Part shown: positions 1 to 47,794 of the stretch, piece after piece
Layout: each line of letters starts with the position of its first letter
How positions within the stretch are numbered: position 1 is the stretch's first letter
Source: Betaproteobacteria bacterium
GTDB taxonomy: Bacteria; Pseudomonadota; Gammaproteobacteria; Burkholderiales; SG8-41
Assembly (NCBI GenBank): GCA_016192835.1
Contig: JACPTJ010000107.1
Span: 1 to 47,794 of the forward strand
DNA length: 47,794 nucleotides
Reading direction: 5' to 3'
Program-made: the position numbers and the translations under genes
The notes under the pieces: model-generated
What the model was told of the DNA's origin: nothing
Seen by the model: only the letters and a program-made list of their open reading frames with translations
Databases searched by the model: none

Positions 1-671
1 CTCCGATGCCAATATTGGCGATGAGCCTCGCCCGAAAAACCCACGCCCCCGATATGGCGTTCGTTTCAGGGGCCGAAGGGGTAGATCCCGATGTTGAGCG
101 CATCTATCTGTCGTCTTTCGACCCCCGTCAGAATCGTGACGCGGTAGGGTATTTTGGCTTGCATGAGGTATTTGACCTGGCGCAACGCGGCGAACTGCAC
201 GTGATGTTTCTGGGCTCGGCACAGATCGACCGTTACGGAAACACAAATCTCAGCGTTATCGGAAGCATCGACAACCCCAAGGTGCAACTCCCCGGAGGAG
301 CGGCATCGGCCTTCCTCATGCCGATTACGCCGAAGGTGGTGATCTGGAGTGCCAGGCACACGCTCCGGACCTTTGTCGAGGAAGTCGATTTTGTAACCGG
401 GCAGGGCTACAACCACCGCTCGAAGGAGCAGATGAAGAACGAGATGACGATTGTATCCAATCTCGGCGTGATGAACTTCAAGAACCCTGACAGAGTGATG
501 CAGCTACAGTCTTATCACCCGGGTCGCAGCATAGACGATATAAAGAAGAATACGGGCTTTGATCTTCGGGTCGCGCCAGATGCAGCCGAAACCCCAGTTC
601 CCGGGCCGCAGATTGTCGACATCATCAGGGCTATGGATCCTGACGGGATTCGCGCAACCGAGTTTGGTTGA
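1..671 (+). CDS. CoA-transferase beta subunit (family I, glutaconate/3-oxoacid CoA-transferase B-like), 5'-truncated by window edge
   Basis: The frame of ORF 6..671 is open to the window edge. 'FVSGAEG', 'MFLGSAQIDRYGNTNLSVIG' and 'QLPGGAASAF' resemble family I CoA-transferase B subunits. The expected N-terminal segment is absent, and the alpha subunit is presumably upstream of the window. Confidence 0.65.
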   Translation, partial: PMPILAMSLARKTHAPDMAFVSGAEGVDPDVERIYLSSFDPRQNRDAVGYFGLHEVFDLAQRGELHVMFLGSAQIDRYGNTNLSVIGSIDNPKVQLPGGAASAFLMPITPKVVIWSARHTLRTFVEEVDFVTGQGYNHRSKEQMKNEMTIVSNLGVMNFKNPDRVMQLQSYHPGRSIDDIKKNTGFDLRVAPDAAETPVPGPQIVDIIRAMDPDGIRATEFG

Positions 672-779
672 TCTGCGGACTGTGCATGTGGTATCGAGCA
701 AGACAGTAGGGGGTATGAGCGATGAAAATAGTGCGCTGCCTACTTACATAATTTTTCGCGTTGTGAAGGAGCACGGAAT

Positions 780-2150
780 ATGTACTCGAAGAGGATTGCG
801 GAGTTTGTCGCTTCTTTAAAGTATGAGGATCTCCCAAGAGAGGTGATCGAAAAAGCGAAGGATTGCGTGCGGGATCATCTGGGCTGCGTCCTGGGATCTT
901 ACCCCTTCGAGGAATCGAAGATGGTGGCCGAATGGGTGAGGGACCTGGGAGACCGGAAAGAGAGCACTGTCCTGGGATGGGGTCATAGGACTTCTTGCCG
1001 CAACGCGGCCCTTGCCAACGGCTATTTTGCAGAGGTCCTGGAGACACAGGATGGCGTGACGTATGGGAATAATCATCCGGCTTCCGTGGTCCTGCCGGCC
1101 TCGCTGGCGGCGGCTGAATACCTGAAGCAGGGAGGCAAGGAATTCGTGACGGCCGTGGTCGCCGGATACGAGGTGATGAATCGAATCGCCGCTTCCCTGC
1201 CGCCGGAAAAAAGCGTGGGGTTCATGAAGACAGGCACCACGGGGACTTTCGCCGCCGCTGTCTCAGTCGGGAAACTTCTGGGATTGGACAGCTCCCAGCT
1301 CGTTCACGCCATGGGGATCGCCGGTTTCATATTGCCGATCTCTTCCCGGGAGAACATGTGGGGCACAACCATCAAGCCGTTCGTCGGTGGGCAGGCCGCG
1401 AAGGCGGGGGTCGAAGCGGCACTTCTGGCTCAAAAAGGATTTACGGGATGCCAGGAGATTTTCATGGGAACAGCTCCTCGTTACCTGGGCTTCTGCAATC
1501 TCGTCAGTCGCGAGCCCGCACTCGAGAAACTGATCGAGGGTCTGGGCGAGAGGTATACGATCCTGGATGTCTATTTCAAGCCGTATGCAGCCTGCCGTCT
1601 TTCTCACAGCGCGATCGAGGCGGCCCTGACCCTGGTGGAAGAGAACGACATCCTTCCGGACGCCGTCGACAGGATCGAGGTGAAGACCTTTGCCAGGGCC
1701 GCCCGGGAGATAGGGGGAAGGTATCCCGAAGCCAACAGCAGCTTTGTCACCTGTCAATTCAGCCTCCCGTACATTCTGGCCGTGGTCGTTTCAGACAGAA
1801 CCTTAGGGCCGAAGCAGTATCGCCGCGAGAAGATATCCGATCCCAGGATCCTGGAGCTTGCGAAAAAGGTTCAAGTGATTCCTGACGATCTCATGACCAG
1901 CATCTATCCTGAGAAGGCACAGGCAAGGGTCAAGATTTTTCTTCGAGGCGGAACGGCCTTTGAAAAGCAGATAGACCATCCCAAGTGGGAACCGGAAAGG
2001 GGAATTCCCAGGGAGGAACGCCTGGCCAAGTTTCATGCCCTGGCCTCGGAAATTTTGCCAAAGGAAAGGATAGAGAAGATCGATCGAATCGTCGACCGTC
2101 TGGAAAAGTTGAAAAGAATCTCAACGCTCGTCCGGGAGGCCGTTTTGTAA
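780..2150 (+). CDS. MmgE/PrpD family protein (2-methylcitrate dehydratase-like fold), paralog 1 of 5
   Basis: 456-aa ORF with GAAGGAG upstream. 'IAEFVASLKYEDLPREVIEKAKDCVRDHLGCVLG' and 'ANGYFAEVLETQD..NHPASVVLPA' are typical MmgE/PrpD N-domain motifs. Confidence 0.88.
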   Translation: MYSKRIAEFVASLKYEDLPREVIEKAKDCVRDHLGCVLGSYPFEESKMVAEWVRDLGDRKESTVLGWGHRTSCRNAALANGYFAEVLETQDGVTYGNNHPASVVLPASLAAAEYLKQGGKEFVTAVVAGYEVMNRIAASLPPEKSVGFMKTGTTGTFAAAVSVGKLLGLDSSQLVHAMGIAGFILPISSRENMWGTTIKPFVGGQAAKAGVEAALLAQKGFTGCQEIFMGTAPRYLGFCNLVSREPALEKLIEGLGERYTILDVYFKPYAACRLSHSAIEAALTLVEENDILPDAVDRIEVKTFARAAREIGGRYPEANSSFVTCQFSLPYILAVVVSDRTLGPKQYRREKISDPRILELAKKVQVIPDDLMTSIYPEKAQARVKIFLRGGTAFEKQIDHPKWEPERGIPREERLAKFHALASEILPKERIEKIDRIVDRLEKLKRISTLVREAVL

Positions 2151-2219
2151 AGCGGACGATTTCTCCGCGGGCTTAGTTTCGGTCGTGAAAAACGAAAGAC
2201 AGGGGATAGGAATCTGGAA

Positions 2220-3725
2220 ATGCGATTGGATGACGTGAAGCAAGTAGATGTTGTGGTGGTAGGCGCGGGCAATGCGGCGGTTTGTTCCGCGCTCGCGGCA
2301 CATGATGCCGGAGCGAAGGTGGTGATACTGGAGAAGGCGCCGGAAGCGGAACGAGGAGGGAACAGTTTCTTCACAGCGGGCGCAACCCGATTCGTATTCA
2401 ACAATATCGGGGAACTCCGTGAAGTTCTTGACGTGAGCATAGAGGAGGCGCGCACGGTCGATTTTGGAACTTACACCGAAGAGAACTTTTTTGACGATAT
2501 GGGCCGCGTCACCCATTATCGGTGTGACCCGGATCTCACCGAGGTGCTGGTGCGGAATAGCCGGCGTACGTTAGCGTGGATGAAGAGCAAAGGCGTGCGT
2601 TTTGAAGCAATGTATGGCCGTCAGGCGCACAAGGTGGGAGGGACGTTCAAGTTTTTCGGTGGCATGGTGTGCGCGTTCTGGGGCGGTGGCGCCGGGCTGA
2701 TGGAAGGCCTGCAGGAGGCCGCAAAAAAAGCCCGGATACCCGTGTTGTATGAAACGTCGGCACAATCGCTGCTATACCGTGGCGGTCGCGTGCGCGGCGT
2801 ACTGGCTGAATCCGGAGGAGAGCAGGCTGAGATCGAGGCGGGGGCGGTGGTTCTTGCCTGCGGCGGATTCGAATCGAATGCCGAAATGCGCGCGCGTTAC
2901 CTGGGACCGAACTGGGATCTCGCCAAAGTGCGCGGCACGCGCTTCAATACGGGCGGGGGCCTGAACATGGCGCTCGGCATCGGCGCGATGCCGTGCGGGC
3001 ACTGGTCGGGGGCACATGCCGTGGGTTGGGACATGAATGCTCCGCCATTTGGAGACCGGATTGTTGGGGACGGATTCCAGAAGCACAGTTATCCTTTCGG
3101 AATCATGGTGAATGCGAATGGCGAACGGTTCGTCGATGAGGGGGCGGATTTTCGCAACTACACCTACGCCAAGTATGGACAGGACGTCCTGAAACAGCCG
3201 GGAATGTTTGCCTGGCAGGTCTACGATGCCAAGGTGGCCCATCTCCTGCGTGACGAGTATCGCATCAAGCAGGTTACCAAGGTCGAAGCGGGCTCGATCG
3301 AAGAGCTTGCCGACCGATTGGAGGGAGTAGATGCGAAGCGCTTCCTGAAGACCGTGTCCGAGTACAACGAGGCGGTGTGCCGTGACATTCCATTCAGCAC
3401 TGTGGTGAAAGATGGCAGGTGCACCCGGGGTTTGGAGATTCCGAAATCCAACTGGGCGGAGACCATCGATAAGCCGCCGTTTCAGGCGTATGCGATTACC
3501 TGTGGCATTACCTTTAGCTTCGGCGGTGTAAAGGTCTCGCCCCAGGCGGCGGTGCAGAGCGTGTCGGGCAGGGACATTCGGGGTTTGTATGCCGCAGGCG
3601 AAATGGTCGGCGGGCTTTTCTACTTCAACTATCCGAGCGGCACCGGACTGGTATCGGGCGCAGTGTTCGGGCGCATCGCGGGAACCCAGGCCGCATCGCA
3701 CGCGAAGAAAGCGGTTAACGCATAG
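2220..3725 (+). CDS. FAD-dependent oxidoreductase, fumarate-reductase/TcuA (tricarballylate dehydrogenase)-like flavoprotein
   Basis: 501-aa ORF. It has the dinucleotide fold 'VDVVVVGAGNAAVCSALAAHDAGAKVVILEK', 'ERGGNS', and the C-terminal 'GLYAAGEMVGG' seen in soluble FRD/TcuA-type flavoproteins. Confidence 0.8.
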   Translation: MRLDDVKQVDVVVVGAGNAAVCSALAAHDAGAKVVILEKAPEAERGGNSFFTAGATRFVFNNIGELREVLDVSIEEARTVDFGTYTEENFFDDMGRVTHYRCDPDLTEVLVRNSRRTLAWMKSKGVRFEAMYGRQAHKVGGTFKFFGGMVCAFWGGGAGLMEGLQEAAKKARIPVLYETSAQSLLYRGGRVRGVLAESGGEQAEIEAGAVVLACGGFESNAEMRARYLGPNWDLAKVRGTRFNTGGGLNMALGIGAMPCGHWSGAHAVGWDMNAPPFGDRIVGDGFQKHSYPFGIMVNANGERFVDEGADFRNYTYAKYGQDVLKQPGMFAWQVYDAKVAHLLRDEYRIKQVTKVEAGSIEELADRLEGVDAKRFLKTVSEYNEAVCRDIPFSTVVKDGRCTRGLEIPKSNWAETIDKPPFQAYAITCGITFSFGGVKVSPQAAVQSVSGRDIRGLYAAGEMVGGLFYFNYPSGTGLVSGAVFGRIAGTQAASHAKKAVNA

Positions 3726-3797
3726 AGGTAAGAGCTTGATCGGCGCAGGAAAACGGGTTACGTAGAGGAATAAGCAGTCGCTTCGAGGAGGAGCCGA

Positions 3798-4952
3798 ATG
3801 GCCGTGAAGAACAATAACCGCTCGACCGTCACCATCGCTGCGGGCGGTGACGTGGGTACCGGGCACAAGCCGCCCGAAAGCGCGTTTACCCACGTCCTGG
3901 ACGCGCTGCGTGCGTCGGACATCAGCATTGCGCAGGTTGAAAAGCTGTACTCCGAACGCGGAACGTACCAGTACCAGAGCCTGGCTGAGAAGATTGAGGT
4001 GCGCCAGCCGCCGGCGAGCGCGGCGGCCTTCGCCAGCGTGCCATTCGACGTACTTTCGCTTGCATCCAATCACACCGGTGATTTCGGCCCGCAAGCGATC
4101 GAGGACACGCTGGACGTCTTCCACGAGCTCGGCATACCGACCGCGGGATTGGGCCGCAACATCGCGGAGGCGCGCAAACCGGTGATACTCGAAAGAAACG
4201 GCCTTCGCGTGGCGTTCCTTTCCTATTGCTCGGTACTGCTTCCCCAGTATTGGGCGGAGCAGGACCGGCCGGGTTGTGCGCCGATGCGCGCGCATACGTT
4301 CTACGAGCCGTATGAATTTCAGCCGGGATCGCCGCCGCGAGTCGTGACCATCCCGCATCAACAGGATTTCGAATTGCTGGTCGAGGACGTGCGCCGTGCA
4401 AGACAGGCCGCGGACGCGGTGGTCGTATCCCTCCACTGGGGTCTGCATTACGTCGCGAAGCCGTTTGCGTACCAGACCGCGGTTGCGCACGCAGCAATCG
4501 ATGCCGGCGCCTGCGCCATCCTGGGGCACCATCCGCATCAACTGCAGGGGATGGAGTTGTACAAGGACGCCGCTGTTTTCTACAGCCTGGGCAACCTGGC
4601 GTTCCACCGGCGCGGCGGCGGACCGGCCTATTGCATGCCGAACGGCGAGTATACGCACAAGGACGTGTATACTTTGAACGTCGATCCGGGGGTCACTTTC
4701 GACTACCGCCGGCACTGGAACGAGACTGGCATTGCGTACATCGAGCTCGACCATCTCGGGCTGAAGAAAGTGACCTATCTGCCGGCGCTGCTGAACGCGG
4801 CCGGCCAGCCCGAACCCGTGAACCGGGGACAGGCGCATTTCGAGACCATACGTACCTACCTCGAATGGGCGGCGGCGGACCTGCCGGGCGGCATCCGCGA
4901 GATCGGCGTTGAAGACGACCGCTATATCCTGTTCAACCGGGGTCGCGCCTAG
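3798..4952 (+). CDS. CapA/PGA_cap family metallophosphoesterase-like protein, paralog 1 (apparently cytoplasmic)
   Basis: 384-aa ORF with 'SLASNHTGDFG', 'VVVSLHWGLHY', 'ILGHHPHQLQG' and 'YSLGNL'. The N-terminus 'MAVKNNNRSTVTIAAGGDVGTGH' has no hydrophobic leader. Long runs are shared with 42910..44061 ('PPESAFTHV', 'EARKPVILE', 'YCSVLLPQ', 'VAHAAIDAGA', 'FHRRGGGPA'). Confidence 0.85.
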   Translation: MAVKNNNRSTVTIAAGGDVGTGHKPPESAFTHVLDALRASDISIAQVEKLYSERGTYQYQSLAEKIEVRQPPASAAAFASVPFDVLSLASNHTGDFGPQAIEDTLDVFHELGIPTAGLGRNIAEARKPVILERNGLRVAFLSYCSVLLPQYWAEQDRPGCAPMRAHTFYEPYEFQPGSPPRVVTIPHQQDFELLVEDVRRARQAADAVVVSLHWGLHYVAKPFAYQTAVAHAAIDAGACAILGHHPHQLQGMELYKDAAVFYSLGNLAFHRRGGGPAYCMPNGEYTHKDVYTLNVDPGVTFDYRRHWNETGIAYIELDHLGLKKVTYLPALLNAAGQPEPVNRGQAHFETIRTYLEWAAADLPGGIREIGVEDDRYILFNRGRA

Positions 4953-5018
4953 CTGACACGGCCGGCGCGGATCGCGATGCAAACCGGGATATAGATCGCT
5001 CGTCGAAAGGAAGATGCC

Positions 5019-6431
5019 ATGGCCTCCGCCAAAACAATGCTTCAGAAGGTGCTCGATTTGCATACGGTCACTCAGCGGGCCGAAGACGAGCTGCTCCTGT
5101 ACGTGGACTACAATGTCGTCCACGAGGGCCCGTTCTACGCATTTGATGGATTGGCGCGCGAGGGGCGGAAAGTCATGCGGCCGTCACAGACGGTCGGTTT
5201 TGCCGATCACTACGTTCCGACGGTCGGCAGGAAACTGGGCACGGCGGGAATCGCCGATCCCGAGGCGCGAAGCATGGTGGAGCGCCTGCAGCAAAATGCC
5301 GAACGTACCGGCATTCTGCACTTTGGCATGGCGGATCCGCAGCAGGGCATCATGCACGTCGTCGTTCCCGAACTGGGGATGGCGCATCCCGGCATGGTCA
5401 TCGTCGGTTCTGATTCGCACACCTGCACGAACGGCGCTTTCGGAGCGCTTGGCTTCGGCGTCGGCGCGTCGCAGATTAAGCATGTGCTGGCCACGCAAAC
5501 GATCTGGTTTCGCAAGCCCCCCACGCTGCGGATCACCGTAAGCGGAGACCTGGGGCGCGGCGTGAGCGCGAAGGATCTGGCTCTTGCCATCATTTCCCGT
5601 ATCGGCGTCGCGGGTGGCAGCGGTTATGCCATAGAGTACGCGGGTGACGCAGTGCGCTCGCTCGCCATGGAAAGCCGGATGACGCTTTGCAATATGACCA
5701 TAGAGATGGGCGCGCGAGCGGGGATGATCGCTCCGGACGAGAAGACCCGGGACTACCTGCAGGATCGGCCATACGCGCCGTCAGGGGAAGCCTGGGGGCA
5801 GGCGCTCTCGTTCTGGCAGTCGCTGCGCAGCGACGACGAGGCCAGATTCGATGCGCAGGTTGACGTCGATGGCTCCGAACTGCAGCCGATGGTCACCTGG
5901 GGGACCTGCCAGGACGAGGCGTCCGCCGTTTCGGCCAGCATTCCGGACCCGCGGGCGATTACCGATCCGGCGCGCCGCGCGCGGGCCGAGCATGCGCTCG
6001 TGTACATGGGCCTCAAGCCCGGCACCCCGATCAGGGACATCAAAATCGATCGCGTCTTCATCGGTTCGTGCACCAACGCGCGCCTGGAGGACTTGCGCGA
6101 TGCCGCCGCCGTCGCGCGCGGAAAGATGGCGCGCATACCTGCCATCGTGGTGCCGGGGTCGATGAGCGTGAAGCGGGCGGCGGAAGCGGAGGGCCTGCAC
6201 GAAGTTTTTCTAGGCGCGGGTTTTGAATGGCGGGACGCAGGTTGCTCGATGTGCACCGGATCGAACGGGGATTTGGTGCCGGCTGGCGAACGGTGCGCCT
6301 CGACCTCGAACCGCAACATGGAAGGCCGGCAGGGGAAGGGCAGCCGCACCCATCTCGTCAGTCCGGCGATGGCCGCGGCCGCCGCGATTACCGGCCGCCT
6401 TGCCGACGCGCGCGACTTCATAGGGAACTGA
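5019..6431 (+). CDS. Aconitase-family hydro-lyase large subunit (3-isopropylmalate dehydratase LeuC-like)
   Basis: 470-aa ORF. Fe-S ligand contexts 'GSDSHTCTNGAFGALGFGVG', 'FIGSCTNARLEDL' and 'GCSMCTG' are present, plus 'STSNRNMEGRQG'. Confidence 0.9.
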   Translation: MASAKTMLQKVLDLHTVTQRAEDELLLYVDYNVVHEGPFYAFDGLAREGRKVMRPSQTVGFADHYVPTVGRKLGTAGIADPEARSMVERLQQNAERTGILHFGMADPQQGIMHVVVPELGMAHPGMVIVGSDSHTCTNGAFGALGFGVGASQIKHVLATQTIWFRKPPTLRITVSGDLGRGVSAKDLALAIISRIGVAGGSGYAIEYAGDAVRSLAMESRMTLCNMTIEMGARAGMIAPDEKTRDYLQDRPYAPSGEAWGQALSFWQSLRSDDEARFDAQVDVDGSELQPMVTWGTCQDEASAVSASIPDPRAITDPARRARAEHALVYMGLKPGTPIRDIKIDRVFIGSCTNARLEDLRDAAAVARGKMARIPAIVVPGSMSVKRAAEAEGLHEVFLGAGFEWRDAGCSMCTGSNGDLVPAGERCASTSNRNMEGRQGKGSRTHLVSPAMAAAAAITGRLADARDFIGN

Positions 6432-6432
6432 C

Positions 6433-7056
6433 ATGGAGGCTTTCACCACACTCAGGGCCGTTGCCGTTCCGTACTATCATGCCGACGTCGACACCGATGA
6501 ATTGATACCGCATCGTTTCCTGCGCAAGCCGCTGTCCGCGGGCTATGGCAACTTTCTTTTCTACGACAAGCGCCACGGCTCGGACGATCGGGAGGATCCA
6601 GCCTTCGTTCTGAACAAGGCGCCGTACCGCCGCGCGCAGGTGCTCGTGTCGGGCCGTAACTTCGGTTGCGGCTCGACGCGCGAAGGGGCCGTTTATGCGT
6701 TGCGCGATTACGGAATCCGGGCCGTGATCGCACCGAGCCTCGCCGACATCTTCAGCGGCAACTGCGTGCAGAACGGAGTGCTGCCGGTCGCGCTCCCGGA
6801 ACGCAGCGTAGAAGCGCTTTGCGCGCAATTGGAAGCGGAGCCTGGCGCCGAGGTGAGAATCGATCTTGCCGACCAGAGCGTCACGATGCCCGACGGCACG
6901 TTCTGCCGCTTCGAGATCGAGCAATCGCGCAAAACCCAGCTCTTCGAGGGCCTCGATGAAATCGAGATCACGCTGAAACATCGCGATGCGATCGCACGCT
7001 TCGAGGCGCAGTATTGCGCGCGCCTGCCGTGGCTCGCCGGCTCGAGGTCCGCATGA
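6433..7056 (+). CDS. Aconitase-family hydro-lyase small subunit (LeuD-like)
   Basis: 207-aa ORF starting 1 nt after the large-subunit stop. 'GRNFGCGSTREGAVYAL' and 'APSLADIFSGNCVQNG' are typical swivel-domain motifs. Confidence 0.9.
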   Translation: MEAFTTLRAVAVPYYHADVDTDELIPHRFLRKPLSAGYGNFLFYDKRHGSDDREDPAFVLNKAPYRRAQVLVSGRNFGCGSTREGAVYALRDYGIRAVIAPSLADIFSGNCVQNGVLPVALPERSVEALCAQLEAEPGAEVRIDLADQSVTMPDGTFCRFEIEQSRKTQLFEGLDEIEITLKHRDAIARFEAQYCARLPWLAGSRSA

Positions 7057-8066
7057 TGAGGATCGCGTTACGACGACCGGCGCGTCTGCCACAGGCGCGG
7101 ACAGCGCGATGGAGAACCGCATACGCACTTGCAGCCTGCTTGTCTTACGCGCATACGCCTGCAATCTCGCAAAGCTATCCGGCCAAGCCGGTACGGTTCA
7201 TCGTGCCTTTTGTACCCGGCGGCGGGACGGATTTCATCGGCCGGCTCGTTGCAGCCAAACTCGGTCAGGCATGGGGCCAGCAGGTCATCATCGACAACCG
7301 GCCTGGGGCGAGCGGCAACATCGGCGCAGAAGCAGGTGTAAGGGCCGCGCCGGACGGCTATACGCTGACGCTCGTTTCAAGCGGGTACACGACCAACGCC
7401 GTCATGACGCCGCTCAAGTTCGACGCGATTGGCGACATCACTTCGGTCGTGCTGCTCGACAAAGGACCTTTCCTCGTGGTCGTTCATCCATCGCTGCCTG
7501 TGAAGACCGCGAAGGATCTCGTCGCGCTTGCGCGCGTTCAACCGGGGGCGATCAATTATGCATCGAGCGGACAGGGTAGCATTCTGCACCTCGCCACCGA
7601 GCTCTTTTTGAGCATGACGAAGACCCGGATGACAAACATTCCTTACAAGGGAACCGGTCCGGCCATCACCGATACGATCGCGGGACAAACCCACGTGCTA
7701 TTTGGCAGCATTACCGCGACGTTGCCTCACGTGAAGTCCGGGCGTCTGCGCGGAATCGCCGTGACGAGCGCAGAGCGCGTCGCGGCCGAAAGCAGCATAC
7801 CGACACTCGCCGAGTCCGGTGTCCGCGGGTACGACGTCAACAACTGGCATGGTCTCATCGGCCCTCGGGGGCTTTCCCGGGCGTTGGTCGAGCGCATCAA
7901 TAAAGACATCATACGGATCATGCAGGAGAGTGATATGGAAGAGAAATTGCGAAGAGAGGGCGTCGCGCCCGCGGCCGGAACACCCGAAGTTTTCCTCGAT
8001 CAGATGAAAAAGGAAATCCAGACATGGCGCAGGGTGGTCGAACAGACGGGAATCAAAATCGAATGA
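7053..8066 (+). CDS. Bug/TctC family periplasmic solute receptor
   Basis: 'SQSYPAKPVRFIVPFVPGGGTD', 'IDNRPGASGNIG', 'YASSGQGSILHL' and 'IPYKGTGPA'. ATG 7053 overlaps the LeuD-like stop (ATGA). The ORF track's alternative start is 7014. Confidence 0.88.
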   Translation: MMRIALRRPARLPQARTARWRTAYALAACLSYAHTPAISQSYPAKPVRFIVPFVPGGGTDFIGRLVAAKLGQAWGQQVIIDNRPGASGNIGAEAGVRAAPDGYTLTLVSSGYTTNAVMTPLKFDAIGDITSVVLLDKGPFLVVVHPSLPVKTAKDLVALARVQPGAINYASSGQGSILHLATELFLSMTKTRMTNIPYKGTGPAITDTIAGQTHVLFGSITATLPHVKSGRLRGIAVTSAERVAAESSIPTLAESGVRGYDVNNWHGLIGPRGLSRALVERINKDIIRIMQESDMEEKLRREGVAPAAGTPEVFLDQMKKEIQTWRRVVEQTGIKIE

Positions 8067-9037
8067 TGCGCCCGCGGCACTATCGCGCGTCGCTGCTGTT
8101 TTTCGCGTTACTCTGCGCCATGTCCCGACTCGCGGCGCAGGACTATCCCGTCAAGCCCGTGCGCATCCTGGTCGGCTTCGCTGCAGGCAGCGCGACCGAC
8201 ATGGCTGCGCGCATGCTCGTGCCGAGGCTTAACGAGAGCCTCGGCCAGCCCGTCATCGTCGAGAACCGCCCCGGTGCCGGCGGCGTGATCGCGATCGAAG
8301 CGATCGCGAAGGCTCCTCCCGATGGTTACACGCTGCTCATGTCGGCTGCGTCGATCACCATACAACCGGCGATGCGCACGAAGCTGACGTTTGACGTATT
8401 ACGCGACTTCTCTCCGGTGTCACTGGTCGTGACTGGTCCGTACGTACTCGTCGTCCATCCGTCGGTGCCTGCGCGCAGTACGAAAGATCTCGTCGCGCTT
8501 GCGCGATCCAAACCCGGGGCACTGAACTATGCCTCGTCGGGTGTGGGCAGCTCGCCGCACTTCGCGGGTGAGTTGTTCAACGCACTGGCGAAAGTAAAAA
8601 CCGCGCACGTGCCCTACAAAGGATCTCCCGAAGCCGCACTCGCGGTCGCCAAAGGCGAGGCGGACTTCAACTTCCCCAGCATTACCGGCGGCCGGCCTTT
8701 GATCGAAGCTGGACGCGTGCGCCCGATCGCCATCAGTACGGCGAAGCGTACAGCCCTCATGCCCGACATGCCCACGCTGCACGAATCCGGCGTTCCCGGA
8801 TACGACCGTAGTGGCTGGTACGGCCTTATAGGGCCGGTCGGCTTGCCCAAAGACGTATTGAACAAGCTCAACGCGGCGATCGCAAAGGGTGTGAATACGC
8901 CGGAAATGAAAACCGCGTTTTTCAAGCAAGGTCTCGAGCCGGAGACCAATACGCCGGAGCAGTTTGCCGACCTGATACGCAGGGAAGTCGACCAGAACGA
9001 GAAGCTTGCGCGTGCCGCAGGTATCGCCAAAGAGTAG
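8063..9037 (+). CDS. Bug/TctC family periplasmic solute receptor
   Basis: 'AQDYPVKPVRILVGFAAGSATD', 'VENRPGAGG', 'YASSGVGSSPHF' and 'VPYKGSPEA'. ATG 8063 overlaps the preceding Bug stop (ATGA). The signal peptide is 'MMRPRHYRASLLFFALLCAMSRLAA'. The ORF-track start is 8024. Confidence 0.88.
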   Translation: MMRPRHYRASLLFFALLCAMSRLAAQDYPVKPVRILVGFAAGSATDMAARMLVPRLNESLGQPVIVENRPGAGGVIAIEAIAKAPPDGYTLLMSAASITIQPAMRTKLTFDVLRDFSPVSLVVTGPYVLVVHPSVPARSTKDLVALARSKPGALNYASSGVGSSPHFAGELFNALAKVKTAHVPYKGSPEAALAVAKGEADFNFPSITGGRPLIEAGRVRPIAISTAKRTALMPDMPTLHESGVPGYDRSGWYGLIGPVGLPKDVLNKLNAAIAKGVNTPEMKTAFFKQGLEPETNTPEQFADLIRREVDQNEKLARAAGIAKE

Positions 9038-9112
9038 ACAGCGGGTGTCACGCAGCCGCGCCATGCGCGGCTTGCTTCGCATGGACAACGCTCGAATACG
9101 CAGGGACATCTC

Positions 9113-10105
9113 ATGAAGCTCCAACTCAGCATCGCCATGACCTTGAACCCAAGCACGCGTCCCATTTTCGACGGGACCGTGAAGCCGGACGGTATAGACC
9201 TGATTCCCACCGCGTTACATCCATCGGAAATGTTCTGGCGGCAGCTGAAGTTCGCGGATTTCGACGTTTCCGAGCTGTCGTTTTCATCGCTGTCGATGGC
9301 GAAGGCGCGTGGCGATGAACGGTTCGTCGGTCTGCCCATATTCACGACGCGCCATTTCTTTCAGAACTGGATCCTGGTGCGCAAGGGCGCGCGCATCGAC
9401 GCTCCCGCGGACATGAAAGGCAAGCGCGTAGGCGTTCCCGAGTATCAGCAGACCGCCGCGGTCTGGTCGCGCGGCATACTCGAACACGACTTCGGCGTTG
9501 CGCCCAAGGACATGGAGTTCTGGATGGAGCGCGCGCCGTCGCACAGCCATGGCGGTGCAACGGGGTTCAAGCCGCCGCCTGGCGTGACCGTGCACCGCAT
9601 CCCGCCGGAGAAAAATATCGGAACGATGATGCTGTCCGGTGAGCTGGACGCGACGCTGCTTTATTTCGTCGATCCCAATCTGATCGATCGCAGCACCGCC
9701 GACCTGTGGAACCATCCTGACATCGAACCGCTGTTCCGGGACCCGATCGCGGAAGGCATGCGCTACTACCGGAAGACGGGGCTGTTCCCGATCAATCATG
9801 GGATGACAGTCAGGAAGGCAATCGTCGACCAGCATCCGTGGGTGGTGCTCAATCTGTATAAAGCGTTCGCGCGCGCCAACGACATCGCGAATCAGCAGCG
9901 GCTCGAGCACGTCGAGTATTACCTTGCCGCAGGGCTGTTGCCGCGCGAGGTTGCCGAGGCATTGCGTGCGCCGCTCGTGCAGCATGGCGTCAAAGCGAAC
10001 CGCGCCGTGCTCGAGACGGCTGCACGCTATTCGCACGAGCAGGGCCTTACGCCGCGTGTAATCCCGCTCGAAGACGTGTTCGCGCCGAGCACGATGGACC
10101 TGTGA
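9113..10105 (+). CDS. PhtD (4,5-dihydroxyphthalate decarboxylase)-like protein with a periplasmic-binding-protein (NMT1-like) fold and no signal peptide
   Basis: 330-aa ORF. 'MKLQLSIAM...DGTVKPDGIDL', 'FDVSELSFSS' and 'GKRVGVPEYQQTAAVW' match the N-terminal pattern I recall for PhtD-like decarboxylases. Confidence 0.7.
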   Translation: MKLQLSIAMTLNPSTRPIFDGTVKPDGIDLIPTALHPSEMFWRQLKFADFDVSELSFSSLSMAKARGDERFVGLPIFTTRHFFQNWILVRKGARIDAPADMKGKRVGVPEYQQTAAVWSRGILEHDFGVAPKDMEFWMERAPSHSHGGATGFKPPPGVTVHRIPPEKNIGTMMLSGELDATLLYFVDPNLIDRSTADLWNHPDIEPLFRDPIAEGMRYYRKTGLFPINHGMTVRKAIVDQHPWVVLNLYKAFARANDIANQQRLEHVEYYLAAGLLPREVAEALRAPLVQHGVKANRAVLETAARYSHEQGLTPRVIPLEDVFAPSTMDL

Positions 10106-10131
10106 CCGAACCAATCCGGGGGAGAAAGATA

Positions 10132-11097
10132 ATGCGATTGATCTCATGCGCGATCTTGTCGGCCGCTCTGATGGGCCTTGCCGCCCCTGCTTTCGCGCAG
10201 ACGTTTCCAAGCAAGCCATTGCGCTTCATCGTGCCGTTCCCTCCCGGCGGCGGCACGGATCTCGTGGCGAGGCTGATCGGGAAAAAGCTAAGTGAAAGCT
10301 GGGGATATCCAGTCGTCATCGATAATCGGCCGGGAGGCGGCAGCGTCATTGGCACGGCGACTGCGGCCCGCTCCGCACCCGACGGGCATACGTTCGTGAT
10401 CATCAACTCGAGTTACGTCATATTGCCGCTGCTCAACAAGAATCTGCCTTACGATCCTGCCACCGATCTGAAGCCCGTCATACGCCCGTCGGAGAGCCCC
10501 AACATCGTGGTGACCCGCACCTCGCTCCCGATCAATTCCATTGATGACCTGATTGCTTACGCGAGGAAGAATCCCGGGCTGCTCAACTTTGCCGAGGGCG
10601 GCTTCGGCGGGCCATCGCACCTGGCGGCCGAACTTTTCAGCTATAGGAACGAGATCAAGATGACCCGGGTGTCGTACAAGGGCACCGGACCCGCCGTCGT
10701 CGACATGCTCGGCGGACACGTCGACCTGATGTTTGCGACGATCACCGGCGTCATGCCTCACGTCAGAACGGGAAAGCTGCGGGCGCTGGCCGTGACCGGC
10801 GCCAAGCGATCGCCCGCCGTACCCGAGCTGCCGACGGTGGCCGAGACCGGTGTCAAGGGCTATGAATTCGTGAGTTGGTACGGCGTCATGGTGCCGTCGG
10901 GAACGGCGCGCCAGATTCTTGAGGAACTGCACGCGGAGCTTCGCAGGATTCTCGCTATGGAAGACGTACGCAAGCTGCTGGCTGCTGAGGGCGGCCAGGT
11001 TACAGCGAACGGGCCGGCGGATTTCGCGCGCTACATTGATTCTGAGACCAAGCTATGGGCGCGCGTCATAGCCGACTTGAAGATCAGAACGGAGTGA
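10132..11097 (+). CDS. Bug/TctC family periplasmic solute receptor
   Basis: The signal peptide 'MRLISCAILSAALMGLAAPAFA' is followed by 'QTFPSKPLRFIVPFPPGGGTD'. ATG 10132 is preceded by GGGGGAGAAAG. The ORF track begins at GTG 10102. Confidence 0.88.
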   Translation: MRLISCAILSAALMGLAAPAFAQTFPSKPLRFIVPFPPGGGTDLVARLIGKKLSESWGYPVVIDNRPGGGSVIGTATAARSAPDGHTFVIINSSYVILPLLNKNLPYDPATDLKPVIRPSESPNIVVTRTSLPINSIDDLIAYARKNPGLLNFAEGGFGGPSHLAAELFSYRNEIKMTRVSYKGTGPAVVDMLGGHVDLMFATITGVMPHVRTGKLRALAVTGAKRSPAVPELPTVAETGVKGYEFVSWYGVMVPSGTARQILEELHAELRRILAMEDVRKLLAAEGGQVTANGPADFARYIDSETKLWARVIADLKIRTE

Positions 11098-12161
11098 TGG
11101 GTATGGGCATATCGCGATACCTGCCGGGGTTGCGGGCGCTTTTTGACGGCATGGCGCGGCCGCCGCGGACACGCCCGGAAACCAACAGGGTCAGCGTCGT
11201 CAGAACGACGGGGGCAGCCGCTGCCGTGATCGCGGCCTGCATGGCGCCGCCCGCAATCGCGCAGGACTACCCGGTGCGGCCGATTCGCATGATCGTCGGG
11301 GTGCCCCCCGGCGGAACCACGGACATCCTCGGCCGTATCGTCGCCGCCAAACTCGGCGAACGGCTGGGATTTCAGATCGTGGTCGACAACCGGCCGGGCG
11401 CGAGCGGCATCATCGGCATCGGTCTGGTTGTCAAGTCGCAGCCGGATGGTTACACCCTCATGATGTCGGGCGGTTCCATCACCGCGATAGGCAGCCTGTA
11501 CTCGAATGTTCCCTTCGACGTGGCCAGGGACCTCGTGCCGGTCGCTTTCATCGCCACGACGCCATTCATCCTGGTCGTGCACCCAACGCTGCCGGTGAAT
11601 TCGATCTCTGAGCTCATCAGCTACGCCAAGTCGCGGCCGGGGGCCCTCAATTACGGGGCATCGGCGCCCGGCACGATACAGCATCTCGGTGGCGAGTTAT
11701 TGAAACGGATGACCGGCATTAGCATGGTCTACGTGCCGTACAAAGGGACCGGCGCGGTCATGCCGGATTTGCTGGGAGGAAGGTTGCAGGCGGCCATTGA
11801 GAACGTGATGACGATGGCGCCGCACATCAAGAGCGGAGCGTTGCGCGGACTGGGCGTGACCAGCGCGACGCGTTCCGCCGTGATGCCCGACTTGCCGACG
11901 ATTGCGGAGTCCGGCGTGCCCGGTTTCCAGGCGATCGGTCGTTTCGGTGTTTTCGCGGCGGCGAAGACCCCATCGCCCATCGTGCAGCGGCTGCGTACGG
12001 AGATCGACGGGTTCATGAAGGAACCTGAATTGCGGGCGCGGCTGCTCGCGCAGGGCGCCGAACCCGACACGACCCGTCCAGACGAGCTGCGCGAGGTTCT
12101 CGCCCGCGAGATCGGCACGTGGGGCAAGGTGATCCGCGAAGCGGGACTCCGGGTCGAATAG
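11097..12161 (+). CDS. Bug/TctC family periplasmic solute receptor
   Basis: 'AQDYPVRPIRMIVGVPPGGTTD', 'VDNRPGASG' and 'VPYKGTGAV'. ATG 11097 overlaps the previous stop (TGATG). The leader is long and Arg-rich. The ORF-track start is 11055. Confidence 0.85.
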   Translation: MGMGISRYLPGLRALFDGMARPPRTRPETNRVSVVRTTGAAAAVIAACMAPPAIAQDYPVRPIRMIVGVPPGGTTDILGRIVAAKLGERLGFQIVVDNRPGASGIIGIGLVVKSQPDGYTLMMSGGSITAIGSLYSNVPFDVARDLVPVAFIATTPFILVVHPTLPVNSISELISYAKSRPGALNYGASAPGTIQHLGGELLKRMTGISMVYVPYKGTGAVMPDLLGGRLQAAIENVMTMAPHIKSGALRGLGVTSATRSAVMPDLPTIAESGVPGFQAIGRFGVFAAAKTPSPIVQRLRTEIDGFMKEPELRARLLAQGAEPDTTRPDELREVLAREIGTWGKVIREAGLRVE

Positions 12162-12188
12162 CGGACGCGCCGGGACGGACAACTTTAA

Positions 12189-13262
12189 ATGAAGTTCGGC
12201 GTCACACTTTCGAATCGCGGGGTCGTGCTGGGAACGCGCACTCCCAGGGAGCTGCTGGCGCTCGCCGACAAGGTCGAAGGCAACCCGCTCTTCGATTCCG
12301 TCTGGGTGGGTGACGCCCTGTACGTGAACCGCCGCCTCGACGCGATTCCGCTGCTTGCCGCCATTGCCGGCCGTACCGACAGAATTCTGCTAGGGCCGGC
12401 TGCGATGGGTTCGTTTGCTTTGCGCAATCCGATTGTTTTTGCCTACGAATGGGCGAGCATCGACCAGATAGCAAACGGCCGAGCGCGTTTGATCGTAGCC
12501 GCGGGTGGAGGCGGCGAAGCGTTGTGGAAAGCCGAATCTACCGCGCTGGGCGTGCCCCCCGAGGAGCGGCGCAAGCGCATGTACGAGCACATCAAGATTC
12601 TCAAACATCTCTGGCACAACGACAAAGGCACGTTCAAGGGCTCGTTCTACAGCTTTGCGGACCTGGTGCTCGAACCCAAGCCGGCCAATCCGGACTGTCC
12701 CGTCTGGACGGCGACCAATGCCACTCGGCTTTCCAGCGGAGCAACTGATGCGGCTTCCAGTGGTTCCGACTACGCTTTGAAACAGTGCGGGCGGCTCGCG
12801 GACGGCTGGATGACGCACAGCGCGACGCCTCAGGCAATCCACGACTCGTGGAACAAGATCCTGTTGGTTGCCAAGGAAACTGGCCGTACGACGGACCGGT
12901 TTGACAACTGCATCTACCATCATATTCATATCGACGATGACAGGGATCGTGCATTGCACGAAGCCAAATCCTTTCTCGACCGGTACTACTCCGCGAACTA
13001 TTCCAGGGAGCGGCTGGAGAAGTGGCTGACCTACGGCTCGCCGCGGGACTGCATTGCATCGCTCAAGTCGTTTCGCGGCTGCGGCGCCCGCCGCGTCACT
13101 CTGCGGATCTCGACGGAAAAGAAGGAGTCCGCGCAATTCGACAAGCTGGTCAACGAGGTTCTTCCGTACGTGAATGAGGGGAGCCCGGGCTTCAAGGTGG
13201 ACGCCGATAGCCCTGCTGGGCAAGTCGCGGCCGCGGTAGACGCGCGTGGTGCGCGGTCATAA
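12189..13262 (+). CDS. LLM-class (luciferase-like) flavin/F420-dependent oxidoreductase
   Basis: 357-aa ORF. 'MKFGVTL', 'FDSVWVGDAL', 'RILLGPAA' and 'RARLIVAAGGG' are typical of LLM-class TIM-barrel oxidoreductases. Confidence 0.8.
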   Translation: MKFGVTLSNRGVVLGTRTPRELLALADKVEGNPLFDSVWVGDALYVNRRLDAIPLLAAIAGRTDRILLGPAAMGSFALRNPIVFAYEWASIDQIANGRARLIVAAGGGGEALWKAESTALGVPPEERRKRMYEHIKILKHLWHNDKGTFKGSFYSFADLVLEPKPANPDCPVWTATNATRLSSGATDAASSGSDYALKQCGRLADGWMTHSATPQAIHDSWNKILLVAKETGRTTDRFDNCIYHHIHIDDDRDRALHEAKSFLDRYYSANYSRERLEKWLTYGSPRDCIASLKSFRGCGARRVTLRISTEKKESAQFDKLVNEVLPYVNEGSPGFKVDADSPAGQVAAAVDARGARS

Positions 13263-13277
13263 CACACGGGGGATAAA

Positions 13278-13751
13278 ATGGAAACAGTAGGCATAGGCTT
13301 TCACTTCGAAGACATGCCGCTCGGCAGGCAATTCCGCACCATCGGCCGCACGGTGACCGAAGCCGACATCGTCAACTTCATCAATTGCACTGGCATGGTC
13401 GAAGTGTTATTTACGAATACCGAATTCCTGAAGCGCGATTCGGACATCAAGGGCAGGCTTGCTCCCGCGGCGCTGGTGTATACCTTCGCCGAGGGCCTGC
13501 TGGTGCAGGCGACCATGCAGCAAACAGGCTATGCCTTCCTCAATATGGAACTCGACGTCAAGGGCCCGGTCTTCGCGGGGGACACCATACACGTCGAATG
13601 CGAAGTGATCGAAGGGCGGTTGAGCGCCAGCAAACCCGGACGCGGACTGGTGCGGACCAGGAACCGTGTCGTGAAACAGGACGGGCAGGTGGTTGTCGTC
13701 TACACACCGCTGCGCATGATGAAATGCCGCGACAAGCAGGCCACTGCCTGA
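13278..13751 (+). CDS. MaoC-like (R-specific enoyl-CoA) hydratase/dehydratase, hot-dog fold
   Basis: 157-aa ORF with 'FEDMPLGRQFRTIGRTVTEADIVNF' and 'GDTIHVECEVIE...GLVRTRNRVVKQDGQVV'. Confidence 0.85.
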   Translation: METVGIGFHFEDMPLGRQFRTIGRTVTEADIVNFINCTGMVEVLFTNTEFLKRDSDIKGRLAPAALVYTFAEGLLVQATMQQTGYAFLNMELDVKGPVFAGDTIHVECEVIEGRLSASKPGRGLVRTRNRVVKQDGQVVVVYTPLRMMKCRDKQATA

Positions 13752-13773
13752 AGCAGGCGCCTGGCACAACACC

Positions 13774-14970
13774 ATGAGCGGTCCCCTGCGTGGAATTCGG
13801 GTCATCGACCTCACGATCAATATCCTCGGCCCGGTAGCCACGCAGATACTCGGGGATATGGGCGCGGATGTGATCAAGGTCGAGGCGCCGGAAGGCGACG
13901 CCATGCGGCACTCGGGACTCGCGAAGAACCCCGGGATGGCATCGTTGTTCATGAACACGAACCGCAACAAGCGCAGCGTGGTTCTCGACCTGAAGCGGCC
14001 GGCCGGGCTGGAAGCGCTATTGCGCCTCGTCGAAACTGCCGACGTGTTCGTGCACAGTCTGCGTCCGCAAAGCGCGGAACGCCTCAACATCTCATACCGG
14101 GAACTCGTTGCACGCAAGCCGCGCATCGTTTATGCGTGCGCCCCCGGCTACCGTCCCGACGGACCCAACTTCAATCGCCCGGCTTTCGACGATGTAATCC
14201 AGGGCGAGAGCGGCATCGCGGACATGATGGGCCGCAATGCGGAAGACCCGCGCTACATCCCCATGGTCATGGCCGACAAGCTGTGCGGTCATGTGCTCGC
14301 CTCCGCCGTCGGCATGGCGTTGTTCGATCGCGAACGCAGCGGCCTCGGACAGGAAGTGGTCGTTCCAATGCTGGAGACGATGCTGTCCTTCAATCTCGTC
14401 GAACATCTCTGGACCAATTTTTTCGAAACCGGCACAAAAAAAGACCTGGGCTACGCGCGCATGTTTTCTCCGCACCGGCGGCCCTACGCGACCCGCGACG
14501 GGCATATCTGCCTGCTCGCCGTGAACGACGATCAATGGCGGCGCCTTCTCGGCGTGATCGGACGCCAGGAATTGGCGCGCGACGAACGTTTTGCGGCATT
14601 GGCAGAGCGGACCCGCAATATCAACCAGCTCTATGCCATTCTCGCCGAAGAGATCAAGGGCAAGACGACTGCCGAGTGGCAAAGACTGCTCGACGCAGCA
14701 GATATTCCGAACGGTGCCGTCGTCGAGCTCGGAAGCCTGGCCGAGCATCCCTATCTGAAAGCGACGGACTTCTTTCATTGGTACGAGCATCCGTCCGAGG
14801 GGGCGATGGTCACTACCGCGATTCCCGTTCAGTTCGGGCGCACCCCGGGGAGCATACGGCTTCCTCCTCCACGCCTGGGCGAGCACACGCAGGCGGTGCT
14901 GCACGAGATTGGCTACAGCGATAGTGACATCGAGGACATGACCGGCGCGCACAGCGTGGCCGCGCCCTGA
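13774..14970 (+). CDS. Family III CoA-transferase (CaiB/BaiF type)
   Basis: 398-aa ORF. 'LRGIRVIDLTINILGPVATQILGDMGADVIKVEAPEGD' is the canonical family III N-terminus. Confidence 0.9.
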   Translation: MSGPLRGIRVIDLTINILGPVATQILGDMGADVIKVEAPEGDAMRHSGLAKNPGMASLFMNTNRNKRSVVLDLKRPAGLEALLRLVETADVFVHSLRPQSAERLNISYRELVARKPRIVYACAPGYRPDGPNFNRPAFDDVIQGESGIADMMGRNAEDPRYIPMVMADKLCGHVLASAVGMALFDRERSGLGQEVVVPMLETMLSFNLVEHLWTNFFETGTKKDLGYARMFSPHRRPYATRDGHICLLAVNDDQWRRLLGVIGRQELARDERFAALAERTRNINQLYAILAEEIKGKTTAEWQRLLDAADIPNGAVVELGSLAEHPYLKATDFFHWYEHPSEGAMVTTAIPVQFGRTPGSIRLPPPRLGEHTQAVLHEIGYSDSDIEDMTGAHSVAAP

Positions 14971-15120
14971 CCCGCATCGAACTCGGCAGCCGGCTGGTGC
15001 GAACTTGCCAATATCCAAATACCTCAGATAAACTGATCAACGAAGTACGCCCGTACGTAGATCGAGGTGATTCGAGCTTCCGCCCGCACGCGTGATGTTG
15101 GTTCAGACAAAGAGAAGATT

Positions 15121-16101
15121 ATGAGTGGCTGGCAAATGAAAGGCTTCCTGCAATTTGGCGCAGCACTGTTGAGCTGTGGGTTTTTTACGCACGCGATGGC
15201 GCAGAACTATCCGTCCAAACCGGTGCGCATACTCGTGGGATTTGCGGCCGGCGGCGGAACCGATACCGCGGCACGCATGGTCGCTCAAAAGCTTTTCGAG
15301 AGCCTCGGCCAACCCGTCGTGGTGGAGAACCGGTCCGGCTCCGGCGGGATCATCGCGACTGAAGCCGTTGCCAAGGCCGCTCCCGATGGACACACGCTCC
15401 TCATGATGGCTGCGGCCGACAGCATCCAGCCTGCCATGCGGCTCAAGATGCCGTACGAGCTACCGAAAGACTTTTCGCCGATATCGCTCGTGGTCACTGG
15501 CGCCTTTGTGCTGGTGATCCACCCCTCGGTGCCGGCGCGCAACGTGAAAGAGCTGATCGCGATTGCACGCAACCGCCCGGGCCAGCTTAACTATGCGACG
15601 TCGGGCATCGGCAGTTCCGCCCATCTCGCGGCGGAGCTCATGAACTCCCTCGCAAAGATCAAGACCATCCATGTGCCGTATAAAGGTGTGTCACAAGGCG
15701 TAGTCGGCGTCGCTTCAGGCGAAGCCGACATGATTTTCGCGAGCGTCACGGCGGCACAGCCGCTCATCGATTCAGGCCGGCTGCGTCCCATTGCGATGAG
15801 CACTGCGAAGCGCTCGGCGCTCATGCCGAACATGCCGACGTTGCACGAGTCGGGCGTGCCCGGCTACGACAGGACAGGGTGGTATGGAATGATGGGTCCC
15901 GCCGGTTTGCCCAGGGATGTTCTGACGAAACTGAACGCATCCATCGTAAAGGCAGTGAATACGCCGGAAATGAAAGCGGCTTTTTTCAAACAGGGCTTGG
16001 AAGCCGAGACCAATACGCCGGAACAGTTCACGGAGATGATCCGGCGGGAAGTGGAGCAGAACATCAAATTGGCACGGGCCGCAGGCATCAAGCCCCAATA
16101 G
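15121..16101 (+). CDS. Bug/TctC family periplasmic solute receptor
   Basis: 'AQNYPSKPVRILVGFAAGGGTD', 'VENRSGSGG', 'YATSGIGSSAHL' and 'VPYKGVSQG'. ATG 15121 is preceded by AAAGAGAAG. The ORF-track start is 15067. Confidence 0.88.
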   Translation: MSGWQMKGFLQFGAALLSCGFFTHAMAQNYPSKPVRILVGFAAGGGTDTAARMVAQKLFESLGQPVVVENRSGSGGIIATEAVAKAAPDGHTLLMMAAADSIQPAMRLKMPYELPKDFSPISLVVTGAFVLVIHPSVPARNVKELIAIARNRPGQLNYATSGIGSSAHLAAELMNSLAKIKTIHVPYKGVSQGVVGVASGEADMIFASVTAAQPLIDSGRLRPIAMSTAKRSALMPNMPTLHESGVPGYDRTGWYGMMGPAGLPRDVLTKLNASIVKAVNTPEMKAAFFKQGLEAETNTPEQFTEMIRREVEQNIKLARAAGIKPQ

Positions 16102-16237
16102 GCGGAGCCATGCAGCACCGGAGCGGAGATAAATTGGACGCAATAGTCCACGCAATGCTGCCGTACGCCGGTGCCGCACGGGCTGCGCCATGCGAGCAAC
16201 CAAGCACCGAGTTCGCTGCCCGTGACAAAGCCGCCAG

Positions 16238-16476
16238 CCTGCCGCTCAGCTACCACCCGGTTCCCGACATCGCCTGAGCGCAGGGCGCGTTTGACTCGGC
16301 TCGCCCGGGGACTGCATAATTTGCCGCAACGTCCGTTGCGAAGTGCCCTGGCAGTGCAGATCGGGCGGGGGACACGCGCGGGTAGCCCCGATTACGCGAC
16401 ATCGGGCGCACCGAGCACCGATCCGGCATTACTGCACCGTTGCATTGGCGCAGGACGCCGGCGACGGGGGTATTGA
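16238..16476 (+). repeat. Solo copy of a ~240-bp IS-end-like repeat (copy 1); copy 2 is at 35085..35694 and a 52-nt inverted terminal copy is at 32115..32166
   Basis: Hand alignment with 35469..35686 gives about nine substitutions over ~220 nt. A central block (GGGGACTGCATAATTTGCCGCAACG...CATTACTGCACCGT) is identical. No credible ORF. Confidence 0.85.
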
Positions 16477-16562
16477 AAAACCGTATTTTGTACTATGTTG
16501 GTATTGCGCGACCATCTGTCTTTTGCGGCCGTCGTCTGGCAATCTGTTTCCTTTGGTAAGAA

Positions 16563-16590
16563 ACGGGGCCGCTCTTTCGGGCGACCCCGT
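16563..16590 (-). terminator. Candidate intrinsic terminator for the minus-strand ABC operon
   Basis: On the minus strand: ACGGGGTCGC-CCGAAAGA-GCGGCCCCGT (10-bp stem with one G-U pair, 8-nt loop), followed by TTCTTACC. It lies 31 nt downstream of the stop at 16621. Confidence 0.4.
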
Positions 16591-16620
16591 CCTTACTCTA
16601 AGCAAAGCAATGATAGTTCG

Positions 16621-18231
16621 TCATTTCCCAATGTAGATCTGCGTCAGATCCTGATACCAGCTTTTGGCCTGCTTAAATCCCTTGACCTCCGGTCGGTACG
16701 CGCGCGGGTTAACGTCGTGCACCACCCACAGCCAATAAGCCTGATTGACGACGTATTCGTGAATCTCTCGCAGGATCTTGTCCTGTTCTGCCTGGACCAA
16801 GGTCGCATTTACCTTGTCGATCAGGGCCTCAATCTTCTCATCGCAAACGCCGGACCAATTAAGTCCAGCCGGGGGCAACCGCTTGCAGCCGAAGAATCGT
16901 TCAAATGCGGTATAGGGATCGTAGGTCCCAAAGCTGTTATTGAGCGCATGAATGTTCCTCGCGCTGGAGTCTAGCGGCCCCTTGCTCCGCTGCGCGCGGA
17001 GTGCCTGCCATTCTGTGACGATGAACTCGAGTCGCACGCCGACCTTGGCCAACTGTTGCTGGACGAGTTCGTTCATCGGCAGCGGCTGCATCTGTCCCGA
17101 ACCCGACGGCGAAATCATGAAGGTCAGATTAAGTGGTTTGTCGGGACCGTATCCCGCTTCCTTGAGCAGCTTCTTTGCTTCTTCGGGATCATAGCGGATC
17201 TTGAAGCTCGGATTGCCGAACCAGGGGCTGACCGGCAGCACGTGGCCCTTTGCTGGCGCTGCTAAACCGCCAAGCAGTTCGACGATTGCATCGCGGTTAA
17301 TTGCAAGGTTGAGCGCACGACGCACACGGACATCCTTAAGTGGCGTATTCTCGCCGGCCTGGCGGAGTACGTACGGCCAAACATGTGGATAAGGGTTCGT
17401 CTTAACGACGATATTCGAGGACTTTAGACGGGCGATTGCATCCGGCGGCGGTGCCTCGATGAAATTGGCTTGGCCCGAAAGAATTGCTGCGACACGCGAG
17501 CTCGCCTCCGGCATTGGCCGCAGAATCACCTTGTCGAGCTTGGGCTTCCGTTTCTCATCCCAATATTTCTCGTTGCGCACGAGCACTGCCCGCTCGCGCG
17601 GAACAATCTCCTCAACCTTGAAGGGGCCCGTACCCGACGGCTTTTTCGCAAAGGCTTCCCATCCGCCGACCTTCTTCCAATGCGCCGGGCTGGAGATGTG
17701 CATGTAGATAACCTGGTGGAGCATCTGGGCGTTGGGCCCATCGTCACCGATCGCCACCTTGTAATCGTCAATCTTGCGCCAGGTCTTGATCCCGGGCATA
17801 CGCCAGATGACCGCCCGACGCTGCTGCAGGTCGTATTGCGGCGCGCCCTCCTTTATTAGCTTCTCGATGTTCCAGATCACTGCGTCGGCATTGAAGTTTG
17901 AGCCGTCATGGAACTTCACGCCCCTGCGGAGCTCGAAGATCCACTCCTTGTTGTTTTCCGGGTTCGGATAGTATTTCTCGGCCAACTGCGGAACGATATC
18001 CGGGATCGTGTCCTCCTGATTCAGATCCCAATAGACCAGCGAATCGTAGATAGTAAAGCCCATCCAGCGAATACCCTCAGCACCCTGATCGGGCGCGCCT
18101 TTTGACGACGGAATGTCTGCGGCCGACATGCCGAGGGTTAACGTACCGGCTGCAATTGCAGCCGGTACACCCCAAAAGGTCGTCGCGGCTATAATGGCGG
18201 CTCGTGCCAGTAACCCTCTCGTTCCTTTCAT
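16621..18231 (-). CDS. ABC transporter substrate-binding protein, family 5 (DppA/OppA peptide/nickel type)
   Basis: AGGAGGAAAGAGATA precedes ATG 18231. The signal peptide is 'MKGTRGLLARAAIIAATTFWGVPAAIAA'. Size and motifs ('FHDGSNFNADAV', 'KYWD') fit SBP family 5. The ORF-track start is 18294. Confidence 0.88.
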   Translation of the reverse strand: MKGTRGLLARAAIIAATTFWGVPAAIAAGTLTLGMSAADIPSSKGAPDQGAEGIRWMGFTIYDSLVYWDLNQEDTIPDIVPQLAEKYYPNPENNKEWIFELRRGVKFHDGSNFNADAVIWNIEKLIKEGAPQYDLQQRRAVIWRMPGIKTWRKIDDYKVAIGDDGPNAQMLHQVIYMHISSPAHWKKVGGWEAFAKKPSGTGPFKVEEIVPRERAVLVRNEKYWDEKRKPKLDKVILRPMPEASSRVAAILSGQANFIEAPPPDAIARLKSSNIVVKTNPYPHVWPYVLRQAGENTPLKDVRVRRALNLAINRDAIVELLGGLAAPAKGHVLPVSPWFGNPSFKIRYDPEEAKKLLKEAGYGPDKPLNLTFMISPSGSGQMQPLPMNELVQQQLAKVGVRLEFIVTEWQALRAQRSKGPLDSSARNIHALNNSFGTYDPYTAFERFFGCKRLPPAGLNWSGVCDEKIEALIDKVNATLVQAEQDKILREIHEYVVNQAYWLWVVHDVNPRAYRPEVKGFKQAKSWYQDLTQIYIGK

Positions 18232-18330
18232 TATCTCTTTCCTCCTATGTTCGGTTGATCCCGGCATGAGGTAAGGCCAAGCGCCCCATGACATGCTCGT
18301 CTACTGCGGAAAACGCGATACTGCGATGGT

Positions 18331-19989
18331 TCAATCAAGGCCGGTAAAGCTTACTACATTCATCGGCTCCTCGGTGAAGCTGCGATCGCGGCGGAGCCGC
18401 CCGACCATCGCCTCGACATATGGCGCAGCCGCACAGAGTTGCTGGAAATGTCCGTCGGCCAGCTTCAGACTCGCGCGCTTGCATCGGGCCGCGACCATAT
18501 CGCGTTGCGCCGGCGTCAACTCGTCTTTGTCAGGCTTGGGCACCGGCGGTAGTTCGGTCGAAAACGCCGCGTTCGGATCGAGCTTCGGACGCCTCTTGCG
18601 CCAGGGCGTCGCCTGCTCGTAGGCGTGTGCAGCACGCATTACCAGATCGTCCGCGAATGGTCGGCCGACGATCTGCATGGCGAGCGGTAAACCATCGTCG
18701 GTGAAGCCGATGCACTGCACCAGCGCGGGCCCGCCACTGACATTGAATGGGGTCGCCAACGAGTTTTTGCTCCAGAAGTTGATGGGACGCCATTCGCCGA
18801 GTGGCGTCGCCGGCCCCGGACCAGCTGTAATCAGCACGTCGTACTTCGGATACAGCTGCTCGAATTCGGCGATCATCACGCGCCGCTCGCGCAACGCCTG
18901 AACGTAGTCGGAGCCGTTGATTAGTACTGCGCCCAGGGCTCGGCCCAGGAAATCGTTACCGAAATCGCCGGACCGTTGGCGCAAGTTGTGTTCGTGAACC
19001 GCAAACAGCTCACACTCCGCAGTCGTCACCTTTACGTCTAGATACTCTCGTGCCGGACGGATGTGCACATCCTCGACGATGGCGCCGAGTGACCGGAATA
19101 CGCCCAGTGCCGTCTCAATCGCTTTCTTGAGTGTGTCGGTTACCTTTACGTCGTCTTCGTACAGGTGACGAATAACCCCGATCCGCAGGCCTTTAATGTC
19201 GTTGGTCAACGCGGCCCGATAATGGGAAACCGACTGGTCGGCGCTCGCCGGATCCTTCGGGTCGTGACCGGCCATCGCCTGCATCATGATGGCGCAGTCC
19301 TCGACCGACCAGGTCAGCGGCCCCGCATGGTCGTAAGTAAAGGAATTGGCGAACACGCCGTAGCGGCTAAGCAGCCCGTAGGTCGGCTTGAGACCGACCA
19401 GCCCGCACAGCGCAGCCGGGTTGCGGATCGACCCGCCGGTGTCGGAGCCCATCGCTCCCATCATGAAGCCGGCCGCGACGCCTGCGCCGGAGCCGCTCGA
19501 CGAGCCGCCGGTGAAATAATCGCGATTCCACGGGTTACGCGCCGGCGGCCAGGGTAGATCGAATGACGGACCGCCATGGGCGAATTCATGAGTTGACAGC
19601 TTGCCGAGCAGGATCGCGCCCGCGTCGTAGAGCTTCGCAACCGTTGTTGCATCGAATTTTGGAATATGATCTTTGCAAATTTTGGAATGGCAGGTCGTGG
19701 CGATTCCGTTGGTGCAGTAAATGTCCTTGAGACCGAACGGAATGCCGTGCATCGGCCCGCGATATTTGCCGGCGACGATCTCTTTCTCGGCTGCGCGCGC
19801 CTGGCCAAGCGCGAGGTCGGCAGTCACCGTAATGAAGGCGTTGAGTTGCGGATCCAGTGTCTCGATCCGACGCAGAAAGACTTCTGTCAGTTCGACTGGC
19901 GAGAGCTGCTTCCTCTCGATCAGCCGCGCGGCGTCTGCGATCGTCAGAAAGTGCAGATCCGTCGGGCTTGTCGTCGGTTCGTCATTCAT
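18331..19989 (-). CDS. Amidase-signature enzyme (GatA/AtzE-like) with a ~90-aa C-terminal extension resembling the free-standing small partner proteins
   Basis: 552 aa, GAGGAGG RBS. 'GIPFGLKDIY' and 'GGSSSGSGAGVAAG...GSDTGGSIRNPA' carry the Ser-cisSer-Lys signature. After 'AYEQATPWRKRRP' the tail continues as '...LTPAQRDMVAARCKRASLKLADGHFQQL...FTEEPMNVVSF'. Confidence 0.88.
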   Translation of the reverse strand: MNDEPTTSPTDLHFLTIADAARLIERKQLSPVELTEVFLRRIETLDPQLNAFITVTADLALGQARAAEKEIVAGKYRGPMHGIPFGLKDIYCTNGIATTCHSKICKDHIPKFDATTVAKLYDAGAILLGKLSTHEFAHGGPSFDLPWPPARNPWNRDYFTGGSSSGSGAGVAAGFMMGAMGSDTGGSIRNPAALCGLVGLKPTYGLLSRYGVFANSFTYDHAGPLTWSVEDCAIMMQAMAGHDPKDPASADQSVSHYRAALTNDIKGLRIGVIRHLYEDDVKVTDTLKKAIETALGVFRSLGAIVEDVHIRPAREYLDVKVTTAECELFAVHEHNLRQRSGDFGNDFLGRALGAVLINGSDYVQALRERRVMIAEFEQLYPKYDVLITAGPGPATPLGEWRPINFWSKNSLATPFNVSGGPALVQCIGFTDDGLPLAMQIVGRPFADDLVMRAAHAYEQATPWRKRRPKLDPNAAFSTELPPVPKPDKDELTPAQRDMVAARCKRASLKLADGHFQQLCAAAPYVEAMVGRLRRDRSFTEEPMNVVSFTGLD

Positions 19990-20178
19990 ATCGCTTGGCC
20001 TCCTCGCCGAAATCGAAAGACGGTTGGTAACTACTCAGGTGGCTATCACCCTGATGCCACCAACAGGACGATATTCTACCCCCCCCGTGTCAAGGCAAGC
20101 CAGAAAAACTGAGATTCGGAGTAGGTCCAGGCGAGACCAACGGGCTAGGTCGGTAATTGGTCCAGCGGGCTCCATGCT

Positions 20179-21213
20179 TCACTGTCCTTCCAGCAATATG
20201 CATCGTGCCATTCGGGCCGGCACAGGCCAGATCTCGGGCGGCACTCCCTCCAGGCACCGCGCCTCGGCGTAGGGGCAGCGGGGTGCGAAGCTGCACGCGT
20301 CGACCAGCTTTTCCATATTCGGTGGCGACCCTTCGATCGTGCGAAGGCGTTTCCCCTTCAGTTGCCCATGAACGGTCGACGCCATCAGCCCCTGGGTGTA
20401 GGGGTGCAATGGATCTCGCATTACCGCGCCAACCGGACCGCTCTCAACGAACCGTCCGGCGTACATGACGGCGATCCGGTCGGCGATCTCTCCGGCAACG
20501 CCGAGGTCATGGGTGACGAAAATTACGCTCATTCCAAGCTCCTTCTGCAATTGGCGTAGCAGCAGCAGGATCTGGATCTGCACCGTGGCGTCGAGCGCGG
20601 TTGTCGGCTCGTCGGCAAGCAGCACGCGTGGCCGGCACGATAGTGCGATCGCGATCATGGCGCGTTGCCGCAAACCGCTGGACAGTTCGTGTGGATAGGC
20701 TTTGAGCCGTCGCTTGGCGGACGGGATCTGCGTCAGCTCCAGCAGTTCGAGCGCCCGCGCGTAAGCCGCCTCGCGGCTGGCTCCCTCGTGCCGGATTACC
20801 GTCTCGGCGATCTGGTCGCCGATCGTGTACACAGGGTCCAGGGCGGTCATCGGCTCCTGGAAGATCATTGCAATGATCTTGCCACGGACGCGCGACAGCT
20901 CCGCCGTATTGAGCGCCATGATGTCCCGGCCATCGACGTGCACGCGACCTGAAATGCGGGTCTTTCCTTTCGGCAACAGCCGCGTCAAAGCCCGCAGCGT
21001 TACGCTCTTGCCAGAGCCGGATTCGCCCAATATGCAGAGCACTTCGCCTGGATCGAGGGAGAAGGTGACCCCGTTCACCGCATACACGGTTGTATCCTTG
21101 CTGACAAAGCTTACATGGAGATCCTCGGCGTCGACGACCTTTTCGGTCACCGGCACGTCCCGCAAAACTTCCGCAATCGGGGTCACCATCGCTGCCATCC
21201 CATACCTACTCAT
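20179..21213 (-). CDS. ABC transporter ATP-binding protein (DppD/OppD-like)
   Basis: Walker A 'GESGSGKS', 'LSSGLRQR' and Walker B '[11 protein letters not shown]'. ATG 21213 overlaps the upstream ATPase stop (ATGA). The 437-aa track ORF's N-terminal extension overlaps the neighbouring gene. Confidence 0.88.
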
Positions 21214-22274
21214 GCTGTTGTCGATGCCGCCGCCTTGCTGTGCCCCGATCCCGGAACCGCCATATGGCATGCGGTCTGATGATTGCGGTGCTCGTCCAAC
21301 TCGAACAGTGTCGGCTCGATCCGTTCGCAAACCTCCTCGGCGTACGCGCAGCGCGTGCGGAACCGGCAGCCAGACGGCGGATTGATCGGCGTCGGAGGAT
21401 CGCCGGACAGTGGTGGCTCTGTTTTGCGATCGCCGGGATCCATCGACGGGCGTGACAAAAGCAGGGCCCGCGTGTAGGGATGCACCGGGCAATTGTAGAC
21501 CAGATCGACCGGCCCGATTTCTACTATCTTGCCGAGATACATCACCAGCACTCGATCGCTAATATGGTGTACGACACTCAAGTCATGAGAAATGAAGAGG
21601 TAGGTAAGACTGAACTCTTTCTTGAGGTCGAGAAGAAGGTTTAGCACCTGCGCTTCGACCGACTTGTCGAGGGCCGACACTGCTTCGTCAAGCAAGACGA
21701 GCTTCGGCCGTAGCGCTAGCGCCCGGGCAATGTTGATGCGTTGGCGTTGACCGCCCGACAGCTCGTGCGGGTAGCGGCGGCCGAACCGCTGCGGGTCGAG
21801 ACCGACTTCTCCGAGCAAGCGATATGCGCGCTCTTTCGCCTCTGTTCGGCCAATGCCGTGCACGATCGGCCCGAACGCGATCGTATCCTCGACCGGGAGT
21901 CGGGGGTTCAGTGAGGAATAGGAATCCTGGAACACCATCTGCACTTGGCGGCGCAGTTCCTTAGTCGAAATCCCGTCACGTGTGCCCACTGCGGCGCCGT
22001 CGAAACTCACTTCGCCAGCGTCGGGTTCAATGAGGCGCATTAAAAGTCGTGCGGTGGTTGACTTACCGCATCCAGATTCGCCGACGATTCCGAGCACCTC
22101 GCCTTCACGTACTTCGAAGGACACTTCATCGACCGCCTGCACCATGGCGACGCTTCGATTGAACAGACCGCCCTTTACCGGAAAATATTTGCGAAGCCCC
22201 CTGACTGCGAGTAGTGGCTGCTCGCGTTCGCTCCGACCTGCCGCCCGTTCAGGGTGAACTGTCATCATCTGCAA
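21210..22274 (-). CDS. ABC transporter ATP-binding protein (DppF/OppF-like)
   Basis: Walker A 'GESGCGKST', 'LSGGQRQR', '[12 protein letters not shown]', and the oligopeptide-type C-terminal domain 'HPYTRALL...CRFRTRC'. Confidence 0.9.
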
Positions 22275-22287
22275 ATTGCTCTCAACC

Positions 22288-23220
22288 TTAAAGACGCATG
22301 TCCATGGCGCTACGCAGCCCGTCGCTCAACAGGTTGAAGCACAGCGAGGTAATGAAGATCATCGCGCCTGGCAGGGCGGCGACGTAGGGATTTACCCAGA
22401 TCGACTGCCGCAACGTACTCAGCATTAGGCCCCAATCGGCGGTCGGCGGTGTCACGCCGAGGCCTAGGAAGCTCAGGCCAGAGGCGACGATAATGCTAAA
22501 GCTCATCAGGCTAGTCGCGTAGATGAAAATCGGGCCGAGCACGTTACTGAGCACGTGTACTCGGATGATTGTCCAAGAGCCGGCGCCGCTCGCGCGCGCC
22601 GCTTCGACGAAATCGTAAGTGCGCACCTGCGTTGTGACGCTCTCCGAAACGCGGGCGATCGGGGGGATCAGGATCAGGGTCAGCGACAGAATCACATTGA
22701 AGAAACCGGCGCCGAGGGCTCCAGAGATAGCGATTGCCAGCAAGACCGAAGGGAAGGCGTAGAACACGTCCATCAGGCGCATGATCAGCATGTTTGTCCG
22801 CCCACCGACGAAACCGGCGGCGATGCCCGCGGTACCTCCGACGAGTAGCGCGCCGACGACGGGAAACAGGCCGACGAACAGTGATACCCTGCCGCCATAG
22901 AGCAGACGCGAGAGCATATCGCGGCCCAGTTCATCCGCGCCCAGCAGATAGTTGGGCGAACCGATCGGGGCAAGCCGCTTGAAGACGCTGGTCTGATACG
23001 GATCATGCGGCGCGAGCCACGGTGCGAAGATCGATGCCAGCGCAATCAGAATCAGGATAACGCCGCAGACCGTGGAGACGGGATCGCGCCGCAGCCGAAC
23101 CCACACCATCATCCAATAGCTGCGCGCCCGCAGACTCCCGACCGTGATCTCTTCGCCCTGCTGTCTGCGGCCCTGGGCGCCCTCACGCATGTCGAGCGTC
23201 TTCATCTCGACCATCATCAA
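22288..23220 (-). CDS. ABC transporter permease (DppC/OppC-like)
   Basis: 310-aa hydrophobic ORF with the BPD-transporter motif region 'FVEAARASGAGSWTIIRVHVLSNV'. It overlaps the upstream permease stop by 4 nt. Confidence 0.88.
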   Translation of the reverse strand: MMMVEMKTLDMREGAQGRRQQGEEITVGSLRARSYWMMVWVRLRRDPVSTVCGVILILIALASIFAPWLAPHDPYQTSVFKRLAPIGSPNYLLGADELGRDMLSRLLYGGRVSLFVGLFPVVGALLVGGTAGIAAGFVGGRTNMLIMRLMDVFYAFPSVLLAIAISGALGAGFFNVILSLTLILIPPIARVSESVTTQVRTYDFVEAARASGAGSWTIIRVHVLSNVLGPIFIYATSLMSFSIIVASGLSFLGLGVTPPTADWGLMLSTLRQSIWVNPYVAALPGAMIFITSLCFNLLSDGLRSAMDMRL

Positions 23221-24170
23221 CCTCGCTTAATCCGCGGGTCGAGCCAGGTCTGCATGATGTCGACTATCAGATTCACGAAGACGAAAAAGATCGCGAGTAC
23301 AAGAACCGTACCCTGGAGTATCGGCACGTCGCGCTTGAAGATCGCTTCGTTCAGCAGCAGACCCGAGCCGGGCCAAACGAAAACGGTCTCGATTAGAATC
23401 GAACCACCGAGCAGGTGGCCGAACTGCAGGCCGGTGACTGCCAGTACGGTCGGCGACGCATTCTTGATGACATGCCGGAGCACATTCAACTCCGATAATC
23501 CCTTCGAACGGAGAGTCTCGACGTAATCCTGGCTCAATACCTCAAGCACGCTGGCTCGTGTGGTGCGCATGATAATCCCCATCGGGATCATGGAAAGCGC
23601 GATTACTGGCATAACCAACGCCTTCATGTGATCGAGGTCCCATGCCCAATCACGCGAGCTGCCACTGCCCATGCCAATTGCCGGCAACATCCCAAGCTCG
23701 ACCGCAAAGATGATGACGAGAATGATTGCCACCCAATAATGGGGCACGCTGACGCCGGTAATCGCAAAAGCCGTGACCGACTTGTCAATCCAGGTGCCGT
23801 TTCGGTATGCGGCGATCCCTCCGGCCACGAAGGCGATCAGAAAGCTCAGTGTCGCCGCGAAGACGGCCAAGCGGAATGTGTTTTGCAGCGCGGGGATCAG
23901 TTCCGCGATGACAGGTCGGTTGTGCTGCAGCGAATTGCCGAAGTCACCCTGCACGGCTCGACTCAACCACAGCAGATATTGGATCGGAATCGGCTTGTCG
24001 AAGCCGTAAGCAACTCGAATACGTTGAGTTTCTGCTTCGCTCGCCTCGTCCGGCATTACCGCCTGGATGGGATCGCCGGGGCCAAGATACACCAGCGAAA
24101 AGCAGATGATTGAAACTCCAAGTGCGATCGGAATGGCATAAAGGACGCGTCTAATAATGTAGTAGACCAT
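23217..24170 (-). CDS. ABC transporter permease (DppB/OppB-like)
   Basis: 317 aa with 'MVYYIIRRVLYAIPIALGVSIICFSLVYLGPGDP' (the canonical DppB N-terminus) and 'DYVETLRSKGLSE'. Confidence 0.9.
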   Translation of the reverse strand: MVYYIIRRVLYAIPIALGVSIICFSLVYLGPGDPIQAVMPDEASEAETQRIRVAYGFDKPIPIQYLLWLSRAVQGDFGNSLQHNRPVIAELIPALQNTFRLAVFAATLSFLIAFVAGGIAAYRNGTWIDKSVTAFAITGVSVPHYWVAIILVIIFAVELGMLPAIGMGSGSSRDWAWDLDHMKALVMPVIALSMIPMGIIMRTTRASVLEVLSQDYVETLRSKGLSELNVLRHVIKNASPTVLAVTGLQFGHLLGGSILIETVFVWPGSGLLLNEAIFKRDVPILQGTVLVLAIFFVFVNLIVDIMQTWLDPRIKRG

Positions 24171-24740
24171 GAATCCAGTGTAATGAATTTTTGCGACGAG
24201 GTCTCTGAACTGCCCGATTGCCCGAAACTATCTAGTGCGATCGCGAACCCTCCCAAGGTCCGCAGTTTAGCAGTTTAAACGTGGGAGGATAGGAAATCCA
24301 ACGCCCCCTCGCGAGTATCGTCGATGCCCGCCGCCGTGGTCAACTCCCCGATCTGAGTGTCATGAACCCCTGAAGACCGCCCCGATCGAGGCGCTGGCAC
24401 CGCGTGTGACCACAGGACTGGTCTTCGCTCGCCAAGTTGCTGGCTATAGGCGCAAGCCGCCCCGTGACGAGCGCTTTTGAGCGCTCCTCTCGCCTACCAG
24501 GCGATGCGCTGATCGAATTGGTATTCCGGCGCTTGGTATTCCGGCGCCGGTTGGGCATGTAGGTCGAACTCGTCCTGCCCGGCATCCGGCATCTCCCACA
24601 GCGGTGGGCCACGGGCCGGCATCAGACGCGGCGGCGATATCGCCTCGCCCAGATGCGCGAGGATATCGCGCACGGCACCGGCGGCGCTCTCGGGTACCGG
24701 CACGGAAGCTCCACAGTAATCACGGAAAGGGAGTAGAGCA

Positions 24741-25143
24741 ATGACCACACCGTATCAGGAAAGGAAACTCCGCGACCCGGCGATGATGCCCGGGGACCAG
24801 CCCTATTTCGACGCGGCCGCCGAAGGCAGGCTGATGCTCAAGAAATGCGGGGATTGCGGCGAGCATCACCACTACCCGCGTGCCCTGTGTCCGCACTGCT
24901 TCAGCGACAAGGTCGAGTGGGTGCACAGCCAAAGGCACCGGCGAGATCTACACCTACAGCATCACGCGCCGTGCAGGCCCCATCCCCTATTGCATCGCTT
25001 ACGTGACGCTCGACGAAGGCGTGAAGATGATAACCAACATCATCGACTGTGATCTCGACACGATCAAGGTCGGTCAGAAGGTGAAAGTGATTTTCAAGAA
25101 GAGCGAAGGCGGGGTTTCGATGCCGATGTTTACGCCGGGGTGA
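24741..25143 (+). pseudogene. DUF35-type Zn-ribbon/OB-fold protein gene with one frameshift
   Basis: AAAGGGAG RBS. Frame 0 gives 'CGDCGEHHHYPRALCPHCFSDKVEWVHS'. Frame +1 continues with 'KGTGEIYTYSITRR...AYVTLDEGVKMITNI...GQKVKVIFKK'. The shift lies between ~24918 and 24935. Confidence 0.75.
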
Positions 25144-25218
25144 TTCGCGTCAAAATCGGGCCGCCGGACACGATGAGCGGTCCGGCGAGTAGCCGTTGAA
25201 CGGGCTATCGCTCCACGC

Positions 25219-26568
25219 TCAGCTTTCCAGGGACAGGACCCAATGCGCCAATGCGCACAACTCTGCGTCCCGGCCGGCGCGACCGATCAGTTGCGCGCCT
25301 AGAGGCATGCCATCGGCCTCCATCACCGGCAGCGAGAATGCGGGCAGCCCGAGAAAGGTCGCATAGACGAGATAAGCGCGGCTGCCCGTGTGGCCATGCC
25401 CCACCGGCGCCGGCCCGGAGGCCGCCAGCGTCAATATCGCATCCGCTACGCCCATGACGTCGCGTGCCCGGTCTTTCATGCGCGTTTTTTCAGCGAGCAG
25501 TTCCGCGTAGTATTCCGCGCTCATCTCCCGGGCGCGTGCGAGCCGGTCGTGTACGCGCTGCTCGAGCCGATCTCCGTGCTGCGCGGCATATTGCTCGTAC
25601 GGCCATTTCATCTCATAGGACGTGATGTCGACCGAACGGTCGATGAATGTACCGAAGACTTCATCTTCGAATGCAGCGAAATGCGGATCGTCGCGGCGCG
25701 TGACGAGTTCGACCTCCCTCTCACGCAAGCGCTGCAGGAGCGCCTCGAATGCGGCGCGCGCAGGCGCCTCAACTTCGCTCTCCCACGTTTTCGTATGCAG
25801 TACAATGAGCTTGCGCGGCTTGCGGGCTGTCGGGAGCACAGCGCTTGCGCCCTGCAGTCCCGCTGCGCCGGGATTGCCGGAGGCGAGCGAAACGTGGGAG
25901 GCGACACACCAGGCATCGTCCAGCGTGCCGGCGATCACGCCGAGATGATCGTGCGTGAGCGATATCGGATGCACGCCCTGCATGGTGAGCACGCCGTGTG
26001 TCGGCTTAAAACCCACCGCGCCGCAGTAGGAAGCCGGCCGCAAGGTCGAGCCCTGCGTCTGCGTGCCGAGCGCGGCCGGGACCATGCCGGCGCCCACGGC
26101 AGCGGCCGAGCCGCTCGAGGACCCGCCCGGCGTGCGCGTGAGATCCAGTGGGTTCCGGGTCTCATTGGTGGCGCCGCAGGCAAAAGCGGTCGTGACCGTC
26201 TTGCCGACGACGATCGCGCCCCCTGAGCGCAATGCATGCACACACGCCGCGTCCCAGCGCGGCTGATTACCCGTATAAATGGAATTTCCCATCTGTGTCG
26301 GCAGGTCGCGGGTGTCCATGATGTCCTTGATGCCGACCGGCATGCCGTCGACTGCCGAAAGCGGCTTGCCGTCGCGATAGCGCCCGGCAGAAGCGTCGGC
26401 GGCGCGGCGCGCGCCTTCGAGCCCGAGCGTCACGAAGGCGTGCACTTGGGCGTCTCGCGCGGAGATCGTCGCTATGCGGCGCTCGAGGTATGCGCGCGGG
26501 TTGTCATCGCGTGAGAGAAATCTGGATCGCGCCTTCGAGAAGTCGAGCGCATGCGGGCTGCGGGCCAT
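25219..26568 (-). CDS. Amidase-signature enzyme (no small partner and no C-terminal extension)
   Basis: 449 aa, GAGGAA RBS, with 'GMPVGIKDIMD' and 'GGSSSGSAAAVGAG...GTQTQGSTLRPA'. Confidence 0.88.
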   Translation of the reverse strand: MARSPHALDFSKARSRFLSRDDNPRAYLERRIATISARDAQVHAFVTLGLEGARRAADASAGRYRDGKPLSAVDGMPVGIKDIMDTRDLPTQMGNSIYTGNQPRWDAACVHALRSGGAIVVGKTVTTAFACGATNETRNPLDLTRTPGGSSSGSAAAVGAGMVPAALGTQTQGSTLRPASYCGAVGFKPTHGVLTMQGVHPISLTHDHLGVIAGTLDDAWCVASHVSLASGNPGAAGLQGASAVLPTARKPRKLIVLHTKTWESEVEAPARAAFEALLQRLREREVELVTRRDDPHFAAFEDEVFGTFIDRSVDITSYEMKWPYEQYAAQHGDRLEQRVHDRLARAREMSAEYYAELLAEKTRMKDRARDVMGVADAILTLAASGPAPVGHGHTGSRAYLVYATFLGLPAFSLPVMEADGMPLGAQLIGRAGRDAELCALAHWVLSLES

Positions 26569-26590
26569 GGGTTCCTCGCTGGTTTACTGG

Positions 26591-26610
26591 ATACCGGTAG
26601 TCACCGGTAT
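26591..26610. promoter_or_regulatory. Perfect 20-bp palindrome in the Bug-amidase intergenic spacer
   Basis: ATACCGGT-AGTC-ACCGGTAT (8-bp arms) sits between the Bug stop (26651) and the amidase start (26568) on the minus strand. Confidence 0.4.
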
Positions 26611-26650
26611 GACGGCTTGCGCTATCGCAATGTCTGAACGGGTCGGCGCA

Positions 26651-27610
26651 CTAATTTGCGGTGATCCTGGCGGCTTTTACCACGTGCGCCCATTTCTTGA
26701 TTTCGGACTTGATATAGGCGTCGCTCGCAGTCAGCCCTTCGGCGACCGGCTCCAGTCCGATGCTCCCGAGCTTTTTCGTCACCTCCGGCGAGTGCAGAAT
26801 CTTGGTGACCTCGCCATTGAGGCGCTCGAGAACGGGGCGCGGCGTAGCCGAGGGTGCCAGCATCGCGTACCACACGTCTACGGCATACCCCGGAACGCCC
26901 GCCTCGGCTATGGTCGGAATGTCCGGCGCGGCTGCGGCGCGCCGGGTCCCGGCCGTTGCCAGCACCTTCAGCTTGCCGGCCTCGACATGCTGCCTGGTCG
27001 AGATGATGCTCGCGAACATGAGCGACACGCGCCCGGCGATGACGTCCGTCATGCCCGGACTGGTTCCCTTGTAGGGCACATGGGTGAGATCCGTTTTGGT
27101 CAGCACCTCCAGGTACTCGGTCGCCAGGTGGGAAGGGCTGGCATTGCCCGACGAAGCATAGTTGATCTCGCCGGGGCGCTTCTTCGCGTAGGCGATCAAT
27201 TCCTTGATCGACTTCACGGGCAGCGATGGATGGGCGACGAGGATGTTGGGTGCGTTGACCATGACGGTGACCGGAACGAGGTCGCGCTCGGGGCTGTACG
27301 AGAGATTCTTGTGGGAGCTTGGCAACACCGAGTGACTGATCGAAATGGTGAGCAGGGTATGTCCGTCGGCTGCGGACTTGGCGACGATGTCGCCGCCCAC
27401 CGCACCACCTGCACCTGGGCGGTTTTCAACGATGCCGGGCTGACCGAGCGATTCCTGCAGGTTCTGCGCGATGACGCGCGAGGTCGTATCGACCCCGCCT
27501 CCGGCTCCAGCCGCTGCGACGATGCGCACAGGTTTAGAAGGAAAACCCTGCGCGGTGGCTAACGCAGGCATGGCGAGCCAAAATATCAGTGCGTGCAGTA
27601 CGGGCTTCAT
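26651..27610 (-). CDS. Bug/TctC family periplasmic solute receptor
   Basis: The signal peptide 'MKPVLHALIFWLAMPALATA' is followed by 'QGFPSKPVRIVAAAGAGGGVD'. Also 'VENRPGAGG', 'YASSGNASPSHL' and 'VPYKGTSPG'. AGAAGGAGGG RBS. Confidence 0.88.
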   Translation of the reverse strand: MKPVLHALIFWLAMPALATAQGFPSKPVRIVAAAGAGGGVDTTSRVIAQNLQESLGQPGIVENRPGAGGAVGGDIVAKSAADGHTLLTISISHSVLPSSHKNLSYSPERDLVPVTVMVNAPNILVAHPSLPVKSIKELIAYAKKRPGEINYASSGNASPSHLATEYLEVLTKTDLTHVPYKGTSPGMTDVIAGRVSLMFASIISTRQHVEAGKLKVLATAGTRRAAAAPDIPTIAEAGVPGYAVDVWYAMLAPSATPRPVLERLNGEVTKILHSPEVTKKLGSIGLEPVAEGLTASDAYIKSEIKKWAHVVKAARITAN

Positions 27611-27759
27611 GGTGTTTCCCTCCTTCTGTTAGGTCAACCATACTGGATCAGGAGCAAGAGTTCTATGGCTAGCGTGAGTTTACCTGTATCGAAGATGAAC
27701 GGGAGATAAGCGTTTATAAATACAGGGTAATCCGGAGCGTAGCTGTATATACTAAACGC

Positions 27760-27995
27760 TGATTTTCAAGGCGGCAATTAGCCCCGCCACATCGGGGTCC
27801 ACTTCTTCAAGTTGCGAGACAACGCGAACACTCCCCTTGCGCGTGGAGCGGGCAACGCTTGTGCGGCGAACCTCAGCCAGGGTATCGAGCAATCTTTCCA
27901 TGCTCCGAGTGTAACCGGTCGCCTGTTGTGCGCGCAGATGCAGCAGTCGCGCCAGTAGATAGTGCTCGCCAGAAAACCCCTGTTTTTAAAAAAGC
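27760..27995 (-). pseudogene. Possible C-terminal remnant of an unclassified transposase
   Basis: My minus-strand translation reads '..GFSGEHYLLARLLHLRAQQATGYTRSMERLLDTLAEVRRTSV...EEVDPDVAGLIAALKISV*'. It is reminiscent of IS4/IS1634-type C-termini. It has no N-terminal part and sits in an AT-richer stretch. Confidence 0.25.
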
Positions 27996-28161
27996 AGCTT
28001 GCCTAAAATGTGAACACGCCACCGAAAATATTTGTCTTTCGTTGCGGAACGAGAAGTTTTTCAGTTCTCTTGCACGAAAACCCGACTTTCTACAATTTCT
28101 AGCCGAGCACATTCCCTGATTGTTAAATCAGGTCCCTCTAAAGAAACGCTCTGGAATCTGC

Positions 28162-29407
28162 TTAAGCCGCCAGCTTGTAGGTCGTTTCACGATCAGCGTA
28201 TTTCCTTTTTCGCTGTTCACGCCGCTGCTCCTGTTGCCATAGGATAGCGCCGACGCGGTGAATATTTCTTGCCACCACGGCCAATGCAACATAGCGCTTG
28301 AATCCGTCGATGCCGTGATCCGGGCACCTGTCCAGTCCATGCACTTCGAGCGCGTTAATCGCTGATTCAACCGCCGAGTGGGCGCGCCTGGCCTTGAGGA
28401 ATGTTTCGGATTGCTCGGCTGCCTCCGCTGGTTGCGAGAGCTTGCCTTTTTGGGGCAATGCCGCCAGCTCCAGGAGTTCTTTCAATCCGGTCTGATTGGC
28501 TGGTGAATGAAAGCCTTTATCGAAGCTGCAGGCATTCAATTTCGGAAATCTCTTCTTGGCCTCCGCCACCATCGAAACGGTGACTTGATCATCGGTCTTC
28601 TTTTGCATCACTTGATGATGCAATATAAATTGATGCTGGTCTTCCAGGACACATACTTTGACCCCTAGTTCTACCGGAACACCGGCTTTGCCTTTGCTGA
28701 TCCATTCGGTGTGCGGCTCAAAGATCGAGAATACTTTCTCGCCATGCGGGATCGCTTCTCCCAGCATGACGCGGCGCTTCGTTTGGTCGATTTGGCGTAT
28801 CGCGTGTCGCATGAAGCCTTCAATCTCCAGCTTCTTCAGAACATCGAATTCGTCGGTTACCCGTTGCTCGAGCAGGGCCAGCGCCACGTGCGCTCTTTTC
28901 AGATAGCGCTCGGCAACCTCCAGGTACTCTTGACGCGCTTGGGCAATCAGCGTCGCGTTTCTCTTTTGCTGTTCTTCCGATTGGGCTTTGCTGCGCTTCT
29001 TGTTCTGGGCAGCGCGCATGAGCCGTTTGAGGTGCCTGACGTGGTAGGCGTGTTGCCGCCAGTCGCTCACCTCATGCTGTTCGCACCACTGCGCGGTCAG
29101 CGTGATGACTTTGCGCATCGCGTCATACAGCAGGTTGATATCGGTGGGGTAATGCACATTCGTTTCAACCACCAAGGAGTCGCACCGCCCACGCAGCGCT
29201 TCGCCTGCCTTTTTTTACCAGGGCATGCCCGCCATTGACCACTACCTGATTGATCTTGTCGAGCAGTTCCGGCGTGAGCAGAGGTCGGTGGCTTGCATCG
29301 CCATTACGAGCGGATGGCAGCATGACTTGGGGGCGACTCGCTGCGCCGAGTCGCGCGTACGAGTTTTCGGGAAGGACAACAGACCATACGTGAAGGCGCC
29401 AACACAC
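28162..29407 (-). pseudogene. DDE transposase (IS5/IS1182/ISNCY-like), frameshifted and 5'-truncated
   Basis: 'RCDSLVVETNVHYPTDINLL', 'SFDKGFHSP' and 'RRAHSAVESAINALEVHGLDRCPDHGIDGFKRYVALAVVARNIH'. The upstream part (29165..29407) is in another frame. The frames join across an A7 run (T7 on plus, 29210..29216), and an A6 run would restore '..LVKKAGEALRGRCDS..'. Confidence 0.8.
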
Positions 29408-29439
29408 ATCCGAAGTTTGCAGATCCGTATTTTTGCGGA

Positions 29440-30855
29440 CTACACGTACATTTTTACACTGCGATTCTCATTTGGATGCATCTTCACCCAGTCCGTCGCC
29501 TGTTCGTACGCGTGAGCAACGCGATAGATCAGCGCCTCGCTATAGGGCTTGCCGACGATCTGCATTGCCAGCGGCAGGCCGGTCTTGCTGAATCCTACCG
29601 GGACGGAAATCGCCGGGCTGCCGGTCACGTTAAACGGCGCGCGTGCCTGCCGGGCGTAGGTGTGCTCAATCGCCTGCGGGTTGTCGATGCGGCAAGCCGG
29701 GTCCATCGAGCTCGCTGTCACTGCCACATCCATATCGGCGAACAGCGCGTGGAACGTATCCGCCATCTTGCGGCGAATGCGCGTGGCGTTGACGTAGTCG
29801 GCCGCGCGGACAAAGGCTCCAGCCATCAGCCGCTCGCGGGCGAGCGCGCCGTAATCCTGCGACCGCTCGCGCATCCACTTCTCGTGGATCGCAAAAGCCT
29901 CGCTCGTGAGGATCGTGCGGTTGCAAGCGGCGTAGTCGCCAAGCGCGGCGGTGTCTATTTCGCGTACCTGCGCGCCGAGATCGGTCAGCAGCTTGACCGC
30001 CGCCTCGATTCCGGCCGTCATCTCCGCGTCGGCCTTCATGTCGCGCATGTAGAAGTGGCGGATCACGCCGACTCTGAGGCCCACCACGCCGCGGCCGAGC
30101 TCCGCGGTGTAGCCGCCCGTCGCGCAGTTGGCGCTGCCCGGGTCGAGCGGGTCGTGACCCGCAATCGCGTCCAGCATCAGCGCGTTGTCTCTCACCGTGC
30201 GGGTTAGAGGGCCGACATGGTCGAGGGAGAAAGCGAGCGGCATCACGCCGCGCCGGCTGACCACGCCGTACGTGGGCTTCATGCCGACGATGCCGCACAT
30301 CGAGGCGGGGTTGCGTATCGAGCCCCCGGTATCGGTGCCGACCGCCGCCGGCAGGAACCCGGCTGCCGTCGCGGAGCCGGAGCCGCTCGACGACCCGCCG
30401 CAGAAATGGTCGCGGTTCCAAGGGTTGCGCGCCGGCGGCCAGGGCAGGTCGAAGGACGGCCCGCCGATCGCGAACTCGTGGGCCGACAACTTGCCCATGA
30501 AGACACCGCCGGCCGCGCGCAGTTTCTGCGTCACCGCCGCGTCGGTCGCCGCGAGGTTATCCTGCAGGATTTTCGAATGCGCAGTGGTCGGCAGGCCGGC
30601 ATAGTCGACGATGTCCTTGAGGCCGTACGGCACGCCGTGGAACGGACCGCGCCAGTCGCCGCGCATGATCTCCACCTCGGCGCGACGCGCGTCCTCCAGC
30701 GCGAGCTCGGGGGTGACACGGAGGAAAGCATTGAAATCGCTGTCGTGCGTTTCGATGCGGTCGAGCAGTGCTTTGGCGTACTCGACAGGCGAGAGCTTCC
30801 TCGTGCGCAACAGCTCGGCTGCCTCGGCAACGGTGAGGTAGGCGAGATCCGTCAT
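29440..30855 (-). CDS. Amidase-signature enzyme (AtzE/GatA-like), large subunit of split pair 1
   Basis: 471 aa with 'GVPYGLKDIVD' and 'GGSSSGSGSATAAG...GTDTGGSIRNPA'. Its start codon lies inside the ATGA that ends the small ORF at 30852. Confidence 0.9.
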   Translation of the reverse strand: MTDLAYLTVAEAAELLRTRKLSPVEYAKALLDRIETHDSDFNAFLRVTPELALEDARRAEVEIMRGDWRGPFHGVPYGLKDIVDYAGLPTTAHSKILQDNLAATDAAVTQKLRAAGGVFMGKLSAHEFAIGGPSFDLPWPPARNPWNRDHFCGGSSSGSGSATAAGFLPAAVGTDTGGSIRNPASMCGIVGMKPTYGVVSRRGVMPLAFSLDHVGPLTRTVRDNALMLDAIAGHDPLDPGSANCATGGYTAELGRGVVGLRVGVIRHFYMRDMKADAEMTAGIEAAVKLLTDLGAQVREIDTAALGDYAACNRTILTSEAFAIHEKWMRERSQDYGALARERLMAGAFVRAADYVNATRIRRKMADTFHALFADMDVAVTASSMDPACRIDNPQAIEHTYARQARAPFNVTGSPAISVPVGFSKTGLPLAMQIVGKPYSEALIYRVAHAYEQATDWVKMHPNENRSVKMYV

Positions 30856-31058
30856 CGCTTGTCCTCCGCAGCGAGGTGGAAAACGTGAGCCGGCTCGTCG
30901 GCCGGCGTGATTTCCCCAAGCGGCAGCACCTTCCGGCGCGCGCGCGCTGTGTTCGTCGCGCGCAGCAGCTGCTGCAGATGCTCGTCCGCGAGGCGCGTCA
31001 TGCCGATCTCGGCGGCCATCCTCCTCACCTCGTCGAGCGTCAAGCTTTCGTTCACCAT
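30852..31058 (-). CDS. ~68-aa AtzG/GatC-like (DUF4089-like) amidase partner protein
   Basis: ATG 31058 is preceded by AAGGAG. 'MVNESLTLDEVRRMAAEIGMTRLADEHLQQLL...ADEPAHVFHL'. It has a 4-nt overlap with the amidase start. The ORF-track start is TTG 31076. Confidence 0.6.
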   Translation of the reverse strand: MVNESLTLDEVRRMAAEIGMTRLADEHLQQLLRATNTARARRKVLPLGEITPADEPAHVFHLAAEDKR

Positions 31059-31116
31059 GTGGTGTCTCCTTGGCAAGTTGTACCGGGAAGCGCTGATCGC
31101 ACGGGATGAGAAGCGG

Positions 31117-32079
31117 TCAGCTCGTAAAGCTCAGCTTCGCTTCCTTGACCACCCGCCGCCATTTCTCGACGTCGCGCTTGATCATCCCGTGGAACACATG
31201 GGATGCTCCCCCTATCGGCTCCATGCCGTCGTTGGCGAGCCGCTCCTTCATTTGAGGCGTCTCGAGCGATTTGTTCACTGCCGAATTCCAGCGGCGGACG
31301 ACCTCCGCGGGCAGGCCTTTCGGCCCCATCACGCCGTAAACGATCACCGCCTCGTAACCGGGAACCGTGTCAGCGATGGTCGGCATCTCCGGAAGCGCGC
31401 TCACCCGTTGAGCGGTGGTGACCGCGATTCCGCGCAGCCTGCCCGCTTTGACGTGAGGCACGGTCGACGGCATGCTGCCGAACATCATCTCGACCTGATT
31501 GCCGAGGAGCGCAGTGAGTGCGGGACCGGTGCCTTTGAACGGAATGTGCATCATGCGGATGCCCGCCATGAGGCCGAAGAGCTCCGTGGCCAGATGCGTG
31601 ATGGCGCCTGTGCCGCTCGACCCGTAGTTGAGCTTGCCGGGATTCGCTTTCGCAAAAACAATGAGCTCACTCGTCGTCTTGATCTGCACGGCCGGATGCA
31701 CCGCGACGACGAAGCCGGCACCGCCGATGGCGATCACTGCCTGCACGTCGTTGACCGGGTCGAACGACAACTTGTAAATGGCCGCGTTGGTCCCATAACC
31801 CGATACCAGGCCGAGGGTATAACCGTCGGGGGTTGCGCGCACGATCATTTCTTCCCCGATATTGCCTCCGGCACCGGGGCGGTTGTCGACGACGACGGAC
31901 TGGTCAAAGGACTGCGACATCTGCTGCGCCATGACGCGTGCCACGATATCCGTGCCTCCGCCTGCGCGAACGGAATGATCAATCGCACGGGCCGGGTGGG
32001 ATACTGCTGCGCGAAATACAACGCCCGCGCTCGGCAACGCGCTGAACAGCAACAGGCACGATGCTATGGCCAATTTCAT
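31117..32079 (-). CDS. Bug/TctC family receptor with a compensated double frameshift in the N-terminal signature
   Basis: The ORF is intact, with 'VDNRPGAGGNIG', 'YGSSGTGAITHL' and 'IPFKGTGPA'. The expected 'FAQQYPTRPVRLIIPFA' is encoded only in the +1 frame of 31965..32015. The ORF frame reads 'FRAAVSHPARAIDHSVRA' there. Confidence 0.8.
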   Translation of the reverse strand: MKLAIASCLLLFSALPSAGVVFRAAVSHPARAIDHSVRAGGGTDIVARVMAQQMSQSFDQSVVVDNRPGAGGNIGEEMIVRATPDGYTLGLVSGYGTNAAIYKLSFDPVNDVQAVIAIGGAGFVVAVHPAVQIKTTSELIVFAKANPGKLNYGSSGTGAITHLATELFGLMAGIRMMHIPFKGTGPALTALLGNQVEMMFGSMPSTVPHVKAGRLRGIAVTTAQRVSALPEMPTIADTVPGYEAVIVYGVMGPKGLPAEVVRRWNSAVNKSLETPQMKERLANDGMEPIGGASHVFHGMIKRDVEKWRRVVKEAKLSFTS

Positions 32080-32114
32080 GAGTTCCTCCGTTCCAGGTTT
32101 TCCGTAGAAGACAT

Positions 32115-32166
32115 AGGAAAATCAATACACCCGTCGCCAGGGTTCTGTGCCAATGCAACGCTGCAG
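32115..32166 (+). repeat. 52-nt IS terminal repeat (left end), inverted relative to 35643..35694
   Basis: AGGAAAATCAATACACCCGTCGCC...CTGTGCCAATGCAACGCTGCAG matches the reverse complement of 35643..35694 at 43 of 52 positions (hand count). Confidence 0.75.
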
Positions 32167-32193
32167 CGATTGTATCCCGCAAATATAGATTAT

Positions 32194-32223
32194 GGCATGA
32201 TGGGCGCATGGTTGTGCTCATCA
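32194..32223 (+). repeat. 30-nt direct repeat (transposase 5' region), copy A; copy B is at 34020..34049
   Basis: GGCATGATGGGCGCATGGTTGTGCTCATCA versus GGCATGATAGGCGCATGGTCGCGCTCATCA matches at 27 of 30 positions. Both contain an ATG opening 'MV.LI..' reading frames. Confidence 0.7.
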
Positions 32224-32272
32224 CGCCGATTCTTGCACTTCCTGCTGAAGAATTCGCAGAGGAGACCAACGC

Positions 32273-32476
32273 ATGCCGAAGAACATCGACCCGCAGGCCG
32301 TGAGGCGTCTCGCCGCGCAACTGCGCGGCCTGGAGGTGACCGAAGAACGCGCCGCGCAGCTCGCCATCGAGATTGCGCGGGTGAACGAGGCCGCGCGCGC
32401 CGAAGGCGCGAAGAACGATTTCAACGACCAGCCCACGAACTTCGCGGTCACCCTGGCTGTGCTCGCAAAGCGATGA
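32273..32476 (+). CDS. 67-aa AtzG/GatC-like (DUF4089-like) amidase partner protein
   Basis: GAGGAG RBS. 'MPKNIDPQAVRRLAAQLRGLEVTEERAAQLAIEIARVNEAA...NDQPTNFAVTL'. The stop TGA (32474..32476) overlaps the amidase ATG at 32473. Confidence 0.6.
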   Translation: MPKNIDPQAVRRLAAQLRGLEVTEERAAQLAIEIARVNEAARAEGAKNDFNDQPTNFAVTLAVLAKR

Positions 32477-33885
32477 GCGCCGACCTCCTGAACATGAGCC
32501 TGTGCGAGGTTGCGCAGGCGATACGGCGCAAGCGCGTGTCCTCGCTGGAAGTGACGCGCGCCTGTCTCGCGCGCGCGAAGGCGGTGCAACCGACCGTGAA
32601 CTGCTTCATCGCGATCGAGGAGGACGAGGCGCTGCGCGCCGCGCGCGCGGCCGACCGCGCGGTGAAGCGCGGTGCGAAGCTCGGCTCGCTGCATGGTGTC
32701 CCGCTCGCCCACAAGGACATGTTCTACCGCGCCGGGCGCGTCTCCACCGGGGGCAGCAAGATCCTGCGCGACTACCGTCCGACCGTCACGGCGACGGTCG
32801 TCGAACGGCTGGCGGCGGCCGGCGCGATCTGGCTCGGCAACCTCAACATGGCCGAGTTCGCCGCCAATCCAACCGGACACAACGAGCACTGGGGCGATTG
32901 CTGCAATCCGTGGAACACCGCGCACATCACCGGCGGGTCGTCGAGCGGTTCGGGCGCGGCGGTGGCGGCGCGAACGTGCTACGGCTCCCTCGGTTCAGAC
33001 ACTGGCGGCTCGATACGGCTGCCCGCGGCGGCGAACGGCGTCGTCGGCCTCAAGCCGACCTACGGCCGCGTGAGCCGCCATGCCATCCTCCCGCGCGTCT
33101 GGTCGCTGGACACCGTGGGCCCGCTCACGCGGACGGTGCGCGACTGCGCCCGGATCACGGCCGTCATCGCCGGCGCCGATCCGCTCGACCCGACTGCGAG
33201 CGCGCAGCCGGTGCCGAACTACGAGCGTCTGCTCGATCGCCGGATTCGCGGATGGAAGATCGGCGTGCCGCGCAACCACTTCTACGACGGCATCGCCGAG
33301 GACGTGCGCCGGGCCATGGAGGAGAGCCTCGCGGTGTTGCGATCGCTCGGCGCGCGCATCATCGAGCTCGACGTCCCGGACCCGCAGCACACCTACCAGC
33401 TCACCAACGCCATCGGCCAAGTCGAATCCGCGACGATCTACGCCAACTGGCTGCGGGAGCGGCCGCAGGATTTCTCGCTGGTGGTGCGCACGCGCACGGA
33501 AGCCGGCATGCTCGTGCCGGGGGTGAGTTACCTGGAAGCGCTCAATGCGCGGCCTCGCATCGCCGCCGAGTTCGTCCGCCAAGTGTACGGCACCGTCGAC
33601 GCCCTGCACGCGCCGGTCATGACGATGCCCGTGCCGACGCGCGCCGAGACGACGCCCGGGGGATCGGGCGAGGTCATGGACATGCTCGCGCGGCTCACCC
33701 ACAACACGCGCCCGATCAATTTTCTCGGGCTGCCTTCGCTCGCGGTGCCGGCGGGCTTCGCGGACAACGGCCTGCCCGTCGCCTTCCAGCTGATCGGTCG
33801 ACCGTTCGCCGAAGACGTGCTCCTCCGGATCGGGGATGCCTTTCAGGCGGAGACCGACTGGCACGCGCGCGCGCCGACGTCCTGA
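32473..33885 (+). CDS. Amidase-signature enzyme (AtzE-like), large subunit of split pair 2
   Basis: 470 aa. This is the in-frame C-terminal part of the artefactual 992-aa track ORF. 'GVPLAHKDMF' and 'GGSSSGSGAAVAAR...GSDTGGSIRLPA'. Confidence 0.9.
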   Translation: MSADLLNMSLCEVAQAIRRKRVSSLEVTRACLARAKAVQPTVNCFIAIEEDEALRAARAADRAVKRGAKLGSLHGVPLAHKDMFYRAGRVSTGGSKILRDYRPTVTATVVERLAAAGAIWLGNLNMAEFAANPTGHNEHWGDCCNPWNTAHITGGSSSGSGAAVAARTCYGSLGSDTGGSIRLPAAANGVVGLKPTYGRVSRHAILPRVWSLDTVGPLTRTVRDCARITAVIAGADPLDPTASAQPVPNYERLLDRRIRGWKIGVPRNHFYDGIAEDVRRAMEESLAVLRSLGARIIELDVPDPQHTYQLTNAIGQVESATIYANWLRERPQDFSLVVRTRTEAGMLVPGVSYLEALNARPRIAAEFVRQVYGTVDALHAPVMTMPVPTRAETTPGGSGEVMDMLARLTHNTRPINFLGLPSLAVPAGFADNGLPVAFQLIGRPFAEDVLLRIGDAFQAETDWHARAPTS

Positions 33886-34019
33886 TGCAGGACGCGGCCG
33901 GCCCGATCGTCGCCATCAACGTGAGCCCGCGCGAAGACCTGCGCACCGAATGGCCGACCTCGTACCTGTGCTCCGCATTTATTCGATCCGAGGGCGGTAA
34001 CCGGCTGATCGCGGTTCAC

Positions 34020-34049
34020 GGCATGATAGGCGCATGGTCGCGCTCATCA
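34020..34049 (+). repeat. 30-nt direct repeat, copy B (see 32194..32223)
   Basis: See copy A. Here it leads into the longer transposase fragment at 34034. Confidence 0.7.
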
Positions 34050-34363
34050 AGATCGCGCTTCACCTCGTCACAGACGTCTTCCGGTTAGCCGGCCTCCTGT
34101 GCCGACCGACGCGGTCGGTCCAAGCCGAGAATCTGTTCCTTCGCCGACAACGGGCACTGCCTAAAGATCGCGGCGTTCAACCACGGCGGATAGACCCCGC
34201 AACCCGAATCAGTTTGGCTATCCTGGCAGGGCTCTTCGAATGGCGGGATGCGCTGTTTGTATTACAGCCGAAGACGATGATCCGGTGGCAGCGTGCCGGC
34301 TGGCGCTTGTTCTGGCGATGGAAGTGTCTGCGCGGCCGCCCAGAGATTCCAGTAGAACTAATG
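34034..34363 (+). pseudogene. N-terminal fragment of an rve-type (IS481/IS3-superfamily-like) transposase/integrase
   Basis: 'SVQAENLFLRRQ', 'LQPKTMIRWQRAGWRLFWRWK' and 'GRPEIPVEL' form the characteristic N-terminal region. Similarity ends at ~codon 110 and no catalytic domain follows. Confidence 0.65.
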
Positions 34364-34448
34364 AGATGGACGCCCCCTTCCTCAAACGGCATCAAAGTGC
34401 CAAAGTGGCAATGGGTTCAATCCACTGAAAAGGAAAGGAGCGTCCGAG

Positions 34449-34733
34449 ATGAAGATTACGACAATTGGGATCGATTTGGCAAAGAATGTGTTTCAGGTAC
34501 ATGGGGTCGATGAGCGGGGCAAAGCGGTGCTGCGCAAGCAGCTCAAGCGCAAGGACGTGGTGAAGTTCTTCGCGAATCTCGAGTGCTGCCTGATCGGCAT
34601 GGAAGCCTGCGGCAGCGCCCATTATTGGGGGAGGACGCTCTCGGAGCTGAGCCACACGGTGCGCCTGATGGCCCCGCAGTTTGTGAAGCCCTACGTGAAG
34701 ACGAACAAGAGCGACCGCAATGACGCCGAGGCG
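34449..34733 (+). pseudogene. N-terminal fragment of an IS110-family (DEDD) transposase
   Basis: 'MKITTIGIDLAKNVFQVHGVDERGK', 'GMEACGSAHYWGR', 'LMAPQFVKPYVKTNKSDRNDAEA' and a GGAAAGGAG RBS. The family-typical sequence stops after ~95 codons. Confidence 0.8.
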
Positions 34734-35104
34734 ACCTACCAGTCCGATTACGTTGCGAAACGCACGGCCGCGTAATCGCGGTCGGTTGAATTGAACGAAG
34801 GAACGTTTAGCAAAGGAGGGCTTCCGCCGATTGCTCAGGCAATCATGAGGTCATGGCAAGATAGGTCAGACCGTGACGGGGTAAGCCTGAGGGACCCAAC
34901 GCACTTCGAGTGCACGTCACTGATGAGGCCCCCTCAGCCGATTCCATCAGGGACCGAGGCATAAGCCTCATACAAAGTCCGGATCTATGGCTGCAATCTT
35001 TACCTTCTCGCCGTCATTGATTGATTGCTTGACAAACCGGGGGCGTCCATCTATGGGTCCCGAGGCCTGGCCGGTGCACGCCGGCCTGCCGCTCACCTAC
35101 CACC

Positions 35105-35464
35105 TGTTATGCGCTGCAGCGCATAACGGGCGCAATGCAGAGTGTATTGTTATGCGGAGCCGCATCCTCGGAGGCCCTGATTACAGGTCATTTTGAAGGT
35201 TGTTCTCTCCGCATAGAAGTGCGCGCTTTCAGCGAGGCGATCAGTGCATCGGTTGCCTTGAAGCGCGAAGTGCTTGAACTCGTAGAGGGGAATCAAAGAA
35301 CTGTTCGAGCATGACGTCCATCCTTGGATGGAAATCTGAGGCCAGAGGGCCGTCACTATTATGCGGAGTCGTTAGACCTGCAATGCGGTCACATCCCGAT
35401 GAATGAACTACGTTATCTCAGCTCCTACGATCCTCCTCTCCGCATAACAATAAACTCTGCATTA
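35105..35464. mobile_element. ~360-bp non-autonomous (MITE/PATE-like) insertion inside repeat copy 2
   Basis: It is absent from the otherwise collinear copy 1 (16251..16260) and is flanked by CACC on both sides. There is a 26-nt inverted repeat at 35134..35159 / 35438..35463 (25 of 26), and a perfect 20-nt palindrome at 35107..35126. There is no transposase-sized ORF. Confidence 0.7.
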
Positions 35465-35694
35465 CACCCGGTTCCCGACGTCGCCTGAACGCAGGGCGCG
35501 TTTGACTTGGCGCGCCCGGGGACTGCATAATTTGCCGCAACGTCCGTTGCGAAGTGCCCTGGCAGTGCAGATCGGGCGGGGGACACGCGCGGGTAGCCCC
35601 GATTACGCGACATCGGGCGCACCGAGCACCGATCCGGCATTACTGCACCGTCGCATTGGCACAGGGTGTCGGCGACGGGGGTATTGATTTTCCT
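35465..35694 (+). repeat. IS-end-like repeat, copy 2 (right portion; the left 20 nt are at 35085..35104 before the insertion)
   Basis: Near-identical to 16257..16476. It extends 8 nt further (..GTATTGATTTTCCT), which matches the inverted copy at 32115. Confidence 0.85.
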
Positions 35695-35757
35695 GTTTTT
35701 TGGTGAAACCGGGAAAAGTAAAGTCCGCATTGCGACAAGCTGAAGACGGGCATAAGA

Positions 35758-37131
35758 ATGAAAACAAAGCCTATTGCGATCTCGCCCCTGATGCGGAAAC
35801 TGAGTACCTATATCAGCACGGCGCTCAAGAAGCCCTTGCCTCCGGAAGTTGCGGAGCGGGCGAAGATTCATTTGCTGGACACGCTATCAGCCATCATCTC
35901 CGGTTCGCGGCTGCCGCCGGGGACCAGCGCCATTGAATACGTCAAAGGGCAGGGCGGTAAACCTGAAGCGACGGTATTTGGCACGCGCATCGTCACGACG
36001 GCGCAGAACGCAGCGTTGGCAAACGGCATGTTCGGGCATGCCGATGAGACTGACGATACGCATCCGCCTTCACGCACCCACCCGGGTACAGGCATCGTGC
36101 CGGCCGTGTTCTCGATCGGCGAGCGCAACGGCTTGCCCGGTATTCGGGTTCTGCGAGCCCTTGTACTGGGCTACGACATCTGTGCGAGGATGCTGCTTTC
36201 TTTCGATGAGCAGGTTTTCCGAAAATCGGGCCATTGCGCGAGCTCTTTCGGCCAGGTTTTCGGCGCGGCCGCGGCAGTCGGCGCGCTGCTCCGGCTCGAT
36301 GAACGGAAAATTCGGTACGCGTTGGCTTATGCCGGAGAGCAGGCGAGCGGCTTGTCTCTGATGCTGCGAGACAGCGAGCACATGGAGAAAGCATTCGGCA
36401 TGGGAGGAATGGGCGCGCGCAACGGGGTTGCCGCAGCGCTGATGGCATCTTCCGGGTTCAGCGCGGTCGAAGACATTTTTTCGGGGGAACACGACTTTTT
36501 CCAGACTTTTGCACCCACAGCGAATCGCAACCTTCTCGTGCAACGTCTCGGGATCAACTACGAAATACTGCGATGTGGAATCAAACGCTGGCCGGCGGGC
36601 GGGCCAATTCAGGGCCCGCTGCATGTCCTGAACGACCTGCTGAAGAAATATGAACTCCGGGCGAGCGACATCGAGAAAATGACAGTGCACATGCCTGACA
36701 CTGAATTTCAGATCGTAAATAACCGCCAAATGCCGAACATCTGCGTGCAGCACATGCTGGCGCTGCTCGCCGTGGATGGCGAGGTCACGTTTCATTCGGC
36801 GCACGACCATGAACGCATGCACGATCCCGCACTATTGGCCTTTCGCAAGCGTATGCAGATCGTTCCGGATCCGTCGCTGAGGGACAAGCTGCGCCGCTGG
36901 CGGTGCGTCATGCACATCGAGATGAGCGGCGGCCGGAAGGTTTCGCACAAGACGATGGGCGCCAAAGGAAGCTTCGTAAATCCTTTGACCCGGACGGAAG
37001 AAGAAGAAAAGTGCCTCGACCTGATCGTGCCTGTCCTGGGTACGGGCCGCGCGAAGAAGCTGATCAAGGCGGTGTGGGACTTCGACCGTATACCGAATGT
37101 CTGCTCCATGCGTCCATTGCTGCAGGCATGA
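35758..37131 (+). CDS. MmgE/PrpD family protein, paralog 2
   Basis: 457 aa with 'LPPEVAERAKIHLLDTLSAIISG' and 'ALANGMFGHADETDDTHPPSRTHPG'. Confidence 0.88.
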   Translation: MKTKPIAISPLMRKLSTYISTALKKPLPPEVAERAKIHLLDTLSAIISGSRLPPGTSAIEYVKGQGGKPEATVFGTRIVTTAQNAALANGMFGHADETDDTHPPSRTHPGTGIVPAVFSIGERNGLPGIRVLRALVLGYDICARMLLSFDEQVFRKSGHCASSFGQVFGAAAAVGALLRLDERKIRYALAYAGEQASGLSLMLRDSEHMEKAFGMGGMGARNGVAAALMASSGFSAVEDIFSGEHDFFQTFAPTANRNLLVQRLGINYEILRCGIKRWPAGGPIQGPLHVLNDLLKKYELRASDIEKMTVHMPDTEFQIVNNRQMPNICVQHMLALLAVDGEVTFHSAHDHERMHDPALLAFRKRMQIVPDPSLRDKLRRWRCVMHIEMSGGRKVSHKTMGAKGSFVNPLTRTEEEEKCLDLIVPVLGTGRAKKLIKAVWDFDRIPNVCSMRPLLQA

Positions 37132-37159
37132 GGGCCTCCGGCGGACCTGGCCTATCCCT

Positions 37160-37174
37160 CGCGTGAGTCACGCG
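37160..37174. promoter_or_regulatory. 15-bp palindrome between two MmgE/PrpD genes
   Basis: CGCGTGA-G-TCACGCG (7-bp arms), 29 nt after the stop at 37131 and 17 nt before the ATG at 37191. Confidence 0.3.
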
Positions 37175-37190
37175 GCGTCGAAGTGGTGGA

Positions 37191-38558
37191 ATGGAGTCTT
37201 TTCAGATGGATAATACGACGGCGTACCTAGTTGATTACGCCATGGATATCGCCTACGAGCGCTTGAGCCAAGCTTCCATCGAAGCAAGCAAGGCGCGAGT
37301 GCTGGACACGCTGGGTTGCGCATTCGGAGCGTACCGCGGTGAGACGAGCATGGCGGCTCGCGATTTCGCACATAACCACTCCGGAAAATGGGCGGCGAGC
37401 GTGCTCGGCAGCGCCCAGCGCACCACCGCCGATATGGCGGCTTTTGCCAACGGCGTGATGATGCGCTACCTCGACATGAACGATATGTACAGGGACAAAA
37501 GCGGAGGGCATCCGAGCGACGTGATCGCCGCGATACTTGCCGTTGGGGAGGCGGTGCACGCTGACGGACGGTCGTTCATCGCCGCTGTCGCGATCGGCTA
37601 TGAGATTTATTGCAGCTTCTGCGAATCGGTCGACATCAACACGAAAGGCTGGGATCAACCCGTATATGGCGTTCTCGCCGCCGCGATCGCCTGCGGCAAG
37701 CTGTTCGGCCTCTCACGGGACCAAATGAGTCACGCGGTCTCTCTCGCTCTCGTGCCGAACATGGCGCTCATGCAAACGAGACGCGGCGAGCTTTCGAGTT
37801 GGAAAGGCTGCGCTGCCGCGAACGCGTCCAGAAACGGCGTTTTCGCAGCGCTGCTCGCTCACGGCGGATTCACCGGACCGGGCGAGATCTTCGAGGGCCG
37901 CAACGGCTTGTGGCACATCGTCGGCAAATTCGATTGGGGGCCGCTGGACGCGACGAAGAGTCCGGACAGAGTCACGAACACGCACCTCAAGTGCTTTCCG
38001 CTGGGCTATCACGGTCAGTCGGCAGCCTGGGCCGCTCTCGAGATTCGCGACCGCATACCGATTGATCAGATAGCGGAGATCAAGATCGAAACCTATCGAG
38101 AGGCGGTCGACATGATGGGCAGCGACCCGTCCAAATGGACGCCGAAGACGCGTGAGACCGCAGACCATAGCCTGCCTTACGTCGTCGCAACGGTACTGCT
38201 CGACGGCGACATCGGGGACGAGTCTTTTTCGGCGGAGAAACTGAAGGACGAGCGCACCCTTGGCGTCATGAGCAAGATACACGTTTTCGAGGACACGGCG
38301 CTTTCCGCTCAATACCCCGAAGCGTCGCCGTGTCGTCTCTCGATCCGCACTACCGAAGGCCGCGTGGTGGACGTATGCGTCCAATACCCGAAAGGGCATG
38401 CCCGAAATGCGCTCGATCGCGCCGGCATAGAAAGCAAGTTTCGCAAGATGAGCCGGTCATGCATAGACGAAACGCGTGCGACTGCGATCATCGACCGCAT
38501 CGCGACGCTCGACCGCGCGTCAGACGTTGGCGACCTCCTGAAGCTTGCTGTATTCTAA
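37191..38558 (+). CDS. MmgE/PrpD family protein, paralog 3
   Basis: 455 aa with 'LSQASIEASKARVLDTLGCAFGAY', 'FANGVMMRYLDMNDMY..GGHPSD' and 'TADHSLPYVVA'. Confidence 0.88.
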   Translation: MESFQMDNTTAYLVDYAMDIAYERLSQASIEASKARVLDTLGCAFGAYRGETSMAARDFAHNHSGKWAASVLGSAQRTTADMAAFANGVMMRYLDMNDMYRDKSGGHPSDVIAAILAVGEAVHADGRSFIAAVAIGYEIYCSFCESVDINTKGWDQPVYGVLAAAIACGKLFGLSRDQMSHAVSLALVPNMALMQTRRGELSSWKGCAAANASRNGVFAALLAHGGFTGPGEIFEGRNGLWHIVGKFDWGPLDATKSPDRVTNTHLKCFPLGYHGQSAAWAALEIRDRIPIDQIAEIKIETYREAVDMMGSDPSKWTPKTRETADHSLPYVVATVLLDGDIGDESFSAEKLKDERTLGVMSKIHVFEDTALSAQYPEASPCRLSIRTTEGRVVDVCVQYPKGHARNALDRAGIESKFRKMSRSCIDETRATAIIDRIATLDRASDVGDLLKLAVF

Positions 38559-38584
38559 GCCTGAACCAGAAAAGGAAAGAGGTT

Positions 38585-39547
38585 ATGAAGCTCGTTGTAA
38601 TTGTCGCTGCAGCGGTCACCCTGGCGATTCTCGGCAACGCCCTCTGGGCTCAAAGCTTTCCTGTCAGGCCCATACGCATCGTCGTGGGCTTCCCCCCGGG
38701 CGGCGGAGTCGACGTTCTGGCTCGCATACTGGGGCCGAAGATGAGCGAGAGCCTTGGCCAGCCCGTCGTCGTCGACAACAGGGTTGGTGCGGGAGGCACG
38801 ATCGCCTCGGACGTGGTCGCAAGGGCAACGCCTGACGGCCACACGATCCTGATCGTGTCGGCGAGCCATGCCGTGACTGCCAGTATGTACAAGAAGCTGA
38901 CGTATGACCCTGTCAAAGACTTTAAGGCGATTTCGCTCGTCGCCTCTTCGCCGAATGTGCTGCTGTCGAACGTGGATTTCCCCGCGCAGTCCGTCAACGA
39001 GCTCATCAAAATGGCGCGCGCGAACCCGGGCAGCATCAACTATGCATCGGGTGGCATCGGCACGACCGGACACTTGTCCGCCGAGTTATTGAGCCTGCTG
39101 GCGGGCATGCAACTGATCCATGTTCCATATAAGGGTAACCCGCTCGCGCTTGTGGATCTGATGGCCGGTCGGGTGCAATTGATGTTCACGACTGTTCCCA
39201 CGGCGCTGCCTCAGATCAAGGCTGGCCGGGTGAGGGCGATCGCCGTGACGTCAGCAAAGCGCTTCGTGACGCTGTCAGACACACCCACTGTCGCCGAGGC
39301 GGTGCAAGGTTACGAGTCGGCTAACTGGTTCGGTGTGCTGGCGCCGAATGGAACGCCTCTGGCCATAGTGAGCAAGCTCCACGCCGAAATGGCAAAGGCA
39401 CTCGCCAACAAAGAGGTCGCGGACTCGATCTGGCGGCAGGGAGCGGAACCGCTGAGCAGCACACCGGGCGAGTTCGAGGCTTATCTGAAATCCGAAATCG
39501 CAAAGTGGACGAGAACGGTCGACAGAGCCGGCATACGCATGGAGTAG
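38585..39547 (+). CDS. Bug/TctC family periplasmic solute receptor
   Basis: ATG 38585 follows AAAGGAAAGAGG. 'MKLVVIVAAAVTLAILGNALWA' is followed by 'QSFPVRPIRIVVGFPPGGGVD'. The track ORF start 38330 overlaps the previous gene. Confidence 0.88.
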   Translation: MKLVVIVAAAVTLAILGNALWAQSFPVRPIRIVVGFPPGGGVDVLARILGPKMSESLGQPVVVDNRVGAGGTIASDVVARATPDGHTILIVSASHAVTASMYKKLTYDPVKDFKAISLVASSPNVLLSNVDFPAQSVNELIKMARANPGSINYASGGIGTTGHLSAELLSLLAGMQLIHVPYKGNPLALVDLMAGRVQLMFTTVPTALPQIKAGRVRAIAVTSAKRFVTLSDTPTVAEAVQGYESANWFGVLAPNGTPLAIVSKLHAEMAKALANKEVADSIWRQGAEPLSSTPGEFEAYLKSEIAKWTRTVDRAGIRME

Positions 39548-39908
39548 CGAACGGCTTTCAGGTGAGTACCATCCGCTGCTTGAGGCACGGCCGATCCGCC
39601 CTTGATCGCCTCGACGAGGGACGGTTTAGCTGCATACGCCACGAGCTCGTGCACTGAATTGACGGGGACCAACGGATGGCGTCATTGACCAGGATGCGCA
39701 GGACTTCGCCCGCGCGGTCCAGACCGTTGGCCAGCAAGGCCGGAGAAGCGGCGTCCAGAGGATGATGTTCTAGGCGTTTTCCCATACTGTCGACTTCGTT
39801 GTGGGAATACGTGAAAATGCCCGAACAAAATCGCCTTCAGAGGTGGCCTGCCGGGAGCGCGGCGAGCCAAACTAATAAGTTCGGATTTACTCATTCAGAA
39901 AGTGGCCC

Positions 39909-41273
39909 ATGACGGATACGACGATCGCGCGGATCGCAGACTTCGCGAACACGTTACAGTTTTCTGACATACCCGTACACGTATCACATGACTGCAAGAG
40001 GCGGCTGATAGACACTTTCGCTTGCGGTCTCGCTGCACACTATCAGCTGCCTTGTGGTATTGCGCGGAGCGTTGCGCTGCGCGTGAAGGTGCCAAATGGA
40101 TCGTATGTCTTGGGTACCGCGCTCAAAACTCTGCCGGAACTCGCGGCGTTCGCTAACGGTGTAATGGTGCGCTATCTGGACGGTAATGATGCCTATCCAG
40201 GTGGGGGAGGGCATCCGAGCGACGTGATCCCCGCTGTGCTGGCCGCAGCAAATATCAATAAGAGGTCCGGGAAGGATGTAATAACCGCCGTGACACTTGC
40301 GTACGAGGTCTTTTATAACTTTCGTCAGGCCGCCTGCATGCGTGACCGCGGCATGGATCATGTTTTCTATACTGCTGTTGGTAGTGCAATCGGCGCCGCG
40401 AGACTGATGTCACTAAGCCGGGAACAACTGGCGAACGCCATTTCGCTCGCAATTACTCCCAATATTGCTCTGCACGCGACACGGCGTGGACATCTCTCTA
40501 TGTGGAAAGGATGCGCGGCTGCGAATGCGGCTCGCAACGGCACATTCGCCGCCGTCCTTGCCGCCCAGGGCATGACTGGCCCCGACCATGCAATCGAAGG
40601 GTCACATGGGTTGCGAGAATTGGTAGGTAGCTTTGAATTTCCACCGTTGCCTGGTCCTGGGCGGCCATTTAAGCTTCCCGAAGCTCAAATGAAGTACTTC
40701 CTTTCAGAATCCCATTCGCATGCCCCCATCACTGCGGCGCTAGAACTGCATCGTCAGGTAACGGCCGATGACATCAAAGACATCACGATTTACACCTATT
40801 GGTTCGCGTGGAGCGAAATCGGCAGTGAAAGGGAGAAATGGCGGCCTGCCACTCGGGAAACCGCTGACCATAGTCTGCCGTACATCGTGGCTGCGGTGCT
40901 GTTAGATGGTCATTTTGGTGATGAAATATTCTCCGATGAGCGATTGCAGGATGAAAAGATTCATCGACTCGCTGATAAGATAATCGTCAAAGAGGATCCG
41001 GAATTATCGCGGCAATTTCCGGAAAAGTATCCCTGTCGGATTGAAATAACCACAAGAAGTGGAAATACGATAACAGCCAGCGTCGAGTATCCACGCGGTC
41101 ATCATAAGAATCCGATGACAGACGAGGAAGTAAGTGACAAATTCCGAAGCCTCGCTGGCCGAGTTCTACCCAAAAAACAAGTAGAGCAGGCGCTTACCTT
41201 GCTGTGGAAGATCGAAGAGGCATCCGATCTCGAACCGCTGTTTGAAATGGTGAACATCGACCGAAATACATGA
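39909..41273 (+). CDS. MmgE/PrpD family protein, paralog 4 (closest to paralog 3)
   Basis: 454 aa with 'FANGVMVRYLDGNDAYPGGGGHPSD' and 'TADHSLPYIVAAVLLDG'. It is visibly AT-richer than its neighbours in the 3' half. Confidence 0.88.
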   Translation: MTDTTIARIADFANTLQFSDIPVHVSHDCKRRLIDTFACGLAAHYQLPCGIARSVALRVKVPNGSYVLGTALKTLPELAAFANGVMVRYLDGNDAYPGGGGHPSDVIPAVLAAANINKRSGKDVITAVTLAYEVFYNFRQAACMRDRGMDHVFYTAVGSAIGAARLMSLSREQLANAISLAITPNIALHATRRGHLSMWKGCAAANAARNGTFAAVLAAQGMTGPDHAIEGSHGLRELVGSFEFPPLPGPGRPFKLPEAQMKYFLSESHSHAPITAALELHRQVTADDIKDITIYTYWFAWSEIGSEREKWRPATRETADHSLPYIVAAVLLDGHFGDEIFSDERLQDEKIHRLADKIIVKEDPELSRQFPEKYPCRIEITTRSGNTITASVEYPRGHHKNPMTDEEVSDKFRSLAGRVLPKKQVEQALTLLWKIEEASDLEPLFEMVNIDRNT

Positions 41274-41340
41274 ATGGCTAACCGCCCGCAGACTGGCCTA
41301 GCGCTCCTGCTGAACCAATAGCGGCAGGTGCCGCTGGCGC

Positions 41341-41793
41341 CACGCCGGGTTCTCGGCGCATCACGAGGTGAGCGTGACAGCCGAGGATGTCGAGGGGAGA
41401 AAGAAACTCGCCGGCTACATGCTGCGCGCTCCGATGTCCCTGGAGAAGTTGAGCTACGACGCGGCCACGGGCACGGTGATCTATCGCTCGAAGATGCATG
41501 CCGGCCTCAAGCGCAACTTCCAAGTCATGCCGGGCGTCGCGTGGTTGACGTTGCTCTGCGAACACATTCCCGACCGCTACGTGCGCCTGGTGCGTTATAT
41601 GGGGGTGTTACTCGAACCGCGCCCGGGGCGAGCGGGCAAAAACAGTTTTCACGCAAGCCGGTGCCGAGCGTGGAGCCGGCGACGGAATTTACGGCTCGCG
41701 CAAAAGCCGCTTGGGCGCGGCGCATTCGAAAAAAACGCTTCGGAGCCGCCGGGGTGCGGGAAAGAGCTTGCTTCGCTTTGGTGCCTGGAATAG
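41341..41793 (+). pseudogene. C-terminal fragment of an IS91-family (HUH/Y2) transposase
   Basis: In-frame 'HAGFSAHHEVSVTAEDVEGRKKLAGYMLRAPMSLEKLSYD...YRSK...LLCEHIPDRYVRLVRYMGVL' matches IS91-family C-terminal regions. There is no N-terminal or catalytic part. Confidence 0.7.
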
Positions 41794-41861
41794 ATTACTC
41801 GGTAATTTGGCATAGCATCAAAGAAACAATTCCAAGTTCGTGAAATCAGAGGAGGCGAAAA

Positions 41862-42839
41862 ATGTCCCGCCCGTCGTGCTGTTTTTCTGCTGCTGCATTG
41901 GTGGCTTTGGCAGGTTGGCCTTCCATAGCCGGTTCGCAGCAGTTTCCGGAAAGACCCGTTCGGATGATCGTGCCTTACCCGCCCGGCGGCGGTTCCGATC
42001 TGGTTGCGCGACTGATCGGCAAGGAACTCGCCGAAAAATGGGGCAAGTCCGTCATCATCGACAACAGGCCGGGCGGTGACGGGGCAATAGGCGCCGGCAT
42101 CGCCAGCACCACGCCCGCCGATGGGCATACGCTGCTCCAGATCATCCTGACGCATGCCGTGCTGCCCAGTATGAAGGATAGCCTGCCCTACGACCTGCTC
42201 CGGGACTTTGCGCCGATAACCCGCACGATGGATACCCCGAACCTCGTCGTGGTGCATCCTTCGCTGCCCGTGAATTCGATCAAGGAGCTAGTTGCGCTGG
42301 CGAAGCAGCAACCGGGCAAGGTGAACTACGCGATATCGGGCATCGGCGGCCCATCGCATCTCTCGGGCGAATTCTTCAACCAGCTTGCCGGCACGAAAAT
42401 GACGTACATCCCGTACAAAGGCGCGGGGCCGGCGATGATCGATCTGCTCGGTGGGCATGTGAAGCTCGCTTTCCCCACAGTCCCCAGCGGCATTCCGCAC
42501 GTGCGCTCCGGCAAGCTGCGCGCGCTCGCAATCACGAGCGCAACGCGGCTGCCGTTGTTGCCTGCCCTGCCCACCGTCGCAGAGGCGGGCGTCAAGGGAT
42601 ACGAATTTTCCGCGTGGTTTGGATTGGTCACCCGCGCGGGCACACCGCGCAGGGTGGTGGAGCAGCTCAATGCCGATATCACGTCGGTGCTCCACGCCGA
42701 GAATATCAGGACGGTCCTGATCAATGAGGGGGCCCAGGTCTTGAGCGACACCCCCAGGGAATTCACTGCATTCCTCGATGCCGAGCTGAAGCGGTGGGGG
42801 CGTCTGGTTAAGGAGGCAGGCTTGAAAGGCAAGGAATAG
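41862..42839 (+). CDS. Bug/TctC family periplasmic solute receptor
   Basis: AGAGGAGG RBS. 'SQQFPERPVRMIVPYPPGGGSD', 'IDNRPGGDG', 'YAISGIGGPSHL' and 'IPYKGAGPA'. Confidence 0.88.
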   Translation: MSRPSCCFSAAALVALAGWPSIAGSQQFPERPVRMIVPYPPGGGSDLVARLIGKELAEKWGKSVIIDNRPGGDGAIGAGIASTTPADGHTLLQIILTHAVLPSMKDSLPYDLLRDFAPITRTMDTPNLVVVHPSLPVNSIKELVALAKQQPGKVNYAISGIGGPSHLSGEFFNQLAGTKMTYIPYKGAGPAMIDLLGGHVKLAFPTVPSGIPHVRSGKLRALAITSATRLPLLPALPTVAEAGVKGYEFSAWFGLVTRAGTPRRVVEQLNADITSVLHAENIRTVLINEGAQVLSDTPREFTAFLDAELKRWGRLVKEAGLKGKE

Positions 42840-42909
42840 TCCTTCGGCGCCCGAGACACTCGAATTTAGCTATCCAGTTCGATAGAACGCTTAAGAAAAG
42901 GAGAAGGTA

Positions 42910-44061
42910 ATGGGGCAAGCGAAGAACGGCGGCGCATGCGTGACGCTGGCAGGCTGTGGTGACATAGGCACTGGACATACGCCTCCGGAGAGCGCGTTTA
43001 CCCATGTGGCCGACGCGTTGCGCCTAGCCGATTTCCGCTTCGCGCAGTGCGAGAAGTTGTATTCCGAGAAAAAGAACTACCAGGTGCACAGCGGCGCGCT
43101 GAATCTGGAGGCACTCAAGGCGCCGCAGACTGCGGCGGCGTTCAAAACCGTGCCGTTCAACGTCTTGTCGCTGGCCTCCAACCATATCGGAGACTGGGGA
43201 CCCGAGGCCGTCGAAGGCACGGTGGAAACGTTCCGCGCGCTGGGAATCCCCACCATCGGCGCCGGCCGCAACATCGACGAGGCGCGCAAGCCCGTCATTC
43301 TTGAAAAGAATGGCTTGAAGATCGGGTTCCTCGGGTATTGCTCGGTGCTGCTGCCGCAGTTCTGGGCGACGGAAAAACGCGCCGGCGCGGCGCCCCTGCG
43401 GGCGTACACCTATTACGAGCCGTACGAATACCAGCCGGGATCGCCCGCCCGCGTAATCACGGTCCCCGACAAAGACGACCTGGAGTACCTCGTCGAGGAC
43501 GTGCGGAAGCTGAAGCAGATGGTCAACGTCGTGGTCGTGTCCCTGCACTGGGGTCTGCACTATGTCACCCAGCCGCAGGACTACCAGCCTATCGTCGCCC
43601 ACGCCGCGATCGACGCCGGGGCCAGCGTCATACTCGGTCATCACGCCCACCAGCCCCAGGGGATAGAGATCTACAAGGGCGCGATCATCTTCTACAGCAT
43701 CGGCAACTTCGTGTTTCACCGCCGCGGGGGCGGCCCGGCCCCGTGTATGCCTGGCGAGAAATACACGCACAAGGAGATCTACTCGAAGGAGGTGGATCCC
43801 GGGCATTACTACGACTACCGCCGTCACTGGGCCGAAAGCGGCATTCCCTATCTGAAGCTCGACCGCGCCGGCCTGCGCGAAGCGACTTACCTGCCCACCT
43901 TCCTGGATGCGGAAGGGCGGCCGGAAATCCTGACGCTCGACAATCCCCAATTCGAAAAATCGCGCGTGTATCTCGAGTGGCTCGCAAAAGACGTCAACGG
44001 CGGGATCACGAATATTCCGGCCCGCGACGGGCGCTATTGTCTCTACGAGCGGAAGAGCTGA
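42910..44061 (+). CDS. CapA/PGA_cap family metallophosphoesterase-like protein, paralog 2
   Basis: AAAGGAGAAGG RBS. 383 aa with 'SLASNHIGDWG', 'VVVSLHWGLHY', 'ILGHHAHQPQG' and 'YSIGNF'. No signal peptide or anchor. Confidence 0.85.
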   Translation: MGQAKNGGACVTLAGCGDIGTGHTPPESAFTHVADALRLADFRFAQCEKLYSEKKNYQVHSGALNLEALKAPQTAAAFKTVPFNVLSLASNHIGDWGPEAVEGTVETFRALGIPTIGAGRNIDEARKPVILEKNGLKIGFLGYCSVLLPQFWATEKRAGAAPLRAYTYYEPYEYQPGSPARVITVPDKDDLEYLVEDVRKLKQMVNVVVVSLHWGLHYVTQPQDYQPIVAHAAIDAGASVILGHHAHQPQGIEIYKGAIIFYSIGNFVFHRRGGGPAPCMPGEKYTHKEIYSKEVDPGHYYDYRRHWAESGIPYLKLDRAGLREATYLPTFLDAEGRPEILTLDNPQFEKSRVYLEWLAKDVNGGITNIPARDGRYCLYERKS

Positions 44062-44210
44062 AAGCGGCGGGGGCGCGGCTGCACCGCTGCAAAATATTAT
44101 GGCACTACAAAACGATTTGCCGAACCACGTGCAATGAAATCCGGCACTTACGTGCGCTCACCTGCGGTTTTGGGGTGAATCATGTTAAAGATAGGTTAGA
44201 GCGGAGTTAT

Positions 44211-44375
44211 GAACCACTTGCCACGCACCGAGTATTTTCCCTGAGCGTTGCGTAGTATTATTCATTTCGGGCGCCGATGAAGTCTTTGGAACCTCGATCT
44301 TGCCAGCAATGGCCGCCCATCTCTACCCGATTCGGCGGTTAATCCCGCTCAGGCGGGGAGTTTTGCAAGAAGCTC
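44211..44375 (+). repeat. ~165-bp direct repeat, copy A (copy B is at 47240..47402)
   Basis: The 3' 107 nt (GGGCGCCGATGAAG...TTTTGCAAGAAGCTC) differ from copy B at 4 positions (hand count). The 5' ~55 nt are more diverged and contain indels. It ends 33 nt before the Bug ATG at 44409. Confidence 0.85.
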
Positions 44376-44408
44376 CCTTTTGAACACTACTTGACCATTG
44401 GAAATGCG

Positions 44409-45377
44409 ATGAAAACCTCCGCGAAAATCTGCCTGATGGCGGCGCTGCTGTTCGTATGGGGCTTGGCGCTGGCGCAAAATTACCCAACGCAGCCGATCCG
44501 CATGCTGGTGCCTTTCACGCCAGGCGGCGGCACGGACATTTCGGCTCGCGTCGTCGGGCAGAAAATGACCGAGGCACTCGGCCAGCAGATCGTCATCGAC
44601 AACCGCGTGGGGGCCTCCGGCCACATCGCAATGGAAATCACCGCGCGTGCAGCACCGAACGGCTATACGCTCATCATGAGCACCGTGGCCCCGATGGCGT
44701 TCAGCCCGGCCCTGTTTTCATCCTTGCCCTTCCATCCGGTCAAGGACTTCACGCCGGTGGCGCTCGTGTCCAGCACTGTCTTCGCGATCATTGTTCATCC
44801 CAGCCTGCCCGCGAAATCGGTCAAGGAGTTGATCGCGCTCGCGAAGGCGCAGCCGGGAAAGCTAACGTTCGGGTCGGGTGGAGCGGGCGGAGCATCGCAC
44901 ATTGCCACTGAGCTGTTTCAGTTGATGGCTGGAATCAATATGGTGCACGTGCCTTACAAAGGCGGCGGCGCGGCAATTCCCGCGGTGATGGGCGGTGAGG
45001 TCTTCCTGTATTTTGCAGACGTCATCGCGGCGCGGCAACTCGTCGCGGGCGGGAGGCTTCGCGCGCTCGGCGTCACCAGCGCACGCCGTTCGGCGATAAT
45101 GAGCGACTTGCCTACCATCGCCGAAGCGGGCCTGCCCGGCTACGAAATGACCTCCTGGAATGGCGTGCTCGCGCCGGCGGGCACGCCGCGTCCTATCGTC
45201 GACCGCCTCAATGCCGTGATCGTGCGCATTTTGCCGCTGCCGGATGTCGCGGAACGGCTCGCAGGGGACGGCAGCGAGTTCGGCAAGAACACGCCGGAGC
45301 AGTTCGCTGCTTTCGTGCGTTCTGAATACACCAAATGGCGCAAGATCATTCAAACCGCGAAGATCAAAATCGAGTGA
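44409..45377 (+). CDS. Bug/TctC family periplasmic solute receptor
   Basis: 'MKTSAKICLMAALLFVWGLALA' is followed by 'QNYPTQPIRMLVPFTPGGGTD'. Also 'IDNRVGASG' and 'VPYKGGGAA'. The track start is TTG 44391. Confidence 0.88.
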   Translation: MKTSAKICLMAALLFVWGLALAQNYPTQPIRMLVPFTPGGGTDISARVVGQKMTEALGQQIVIDNRVGASGHIAMEITARAAPNGYTLIMSTVAPMAFSPALFSSLPFHPVKDFTPVALVSSTVFAIIVHPSLPAKSVKELIALAKAQPGKLTFGSGGAGGASHIATELFQLMAGINMVHVPYKGGGAAIPAVMGGEVFLYFADVIAARQLVAGGRLRALGVTSARRSAIMSDLPTIAEAGLPGYEMTSWNGVLAPAGTPRPIVDRLNAVIVRILPLPDVAERLAGDGSEFGKNTPEQFAAFVRSEYTKWRKIIQTAKIKIE

Positions 45378-45405
45378 AGGAGCCGACGCGCGCGTCGCCG
45401 CAATC

Positions 45406-47052
45406 ATGACTGTCGACCTGGCTTTCATAAACATTGCCGAAGCAGCGCAGCTCATCGCTGCGCGCAAGCTGTCCCCCGTCGAGTACACCGATGCGCTGCT
45501 TGCGCGCATCGGAACGTTCGAGCCGCAGCTGAACGCTTTCATCACGATTACCGCCGACCTTGCGCGCACGCAGGCGCGACTGGCGGAAGCCGAAATCATG
45601 GCGGGCCGCTACCGCGGCCCGCTGCACGGCATACCGTTCGCGTTGAAAGACATCTACGACACCAGGGGAATACTCACCTCTGGCGGCTCCAAAGTCGGCC
45701 TCGGCAACATCCCGGCCAGGGACGCCACCACCACGCGGATGCTGAACGATGCCGGCGCGGTGCTGCTCGGCAAACTGCAGACGCACGAGTTCGCGCTCGG
45801 GGGGCCGTCGTTCGACCTTCCGTGGCCACCGTCGCGCAATCCGTGGCACCTCGAGCATTTCACCGGCGGATCAAGCAGCGGCTCCGGCGCGGCGCTCGCG
45901 GCGGGATTGATACCCGCGTCGCTCGGCTCCGACACCGGCGGCTCCATCCGCGGCCCGGCATCGTTTTGCGGTCTCGCCGGGCTGATGCCGACCTCGGGCT
46001 TGGTGAGCCGCGCCGGCGTGATTCCCAACTCGTTCACATTCGATCACTGCGGGCCGATGGCGCGCACGGTAGAAGACTGCGCAATCCTGCTGCAGGCGAT
46101 TGCCGGCTACGATCCACTGGACGCCGGTAGCATCCCGAGCGAGATCCCGAACTATCGCGCGGCGTTGAGCGGTGGCATAAAAGGGCTGCGCATCGGCGTG
46201 TTGCGCCACTACTGGGAAGAGGACTTTCCGACGCATCCCGATCTCAAGCGTGCGATGGAAGAAGCCATCGAAGTGTTCAAACAACTCGGTGCAGTAGTCG
46301 AGGACTGCCGCACGCGACCGCCGCGGGATTCGTTCGATACCAAGATCGTCATTGCAGAAAGCGAAATCTATTCGATCCACTACGCCAATCTGAAGTCGCG
46401 CCCCGGCGATTTCGGCCGCGACTTCCTCGGCCGCAGCTTGTTCGCGTGCCTGTTCCAGGCCTCCGACTATGTGCAGGCTTCGCGCGAGCATCGATGCATC
46501 ATTGCGGAGATGCGACCGCTTTACGAAAAATACGACGTGCTGCTCACCATAGGCTTCGGCCCCGCGCCGCGGCTGGACGAGCACAAGACTGCCAACTTCC
46601 TGCAGAAACCGCACGCTTTCACGCCAGCGAACGTGACCGGCGGCCCGTCGCTCGCGATTGCCAACGGTTTCAGCAACGGGCTGCCGCTGGGCATGCAGAT
46701 CATCGGACGGCCATTCGACGAGGCAACCGTGTTGCGCGTCGGCCATGCCTACCAACAGGCGACCGACTGGCACACGCGCCATCCGCGACTCGTGTCCGGT
46801 GCAGCGCAGCCCGCGGTCACGCCTAAGGGCAACGAACCGGTGGCAGCGGACCTCGATGCTGCGACGCGTGACTTCGTATTGAGTACCGCACGCCGCGCAG
46901 GTCTCAACCTCGACGAATATCAGGCAGCGATCTTGCTGGAAACTGCGCCGTTCGCTTTGGCCATTGCAGAGCGCGTGCGTAAACCGCGCAGCCGCTCGGA
47001 AGAACCGGCGCTCGTGTTTCGCTTTCCCAATACAGCTACACCCAGTGGCTGA
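45406..47052 (+). CDS. Amidase-signature enzyme (GatA/AtzE-like) with a ~95-aa C-terminal partner-like extension
   Basis: ATG 45406 gives 'MTVDLAFINIAEAAQLIAARKLSPVEY', collinear with the paralog N-termini. 'GIPFALKDIY' and 'GGSSSGSGAALAAG...GSDTGGSIRGPA'. The tail is '...LDAATRDFVLSTARRAGLNLDEYQAAILL...RSEEPALVFRF'. The track ORF start 45244 overlaps the Bug gene. Confidence 0.88.
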   Translation: MTVDLAFINIAEAAQLIAARKLSPVEYTDALLARIGTFEPQLNAFITITADLARTQARLAEAEIMAGRYRGPLHGIPFALKDIYDTRGILTSGGSKVGLGNIPARDATTTRMLNDAGAVLLGKLQTHEFALGGPSFDLPWPPSRNPWHLEHFTGGSSSGSGAALAAGLIPASLGSDTGGSIRGPASFCGLAGLMPTSGLVSRAGVIPNSFTFDHCGPMARTVEDCAILLQAIAGYDPLDAGSIPSEIPNYRAALSGGIKGLRIGVLRHYWEEDFPTHPDLKRAMEEAIEVFKQLGAVVEDCRTRPPRDSFDTKIVIAESEIYSIHYANLKSRPGDFGRDFLGRSLFACLFQASDYVQASREHRCIIAEMRPLYEKYDVLLTIGFGPAPRLDEHKTANFLQKPHAFTPANVTGGPSLAIANGFSNGLPLGMQIIGRPFDEATVLRVGHAYQQATDWHTRHPRLVSGAAQPAVTPKGNEPVAADLDAATRDFVLSTARRAGLNLDEYQAAILLETAPFALAIAERVRKPRSRSEEPALVFRFPNTATPSG

Positions 47053-47239
47053 TGATCGCGACCGGAAAGCAGTGCCCTTTGTAGGGGTTGGCAGGCAAGA
47101 CACAATGCGAGATATTCGTCGCCCCATCAAATCACGATGGCGGCAAGTTGACAATGCCATTCCAGCGTATGAACCATCTTCTCCAGTTCCCGTGTCAGCG
47201 AACCCACTTTCGATTTCAATTCAGGCATCAACTCATCCT

Positions 47240-47402
47240 GAACCACTTGCCACTGAAAGTTGCATTTTCCCTGAGCGTTGCGTAGCATTCGTCTCGGGCG
47301 CCGATGAAGTCTTTGGAAACTCGATCTTGCCAGCAATGGCCGCCAATCTCTATCCGATTCGGTGGTTAATCCCGCTCAGGCGGGGAGTTTTGCAAGAAGC
47401 TC
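47240..47402 (+). repeat. ~165-bp direct repeat, copy B
   Basis: See copy A. It ends 47 nt before the ATG at 47450 of the next MmgE/PrpD gene. Confidence 0.85.
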
Positions 47403-47449
47403 AATAATAAATAAGTCTTCTGATTAAATTGTTCGCAAGGTAGATATTC

Positions 47450-47794
47450 ATGAATTTATCGACGTCCCGGACCCCTGGCATACATCCCGATCATGGGAAG
47501 AAAGGCGGTATTACAACCATGGGACCCTCAGACGCTCAAACCACAATCAGAGTTGCCGAACTGGTTTGTAAAACGAAGCTGAATCAGATCCCCCGCGAAG
47601 TGATTGACTACAGCAAGAGTCTGGCCCTCAGCGCCCTTGGCGGCATGGTATCAGGCGCACAAATTCCCAGCTGCAAGATCGTCACTCGATACGTCCAGCG
47701 TATGGGGGGGAACCAGGAGGCCACCGTAGCCGCCTCCGGCTTCAAGACTTCTGTCGAGAACGCTGCCTTGGCCAACAGCCATTTCGCCCACACC
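47450..47794 (+). CDS. MmgE/PrpD family protein, paralog 5, 3'-truncated by window edge (not in the ORF track)
   Basis: My translation from ATG 47450 is 'MNLSTSRTPGIHPDHGKKGGITTMGPSDAQTTIRVAELVCKTKLNQIPREVIDYSKSLALSALGGMVSG...ENAALANSHFAHT', open to the window end. It carries the typical MmgE/PrpD N-terminus. The true start may be ATG 47519. Confidence 0.75.
   Translation, partial: MNLSTSRTPGIHPDHGKKGGITTMGPSDAQTTIRVAELVCKTKLNQIPREVIDYSKSLALSALGGMVSGAQIPSCKIVTRYVQRMGGNQEATVAASGFKTSVENAALANSHFAHT

Follow-up and report, generated by a model that had tools for sequence, protein, structure and literature searches.

The window, a 47,794-nucleotide stretch of DNA of which we studied the right half (25-48 kb), is probably normal chromosome for a Bug-rich lineage: six small operons, each inherited separately, form a mosaic that ordinary recombination has shuffled. 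It is ordinary for its lineage, and it is the lineage itself that is remarkable. The window is contig JACPTJ010000107.1 (C58; positions 1-47,794) of GCA_016192835.1, a metagenome-assembled genome (MAG) of an uncultured groundwater/soil Burkholderiales (5.1 Mb, 86% complete, 5.65% contamination, 586 contigs). The relatives compared are other species, mostly fragmented MAGs. Every gene in the order given by the preliminary description of this DNA was recovered with Pfam or NCBIfam profiles, and the features of the right half are as follows.

25219-27610, minus strand: module 1, with Bug/TctC gene 26651-27610 (PF03401, E 2e-72), 82 nt, amidase 25219-26568 (PF01425, E 9e-68)
28162-29175, minus strand: ISNCY transposase relic (NCBIfam NF033593, E 2e-113, profile 139-443/444; N-terminal ~138 residues absent)
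29440-32079, minus strand: module 2, with Bug 31117-32079, small ORF 30852-31076 (74 aa), AtzE/GatA-like amidase 29440-30855 (Pfam)
32108-32166, minus strand: solo 3'-terminal fragment of repeat R2 (59 nt, 80%), equal to R2 positions 204-255 (BLAST)
32273-33885, plus strand: module 3, with small ORF 32273-32476 (67 aa), amidase 32473-33885 (Pfam match 32548-33825)
33886-35757, no strand assigned: mobile-element debris in the four pieces that follow
34034-34400, no strand assigned: unclassified ORF stub, the first piece
34449-34775, no strand assigned: IS110 N-terminal fragment (E 3e-30)
35127-35470, no strand assigned: 344-nt element with 33-nt inverted ends (inverted-repeat search)
35465-35700, no strand assigned: full copy of R2 (96% match to 16254-16476)
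35758-41273, plus strand: module 4, with PrpD 35758-37131, PrpD 37191-38558, Bug_38330 at ~38582-39547, a 361-nt gap, PrpD 39909-41273 (Pfam)
41297-41861, plus strand: IS91-like relic, which is repeat R3 (NF033538, weak at E 8e-5; transposase part 41368-41793)
41862-44061, plus strand: module 5, with Bug 41862-42839, 70 nt, CapA/PGA_cap gene 42910-44061 (Pfam)
44210-44375, plus strand: repeat R1, copy a (a short hairpin, then a T-run)
44391-47052, plus strand: module 6, with Bug 44391-45377, 28 nt, amidase 45406-47052 (548 aa) (Pfam)
47239-47402, plus strand: R1, copy b, matching copy a at 90-93%
47450-47794, plus strand: 5' part of a PrpD-family gene (Pfam), broken off by the contig end

Five of the ten Bug genes on C58 lie in the right half, and all five encode a full-length TctC domain (Pfam, 230-258 bits against the PF03401 cut-off of 27). 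By eye, the N-terminus looks intact in four of them. The exception is Bug_31117 of module 2, in which a compensated double frameshift has scrambled the N-terminus; the conserved QQYPTRPVRLIIPFA stretch is lost between the two compensating shifts and is legible in another frame. The same frameshift is present in an independent assembly of 99.8% identity.

The module 1 pair is intact in three relatives (G015:C67, G007:C555 and G024:C6) at 58-71% amino-acid identity. In module 2 the stop codon of the small ORF overlaps the amidase start at ATGA, and the nearest solved structures to the amidase (PF01425, E 1e-107) are GatA and 6c62 (AtzE; E 1e-68 for 6c62). The order Bug, small ORF, amidase recurs in G018:C392 at 69/64/82% aa identity. 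Module 3 lacks a Bug gene in the window, and its pair (GC3 0.84-0.90; 0.77-0.80 in orthologues) is preceded by a Bug gene in G018 (84/89% aa) and in G024 (63/78% aa), these two Bugs being 43% identical to each other. In G018, G003 and G024 the small ORF is conserved next to the amidase; neither small ORF matched a Pfam or NCBIfam family, and the two gave no BLAST match to one another. The earlier statement that every amidase adjoins a binding-protein gene needs two qualifications: amidase_32473 has no neighbour but the divergent Bug_31117, which it shares, and the amidase at 18331 adjoins an ABC-type SBP_5 protein, with no Bug. A frameshifted ChsH2-type zinc-ribbon/OB-fold gene was also found, at 24741-25143.

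On the plus strand, PrpD_39909 has orthologues in G015:C16 and G031:C170 (85% aa) with other Bug neighbours and a GC3 of 0.76, and the module 5 pair is intact in G015:C142 and G031:C579 (77/83% aa), where the neighbourhood differs. Amidase_45406 of module 6 had been described as a fused amidase. It does carry a C-terminal extension of ~100 residues, but likeness of this extension to the free small ORF fell short of significance in BLAST (E 0.085) and likewise in Pfam. The enzyme is kept at 62-85% aa identity in 80 loci, with a Bug gene adjoining in 30 of the 53 evaluable loci; the identity and side of this Bug vary, and in G015 the orthologues of Bug_44391 and amidase_45406 are on separate contigs. 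The PrpD gene at 47450 runs on in JACPEC010000335.1, an independently assembled MAG contig, and its orthologue (87% aa) lies on L155, a metagenome contig of 93-98% nucleotide identity to the window.

Between the modules, three transposase relics bear out the insertion-sequence debris described earlier (weakly for the IS91-like one), and the flanking repeats are confirmed too; what had been called IS ends are termini of a MITE-like repeat and belong to no recognised IS. The ISNCY relic (GC 0.52-0.55) is single-copy in the assembly and has a copy at 75% aa identity beside Bug genes in G036:C30, and within the debris positions 34821-35104 match part of G004:C101 at 94% identity. R1, R2 and R3 are three unrelated families, dispersed in this genome and in sister genomes. 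R1 has 13 copies in G011 and three in G000, and is rare or absent in 24 further genomes of the genus. R2 has 27 in G011, 21 in G004, 10 in G000 and none in 19 of 28 genus genomes; R3 copies at 86% occur on C61 as well as in G011 and G004. R2 carries a near-invariant TTGACT-18-CATAAT/CATGAT across its copies, promoter-like and located at 35502-35531 (CATAAT form) in the full copy, and its termini show an imperfect inverted match of ~11 nt, seen by eye only. Nothing marks R2 as a structured cis-regulatory RNA: its covariation term is -0.02 kcal/mol (22 copies), its folding z-score is -1.8, and Rfam returned no match in the window. A seven-copy alignment of R3 has a conserved promoter-like block, TTGCTT-17-TAGATT, at ~41727-41807, upstream of Bug_41862. 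The junction at 39548-39908 holds neither a repeat nor an IS relic.

Two comparisons capture rearrangement directly. In G018:C392 the homologous genes read Bug-G-Ami-Bug'-G-Ami-Bug'' (G, small ORF; Ami, amidase), all on one strand; relative to this arrangement the first of these two amidase modules is inverted in the window and Bug' is absent, with the ISNCY relic at one breakpoint of the inversion and the R2 fragment 32108-32166 at the right one. L155 and the window have in common a backbone of PrpD, Bug, CapA, a slot and PrpD. In the slot, window positions 44086-47394 (repeat, Bug, amidase, repeat) are replaced in L155 by a different Bug gene, and homology resumes at the 3' end of R1 copy b. 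L155 also has a deletion of 42086-42879, most of Bug_41862, lacks 41297-41492 and 41551-41755 of the IS91-like relic, and no longer matches the window upstream of 39782, where it has a different left flank. At closer range, the differences from a strain of 99.8% identity cluster in three short patches beside module boundaries, the Logan contigs of five runs all end at 44109, and three Logan contigs start at 41613. In other species three of the modules (Bug with amidase_25219, Bug with CapA, and Bug with small ORF and amidase) are each kept as a unit, on separate contigs, with other neighbours and >10 kb of unrelated flank (G015, G031, G018, G002 and others), and the nearest relatives of each module are found within the same genus. 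These comparisons support the modules as units of inheritance that recombine, differing from relatives at IS relics and repeats. We infer the direction of each rearrangement, that is, the ancestral state, from few genomes.

The preliminary description had proposed a hot spot at which receptor-enzyme modules are shuffled. Shuffling is borne out by G018 and L155, with gene order varying among relatives and breakpoints at repeats or relics, but a local hot spot is not supported: a Bug-rich control contig (n=1) and the left half of C58 show equal module-level fragmentation across relatives. Since these relatives are different species represented by fragmented MAGs, long-range synteny is poorly measurable.

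The R1 copies flank exactly one Bug-amidase unit, for which L155 has a substitute whose breakpoint falls at the end of copy b, and ~17 of the 27 R2 copies precede a long ORF by 5-85 nt, in the sense orientation, as might be expected of a dedicated, integron-like cassette system with R1, R2 and R3 as its recombination sites. We consider such a system highly improbable. No ORF of C58 contains a recombinase domain, the repeat families are unrelated to one another and occur at some junctions only, and their copies are spread across many contigs, with high numbers only in G011, G004 and G000, as in MITE bursts; the modules are on both strands, and the left breakpoint in L155 lies ~125 nt outside R1 copy a. 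What look like cassette boundaries are dispersed repeats of three unrelated families and not sites of recombination, and no integrase is present.

Base composition is patchy, as had been judged by eye: GC in 1-kb windows has a standard deviation of 0.042 for the right half and 0.030 for the genome, and the mean is slightly lower, at 0.605 against 0.623. Two genes have foreign composition, PrpD_39909 (GC3 0.54, and 0.49 in its 3' half; 3.4 SD under the family mean) and amidase_32473 (GC3 0.90); GC3 outliers number 2 of 39 genes, most genes being typical of the genome. Together with several IS relics and the inverted R2 termini that bracket 32108-35701 (the R2 fragment is inverted relative to 35643-35701, the end of the full copy), this patchiness could mark the arrival en bloc of an island or composite transposon by horizontal transfer. 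Such an arrival is very unlikely, as C58 has no integrase, tRNA or conjugation genes and no uniform foreign composition, the modules have their relatives within the genus, and the left half of C58 and other contigs look alike; nor is there a pair of intact insertion sequences, only single truncated ISNCY, IS110 and IS91-like elements. Patchy GC in a contaminated, 586-contig MAG might also come from a chimeric contig produced by metagenome assembly or binning, and the chance of this is close to negligible: JACPEC010000335.1 runs collinear with the window over 27019-47794 (20.8 kb) at 99.8% identity, Logan contigs from several runs match the window at 100%, and the low-GC PrpD stands beside the normal-GC CapA in L155 too.

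Genome-wide there are ~435 Bug/TctC ORFs (~85 per Mb), tripartite tricarboxylate transporter (TTT) receptors making up ~9% of genes, and first-look counts in sister genomes reach ~1000. TctA genes number ~10-11 in the genome, with none on C58, and the Bug genes are thus 'orphan' receptors, as in Bordetella. C58 ranks sixth in Bug density among 44 contigs, and the association of Bugs with enzymes extends well beyond it: outside C58, 34 of 77 PrpD genes (44%) have a Bug gene no more than 300 nt away, compared with 3.8% of random intervals. Bug-enzyme adjacency, Bug density and the paucity of regulators are thus properties of the genome or genus, and the notion of a loosely organised, system-like cassette array at this locus is not supported. 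The true local excess on C58 is of enzymes, beyond what Bug density accounts for. With 0.9% of the genome, the contig holds 5 of 17 amidases (0.16 expected; the genome total is 17-18) and 2 of 10 CapA genes (0.09 expected), and the genome has 82 PrpD genes. This excess may reflect a degree of local accumulation, or selection that favours linkage. The paralogues in the window are old, with at most 65% aa identity among themselves.

It is on this enzyme excess that another explanation draws, in which selection holds the modules together as one catabolic pathway or regulon, a functional supra-operon leading, for example, from carboxylated amides through polycarboxylates to PrpD-family enzymes. 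Amidases, PrpD and CapA are strongly over-represented on C58, its left half adds an aconitase, CoA-transferases, one further CapA gene and one further PrpD gene, and the backbone is common to L155. We nevertheless regard it as unlikely, because orthologues of these modules are found on different contigs in other species, those of the window are on both strands with dead insertion sequences between them, Bug_31117 is scrambled, Bug_41862 is mostly deleted in L155, and no regulator or operator common to all modules was found. Indeed, as had been reported for the 47.8 kb, a search of C58 for seven families (LysR, IclR, GntR, TetR, MarR, AraC and receiver domains) gave no match, and the intergenic gaps of the window contain no helix-turn-helix ORF. 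Regulators are absent from the locus because one-component regulators are scarce in the whole genome, at 35 in 5.1 Mb (LysR 20, IclR 4, GntR 6, TetR 2, MarR 1, AraC 2). Receiver domains number ~88, which suggests that control is probably exerted by distant two-component systems or that promoters are unregulated; some of the latter may sit on the dispersed repeats.

Under the preferred reading of a mosaic of six operons, each operon encodes a periplasmic Bug and one or two cytoplasmic enzymes (an amidase with or without an AtzG-like subunit, a PrpD/MmgE-family enzyme, or a CapA-like protein). Each Bug would bind one carboxylate-bearing solute and pass it to a shared TctAB encoded elsewhere, and the neighbouring enzyme would then convert it; the sharing of TctAB and the common substrate of Bug and enzyme are inferred from published work on the family. 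The modules have been assembled, inverted, swapped and partly eroded, with decayed ISNCY, IS110 and IS91-like elements and at least three unrelated MITE-like repeats (R1, R2 and R3) as scars at the junctions. A broader and more doubtful possibility is that the genus holds the densest known prokaryotic expansion of a single family, in which repeats swap receptor-enzyme modules, and mobile promoters, not regulators, wire expression. If this were true, R2, whose sigma-70-like promoter lies a short way ahead of catabolic genes such as Bug and PrpD, would switch on new modules.

Orphan TTT solute-binding proteins are over-represented in Bordetella, Cupriavidus and Rhodoplanes sp. Z2-YC6860 (PMC5994714; review PMC5812351). 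As here, those genomes have hundreds of TctC-family receptors and a handful of TctA/TctB, the receptors are scattered across the genome, frequently as tandem genes or beside catabolic enzymes, and the paralogues in an array are old, the nearest paralogue usually lying elsewhere (PMC5994714). The density here is higher, with 435 in an 86%-complete MAG of 5.1 Mb compared with 434 in 8.2 Mb (~53 per Mb; PMC5994714). For Bug genes with a transcription factor nearby, Rosa et al. 2018 found 64% in R. eutropha and 16% in Rhodoplanes (PMC5994714), whereas transcription factors are scarce in the present genome and module swapping at MITE/IS scars is seen directly.

The amidase modules recall AtzE-AtzG of Pseudomonas sp. 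ADP (PDB 6c62/6c6g) and GatA-GatC, in that an ORF of 67-74 aa precedes the amidase with an ATGA overlap. Unlike AtzE-AtzG, they come linked with a gene for a TTT receptor, and the likeness of the small ORFs to AtzG/GatC is one of position, size and overlap, not of sequence family. Amidase_45406 scores ~278 bits on the NCBIfam AtzE models, well under the equivalog/subfamily cut-offs of 425-461. With integron arrays the locus has in common short modules, repeats between them and the replacement of one module between close relatives; it differs in having no integrase, no attC-like common site, modules on both strands and three unrelated repeat families, and each module brings a receptor gene and probably promoters with it.

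MITEs, REPs and other small dispersed repeats can carry outward promoters. R1 and R2 resemble them in size (165-235 nt), in being multi-copy and in their patchy distribution among sister species, while differing in weak terminal inverted repeats and, for R2, in a strong bias towards a sense position just upstream of ORFs.

Gene calling on the whole window with Pfam and NCBIfam profiles, supplemented by open reading frames (ORFs), recovered the order of genes in the preliminary description, with every gene on the strand stated there. The receptors, termed Bug, are TctC-family (PF03401) periplasmic receptors of TTT transporters, and gene labels such as Bug_31117 carry a coordinate in the window.

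Features of the right-hand part of the window (coordinates, strand where assigned, identity, basis of the call)
27610..25219, minus strand: Bug gene and amidase gene (Pfam/NCBIfam)
28162-29175: ISNCY transposase relic, ~138 N-terminal residues missing (NCBIfam)
29440..32079, minus strand: amidase gene, 74-aa ORF and Bug gene (Pfam and ORFs)
32273..33885: 67-aa ORF and amidase gene (Pfam and ORFs)
34449-34775: IS110 N-terminal fragment in a debris zone (profile match)
35127-35470: 344-nt element with 33-nt inverted ends, in the debris zone
35758..41273: PrpD, PrpD, Bug and PrpD genes (Pfam)
41368-41793: IS91-like relic, weak (E 8e-5)
41862..44061: Bug gene and CapA gene (Pfam)
44210-44375: repeat of ~165 nt, copy a
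44391..47052: Bug gene and gene for a 548-aa amidase (Pfam)
47239-47402: repeat, copy b, 90-93% identical to copy a
After 47402, at the right end of the window: beginning of a further PrpD gene

Genes within a module share a strand and are spaced 23-82 nt apart or overlap at ATGA. The features first read as IS ends are instead termini of a dispersed repeat, and the IS91 relic does have a profile match, but a weak one (E 8e-5). The amidase described as fused carries a C-terminal extension, but it shows no significant similarity to the free small ORF. Comparing the small 'partner' ORFs with each other, with the amidase C-terminal extensions and with any family gave no significant homology, so 'partner' and 'fused' describe only position and conserved linkage. 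The window's left half is equally rich in receptors, with five Bug genes alongside PrpD, CapA, aconitase and CoA-transferase genes. Within its tandem Bug array lies a 330-aa ORF (9113-10105) with zero TctC match and faint matches to SsuA and phosphonate-binding models, which may encode a divergent binding protein. Searches for tRNA genes and Rfam families found none in the window, and acquisition en bloc as an island or transposon was rejected on the lack of both a tRNA gene and an integrase.

To place these genes in their genomic context, HMMs built from the window's own proteins were run on all six-frame ORFs of the metagenome-assembled genome (MAG), which comprises 5.14 Mb in 586 contigs (86% complete, 5.7% contaminated, GC 62.3%) and of which the window is the longest contig. 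Loci homologous to the window come from groundwater, soil, sediment and palsa samples. The HMMs identified 435 Bug ORFs, 18 amidases, 82 PrpD and 10 CapA proteins; with Pfam, the counts were 452 first-look Bug candidates and 17 amidases. Only ~10-11 TctA genes are present, none of them in the window, so nearly all of the Bug receptors are 'orphans'. By Bug density, the window ranks sixth among 44 long contigs. Outside it, 34 of 77 PrpD, three of 13 amidase and two of eight CapA genes have a Bug gene no more than 300 nt away; the figure for random 1.3-kb intervals is 3.8%.

The absence of regulators noted for the window held up: genome-wide model searches for LysR, IclR, GntR, TetR, MarR, AraC and receiver domains were empty on this contig, and its intergenic gaps hold no HTH ORF. 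The whole MAG has 35 one-component regulators in 5.1 Mb (LysR 20, IclR 4, GntR 6, TetR 2, MarR 1 and AraC 2) and 88 receiver domains, and no genome of the genus exceeds 62 LysR first-look candidates. One-component regulators are thus very scarce for a 5-Mb Burkholderiales genome. By a Poisson estimate, 48 kb without a LysR, IclR, GntR or TetR gene is the expected outcome (~0.74), and the regulator gap is a property of the whole genome. A 623-codon open frame elsewhere in the MAG (contig C153, 58-1926, minus strand) joins a 3'-damaged Bug domain to a GntR/FadR-type regulator gene; rather than a fusion, this is most likely a damaged Bug gene whose frame continues into its neighbour, probably through a lost stop codon. 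Bug adjacency, Bug density and few regulators are therefore genome-wide texture. The locally unusual feature of the window is its enzyme content, with five of 17 amidases (0.16 expected), five of 82 PrpD genes (0.76 expected) and two of 10 CapA genes (0.09 expected).

Recent tandem duplication was considered as the origin of the array. No two paralogues within the window exceed 65% amino acid identity, and the nearest paralogue mostly lies on another contig, which excludes a recent local origin by duplication. Identity to orthologues in other species is higher (75-89% aa), and several modules are linked in those genomes: Bug_26651 with amidase_25219 in G015, G007 and G024; Bug_41862 with CapA in G015 and G031; Bug_31117 with the small ORF and amidase_29440 in G018; and the small ORF with amidase_32473 in G018 and G024. 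There, the orthologous modules sit on separate contigs among other neighbours, and in G015 they are spread over six contigs, several of 35-45 kb. This conserved linkage points to the modules as units of inheritance. The receptor partners of a given enzyme, to judge from gene neighbourhoods, are not fixed. The Bug proteins upstream of the amidase_32473 orthologues in G018 and G024 are only 43% identical, the orthologues of Bug_44391 and the 548-aa amidase are unlinked in G015, and a Bug gene directly adjoins the 548-aa amidase orthologue at 30 of 53 evaluable loci in other species, on a side that varies.

Comparison with close relatives provides direct evidence that modules are rearranged at mobile-element scars. 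Contig C392 of G018 has, on one strand, the order Bug, small ORF, amidase, Bug', small ORF, amidase, Bug''. Relative to it, the first module is inverted in the window and Bug' is absent; the left breakpoint of the inversion contains the ISNCY relic, and the right a 59-nt fragment corresponding to the 3' end of R2, a dispersed repeat. A metagenome contig from a close relative (ORJL010175211.1) matches the window at 93-98% identity and shares a backbone of PrpD_39909, IS91 relic, Bug_41862, CapA, a slot and PrpD_47450. Upstream of window position 39782, Bug, B12-binding and MutL-family genes replace PrpD-PrpD-Bug, and two stretches of the IS91 relic are missing from the relative, as is 42086-42879, which is most of Bug_41862. 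The slot holds, in the window, a repeat-flanked Bug_44391 and amidase (44086-47394) and, in the relative, 1.26 kb containing another Bug gene, with homology resuming at the final bases of repeat copy b. The B12-binding and MutL-family (GlmS/GlmL-like) genes of the relative (445-2301) are directly followed by the PrpD_39909 orthologue and share 67-74% DNA identity with 5487-7214 of contig C223 in our MAG; this gene order may link PrpD_39909 to the B12-mutase operons of the MAG.

An assembly chimera was excluded by an independent MAG contig, JACPEC010000335.1, which is collinear with the window over 27019-47794 at 99.8% identity. Of the 43 differences between the two, 24 fall in three patches (38571-38645, 39563-39581 and 47498-47653) that adjoin module boundaries, and this clustering suggests imported recombination or gene-conversion tracts. 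Among Logan assemblies, contigs 100% identical to the window come from five sequencing runs and all end at 44109, and three begin at 41613; such ends are the expected assembly-graph product of repeats or co-existing variants. The SRR121134xx series of source groundwater runs includes contigs at 100% identity. Conserved blocks of 1.5-5 kb shuffled among species also make up the left half of the window and C559, a Bug-rich control contig, so greater fluidity of this stretch cannot be shown: the rearrangement proposed for it is real, but a local hot spot is not borne out.

The junctions carry three unrelated repeat families. R1 (~165 nt), the repeat on either side of Bug_44391 and its amidase, is present 13 times in G011 and three times in our MAG, with at most a few copies in each of the other 26 genomes of the genus. 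R2 (~235 nt) reaches 27 copies in G011; G004 has 21 and our MAG 10, two of them in the window (35465-35700 and 16254-16476), and 19 of 28 genus genomes lack it. R3 is the IS91 relic, with further copies on contig C61 and in G011 and G004. These patchy copy numbers fit bursts of small non-autonomous elements and, as a pattern, do not match cassette-specific recombination sites. R2 contains a near-invariant TTGACT-18-CATAAT/CATGAT, and for ~17 of 27 copies a co-oriented ORF of 270 codons or more begins 5-85 nt past the 3' end of the repeat (11 Bug and two PrpD genes, the others including an amidohydrolase and an FMN dehydrogenase); R2 may be a mobile promoter element. Its reading as a riboswitch-like leader was rejected, since 22 copies show zero covariation, the fold is no better than that of shuffled sequences and there is no Rfam match, so R2 is not a structured RNA. 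An alignment of seven R3 copies (from the window, C61, C442, C127, C375, C453 and C124) defines a block of ~80 nt (41727-41807) in which an A-run and a GC hairpin come ahead of a promoter-like TTGCTT-17-TAGATT. The five members of an R3 upstream cluster (the window, C61, C124 and two on C453) lie ahead of Bug genes. A single leader common to Bug genes genome-wide was not found, as 403 upstream regions, compared all-vs-all by BLAST, formed small clusters only, with 35 members in the largest, which includes Bug genes downstream of R2 copies.

Base composition is patchy, as had been judged by eye. The standard deviation (SD) of 1-kb GC, a measure by which the contig comes 11th among 44 long contigs, is 0.042 in the right half and 0.030 genome-wide. 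PrpD_39909 has a GC3 of 0.54 (3' half 0.49), 3.4 SD under the family mean; GC3 is also low in the ORJL010175211.1 copy (0.52) and is 0.76 in the orthologues from G015 and G031, which are 85% identical. Amidase_32473 has a GC3 of 0.90, and its orthologues are lower (0.77-0.80). The composition of both genes is foreign. Gene decay is also evident. Two compensating frameshifts ~50 nt apart in Bug_31117 (31950-32030, minus strand) scramble ~17 conserved residues, swapping the conserved QQYPTRPVRLIIPFA stretch for unrelated residues. The lesion is real, being identical in the independent 99.8% assembly, and is probably crippling. Between the ABC operon and amidase_25219, a ChsH2/DUF35-type gene (24741-25143) is frameshifted, with its zinc ribbon and OB fold in different frames.

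From the family literature, each Bug protein would bind a carboxylate-bearing solute in the periplasm and either pass it to one of a few shared TctAB units or signal via a two-component system, and the adjoining cytoplasmic enzyme would act on the solute bound by its Bug. The amidases have GatA and AtzE (6c62) as their closest solved structures, the PrpD proteins have 2-methylcitrate dehydratase, IDS epimerase and IRG1, and CapA has a poly-gamma-glutamate synthesis protein; all of these are distant. Conserved receptor-enzyme pairs are natural candidates for ligand screening, making the role of the receptors easier to test; whether hundreds of orphan receptors serve transport or sensing is a question that this lineage sharpens.

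The window is an instance of the known over-representation of Bug/TTT receptors, and recognising its apparent cassette array as the ordinary texture of a Bug-rich genome spares a search for a non-existent system. The mechanism of TTT family expansion has so far been argued only from identity statistics (PMC5994714). The window offers a sequence-level example of orphan TTT receptors and their partner enzymes being exchanged between close relatives, with one module replaced, one inverted and one deleted, each at mobile-element scars. Worth following are the lineage-level counts, the regulator poverty and the predicted promoter-bearing repeats. First-look TctC candidates range from 197 to 995 per genome in the genus, with the maximum in G005 (5.7 Mb), counts that are a rough proxy only (452 candidates in our MAG became 435 on verification). 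In having many Bug and few TctA genes, the MAG resembles Bordetella, Cupriavidus and Rhodoplanes (PMC5994714, PMC5812351). The published extreme, called unprecedented, is Rhodoplanes with 434 genes in 8.2 Mb (PMC5994714), and in the literature searched we found no later publication surpassing it. This widespread, uncultured Burkholderiales lineage of groundwater and soil equals that record with an unusually small regulator set and in a much smaller genome, with 435 TctC-family ORFs in 5.14 Mb, or ~85 per Mb.

What the first reader, a model, noticed from the sequence alone, without database searches (positions are those of the whole stretch)
29440..33885. Two amidase + ~67-aa partner pairs (AtzE/AtzG-like) arranged divergently around one Bug receptor gene
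Seen: two small ORFs, 30852..31058 (68 aa, AAGGAG RBS) and 32273..32476 (67 aa, GAGGAG RBS), each end in an ATGA that contains the start codon of a ~470-aa amidase-signature enzyme (29440..30855 minus; 32473..33885 plus). The two small proteins share a common layout. It begins with an N-terminal 'L/I-x-x-x-x-V-R-R-[ML]-A-A', continues through a helical middle, and ends in an acidic-Pro motif ('ADEPAHVFHL' versus 'NDQPTNFAVTL').

Known: in Pseudomonas sp. ADP the amidase AtzE (1-carboxybiuret hydrolase) is only stable as a complex with the 68-aa GatC-related AtzG.

Inference: these are uncharacterised AtzEG-type heteromeric amidases. Here they are wired to Bug receptors, with no AtzD/AtzF/AtzH-like gene in the window. 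The substrates are therefore probably carboxylated amides or ureides rather than s-triazine intermediates. ORFs this short are routinely missed by gene callers.
Basis: partly seen in the sequence, partly recalled or inferred. Interest (0 to 1): 0.72.

Follow-up and report, generated by a model that had tools for sequence, protein, structure and literature searches.

The report
Amidases with GatC/AtzG-like small partner proteins
Two amidase genes each sit directly behind a conserved, translationally coupled ~68-residue gene that is most likely a distant relative of the GatC/AtzG "belt" subunit. The same module is fused to two other amidases in the window, so many enzymes annotated simply as "amidase" may really be two-part enzymes.

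Summary
S1 (30852..31058, minus strand) and S2 (32273..32476, plus strand) are real genes under purifying selection. Each overlaps the start of a ~470-aa amidase by 4 nt (ATGA).

Synteny is almost perfect. An S1-like ORF adjoins 76 of 77 orthologues of amidase A1. An S2/S3-like ORF adjoins 63 of 63 relatives of amidase A2. The most distant A2 relative is a true gatC-gatA pair.

Direct tests against Pfam AtzG-like and GatC, NCBIfam and PDB sequences are negative. Both amidases score below the AtzE and GatA cut-offs, so these are not family members.

Deeper profiles do link the families:
- S1 family to AtzG: hhalign 83%, E 9e-6, full length.
- S2 to S3: 92%.
- (S1+AtzG) to (S2+S3): 79%.

Foldseek ranks GatC chains 2nd and 3rd for the S1 model, but not significantly.

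Two other amidases in the window carry an S1-like module as a C-terminal fusion. An Aminobacter plasmid orthologue has it as a separate downstream gene.

Best reading: uncatalogued GatC/AtzG-like partner subunits of GatA-clade amidases. S1 is solid and S2 is weaker. The Bug-receptor link and the substrate guess are weak. Gene callers do find these ORFs.

The parts
30852..31058 (-). S1: 68-aa small protein, proposed GatC/AtzG-like partner subunit of amidase A1
   Evidence: ORF with an AAGGAG Shine-Dalgarno sequence and an ATGA overlap with A1. 561 homologue clusters and 90 clusters at 50% identity. dN/dS 0.2-0.5. An S1-like ORF adjoins 76 of 77 A1 orthologues. hhalign of the S1 family against the AtzG family gives 83%, E 8.9e-6, 63 columns. 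The AF2 model has pLDDT 84 with helices 8-17 and 25-44 and an extended tail. Foldseek ranks 2 and 3 are GatC chains, not significant.
29440..30855 (-). A1: 471-aa amidase-signature enzyme of the GatA/AtzE-like clade
   Evidence: Pfam PF01425 at 1e-107. Below the NCBIfam GatA and AtzE cut-offs. Best PDB hits are GatA (4wj3, 2df4) and then AtzE (6c62). The Lys, cis-Ser and Ser columns are invariant.
31117..32079 (-). Bug/TctC periplasmic solute receptor, upstream of and co-directional with S1-A1 (58-nt gap)
   Evidence: Pfam PF03401 at 1e-72. It is one of at least 10 TctC genes in the window.
32273..32476 (+). S2: 67-aa small protein, proposed partner subunit of amidase A2
   Evidence: ORF with a GAGGAG Shine-Dalgarno sequence and an ATGA overlap. 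33 homologue clusters. dN/dS about 0.27. An S2/S3-family ORF lies upstream of 63 of 63 A2 relatives. hhalign S2 to S3 gives 92%, and (S1+AtzG) to (S2+S3) gives 79%. The S1+AtzG HMM hits S2 at E 0.0019 in the six-frame scan of the window. The AF2 model has pLDDT 71 with helices 7-16, 24-43 and 54-66; Foldseek finds no GatC or AtzG.
32473..33885 (+). A2: 470-aa amidase-signature enzyme, 36% identical to A1
   Evidence: Pfam PF01425 at 1.5e-110. Best NCBIfam hits are the AtzE models at 328-339 bits, below the cut-offs of 425.75 and 461. PDB hits are GatA 4wj3 at 2e-87 and AtzE 6c62 at 6e-64. BLASTP against A1.
45406..47052 (+). 548-aa amidase with a C-terminal S1-like module (about 46858..47037): a natural fusion of partner and enzyme
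   Evidence: Translation. Pfam Amidase covers only the core. The tail is the best non-self hit of the S1 HMM (E 0.007) and of the S1+AtzG HMM (E 3.6e-5) among 873 six-frame ORFs. Alignment A5 shows the extension.
18331..19989 (-). 552-aa amidase with a C-terminal S1-like module (about 18355..18504), inside an Opp/Dpp-type ABC transporter operon
   Evidence: Translation. The tail hits the S1 HMM at E 0.014 in the window scan and at 1.1e-3 with Z=1000. Neighbouring genes carry SBP_bac_5 and ABC domains.

Best explanation
S1 and S2 are non-catalytic small subunits, distant and uncatalogued relatives of GatC/AtzG. Each is made in 1:1 coupling with its amidase from an overlapping stop/start (ATGA).

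Each partner consists of a helix-loop-helix followed by an extended acidic-Pro tail. It most likely packs onto and wraps the GatA-like amidase core, stabilising it as AtzG does for AtzE and GatC does for GatA.

The amidases keep the Ser-cisSer-Lys triad and act as hydrolytic amidases on unknown substrates. The substrate may be imported through the adjacent Bug receptor.

Shown here: the genes are real, they are under purifying selection, adjacency is near-universal, the module occurs fused and split, and there is remote profile similarity.

Inferred: physical complex formation, dependence of the amidase on its partner, and the substrate.
For: Gene reality and coupling:
- Both small ORFs are conserved proteins with coding-type GC3 and dN/dS of 0.2-0.5.
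- A 4-nt ATGA overlap joins each to its amidase. For A1, a GGAGGA lies inside the 3' end of S1.

Synteny independent of neighbourhood:
- An S1-like ORF lies directly upstream in 76 of 77 A1 orthologues (63-85% identity). These come from Beta- and Alphaproteobacteria and Candidatus Entotheonella.
- An S2/S3-family ORF lies upstream in 63 of 63 A2 relatives (45-100% identity). The 38%-identical relative L174 has a bona fide GatC (Pfam 4.9e-21) in the same position.
- Flanking genes differ between loci.

Fusion and fission:
- Two further amidases in the window carry an S1-like module at their C-terminus. These tails and S2 are the top non-self hits of the S1 and S1+AtzG HMMs among 873 six-frame ORFs.
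- The Aminobacter plasmid orthologue has the module as a separate 64-aa gene downstream with a 4-nt overlap.

Remote homology:
- hhalign: S1 to AtzG 83%, E 8.9e-6, 63 colinear columns. S2 to S3 92%. (S1+AtzG) to (S2+S3) 79%. (S2+S3) to GatC 33%. (S1+AtzG) to GatC 24%.
- The five unmerged pairs that were tested scored above all 60 column shuffles and above the reversed control.
- AtzG against GatC, which the literature describes as related, gives only 0.3%. Weak scores are therefore expected in this family.

Structure:
- The S1 model (pLDDT 84) is a helix-loop-helix plus an extended tail. GatC chains 3kfu_G and 9a62_B are Foldseek ranks 2 and 3 of 350,542 chains, with the highest probabilities (0.60, 0.57) and TM 0.53.
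- S2 has the same two helices at the same positions.

Amidase clade:
- GatA and AtzE are the closest solved or curated relatives of all four partner-bearing amidases. The partner-less 449-aa amidase is far more distant.
- In a rough NJ tree, partner type tracks amidase clade.

Against: - No direct match of S1, S2 or 56 diverse S1 relatives to Pfam AtzG-like or GatC, to NCBIfam, or to any PDB sequence.
- The narrow-profile hhalign runs were non-significant.
- The Foldseek E-values for S1 are about 1, which is not significant. The S2 model gives no GatC or AtzG hit.
- S2's link to AtzG/GatC is only transitive, through S3 and the merged profiles.
- Column shuffling is a lenient control for amphipathic helices.
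- The NJ tree has no support values.
- No complex model could be computed, and no experiment exists for these proteins.
Confidence: 0.7

Rival explanations
1. The small proteins are genuine amidase partners but are not homologous to GatC/AtzG. They would be independently evolved small helical subunits or chaperone-like accessory proteins. This applies to S2 in particular.
For: All direct family tests are negative. hhalign for S1 against S2 gives only 17%, and BLASTP finds nothing. Foldseek on S2 finds no GatC or AtzG. The Azospirillum and Planktothrix small ORFs at the same position match none of the profiles.
Against: All profile alignments are colinear and full length, and the pairs tested exceed the controls. 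The same gene position is occupied by true GatC in L174 and by AtzG in pADP-1. The partner-bearing amidases cluster with GatA and AtzE. Literature-described relatives AtzG and GatC are themselves undetectable by hhalign.
Confidence: 0.17
2. The small ORFs act mainly as regulatory or translational-coupling leader ORFs, or as small regulators, rather than as stable subunits. They would control amidase expression.
For: Overlapping stop/start codons are present, and A2 lacks an obvious Shine-Dalgarno sequence, so its translation probably depends on S2 translation. Junction geometry varies among orthologues: overlaps of 1, 4 or 8 nt and gaps of 2-14 nt.
Against: Leader peptides are not normally conserved in sequence across phyla with invariant motifs such as DEPAHVF. 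The module also occurs downstream of the amidase and fused to its C-terminus, where it cannot act as a leader. dN/dS is below 1 along the whole ORF.
Confidence: 0.06
3. The pairs are components of a larger GatCAB-like amidotransferase and not simple hydrolases. The small protein would bridge the amidase to a GatB-like or other partner, channelling ammonia.
For: The closest solved relative of both amidases is GatA. In GatCAB, GatC stabilises the GatA-GatB assembly (my own background knowledge of the transamidosome).
Against: The small proteins have the length of AtzG (about 68 aa) and lack the C-terminal third present in the roughly 95-aa GatC. No GatB-like gene was seen among the neighbouring genes examined in the window or in related loci. 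The amidases score well below the GatA equivalog cut-off.
Confidence: 0.05

Closest known systems
AtzE-AtzG, 1-carboxybiuret hydrolase of Pseudomonas sp. ADP (PDB 6C62/6C6G; plasmid pADP-1 atzDGEHF)
   Same: A ~68-aa non-catalytic gene sits immediately upstream of a ~460-aa amidase-signature enzyme. The amidases are 32-36% identical to AtzE. The S1 family aligns full length to the AtzG family, with 'PADEPAHVFR' matching 'PEdELAEIYR' (hhalign 83%). According to PMC6219798, AtzE needs AtzG for solubility.
   Different: S1 and S2 fail the Pfam AtzG-like model, which AtzG itself passes at 7.9e-9. The amidases fall below the AtzE cut-offs. No atzH/hpxZ, atzD or atzF is nearby. The junction here is a 4-nt overlap, against a 2-nt gap in pADP-1 (L014: atzG ends at 2625 and atzE starts at 2628). 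The module also occurs fused or downstream.
GatC-GatA of the GatCAB transamidosome (for example PDB 2DF4, 3KFU, 4WJ3)
   Same: GatA is the best solved-structure match of both amidases. gatC occupies the same upstream position in L174, the most distant A2 relative. Foldseek places GatC chains at ranks 2 and 3 for the S1 model. There are weak colinear profile alignments (24-33%).
   Different: GatC is about 95 aa, with an extra C-terminal part. No GatB partner is seen here. The amidases are below the GatA equivalog cut-off. S1 and S2 fail Pfam GatC.
[quoted passage not shown]
   Same: These are small AtzG-like proteins encoded next to AtzE-like amidases in nitrogen-compound catabolic clusters, outside s-triazine degradation.
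   Different: S1 and S2 do not match NF033624. No AtzH/HpxZ-like gene accompanies them. Their amidase clades are different.

Membership tests
Pfam PF13318 AtzG-like (formerly DUF4089) | Sequence matches the family HMM at or above the gathering score (24 bits) | tested here: not met
   No hit at E<=1 for S1, S2, 56 diverse S1-superfamily members or 7 S2/S3 members. The positive control AtzG scores 36.2 bits, E 7.9e-9.
Pfam PF02686 GatC | Sequence matches the GatC HMM (cut-off 23 bits); length about 95 aa including the C-terminal segment | tested here: not met
   No hit for S1, S2 or their relatives. The positive control, the L174 upstream ORF, scores 75 bits. S1 and S2 are 67-68 aa.
GatC/AtzG-like small-subunit superfamily (remote homology) | Profile-profile or structural similarity to AtzG or GatC over the helix-loop-helix plus extended tail | tested here: inconclusive
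   S1 family to AtzG: hhalign 83%, E 8.9e-6, 63 columns, above all controls. S2 is linked only through S3 (92%) and the merged profiles (79%); links to GatC are 24-33%. Foldseek gives GatC at ranks 2-3 for S1 with E about 1, and nothing for S2.
AtzE family amidohydrolase (NCBIfam TIGR02715 / NF006631) | Score at or above the curated cut-off (425.75 / 461 bits) | tested here: not met
   A1 scores 307.9 / 320.3 bits and A2 scores 327.8 / 338.7 bits.
GatA (NCBIfam TIGR00132) | Score at or above 481.1 bits | tested here: not met
   A1 scores 334.4 bits and A2 scores 307 bits.
Amidase signature family (Pfam PF01425) | Full-length match to the HMM and a conserved Ser-cisSer-Lys catalytic triad (K in 'KD', GGSS, GGSIR) | tested here: met
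   E-values of 1e-107 and 1.5e-110. K81, S156/S157 and S180 are invariant in the alignment of the five window amidases.
AtzEG-type heteromeric amidase (system level) | Small partner gene directly adjacent to the amidase and co-translated with it, conserved across orthologues | tested here: met
   ATGA overlaps. Adjacency in 76 of 77 and 63 of 63 related loci. The same arrangement occurs in cultured Bosea, Azospirillum, Planktothrix and Roseivivax plasmids.
AtzEG-type heteromeric amidase (system level) | Stable physical complex; amidase insoluble or unstable without the small subunit | not testable with these tools
The only indirect support is natural fusion and fission.
atzG-atzE-atzH cluster (PMC6219798) | AtzH/HpxZ (DUF3225) gene next to the pair | tested here: not met
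   tblastn of AtzH, AtzD and AtzG against the window gives no hit at E<=0.01.
Bug/TctC receptor (Pfam PF03401) | Full-length match to the TctC HMM | tested here: met
   The gene 31117..32079 matches at 1e-72.

The most novel reading that the evidence does not exclude
A small GatC-derived 'belt' module may be an ancestral and general feature of the whole GatA-like clade of amidase-signature enzymes. It evolves fast and is therefore mostly absent from Pfam and NCBIfam. It is encoded interchangeably as an upstream gene, a downstream gene or a C-terminal fusion.

If so, a large share of the bacterial genes annotated simply as 'amidase' encode obligate two-component enzymes. That would explain frequent insolubility on heterologous expression, and it gives a simple genomic rule for finding the missing partner.
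Probability: 0.45. Interest if true: 0.6.

Novelty: new variant of a known kind. Interest (0 to 1): 0.5.

Why it matters
Amidase-signature enzymes are widely mined for biocatalysis and bioremediation, and they are usually expressed as single genes. Suppose these ~68-aa genes are obligate GatC/AtzG-like subunits, as AtzG is for AtzE. Then the partner must be co-expressed to obtain soluble enzyme, and annotation pipelines should name it rather than leave it as 'hypothetical protein'.

The data also extend the evolutionary picture in which catabolic amidases descend from the GatCA part of the transamidosome. The one known family (AtzG) becomes at least three further sequence families (S1, S2, S3), plus fused forms.

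This is not a new mechanism. It is a broader and largely unannotated distribution of a known one.

Tried and rejected
Negative searches:
- Pfam, NCBIfam and PDB sequence searches with the single small proteins and with narrow family profiles found no AtzG or GatC.
- hhalign with the narrow profiles A1, A2 and A3 was not significant. Signal appeared only after widening the families with remote members and ORFs taken from related loci.
- tblastn of S1 against 72,556 plasmids found no match.
- The Rfam scan of 28000..35500 found nothing.
- The literature search for DUF4089, HpxX and AtzG-like returned nothing relevant.

Structure work that failed or gave little:
- Foldseek on the S2 model gave no informative hit.

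Other:
- The promoter and terminator scan found 2 promoter-like sites against 0.8 expected and is not informative. One site lies upstream of the Bug gene.
- The original AtzEG structure paper (PMC5961051) is not held. An earlier guessed PMC id was a wrong paper.

Considered and rejected:
- That the ORFs are high-GC artefacts. Homologue conservation and dN/dS rule this out.
- That the Bug gene specifies the substrate. Bug genes are too dense here for adjacency to be informative.


Full report
OBSERVATION

S1 (30855..31058, minus strand, 68 aa) has AAGGAG 7 nt before its ATG. Its TGA overlaps the ATG of amidase A1 (29440..30855, minus strand, 471 aa). S2 (32273..32476, plus strand, 67 aa) has GAGGAG 8 nt before its ATG and overlaps amidase A2 (32473..33885, 470 aa) in the same ATGA manner. 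The Bug/TctC gene 31117..32079 (minus strand) lies upstream of S1-A1 on the same strand and is divergent from S2-A2. A1 and A2 are 36% identical.

The window matches a betaproteobacterial MAG contig, GCA_016183635.1.

ARE THE SMALL ORFS REAL GENES?

Yes.
- S1 has 561 homologue clusters at 90% identity, and S2 has 33. All are 60-100 aa and all are 'hypothetical protein' without a Pfam domain.
- A profile search of 1.84 billion representatives found 90 clusters at 50% identity for the S1 superfamily. The consensus is A..GL..L...hL.qL.rA......LP..L.paDEPAHVFR.
- dN/dS against orthologues is 0.21-0.52 for S1 and 0.26-0.28 for S2. Third-position GC is 0.85-0.87, as in the amidases.

SYNTENY

Homologues of S1 and S2 taken from unrelated neighbourhoods always sit directly upstream of a 464-472-aa amidase.

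I then ran the unbiased test, starting from the amidase.
- Among 80 genome loci encoding A1 orthologues (63-85% identity), 77 had enough upstream sequence. They come from Beta- and Alphaproteobacteria, Candidatus Entotheonella/Tectimicrobiota and others. 76 of the 77 carry an S1-like ORF ending within a few nucleotides of the amidase start. The junctions are overlaps of 1, 4 or 8 nt or gaps of 2-14 nt.
- Among 64 metagenome loci encoding A2 relatives with enough upstream sequence, 63 carry an ORF matching the S2/S3 profile. This group includes a third family, S3 (for example MKPLSAEAIEAMLAAQGIPLAPGRAERLAPGVNALAVADPLRAGLAFEVDATTYLLALSRNK), next to amidases 45-50% identical to A2.
- The 64th locus, L174 (38% identity), has a bona fide GatC at that position (Pfam PF02686, 4.9e-21). 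It is a gatC-gatA pair.
- RefSeq plasmids of cultured Bosea, Azospirillum, Planktothrix and Roseivivax show the same 4-nt-overlapping 'hypothetical protein' plus amidase.

FUSION AND FISSION

The window contains five amidase-signature genes. Two of them, 45406..47052 (plus strand, 548 aa) and 18331..19989 (minus strand, 552 aa), have a ~70-aa C-terminal extension that reads like S1:
- ...ARRAGLNLDEYQAAILLETAPFALAIAERVRKPRSRSEEPALVFRF
- ...CKRASLKLADGHFQQLCAAAPYVEAMVGRLRRDRSFTEEPMNVVSF
.

I ran an hmmsearch of all 873 six-frame ORFs of the window. The best non-self hits of the S1 HMM are exactly these two tails (E 0.007 and 0.014). The S1+AtzG HMM gives one tail at 3.6e-5, S2 at 0.0019 and the other tail at 0.015.

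An Aminobacter plasmid orthologue of the fused amidase (47% identity) encodes the module as a separate 64-aa gene downstream, with a 4-nt overlap. That protein is WP_067969497.1, and it contains '...FDEPAHVF...'.

The same module therefore occurs upstream, downstream and fused. This is classic evidence for a physical partnership, and it is incompatible with a leader-peptide role.

The fifth amidase (25219..26568, 449 aa) has no room for a partner gene. It is also much more divergent from GatA and AtzE.

IS THE MODULE RELATED TO ATZG OR GATC?

Direct tests are negative.
- Neither Pfam AtzG-like (PF13318) nor Pfam GatC (PF02686) matches S1, S2, 56 diverse S1 relatives or the S2/S3 members tested.
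- NCBIfam does not match S1 or S2.
- PDB sequence and profile searches find no AtzG or GatC for S1, S2, their narrow family profiles or the 56-member S1 profile.
- The controls work. AtzG taken from pADP-1 hits PF13318 at 7.9e-9, and the L174 ORF hits GatC.

Profile-profile comparison with broadened families gives:
- S1 to AtzG: 83% probability, E 8.9e-6, 63 colinear columns.
- S2 to S3: 92%.
- S1 to S2: 17%, score 20.8.
- S3 to AtzG: 10%.
- (S1+AtzG) to (S2+S3): 79%, E 1.7e-5.
- (S2+S3) to GatC: 33%.
- (S1+AtzG) to GatC: 24%.

All alignments are in the same register. The five unmerged pairs that were tested (S1-AtzG, S2-S3, S1-S2, S1-GatC, S3-AtzG) scored above 60 of 60 column shuffles and above the reversed control. 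AtzG against GatC scores only 0.3%, although the published view is that AtzEG evolved from GatCA (PMC6219798). Sequence methods are therefore known to be near-blind in this family.

AF2 models S1 (pLDDT 84) as helix 8-17, helix 25-44 and an extended tail. Foldseek against 350,542 PDB chains finds nothing significant. GatC chains 3kfu_G and 9a62_B are nonetheless ranks 2 and 3, with the highest probabilities (0.60, 0.57) and TM 0.53 over 63 columns. S2 (pLDDT 71) has helices at the same positions (7-16, 24-43) plus a C-terminal helix, and gives no GatC hit.

THE AMIDASES

Both amidases are full-length PF01425 proteins with the Lys/cis-Ser/Ser columns conserved. Their best curated and solved relatives are GatA and AtzE, but they fall well below the GatA and AtzE equivalog cut-offs. 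They are 34-36% identical to AtzE.

A rough NJ tree without support values groups all partner-bearing amidases with GatA and AtzE. The partner-less AtzF amidase domain and the 449-aa window amidase fall outside this group. Partner type (S1-like, S2/S3-like) tracks clade.

CONTEXT

No AtzD, AtzH or AtzG-like sequence is detectable in the window by tblastn. AtzF matches only through its amidase domain.

The window holds at least 10 TctC/Bug genes, four MmgE/PrpD paralogues, two PGA_cap genes, an aconitase pair and an Opp/Dpp-type ABC operon. At that Bug density, adjacency of an amidase to a Bug gene carries little information. Homologous pairs elsewhere are often next to other genes, such as a beta-lactamase-fold protein, alpha/beta hydrolases or TRAP transporters.

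VERDICT

These are best explained as heteromeric GatA-clade amidases with a GatC/AtzG-like small partner. They belong to sequence families that no current model covers, and they are not members of the AtzE or AtzG families. The link is good for S1 and the fused modules. For S2 it is transitive and weaker. Complex formation and partner dependence are inferred and have not been shown.

Novelty is moderate. The kind of system is known (AtzEG, GatCA). What appears new is its breadth, the extra families, and the interchangeable upstream, downstream and fused arrangements.

Noticed in passing
window 45406..47052 (+) and 18331..19989 (-): Two further amidases carry a ~70-aa C-terminal extension resembling the S1 small protein. 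They appear to be natural fusions of partner and enzyme. In a six-frame HMM scan of the window, these tails are the top non-self hits.
   Followed up: yes
L175:2922-3116 (Aminobacter sp. plasmid pANY103b, NZ_AP017988.1): An orthologue of the fused amidase has the S1-like module as a separate 64-aa 'hypothetical protein' (WP_067969497.1). The gene lies downstream of the amidase with a 4-nt overlap, which is the split form of the fusion.
   Followed up: yes
L112-L173 (metagenome loci): A third uncatalogued small-partner family ('S3', motif ..AIEAxLAAQGIxLAPGRAExLA...DPLR..L.FE.DPT.Y) precedes amidases 45-50% identical to A2, overlapping by GTGA. It has no Pfam match.
   Followed up: partly
L174:~1210-1500: The most distant A2 relative recovered (38% identity) is a canonical gatC-gatA pair, with GatC in the position occupied by S2 and S3.
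   Followed up: yes
window 25219..26568 (-): A fifth amidase (449 aa) lies 83 nt downstream of the Bug gene 26651..27610. It has no small partner ORF and no tail, and it is much more distant from GatA and AtzE.
   Followed up: partly
window, whole: Bug/TctC genes are extremely dense: at least 10 in 48 kb, at 7014, 8024, 10102, 11055, 15067, 26651, 31117, 38330, 41862 and 44391. No TctA or TctB was seen among the ORFs scanned. The window also holds four MmgE/PrpD paralogues (780, 35758, 37191, 39909) and two PGA_cap genes.
   Followed up: partly
window 28162..29175 (-) and 34449..34775 (+): The Bug/amidase module is flanked by mobile-element remnants. One is a 337-aa ORF without a Pfam hit that reads like a DDE transposase. 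The other is a truncated IS110-family transposase (PF01548, 5.6e-7).
   Followed up: no
window 33885..34088 (+): The public annotation of the same contig calls a 67-aa gene immediately after A2. It lies in the frame of a long alternative-frame ORF, shows no S-like signal, and is probably spurious.
   Followed up: partly
L022, L033, L032 (between the small ORF and the amidase): A short repeated insert, translating as ...LTPSPLPPSGEGKWTAGNDV..., separates the S1-like ORF from the amidase in some loci. In L032 the S1-like ORF is missing altogether. It may be a REP/MITE-like element.
   Followed up: no
P0242 (representative protein library): One S1-superfamily entry runs from the small protein straight into the amidase N-terminus (...SGDLAYLGLAEAAELIRAKKLSPVECM). 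This is probably a frameshift or a read-through gene call at the overlap.
   Followed up: no
window 16621..24170 (-): The fused amidase 18331..19989 lies inside an Opp/Dpp-type ABC transporter operon (SBP_bac_5, two ATPases, two permeases). This hints at peptide-like or amide substrates for that paralogue.
   Followed up: no

Follow-up and report, generated by a model that had tools for sequence, protein, structure and literature searches.

Inverted arms flanking an AtzE-like amidase gene pair as apparent IS91-family ends in a probable mosaic of insertion-sequence remnants

Organization of the locus

The window analyzed here is a stretch of 47,794 nt from a Betaproteobacteria bacterium (GCA_016192835.1, JACPTJ010000107.1), and the interval under study covers positions 32115 to 35694. 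It contains two overlapping plus-strand genes. The first, small partner gene 2 (32273..32476), encodes 67 aa, and its stop overlaps the start of the second, amidase 2 (32473..33885), whose product is an AtzE-like amidase-signature enzyme of 470 aa (PF01425 at 1.5e-110). The best NCBIfam match of amidase 2 is the AtzE family, at 338.7 bits, below the 461-bit cut-off, and the protein is 78% identical to a counterpart in another genome (G030:C7). Small partner 2 matches nothing in Pfam or NCBIfam; the small ORF that precedes the same G030 amidase shares 63% identity with it. Nucleotide homology of the module to other genomes is confined to 32272-33877, and the 81-nt spacer between the amidase stop and the next insertion-sequence left end (33886..33966) is unique in the genome.

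Further genes lie on both sides of the interval. A TctC/Bug-family receptor gene on the minus strand (31117..32079, taken from the ORF list; PF03401 at 1e-72) starts 28 nt beyond the left arm and heads a minus-strand run of TctC, small partner 1 and amidase 1. On the opposite side, an MmgE/PrpD-family gene on the plus strand (35758..37131; PF03972 and PF19305) starts 56-64 nt past the right-hand IS91-family end described below and is the first of a PrpD-PrpD-Bug-PrpD run.

The AtzE/AtzG-like pair is bracketed by two left ends of an IS481-like rve insertion sequence, both in the same orientation. The second left end (33967..34363, plus strand) begins with the left inverted repeat (IRL) TGTGCTCCGCATTTATTCGATC at 33967-33988, two substitutions away from the terminal inverted repeat (TIR) consensus, and retains the first 110 codons of a transposase that starts at 34034. 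As an earlier note on this DNA had recognized, the frame truly encodes the N-terminus of an rve/integrase-core transposase: over 109 aa it shares 53-72% identity with the N-termini of open frames of 362-364 aa. It stops at 34363, truncated at codon 110 by an IS110 element with an internal deletion. The best NCBIfam matches of the rve transposase are IS481 and IS3, with scores that fall well short of the family cut-offs (86.9 vs 224 bits).

The left stub (32171..32255, plus strand) carries a putative, degenerate IRL, TGTATCCCGCAAATATAGAT, at 32171-32190, an assignment based on its position and on a 10-nt exact core (CCGCAAATAT, 32177-32186). Its transposase ATG at 32208 is followed by about 16 recognizable codons, and about 31 nt are missing compared with the other copy; the distance from IRL to ATG is 37 nt, compared with 68-82 nt in copies whose transposase frame is open. 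By hand comparison, the frame diverges after about 6 codons to about 45% amino-acid identity and no similarity is recognizable from about codon 16 on, after which come GAGGAG and the ATG of small partner 2 at 32273, in agreement with the earlier description of a broken-off frame. The 30-nt direct repeat (32194-32223 and 34020-34049) was likewise recovered, with 27 of 30 positions matching and an ATG in each copy, and reflects the presence of a second transposase 5' region. Two origins had been offered for this arrangement. Entrapment of the amidase genes between two decayed copies fits, because both copies have their own left inverted repeat, which a 30-nt duplication made by an insertion would not yield.

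Six relatives of the rve element with open frames of 362-363 aa carry TIRs of 19-25 nt that read TGTGCTCCGCAAATATTCGATC, a sequence unrelated to the arms, and the relative L078 measures about 1.19 kb from end to end. In the window, TGTGCTCCGCAAATATTCGATC occurs at 33967-33988 only, plus the degenerate version at 32171-32190, and no rve right inverted repeat is present within 5 substitutions anywhere in the window. Instead of an intact rve element, we thus find two left ends, no right end and 110 of about 363 codons.

The probable IS110-family element (34364..35052, plus strand) is internally deleted to 689 nt, has a perfect 14-nt terminal inverted repeat (34364-34377 and 35039-35052) and is flanked on both sides by ATG. 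It codes only for the N-terminal domain of a predicted DEDD transposase, in a 108-aa ORF (34449-34775) that matches PF01548 at 5.6e-07, with 29.9 bits vs a 29-bit cut-off. Its last 232 nt, together with the junction to the IS91-family end, recur at 94% identity in another genome (G004:C101). Downstream, a 360-nt MITE-like insert (35105..35464) shows a 33-nt inverted repeat (91%) and a CACC duplication at its flanks (35101-35104 and 35465-35468), and an uninterrupted counterpart of its insertion point exists at 16240-16262; the insert is single-copy in the assembly, so that its MITE label has no copy-number support. The IS110 fragment, the MITE-like insert and the right-hand IS end named in the earlier note are all present.

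The two arms

The left arm (32107..32170, minus strand) corresponds to the last 64 nt, profile positions 166-229, of an oriIS-side end of the IS91 family, as indicated by nhmmer (E = 5e-14) and by alignment with other copies. Its terminus, GTATTGATTTTCCT, is the reverse complement of 32115-32128, and this copy, which lacks the promoter module, faces outward, toward the TctC-small partner 1-amidase 1 run. The right-hand end consists of two plus-strand pieces separated by the MITE-like insert. The 5' piece (35053..35104) contains the codons for GPEAWPVHAGLPLTYH, the C-terminal tail of an IS91-family transposase, identified by alignment with copies that run upstream into the transposase ORF. The 3' piece (35465..35702; nhmmer E = 4e-64), delimited by boundary analysis, comprises the last codons (PVPDVA), a TGA stop at 35486-35488, a predicted promoter (-35 TTGACT at 35502-35507 and -10 CATAAT at 35526-35531; 10/12 in the promoter scan) and subterminal palindromes; the terminus GTATTGATTTTCCT occupies 35681-35694, with GTTTTT directly after it. 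The right arm (35643..35702, plus strand) lies within this 3' piece. The right-hand copy, about 285 nt long and with its predicted promoter intact, also faces outward, toward the PrpD run.

The inverted match of the 52-nt termini was recomputed at 43 of 52 positions and their shared ending, AGGAAAATCAATAC, was confirmed; between 32108-32166 and 35643-35701, 47 of 59 positions match. The arms are 83% alike, whereas each is 80-89% alike to copies elsewhere in the genome. From these values and the E-value of the left arm against the repeat-family profile, we infer that the arms are homologous, beyond chance, but not uniquely paired.

A dispersed family of IS91-type ends

Both arms are members of a dispersed repeat family of about 300 nt, represented in the genome by 25 full or partial nhmmer matches. 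Its 12-nt terminal motif occurs 42 times, vs once in a reversed-sequence control. Among congeners, one genome (G011) has at least 40 copies and another (G004) at least 20, and most have none. The solo ends stand singly in the genome, not as inverted pairs, and with about 40 such ends present the arm pair loses the special status that it had been given.

Four copies (L072, L173, L060 and L021) extend upstream into an ORF tail, ...CPRCKGPMRVIALIEDSRVVRRILEHLG...LPLTYRPVPDIA*, which is 69% identical to the C-terminus of a 436-aa ORF of the same genome (C61:6628-5321); this ORF matches PF14319 Zn_Tnp_IS91 (1.3e-15) and PF04986 Y2_Tnp (1.5e-9). The C61/C375 sister subfamily has the stop region and the terminal ATTGATTTTCCT in common with the repeat and differs in its interior. 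Since the longer copies run into the C-terminal codons of a Zn_Tnp_IS91 and Y2_Tnp transposase, the repeat is, judged from its sequence, the oriIS-side 3' end of a rolling-circle insertion sequence of the IS91 family. It lies directly downstream of tnpA, of which the exact subfamily keeps at most about 90 codons. The arms are indeed IS-derived end sequences, as had been proposed; each forms the outer tip of a separate oriIS-side (3') end of this family, the two being independent copies truncated on their 5' side.

A full end contains some 25 C-terminal codons of tnpA with their stop, non-coding DNA of ~210 nt, subterminal palindromes, the terminus ATTGATTTTCCT and a TTTC-like tetranucleotide, and its non-coding part holds a predicted near-consensus outward sigma-70 promoter, TTGACT-N18-CATAAT. 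The palindromes, read from the sequence, occupy the last ~80 nt (CCGGC...GCCGG, TGCAgcgtTGCA and CCGgcgaCGG), and the RNAalifold consensus pairs the GCA/TGC and CCG/CGG stems. Up to ...TTTTCCT the copies are conserved at 75% or more; the six positions that follow (ATTTCT) stand at 53-81%, and values farther out do not exceed 50%. No target duplication was noted beside the copies. In most copies TTTC(T) follows ...TTTTCCTA, at 53-81% per position, and the sequence past it is random; the conserved TTTC(T) could belong to the element and not to the target. From its position and by analogy, we infer that the terminus acts as oriIS. The copies combine a constant 3' end with variable 5' truncation, a pattern compatible with rolling-circle transposition from oriIS, although no proof of it. 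Neither an autonomous full-length element of the exact subfamily nor a terIS was present among the copies found, the longest of which keep ~90 tnpA codons.

IS91-family elements are characterized by an oriIS downstream of tnpA, subterminal palindromes and the lack of a TSD, and their oriIS abuts a target tetranucleotide of the GTTC/CTTG type, with T at position 2 (PMC13181058). Because the ends of this family are functionally distinct and have no inverted repeats (PMC13181058), an inverted pair of arms delimits no transposable unit. Both arms are the same, oriIS, end, which removes the basis for a unit bounded by inverted IS termini.

Interpretation and proposed history

Our findings make it quite likely that, within this 3.6-kb interval, a single intact two-gene amidase module is surrounded by a mosaic made up of the decayed insertion sequences of three families. 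The interval is no unit delimited by its own termini, and the amidase genes are not inside one intact mobile unit. The region is ordinary IS debris; the IS91 ends that carry a predicted promoter are moderately interesting.

Solo oriIS ends would derive from premature termination of rolling-circle transposition or from later deletion. The left IS91 end may have received an rve insertion at profile position 165/166, and recombination between IS copies would have removed the remainder of both rve copies; for instance, two IS110 copies, one in an rve element and one in an IS91 end, could have recombined. The order of these events is not recoverable. Among the species representatives there is no orthologous site, empty or occupied, of the kind that the earlier note suggested comparing.

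Ends relative to genes and promoter delivery

At 24 of 43 ends, an ORF of 100 aa or more, with a Shine-Dalgarno sequence, starts within 100 nt, vs 13% of random positions (p = 7e-11). The downstream genes are heterogeneous, with 15 of 42 belonging to TctC/Bug, and a copy at 16225-16489, 96% identical, has no downstream gene. The left IS end had been put forward as a promoter for the amidase; however, it lacks the promoter module and faces TctC, away from the amidase genes. The outward promoter predicted on the right probably contributes to transcription of the PrpD operon, in the manner of the POUT promoters of ISCR1.

As a tentative and somewhat doubtful extension, the solo oriIS ends may serve as promoter-delivery vehicles that have seeded a predicted near-consensus outward sigma-70 promoter directly in front of dozens of operons for transport and catabolism. 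TctC/Bug, PrpD and amidohydrolases would be among the targets, and the process would extend over several species within a single genus of uncultured soil Betaproteobacteria. If so, a rolling-circle insertion sequence would rewire the expression of a Bug-linked catabolic repertoire, and its promoter-delivery ends would parallel ISCR1 POUT in a non-clinical setting.

Alternative explanations

We consider it improbable that the arms form a capture unit of twin, inward-replicating oriIS ends from which, given TnpA in trans, one-ended transposition mobilizes the amidase pair. IS91-family transfer does proceed from oriIS into the element, with termination failing in 1-14% of events (PMC13181058), genes sandwiched by oriIS are known for ISCR28 (PMC12772301), and IS91-family tnpA genes are present in this genome. 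The left end, however, is only 64 nt long, vs the terminal 82 bp of the right end in the IS91 mini-element transposition substrate (PMC13181058), and the sandwiches described consist of sequential oriIS copies in the same direction, not inverted ones. Additionally, the amidase module occurs elsewhere without IS91 ends, and no second copy of it has such flanks.

There is a similarly small chance that the contig is chimeric at repeat copies and that the inverted arrangement exists in no cell. The source genome is a fragmented MAG (586 contigs, 5.65% contamination), and several contigs end inside the IS91-type repeat, but arms so short and only 83% alike are unlikely to mislead an assembler, unique sequence is flanked by the junctions, and another genome independently shows the same IS110/IS91 junction.

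It is very improbable that the repeat is not IS-derived at all, being a cis-regulatory leader, a riboswitch-like RNA or a regulon operator kept by function. Copies directly upstream of start codons, the share of TctC/Bug genes, and the conservation of the promoter and of a ~170-nt predicted transcribed stretch would suit such a role. Yet the repeat contains transposase C-terminal codons and their stop, an Rfam search gave no match at E <= 1, and the RNAalifold covariation term is -0.47 kcal/mol, with any double change in 6 of 30 pairs. Its distribution in the genus is patchy (0 to 40+ copies), and both the heterogeneity of the downstream genes and the near-identical copy without one speak against a conserved regulatory function.

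The original proposal, that the 52-nt arms are the inverted termini of one rve-type insertion sequence or composite carrying the amidase pair as cargo in a bounded, potentially mobile unit, can be dismissed as extremely improbable: although the arms are inverted and similar and an rve transposase fragment lies between them, the rve relatives with open frames carry different TIRs, internal to the arms, a dozen other copies are as similar to the arms as the arms are to each other, an IS91-family tnpA, not an rve gene, precedes the arm sequence in its longer copies, both arms are the same kind of end, and arms and internal transposase belong to different elements, so that the proposal fails by the standard that the earlier note itself had set.

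Comparison with known systems

The amidase pair is comparable to AtzE-AtzG, 1-carboxybiuret hydrolase and its small subunit. As in that system, an amidase-signature enzyme of ~470 aa follows a translationally coupled ORF of ~67 aa, and AtzE is the best NCBIfam family; unlike it, amidase 2 scores under the AtzE equivalog cut-off. The internal stub resembles IS481-like single-ORF DDE (rve) elements in deriving from a ~1.19-kb element with one 363-aa integrase-core transposase, and its relatives have TIRs of ~22 bp starting with TGT, but the window holds two left ends only, and the score is 86.9 vs a 224-bit cut-off.

With IS91, IS801 and IS1294 (PMC13181058), the dispersed ends share a Zn_Tnp_IS91 and Y2_Tnp transposase, a distinct ori end with subterminal palindromes downstream of tnpA, and a conserved xTTC-like tetranucleotide beside the end. 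In contrast to those elements, the tetranucleotide resembles TTTC, not GTTC/CTTG, and the family consists mainly of ori-end fragments of 50-300 nt in high copy number.

ISCR1 has a 232-bp oriIS region whose outward promoters drive downstream genes (PMC6218425). The ends described here are comparable in comprising ~230 bp of non-coding DNA downstream of a rolling-circle (HUH/Y2) transposase gene and ending at a putative oriIS, and in having outward, here predicted, sigma-70 promoters that read into variable genes, with copies before many unrelated genes. They differ from ISCR1 in their unrelated sequence, in a single, stronger-looking predicted promoter (10/12 match), in that most copies are solo ends without tnpA, and in their hosts, uncultured soil Betaproteobacteria in which the downstream genes are transport and catabolic genes (TctC/Bug, PrpD), not resistance genes. 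Finally, as with putative mobile promoters (PMC3575422), highly similar promoter-bearing upstream regions precede non-homologous genes within and between genomes; unlike in that case, the vehicle is identified here, as the end of an IS91-family element.

Nature of the inverted arms

The interval around the amidase pair does contain the repeats that the earlier note described. The inverted pair was recovered in a repeat search as 59 nt at 80% (32108-32166 and 35643-35701; 47 of 59 positions by direct count), and the direct pair 32194-32223 / 34020-34049 matches at 27 of 30 positions. The arms had been read as termini bounding a single unit with a duplicated transposase stub. That they are insertion sequence (IS) ends, and that the stub is duplicated, holds; the bounded unit does not, because the arms are copies of the same end of another family and a right end of the IS481-like element between them (the rve IS) is missing here.

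Nor are the arms a special pair of termini. Within the own genome, the right arm is only the fourth-best match to the left arm, with copies 80-89% identical. The left arm (32107-32170, minus strand) matches only positions 166-229 of the repeat profile (E = 5e-14, iterated nhmmer), and the right arm (within 35465-35702, plus strand) forms the outermost part of a repeat that exceeds 220 nt. The arms are two copies of one end of an IS family without inverted repeats, found about 40 times in the genome, and this family is not that of the rve IS.

No target-site duplication is visible outside 32115 and 35694 (gaagacat on the left, gttttttg on the right), and none is expected, since the ends are of the IS91 family. 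A comparison of empty and occupied sites found no orthologous site: amidase 2 has only three homologous loci, all distant and differently flanked, and TctC/small1 returned only paralog-level matches (73% or less).

Copies and distribution of the repeat

Iterated nhmmer retrieved 25 matches to the repeat from the own genome, a MAG assembly of 586 contigs and 5.14 Mb, with near-full copies also on C298, C397 and C204 and partial copies elsewhere. The 12-nt terminal motif ATTGATTTTCCT occurs 42 times there with at most one mismatch; a reversed-sequence control gave a single occurrence. The distribution of the family across 40 related genomes is uneven, with at least 40 copies in G011, at least 20 in G004, one or two in a few, and none in most congeners. 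Several G011 contigs (C62, C171, C34, C293, C302) end inside the repeat, which therefore fragments MAG assemblies, so that these copy numbers are lower bounds. Besides breaking assemblies, such repeats are open to misreading as leader sequences, as riboswitches or as the inverted repeats of an IS.

A second copy on the same contig (16225-16489, 96% identical; near-full match C58:16254-16476) lies downstream of a TctC gene; no gene follows its end, because the neighbor runs toward it, and the tip of this copy has changed to GTATTGAAAAACC. The leader-like direct repeat 44211-44375 / 47240-47402 was also considered as a member and ruled out: it lacks the ATTGATTTTCCT terminus and is unmatched by the IS91-end profile, which makes it a different family.

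Identity of the repeat

The 3′ end is common to all copies, and the 5′ reach varies. In an alignment of 32 ends, conservation stays at 75% or more as far as ...TTTTCCT, lies at 53-81% over the ensuing ATTTCT and is random further out. Full copies carry TTGACT-N18-CATAAT about 170 nt before the end (35502-35531 in the window), which scores 10/12 in the promoter scan. Extending the alignment upstream added about 70 conserved nt, corresponding in L072 (G004:C435), L060 and L021 to the end of an ORF, ...ECPRCKGPMRVIALIEDSRVVRRILEHLGHWAPRAMQRSPPPGLEAWPVHASLPLTYRPVPDIA followed by a stop.

An open frame of 436 aa elsewhere in the own genome (C61:6628-5321) has a C-terminus with 69% identity to this transposase tail. 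Its product matches Zn_Tnp_IS91 (PF14319, 1.3e-15) and Y2_Tnp (PF04986, 1.5e-9) and shares 85% identity with 275 aa encoded on G011:C62. A sister subfamily (C61/C375) differs in its interior and has the stop region and the terminal ...ATTGATTTTCCT in common with the repeat. The right-hand copy in the window keeps the last 22 tnpA codons (GPEAWPVHAGLPLTYH/PVPDVA), interrupted by a MITE-like insert, with the stop TGA at 35486-35488. The terminus may also resemble the ISCR oriIS consensus, a likeness given no weight as evidence.

From these sequence features, we conclude that the repeat represents the predicted oriIS-side end of an element of the IS91 family, and that most copies are solo fragments truncated at the 5′ side. 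Premature termination of rolling-circle transfer initiated at the ori would leave such fragments, fixed at the ori end and cut at varying points inward. The analysis recovered no full-length master copy.

The C61 locus (5100-6900) holds a near-complete IS91-family tnpA, the 436-aa frame, with its N-terminus cut and a C-terminal region divergent from the other copies. It directly adjoins a 3′ fragment, with the right inverted repeat, of an element from the window's rve IS family, and a Bug gene begins shortly beyond its oriIS-type terminus. Another locus, L173 (G011:C67:13861-14230), retains about 75 tnpA codons; an internal deletion has brought profile position ~151 next to the final ~15 nt of the terminus, making it a deletion derivative in which promoter and tip are both retained.

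A riboswitch or leader RNA was dropped as a candidate after transposase codons were found within the repeat. No Rfam match at E ≤ 1 was obtained in 31900-35900, and covariation in a 25-sequence repeat alignment is nearly absent (term −0.47 kcal/mol); a structured-RNA role is not supported.

The internal insertion sequence

The ORF from 34034 is, as the earlier note proposed, a genuine integrase-core (rve) transposase N-terminus, with homologues across a plasmid and MAGs. Identity over 109 aa is 53% to an element on a Paraburkholderia hospita plasmid, whose 392-aa product gives sub-threshold NCBIfam IS481/IS3 matches, and 56-72% to N-termini with open frames of 362-364 aa in various MAGs. The terminal inverted repeats (TIRs) were defined on MAGs that are more distant but retain open transposase frames. 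In six such relatives, with frames open over 362-363 aa (L076, L078, L079, L082, L085, L087), the TIRs are 19-25 nt long and read (CC)TGTGCTCCGCAAATATTCGATC; the left one precedes the ATG by 68-82 nt, and the right one falls at the stop or just past it. The L078 element measures 1192 bp end to end.

In the window, the TIR sequence recurs with two substitutions in the second left end (33967..34363), at 33967-33988, which leaves 67 nt to the ATG at 34034; no right-end copy was found in the window within 5 substitutions. The left stub (32171..32255) starts at 32171, the next base after the IS91 fragment ends at 32170. It opens with TGTATCCCGCAAATATAGAT, has an exact core CCGCAAATAT, lacks about 31 nt, and then continues with the 30-nt block along with some 16 codons that have diverged. 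For this block, the choice lay between a duplication generated by insertion of the amidase pair and trapping of the pair between two decayed IS copies. Because each copy has its own left end, two decayed copies in direct orientation are favored over an insertion-made duplication.

Only fragments of the rve IS were found in the own genome and congeners. They include a 3′ fragment with the right repeat (C61:6620-6895) and other 5′ stubs, comprising the left repeat and/or the first few codons, upstream of unrelated genes (C332:6969-7020 and C387:2805-2860). The C332 stub has the same orientation as its gene, which starts MNNPLSSIRVGTGAGFSDD, and the window's left stub shares the pattern of both. 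Recurrent retention of the rve 5′ piece before genes may reflect reuse of the transposase promoter.

Components and proposed assembly of the mosaic

The right part of the interval contains both further insertions that had been recognized. The IS110 fragment is a 689-nt remnant beginning where the rve frame stops at 34363, with a perfect 14-nt terminal inverted repeat (34364-34377 / 35039-35052) and an ORF (34449-34775) matching PF01548. The MITE-like insertion spans 360 nt (35105-35464), with a 33-nt inverted repeat and CACC on both flanks; its empty site is visible in the second repeat copy (16240-16262). A relationship of this insert to the rve IS was rejected: the two have the 7-mer CTCCGCA in common, but in opposite orientation relative to the end.

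The flanks of the IS110 remnant are unrelated (rve codon 110 versus IS91 tnpA codon −22), and the transposase frame is not resumed after it. Its 3′ part and the junction with IS91 sequence (34821-35104) recur at 94% identity in L180 (G004:C101), in the genome of another species; the shared segment includes the last 232 nt of the remnant, and identity drops to 75% over what remains of the IS91 end in L180. Because it recurs there, the junction predates this locus or is site-specific, and the match suggests that IS110 inserts site-specifically into this IS91 sequence or that the composite has spread.

Insertion of the rve IS would have cost the left IS91 end its promoter module, and recombination between two IS110 copies, one in an rve IS and one in an IS91 end, could have produced the present flanks. 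The mosaic and its junctions were read from a MAG assembly, and all functions are sequence-based predictions.

The amidase pair

The small partner (32273..32476, 67 aa) and amidase 2 (32473..33885, 470 aa), both on the plus strand, are intact and translationally coupled. The larger product belongs to the amidase-signature enzymes (PF01425); AtzE, its best family in NCBIfam, is matched below the cut-off. Homology to the nearest foreign loci (G030:C7, 75% nt; G014:C124) covers exactly 32272-33877, and in G030 the pair comes after a TctC gene in one operon. Since homology is bounded at 32272, the native upstream region has been lost here; the promoter scan found no sigma-70-like site on the plus strand in 32100-32272. 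The pair is not the cargo of an intact bounded mobile element. After the amidase stop lies an 81-nt spacer (33886-33966), unique in the genome, with one frame that reads ...GPIVAINVSPREDLRTEWPTSY; it may be left over from the gene that the rve IS inserted into.

Ends and downstream genes

Within 100 nt downstream of 24 of 43 ends come an SD-like motif and, on the same strand, the start codon of an ORF 100 aa or longer, compared with 13% of random genome positions (p = 7e-11), a control less strict than random intergenic positions would be. The downstream ORFs include TctC/Bug receptors (15 of 42) and two or three MmgE/PrpD genes, and the remainder are heterogeneous. On the minus strand, a weak promoter-like site (ATGCCA-18-TACAAT, 32198-32169, 9/12) spans the junction of rve stub and IS91 fragment and is directed at the TctC gene (31117..32079); it could stand in for the promoter module lost by the truncated end.

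The earlier observation is confirmed and its interpretation only partly supported: the inverted "termini" are better annotated as two solo IS91-family oriIS ends, each part of a neighboring operon's upstream region. The interval itself is ordinary IS debris; of modest interest is that a lineage of the IS91 family survives in front of genes as solo ends with a predicted promoter. This documents, in uncultured Burkholderiales-like bacteria, probably of soil, a lineage persisting mostly as such high-copy end fragments, and traces one instance of promoter reuse to a concrete source.

Comparison with known systems

IS91-family elements carry oriIS downstream of tnpA, with subterminal palindromes and an adjoining target tetranucleotide with T at position 2; they generate no target duplication and have distinct ori and ter ends instead of inverted repeats (PMC13181058). 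The repeat agrees with this published organization in its position downstream of tnpA and in its subterminal palindromes, and the partly conserved TTTC(T) after its terminus is a candidate for the target tetranucleotide. In ISCR1, outward promoters of the 232-bp oriIS region drive downstream genes (PMC6218425). The repeat is a close analogue of that region, and by this analogy the ISCR1-type outward-promoter phenomenon would extend past antibiotic-resistance contexts.

Follow-up and report, generated by a model that had tools for sequence, protein, structure and literature searches.

Why do a Bug-type solute-receptor gene, followed by an amidase gene, and an MmgE/PrpD-family gene carry nearly the same sequence directly upstream of their start codons? 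In the window analyzed here, which is the whole 47,794-nt stretch of contig JACPTJ010000107.1 from a betaproteobacterial metagenome-assembled genome (MAG), copy A (44211-44375) and copy B (47240-47402) are direct repeats that share 90% identity over 165 nt (BLAST E 2e-57), as the earlier note had described. Inspection of the pair further confirms that the 3' 107 nt differ at exactly four positions, that small indels lie in the 5' part, and that a CCCGC-TCAG-GCGGG stem followed by GAGTTTTGCAAGAAGCTC is present in both copies. The distance from the end of the repeat to the ATG is 33 nt for the Bug gene and 47 nt for the MmgE/PrpD gene, also as described. The same source had reported that no reading frame is open in both copies, which is incorrect. 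One frame on the + strand (..FPERCV..SGADEVFG..ILPAMAA.LYPIR.LIPLRRGVLQEA) runs through both, where substitutions are distributed 31/27/33 over the three codon positions. Given this lack of 3-nt periodicity, the frame is considered non-coding and a + strand coding function was rejected. The true coding remnant of the repeats is on the minus strand.

Relationship of the repeats to an IS1182-family insertion sequence

Both repeats are almost certainly solo left-end relics of an ISUnCu17-like insertion sequence (IS) of the IS1182 family, positioned antisense to the Bug and PrpD genes, with the rest of the element deleted (Table 1). Scars of this kind are familiar from transposons, and the repeats do not amount to a new regulatory system. 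The parent IS is 1.41-1.43 kb in length, and the relics correspond to its left end read on the minus strand. Each relic retains the terminal inverted repeat GAGCTTCTTGCAAAAC, a transposase 5'UTR of ~105 nt, and the beginning of the transposase gene, which amounts to 19 codons in copy A and 44 in copy B. Analysis with a covariance model (CM) pushes the start of copy A to 44208, the repeated part of copy B then running from 47237, and homology of copy B to the parent IS reaches 83 nt farther upstream, to 47157.

Table 1 Features of the two relics and of the genes that they precede
Feature	Position	Strand	Basis or remark
Relic A, left end (~positions 1-165) of ISUnCu17-like IS (almost certain)	44208..44375	-	Terminus 44375 facing Bug gene; 88.6% identical to IS positions 1-160 of G011:C67:15305-16718; CM 183.5 bits
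Relic B, left end (positions 1-242) of ISUnCu17-like IS (almost certain)	47157..47402	-	Terminus 47402 facing MmgE/PrpD gene; 88.6% identical to IS positions 1-242
Left inverted repeat (IRL) in relic A, GAGTTTTGCAAGAAGCTC (GAGCTTCTTGCAAAACTC when reverse-complemented)	44358..44375	.	Same sequence at both ends of intact copies (G138, G011, ISUnCu17)
IRL of relic B	47385..47402	.	Same basis as IRL of relic A
Subterminal hairpin CCCGC-TCAG-GCGGG	44344..44357 (A), 47371-47384 (B)	.	Read from sequence
Dead transposase N-terminus of relic A, MNNTTQRSGKILGAWQVV.., ~19 codons, one codon inserted	44208..44265	-	Six-frame translation against intact transposase MNTTQRNGIMQRWNVIQHEL..
Dead transposase N-terminus of relic B; start codon is ACG, 4-nt insertion, then MPELKSKVGSLTRELEKMVHTLEW (residues ~21-44), where homology stops	47157..47292	-	tblastn, residues 12-44 at 47255-47157
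Candidate outward promoter of relic B, TTGCAT-17 nt-TAGCAT, antisense to transposase start	47260..47288	+	Sigma-70-like pair
Relic A counterpart of candidate promoter, GAGTAT-17-TAGTAT, -35 lost	44230-44258	+	Sequence comparison
Bug/TctC solute-receptor gene, behind relic A	44409..45377	+	Pfam TctC, 233 bits
Amidase gene with C-terminal extension, second gene behind relic A	45406..47052	+	Pfam Amidase, 323 bits
MmgE/PrpD-family gene behind relic B, truncated by contig end	47450..47794	+	Pfam MmgE_PrpD_N, 50 bits

Other Burkholderiales genomes contain intact copies of the element that have an inverted repeat at either end and are bordered by a 4-bp target duplication, and a CM search of the order located copies in five other families. 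G138, a small and nearly complete genome, holds three identical copies, one of which is a 1426-bp element that interrupts a permease gene. This element has the inverted repeats GAGGCTCTTGCAAAAC/GAGCTTCTTGCAAAAT, which are 16 nt long and agree at 14 positions, and the target duplication CTTT. Its transposase is a 367-aa DDE ORF with DUF772 and DDE_Tnp_1 matches that begins inside the repeat. A complete 1414-bp copy with a frameshifted transposase is present in the congeneric MAG G011 (C67:15305-16718), and both window copies align to it from IS position 1, copy A to position 160 and copy B to position 242. In G138, in G011 and in ISUnCu17, intact copies terminate on either side in the inverted-repeat sequence seen in the window relics.

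By transposase sequence, assignment to the IS1182 family is probable. The G138 protein shares 65% identity with proteins that carry the annotation IS1182-like ISUnCu17, and relatives at 53-65% identity carry RefSeq names that specify either the IS1182 family or ISUnCu17. Among transposase family models, the best NCBIfam match is to IS1182 with 95.8 bits against a cut-off of 270, and IS5 models score 49-60 bits. ISUnCu17 itself (Aeromonas caviae plasmid NZ_AP026405.1, KC964606.1) has the same terminal inverted repeats, GAGCYTCTTGCAAAA, a 4-bp target duplication (ATGA) and the transposase N-terminus MN(A/T)TQR. However, full-length identity of 65% with the transposase of the intact relatives denotes a different IS of the family, and the window keeps only the first 165-242 nt of its element, lacking transposase and right end. 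Within this MAG's assembly, the IS is represented by left-end pieces only, and tblastn returns N-terminal transposase remnants only. Because a single end of each window relic was kept, its target duplication and second inverted repeat are not recoverable. In MAGs, an apparent "conserved leader" can prove to be the tip of a transposon whose complete form has been lost from the assembly.

A search for further copies of the core, which the earlier note had advised, shows that the IS1182-family element whose left end forms the repeat occurs at ~25 unrelated loci across several genomes, and this leaves the proposal that a cassette insertion duplicated the leader unsupported. The note had also weighed its readings against a core that is simply part of a widespread IS or REP family with no bias in position relative to start codons. 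The core is part of a widespread IS family, but its decayed copies do show a strong bias towards start codons.

The structure drawn from the repeat raises the question of whether it encodes a cis-regulatory leader RNA of its own, either a riboswitch or an attenuator, or else a small RNA gene, common to a Bug-type catabolic operon regulon and unrelated to mobile DNA. As the origin of the repeats this is refuted by their identity as an IS end, and such an RNA is highly improbable. Two or three hairpins can be drawn. When 26 distinct copies are aligned by model fitting, both paired cells and double changes are more numerous than in shuffles, a signal that rests largely on the divergent copy L059, where TCTGT/ACAGA forms three compensatory pairs in the CCCGC/GCGGG stem, and on two further single cells. 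Covariation in the core is weak, and 12 near-identical copies show none. Against a leader RNA, the repeat belongs to the terminus of an element with a transposase gene, and what could be read as its last hairpin is nothing other than the terminal inverted repeat. Distant intact copies lack the first two helices and do not keep the CCCGC-TCAG-GCGGG hairpin. A permissive Rfam search of 43900-47794 gave no match in the repeats, and 24 of the 29 genus members lack the element although all are rich in Bug genes. The idea that one promoter or leader controls both genes may hold only in the form of the same type of transposon end preceding each of them; neither the Rfam search nor the covariation analysis points to a dedicated operator or riboswitch. 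This removes a false lead, in that 44211-47402 contains neither a new leader of a regulon nor a new riboswitch or cassette system.

Candidate outward promoter and placement before genes

On the outward strand of the consensus, TTGCAT-17-TAGTAT is the sole sigma-70-like pair, with 7 of 12 consensus positions matched, and a standard scan did not pick it up. Among eight distinct distant copies, seven keep the candidate with a 17-18-nt spacer, and L088 has lost the -10. Conservation in intact copies is explicable by overlapping transposase codons (MNTTQR..IMQRW). Copy B retains the site. Since copy A lacks the -35, the Bug-amidase operon may use another promoter. Two further promoter readings were judged by eye and rejected: a sigma-54 promoter in GGCGGGGAGTTTTGCA, where the GG-GC spacing is 11 and variable among copies, and a hybrid promoter with TTGCAA of the inverted repeat as -35, for which the flanks contain no consistent -10.

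The position of relics relative to genes differs with the state of decay. For relics without transposase, a co-oriented ORF start lies at most 260 nt ahead in 16 of 18 evaluable cases (binomial 7e-4, where relics within one genome may be partly non-independent), and every one of the 11 relics of at least 143 nt faces such a start (binomial 5e-4). This contrasts with copies that still have transposase sequence, where two of six do so. G011 relics display left and right termini at a ratio of 13:2. Inner breakpoints of relics cluster at 143-172 nt, just past the -35-like hexamer. Finally, two congeners share a promoter-only relic at orthologous positions, and its sequence is 97.1% identical between them versus 82-88% for flanking non-coding DNA (P = 0.002; one pair, 69 nt).

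Taken together, the bias towards gene starts, the excess of left ends and the conserved relic make it plausible, with chances about even, that relics are retained as an outward promoter or 5'UTR. The full explanation that best fits the sequence comparisons, in which IS left-end relics persist before genes as outward promoter and 5'UTR combined, is similarly balanced between true and false. In such a mechanism, relics would stay in front of genes because the IS end reads outward. Within the intact element, the candidate promoter would drive an antisense transcript, similar to RNA-OUT, through the transposase 5'UTR, and after decay of the element this transcript would cross the inverted repeat into the neighboring gene, providing it with a promoter and a 5'UTR.

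It is conceivable, at somewhat less than an even chance, that the relics are functionally neutral debris, where the gene-start bias arises from an insertion preference for promoter-proximal intergenic DNA, perhaps oriented, and from deletions that are unable to enter the neighboring gene. The promoter match is weak and its -35 is gone in copy A, as neutrality would allow. Right-end relics in G011 (two or three) also appear to face gene starts, an observation that insertion-site preference or deletion constraints would explain just as well as selection would. Other IS debris is abundant in the genus and likewise precedes genes; examples are IS91-type ends (16254-16476, 35465-35687). Along the relics, substitutions have an even distribution, and the hexamers are not more sharply conserved. 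In contrast, the absence of this bias in transposase-bearing copies, the disparity between left and right termini, the gathering of breakpoints just beyond the -35-like site and the conservation of the orthologous relic above its flanks all argue against neutrality.

Outward promoters are familiar from other elements. Forty ISs with complete outward promoters have been tallied (PMC9208149), and IS481 of Bordetella pertussis has the outward promoter Pout (PMC11774165). Similarities to these include a betaproteobacterial host and an IS end that lies directly upstream of a host gene, reads towards it and may supply its promoter. The known promoters were mapped experimentally in intact elements, whereas the candidate described here is a 7/12 consensus match in decayed solo ends. 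With regard to the intact element, IS10 RNA-OUT and IS200 art200 are antisense RNAs (PMC5006887, PMC4513863), and the candidate promoter, like pOUT of IS10, is antisense to the transposase start and directed over the transposase 5'UTR to the IS end. This resemblance is one of layout only, as the antisense RNA is putative here and the IS families are unrelated.

A broader proposal is more tentative, and we lean against it. The IS1182-family left end may possess an RNA-OUT-like antisense promoter that, once the transposase has decayed, has been kept repeatedly under purifying selection as a portable promoter and 5'UTR for Bug-type catabolic operons, such that a sizeable share of operon promoters in the genus, which is uncultured, would be derived from transposons. 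If the outward-promoter reading is true, an IS1182-family case would join the ISs that rewire host gene expression, and decayed IS ends would be suggested as a routine promoter source for the hugely expanded Bug-receptor operons of the genus.

Origin of the pair and other element types

Copies A and B probably arose as separate insertions of one local IS lineage that have since decayed, rather than as the borders of a mobile cassette. An alternative arrangement is a composite transposon, in which the Bug and amidase genes were formerly mobilized as a unit between two complete, directly oriented IS copies that later decayed to left ends. This is unlikely, even though the two relics are co-oriented members of one local lineage 3.0 kb apart that share substitutions not seen in the G011 copies (e.g. 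CCTCGATC, CCCGATTC), and G011:C67 likewise holds two co-oriented copies, 8 kb apart. Amidase orthologs of congeners, at 75-84% aa identity, occupy differing gene contexts, which would suit past movement; empty-site comparison found no close Bug ortholog (best 66%) and no orthologous locus among the relatives searched. The 3-kb segment itself shows no compositional break, however, and no second IS-flanked Bug-amidase pair was found, with the paralog on C386 having no relic. A target duplication is not recoverable, and relics of this IS are frequent enough for two to become neighbors independently. Recombination between copies A and B, with loss or amplification of the segment as had been envisaged, is possible in principle. 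For annotation, 44208-44375 and 47157-47402 are best recorded as IS remnants.

Other classes of mobile element were also considered for the repeats. A MITE was rejected, as each window copy has a single terminus and lacks both the second inverted repeat and a target duplication. A 74-nt unit in G011, L031, has both terminal inverted repeats. An IS91/ISCR oriIS end was likewise rejected, given that the Y2 transposase loci of the genome have no similarity to the repeat and that the gene adjoining the repeat encodes a DDE transposase and has the opposite orientation. IS91/ISCR relics nevertheless offer a parallel, being decayed single IS ends scattered before unrelated genes and possibly portable promoters. 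They differ in element and mechanism: IS91/ISCR relics derive from rolling-circle HUH elements and preserve the origin end, whereas the IS here is of the DDE type (cut-and-paste or copy-paste), has two inverted repeats and survives as its transposase 5'-side end. The other repeat family in the window does fit an IS91 oriIS-end explanation.

Two repeats and their parent insertion sequence

The direct repeats recorded in the earlier note at 44211-44375 and 47240-47402 were confirmed by BLAST (identity 90%, E 2e-57), as were the four differing positions in the last 107 nt and the small indels in the 5' part. Both copies carry the stem CCCGC-TCAG-GCGGG followed by GAGTTTTGCAAGAAGCTC, and they end 33 and 47 nt ahead of ATG codons at 44409 and 47450, respectively. 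Pfam identifies these as the starts of a Bug/TctC receptor gene, with a 548-aa amidase gene next to it, and of an MmgE/PrpD-family gene. The latter is truncated because the window, the entire contig C58 of the source metagenome-assembled genome (MAG; 586 contigs, 86% complete), ends at the contig end. The claim that no frame is open in both copies was wrong, as one plus-strand frame runs open through both; substitutions among 12 copies fall evenly over its three codon positions (31/27/33), indicating that it is non-coding.

The two window copies are the only full ones in the source genome, which also holds three partial copies. G011, a congeneric groundwater MAG labelled Betaproteobacteria bacterium, contains at least 10 copies of 140-165 nt (85-94% identity) plus shorter ones; three further congeners have one or two each, and the repeat was not found in 24 of the genus's 29 genomes. 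A covariance model of these copies, run on 150 genomes of the order, gave matches in five other families, and this search recovered three identical copies in G138 (2 Mb, 3 contigs), where conservation extends into sequence upstream of the repeat. Inspection of the aligned copies reveals a sharp 3' edge common to all (...GAAGCTC), ragged 5' edges, and TTGCAT-17 nt-TAGTAT followed by ~105 nt drawable as two or three hairpins.

In G138, one copy belongs to a 1426-bp element that interrupts a permease gene, with terminal inverted repeats GAGGCTCTTGCAAAAC / GAGCTTCTTGCAAAAT and the target duplication CTTT. A 367-aa ORF on the opposite strand starts inside the repeat (MNTTQRNGIMQRWNVIQHELMPELRDE...) and contains DUF772 and DDE_Tnp_1 domains. 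Its top NCBIfam model is IS1182, at a score far under the cut-off, and it shares 65% identity with RefSeq 'IS1182-like element ISUnCu17 family transposase' proteins. ISUnCu17, carried on an Aeromonas plasmid, shares the inverted repeats of the G138 element and has a 4-bp duplication. In G011, a complete copy of 1414 bp (G011:C67:15305-16718), matched by both window repeats, has a frameshift in its transposase gene. We conclude that the window repeats are almost certainly decayed ends of an ISUnCu17-like insertion sequence, probably a new member of the IS1182 family.

The surviving end in the window relics is the transposase-proximal one. The "last hairpin" corresponds to the terminal inverted repeat and the ~105-nt "leader" to the transposase 5'UTR, and TAGTAT lies antisense to transposase codons 2-4. 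Copy A, before the Bug gene, retains ~19 dead transposase codons, and copy B, before the MmgE/PrpD gene, retains residues to about 44, with a start codon now reading ACG and a 4-nt insertion. BLAST and tblastn found no transposase body or right end elsewhere in the source assembly.

In NZ_AP026405.1 24412-27972, from an IncP plasmid of Aeromonas caviae, ISUnCu17 lies between qacEdelta1 and aac(6')-Ib in a class 1 integron and has ATGA as its target duplication. A 74-nt, MITE-like miniature derivative in G011 (contig C69, about 4239-4315) carries both inverted repeats, laid out as GAGCTTCCTGCAAAACT, ~40 nt of left-end sequence and AGTTTTGCAAGAAGCTC, and an SDR gene starts 62 nt on.

Repeat copies and transposase debris in the window
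Feature	Position	Strand	Evidence
Copy A	44208-44375	minus	BLAST match to positions 1-160 of G011:C67:15305-16718
Copy B	47157-47402	minus	BLAST match to positions 1-242 of G011:C67:15305-16718
Second dispersed repeat family	16254-16476, 35465-35687		96% identical to each other
Second repeat family, partial copy	32108-32166	inverted	
IS91-family Y2 transposase fragment	41338-41613 (ORF 41328-41843)	plus	Pfam Y2_Tnp, 27.5 bits

Placement of the relics and a candidate outward promoter

A co-oriented gene lies 0-225 nt downstream of nearly every copy, and Pfam confirms that these are genuine genes, from unrelated families (TctC, TctB, MmgE/PrpD, CoA-transferase III, enoyl-CoA hydratase, PGA_cap, SDR and FAD oxidoreductase). 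With the expectation set at one half, a co-oriented ORF start within 260 nt was observed for 16 of 18 evaluable transposase-less relics (binomial 7e-4) and for all 11 relics of at least 143 nt (binomial 5e-4); copies still bearing transposase sequence face one in 2 of 6 cases. Bug/TctC receptor genes are hugely expanded in the genus (roughly 200-1000 first-look candidates per genome), such that a Bug gene beside any intergenic element is expected by chance.

Left termini outnumber right termini by 13 to 2 among the G011 pieces, and the few right-end relics seem likewise to face ORF starts. The longer relics have inner breakpoints clustered at 143-172 nt, directly past the TTGCAT hexamer, and a second group retains only 37-57 nt. 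Two genomes of another genus hold orthologous relics of the promoter-like part only (G069:C11:60782-60850 and G123:C172:3888-3956), both preceding the same 451-aa gene; in this single orthologous pair, the relics are 97.1% identical, compared with 82-88% in adjoining non-coding sequence and 90.6% in the ORF that follows (P = 0.002). Placement, left-end excess, breakpoints and conservation suggest more than debris and together form the pattern expected if an outward-reading promoter were retained by selection.

The earlier note had proposed a shared promoter or leader RNA. TTGCAT-17-TAGTAT matches the consensus at 7 of 12 positions, and no other candidate occurs on the outward strand, although a standard promoter scan did not flag it. 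Copy B keeps TTGCAT-17-TAGCAT, and copy A, ahead of the Bug-amidase operon, has lost its -35, which reads GAGTAT. Conservation of the site in intact copies may come simply from the overlapped codons. Given the weak match, the codon overlap, the -35 loss in copy A, the right-end relics and the single-pair test, we regard it as an evenly balanced question, on sequence grounds, whether these ends are kept as promoters or leaders. Insertion sequences commonly carry outward promoters: forty ISs with complete ones are cited in PMC9208149, and IS481 has an outward promoter, Pout, in Bordetella (PMC11774165). The candidate lies opposite the transposase start and would be read across the transposase 5'UTR, an arrangement that resembles IS10 RNA-OUT and IS200 art200 (PMC5006887, PMC4513863). 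The predicted retention of such ends as promoters before catabolic operons is a moderately interesting hint.

For a structured RNA, an Rfam search gave no match in the repeats, and covariation among 12 close copies did not exceed shuffles. In a model-fitted alignment of 26 distinct copies, 8 cells changed on both sides versus 1.6 expected, a signal due largely to one divergent locus, L059, in which CCCGC/GCGGG becomes TCTGT/ACAGA.

The Bug-amidase segment and other IS debris

No support was found for a mobile Bug-amidase cassette. No break in composition marks the 3-kb segment, orthologues of the amidase in congeners (75-84% aa identity) have different neighbours, the hundreds of Bug genes per genome include no close orthologue of this Bug gene (best 66%), and a paralogous amidase on contig C386 has no adjoining relic. 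The two window copies have substitutions in common that the G011 copies lack and therefore represent a single local lineage of the IS. Descent from a composite transposon that later decayed, with these relics flanking the segment, appears improbable. Recombination between the 165-nt repeats is possible at 90% identity, and nothing shows its occurrence.

The second dispersed repeat family (Table) occurs as more than 15 partial copies across the genome, ends ...GGGGGTATTGATTTTCC immediately before genes, and has the 12-mer CACCGTTGCATT in common with the IS1182-type relic. On contig C61, a Y2 transposase is followed by a tail similar to this family, ending ...GATTGATTTTCC, and then by a Bug gene; a second-family copy in G011 is preceded by a C-terminal transposase fragment. 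Judging by these arrangements, the family appears to be an IS91-type tail. Such an end was ruled out as parent of the 44211/47240 repeat, whose parent is a DDE element of another family. The C61 tail (reverse strand; about 18650-18680, counted on the reversed contig) also carries the 14-mer TAATCCCGCTCAAG; in two copies of the IS1182-type end, this sequence forms the subterminal hairpin arm (~0.04 chance matches expected in the genome).

The Y2_Tnp fragment in the window places IS debris directly before another Bug gene (41862), downstream of an MmgE/PrpD gene at 39909-41273. The G+C content of this PrpD-family gene and of the one behind copy B (regions 40600-41200 and 47200-47794) is 0.48-0.55 versus 0.58-0.70 for their neighbours, which hints at a foreign origin of both.
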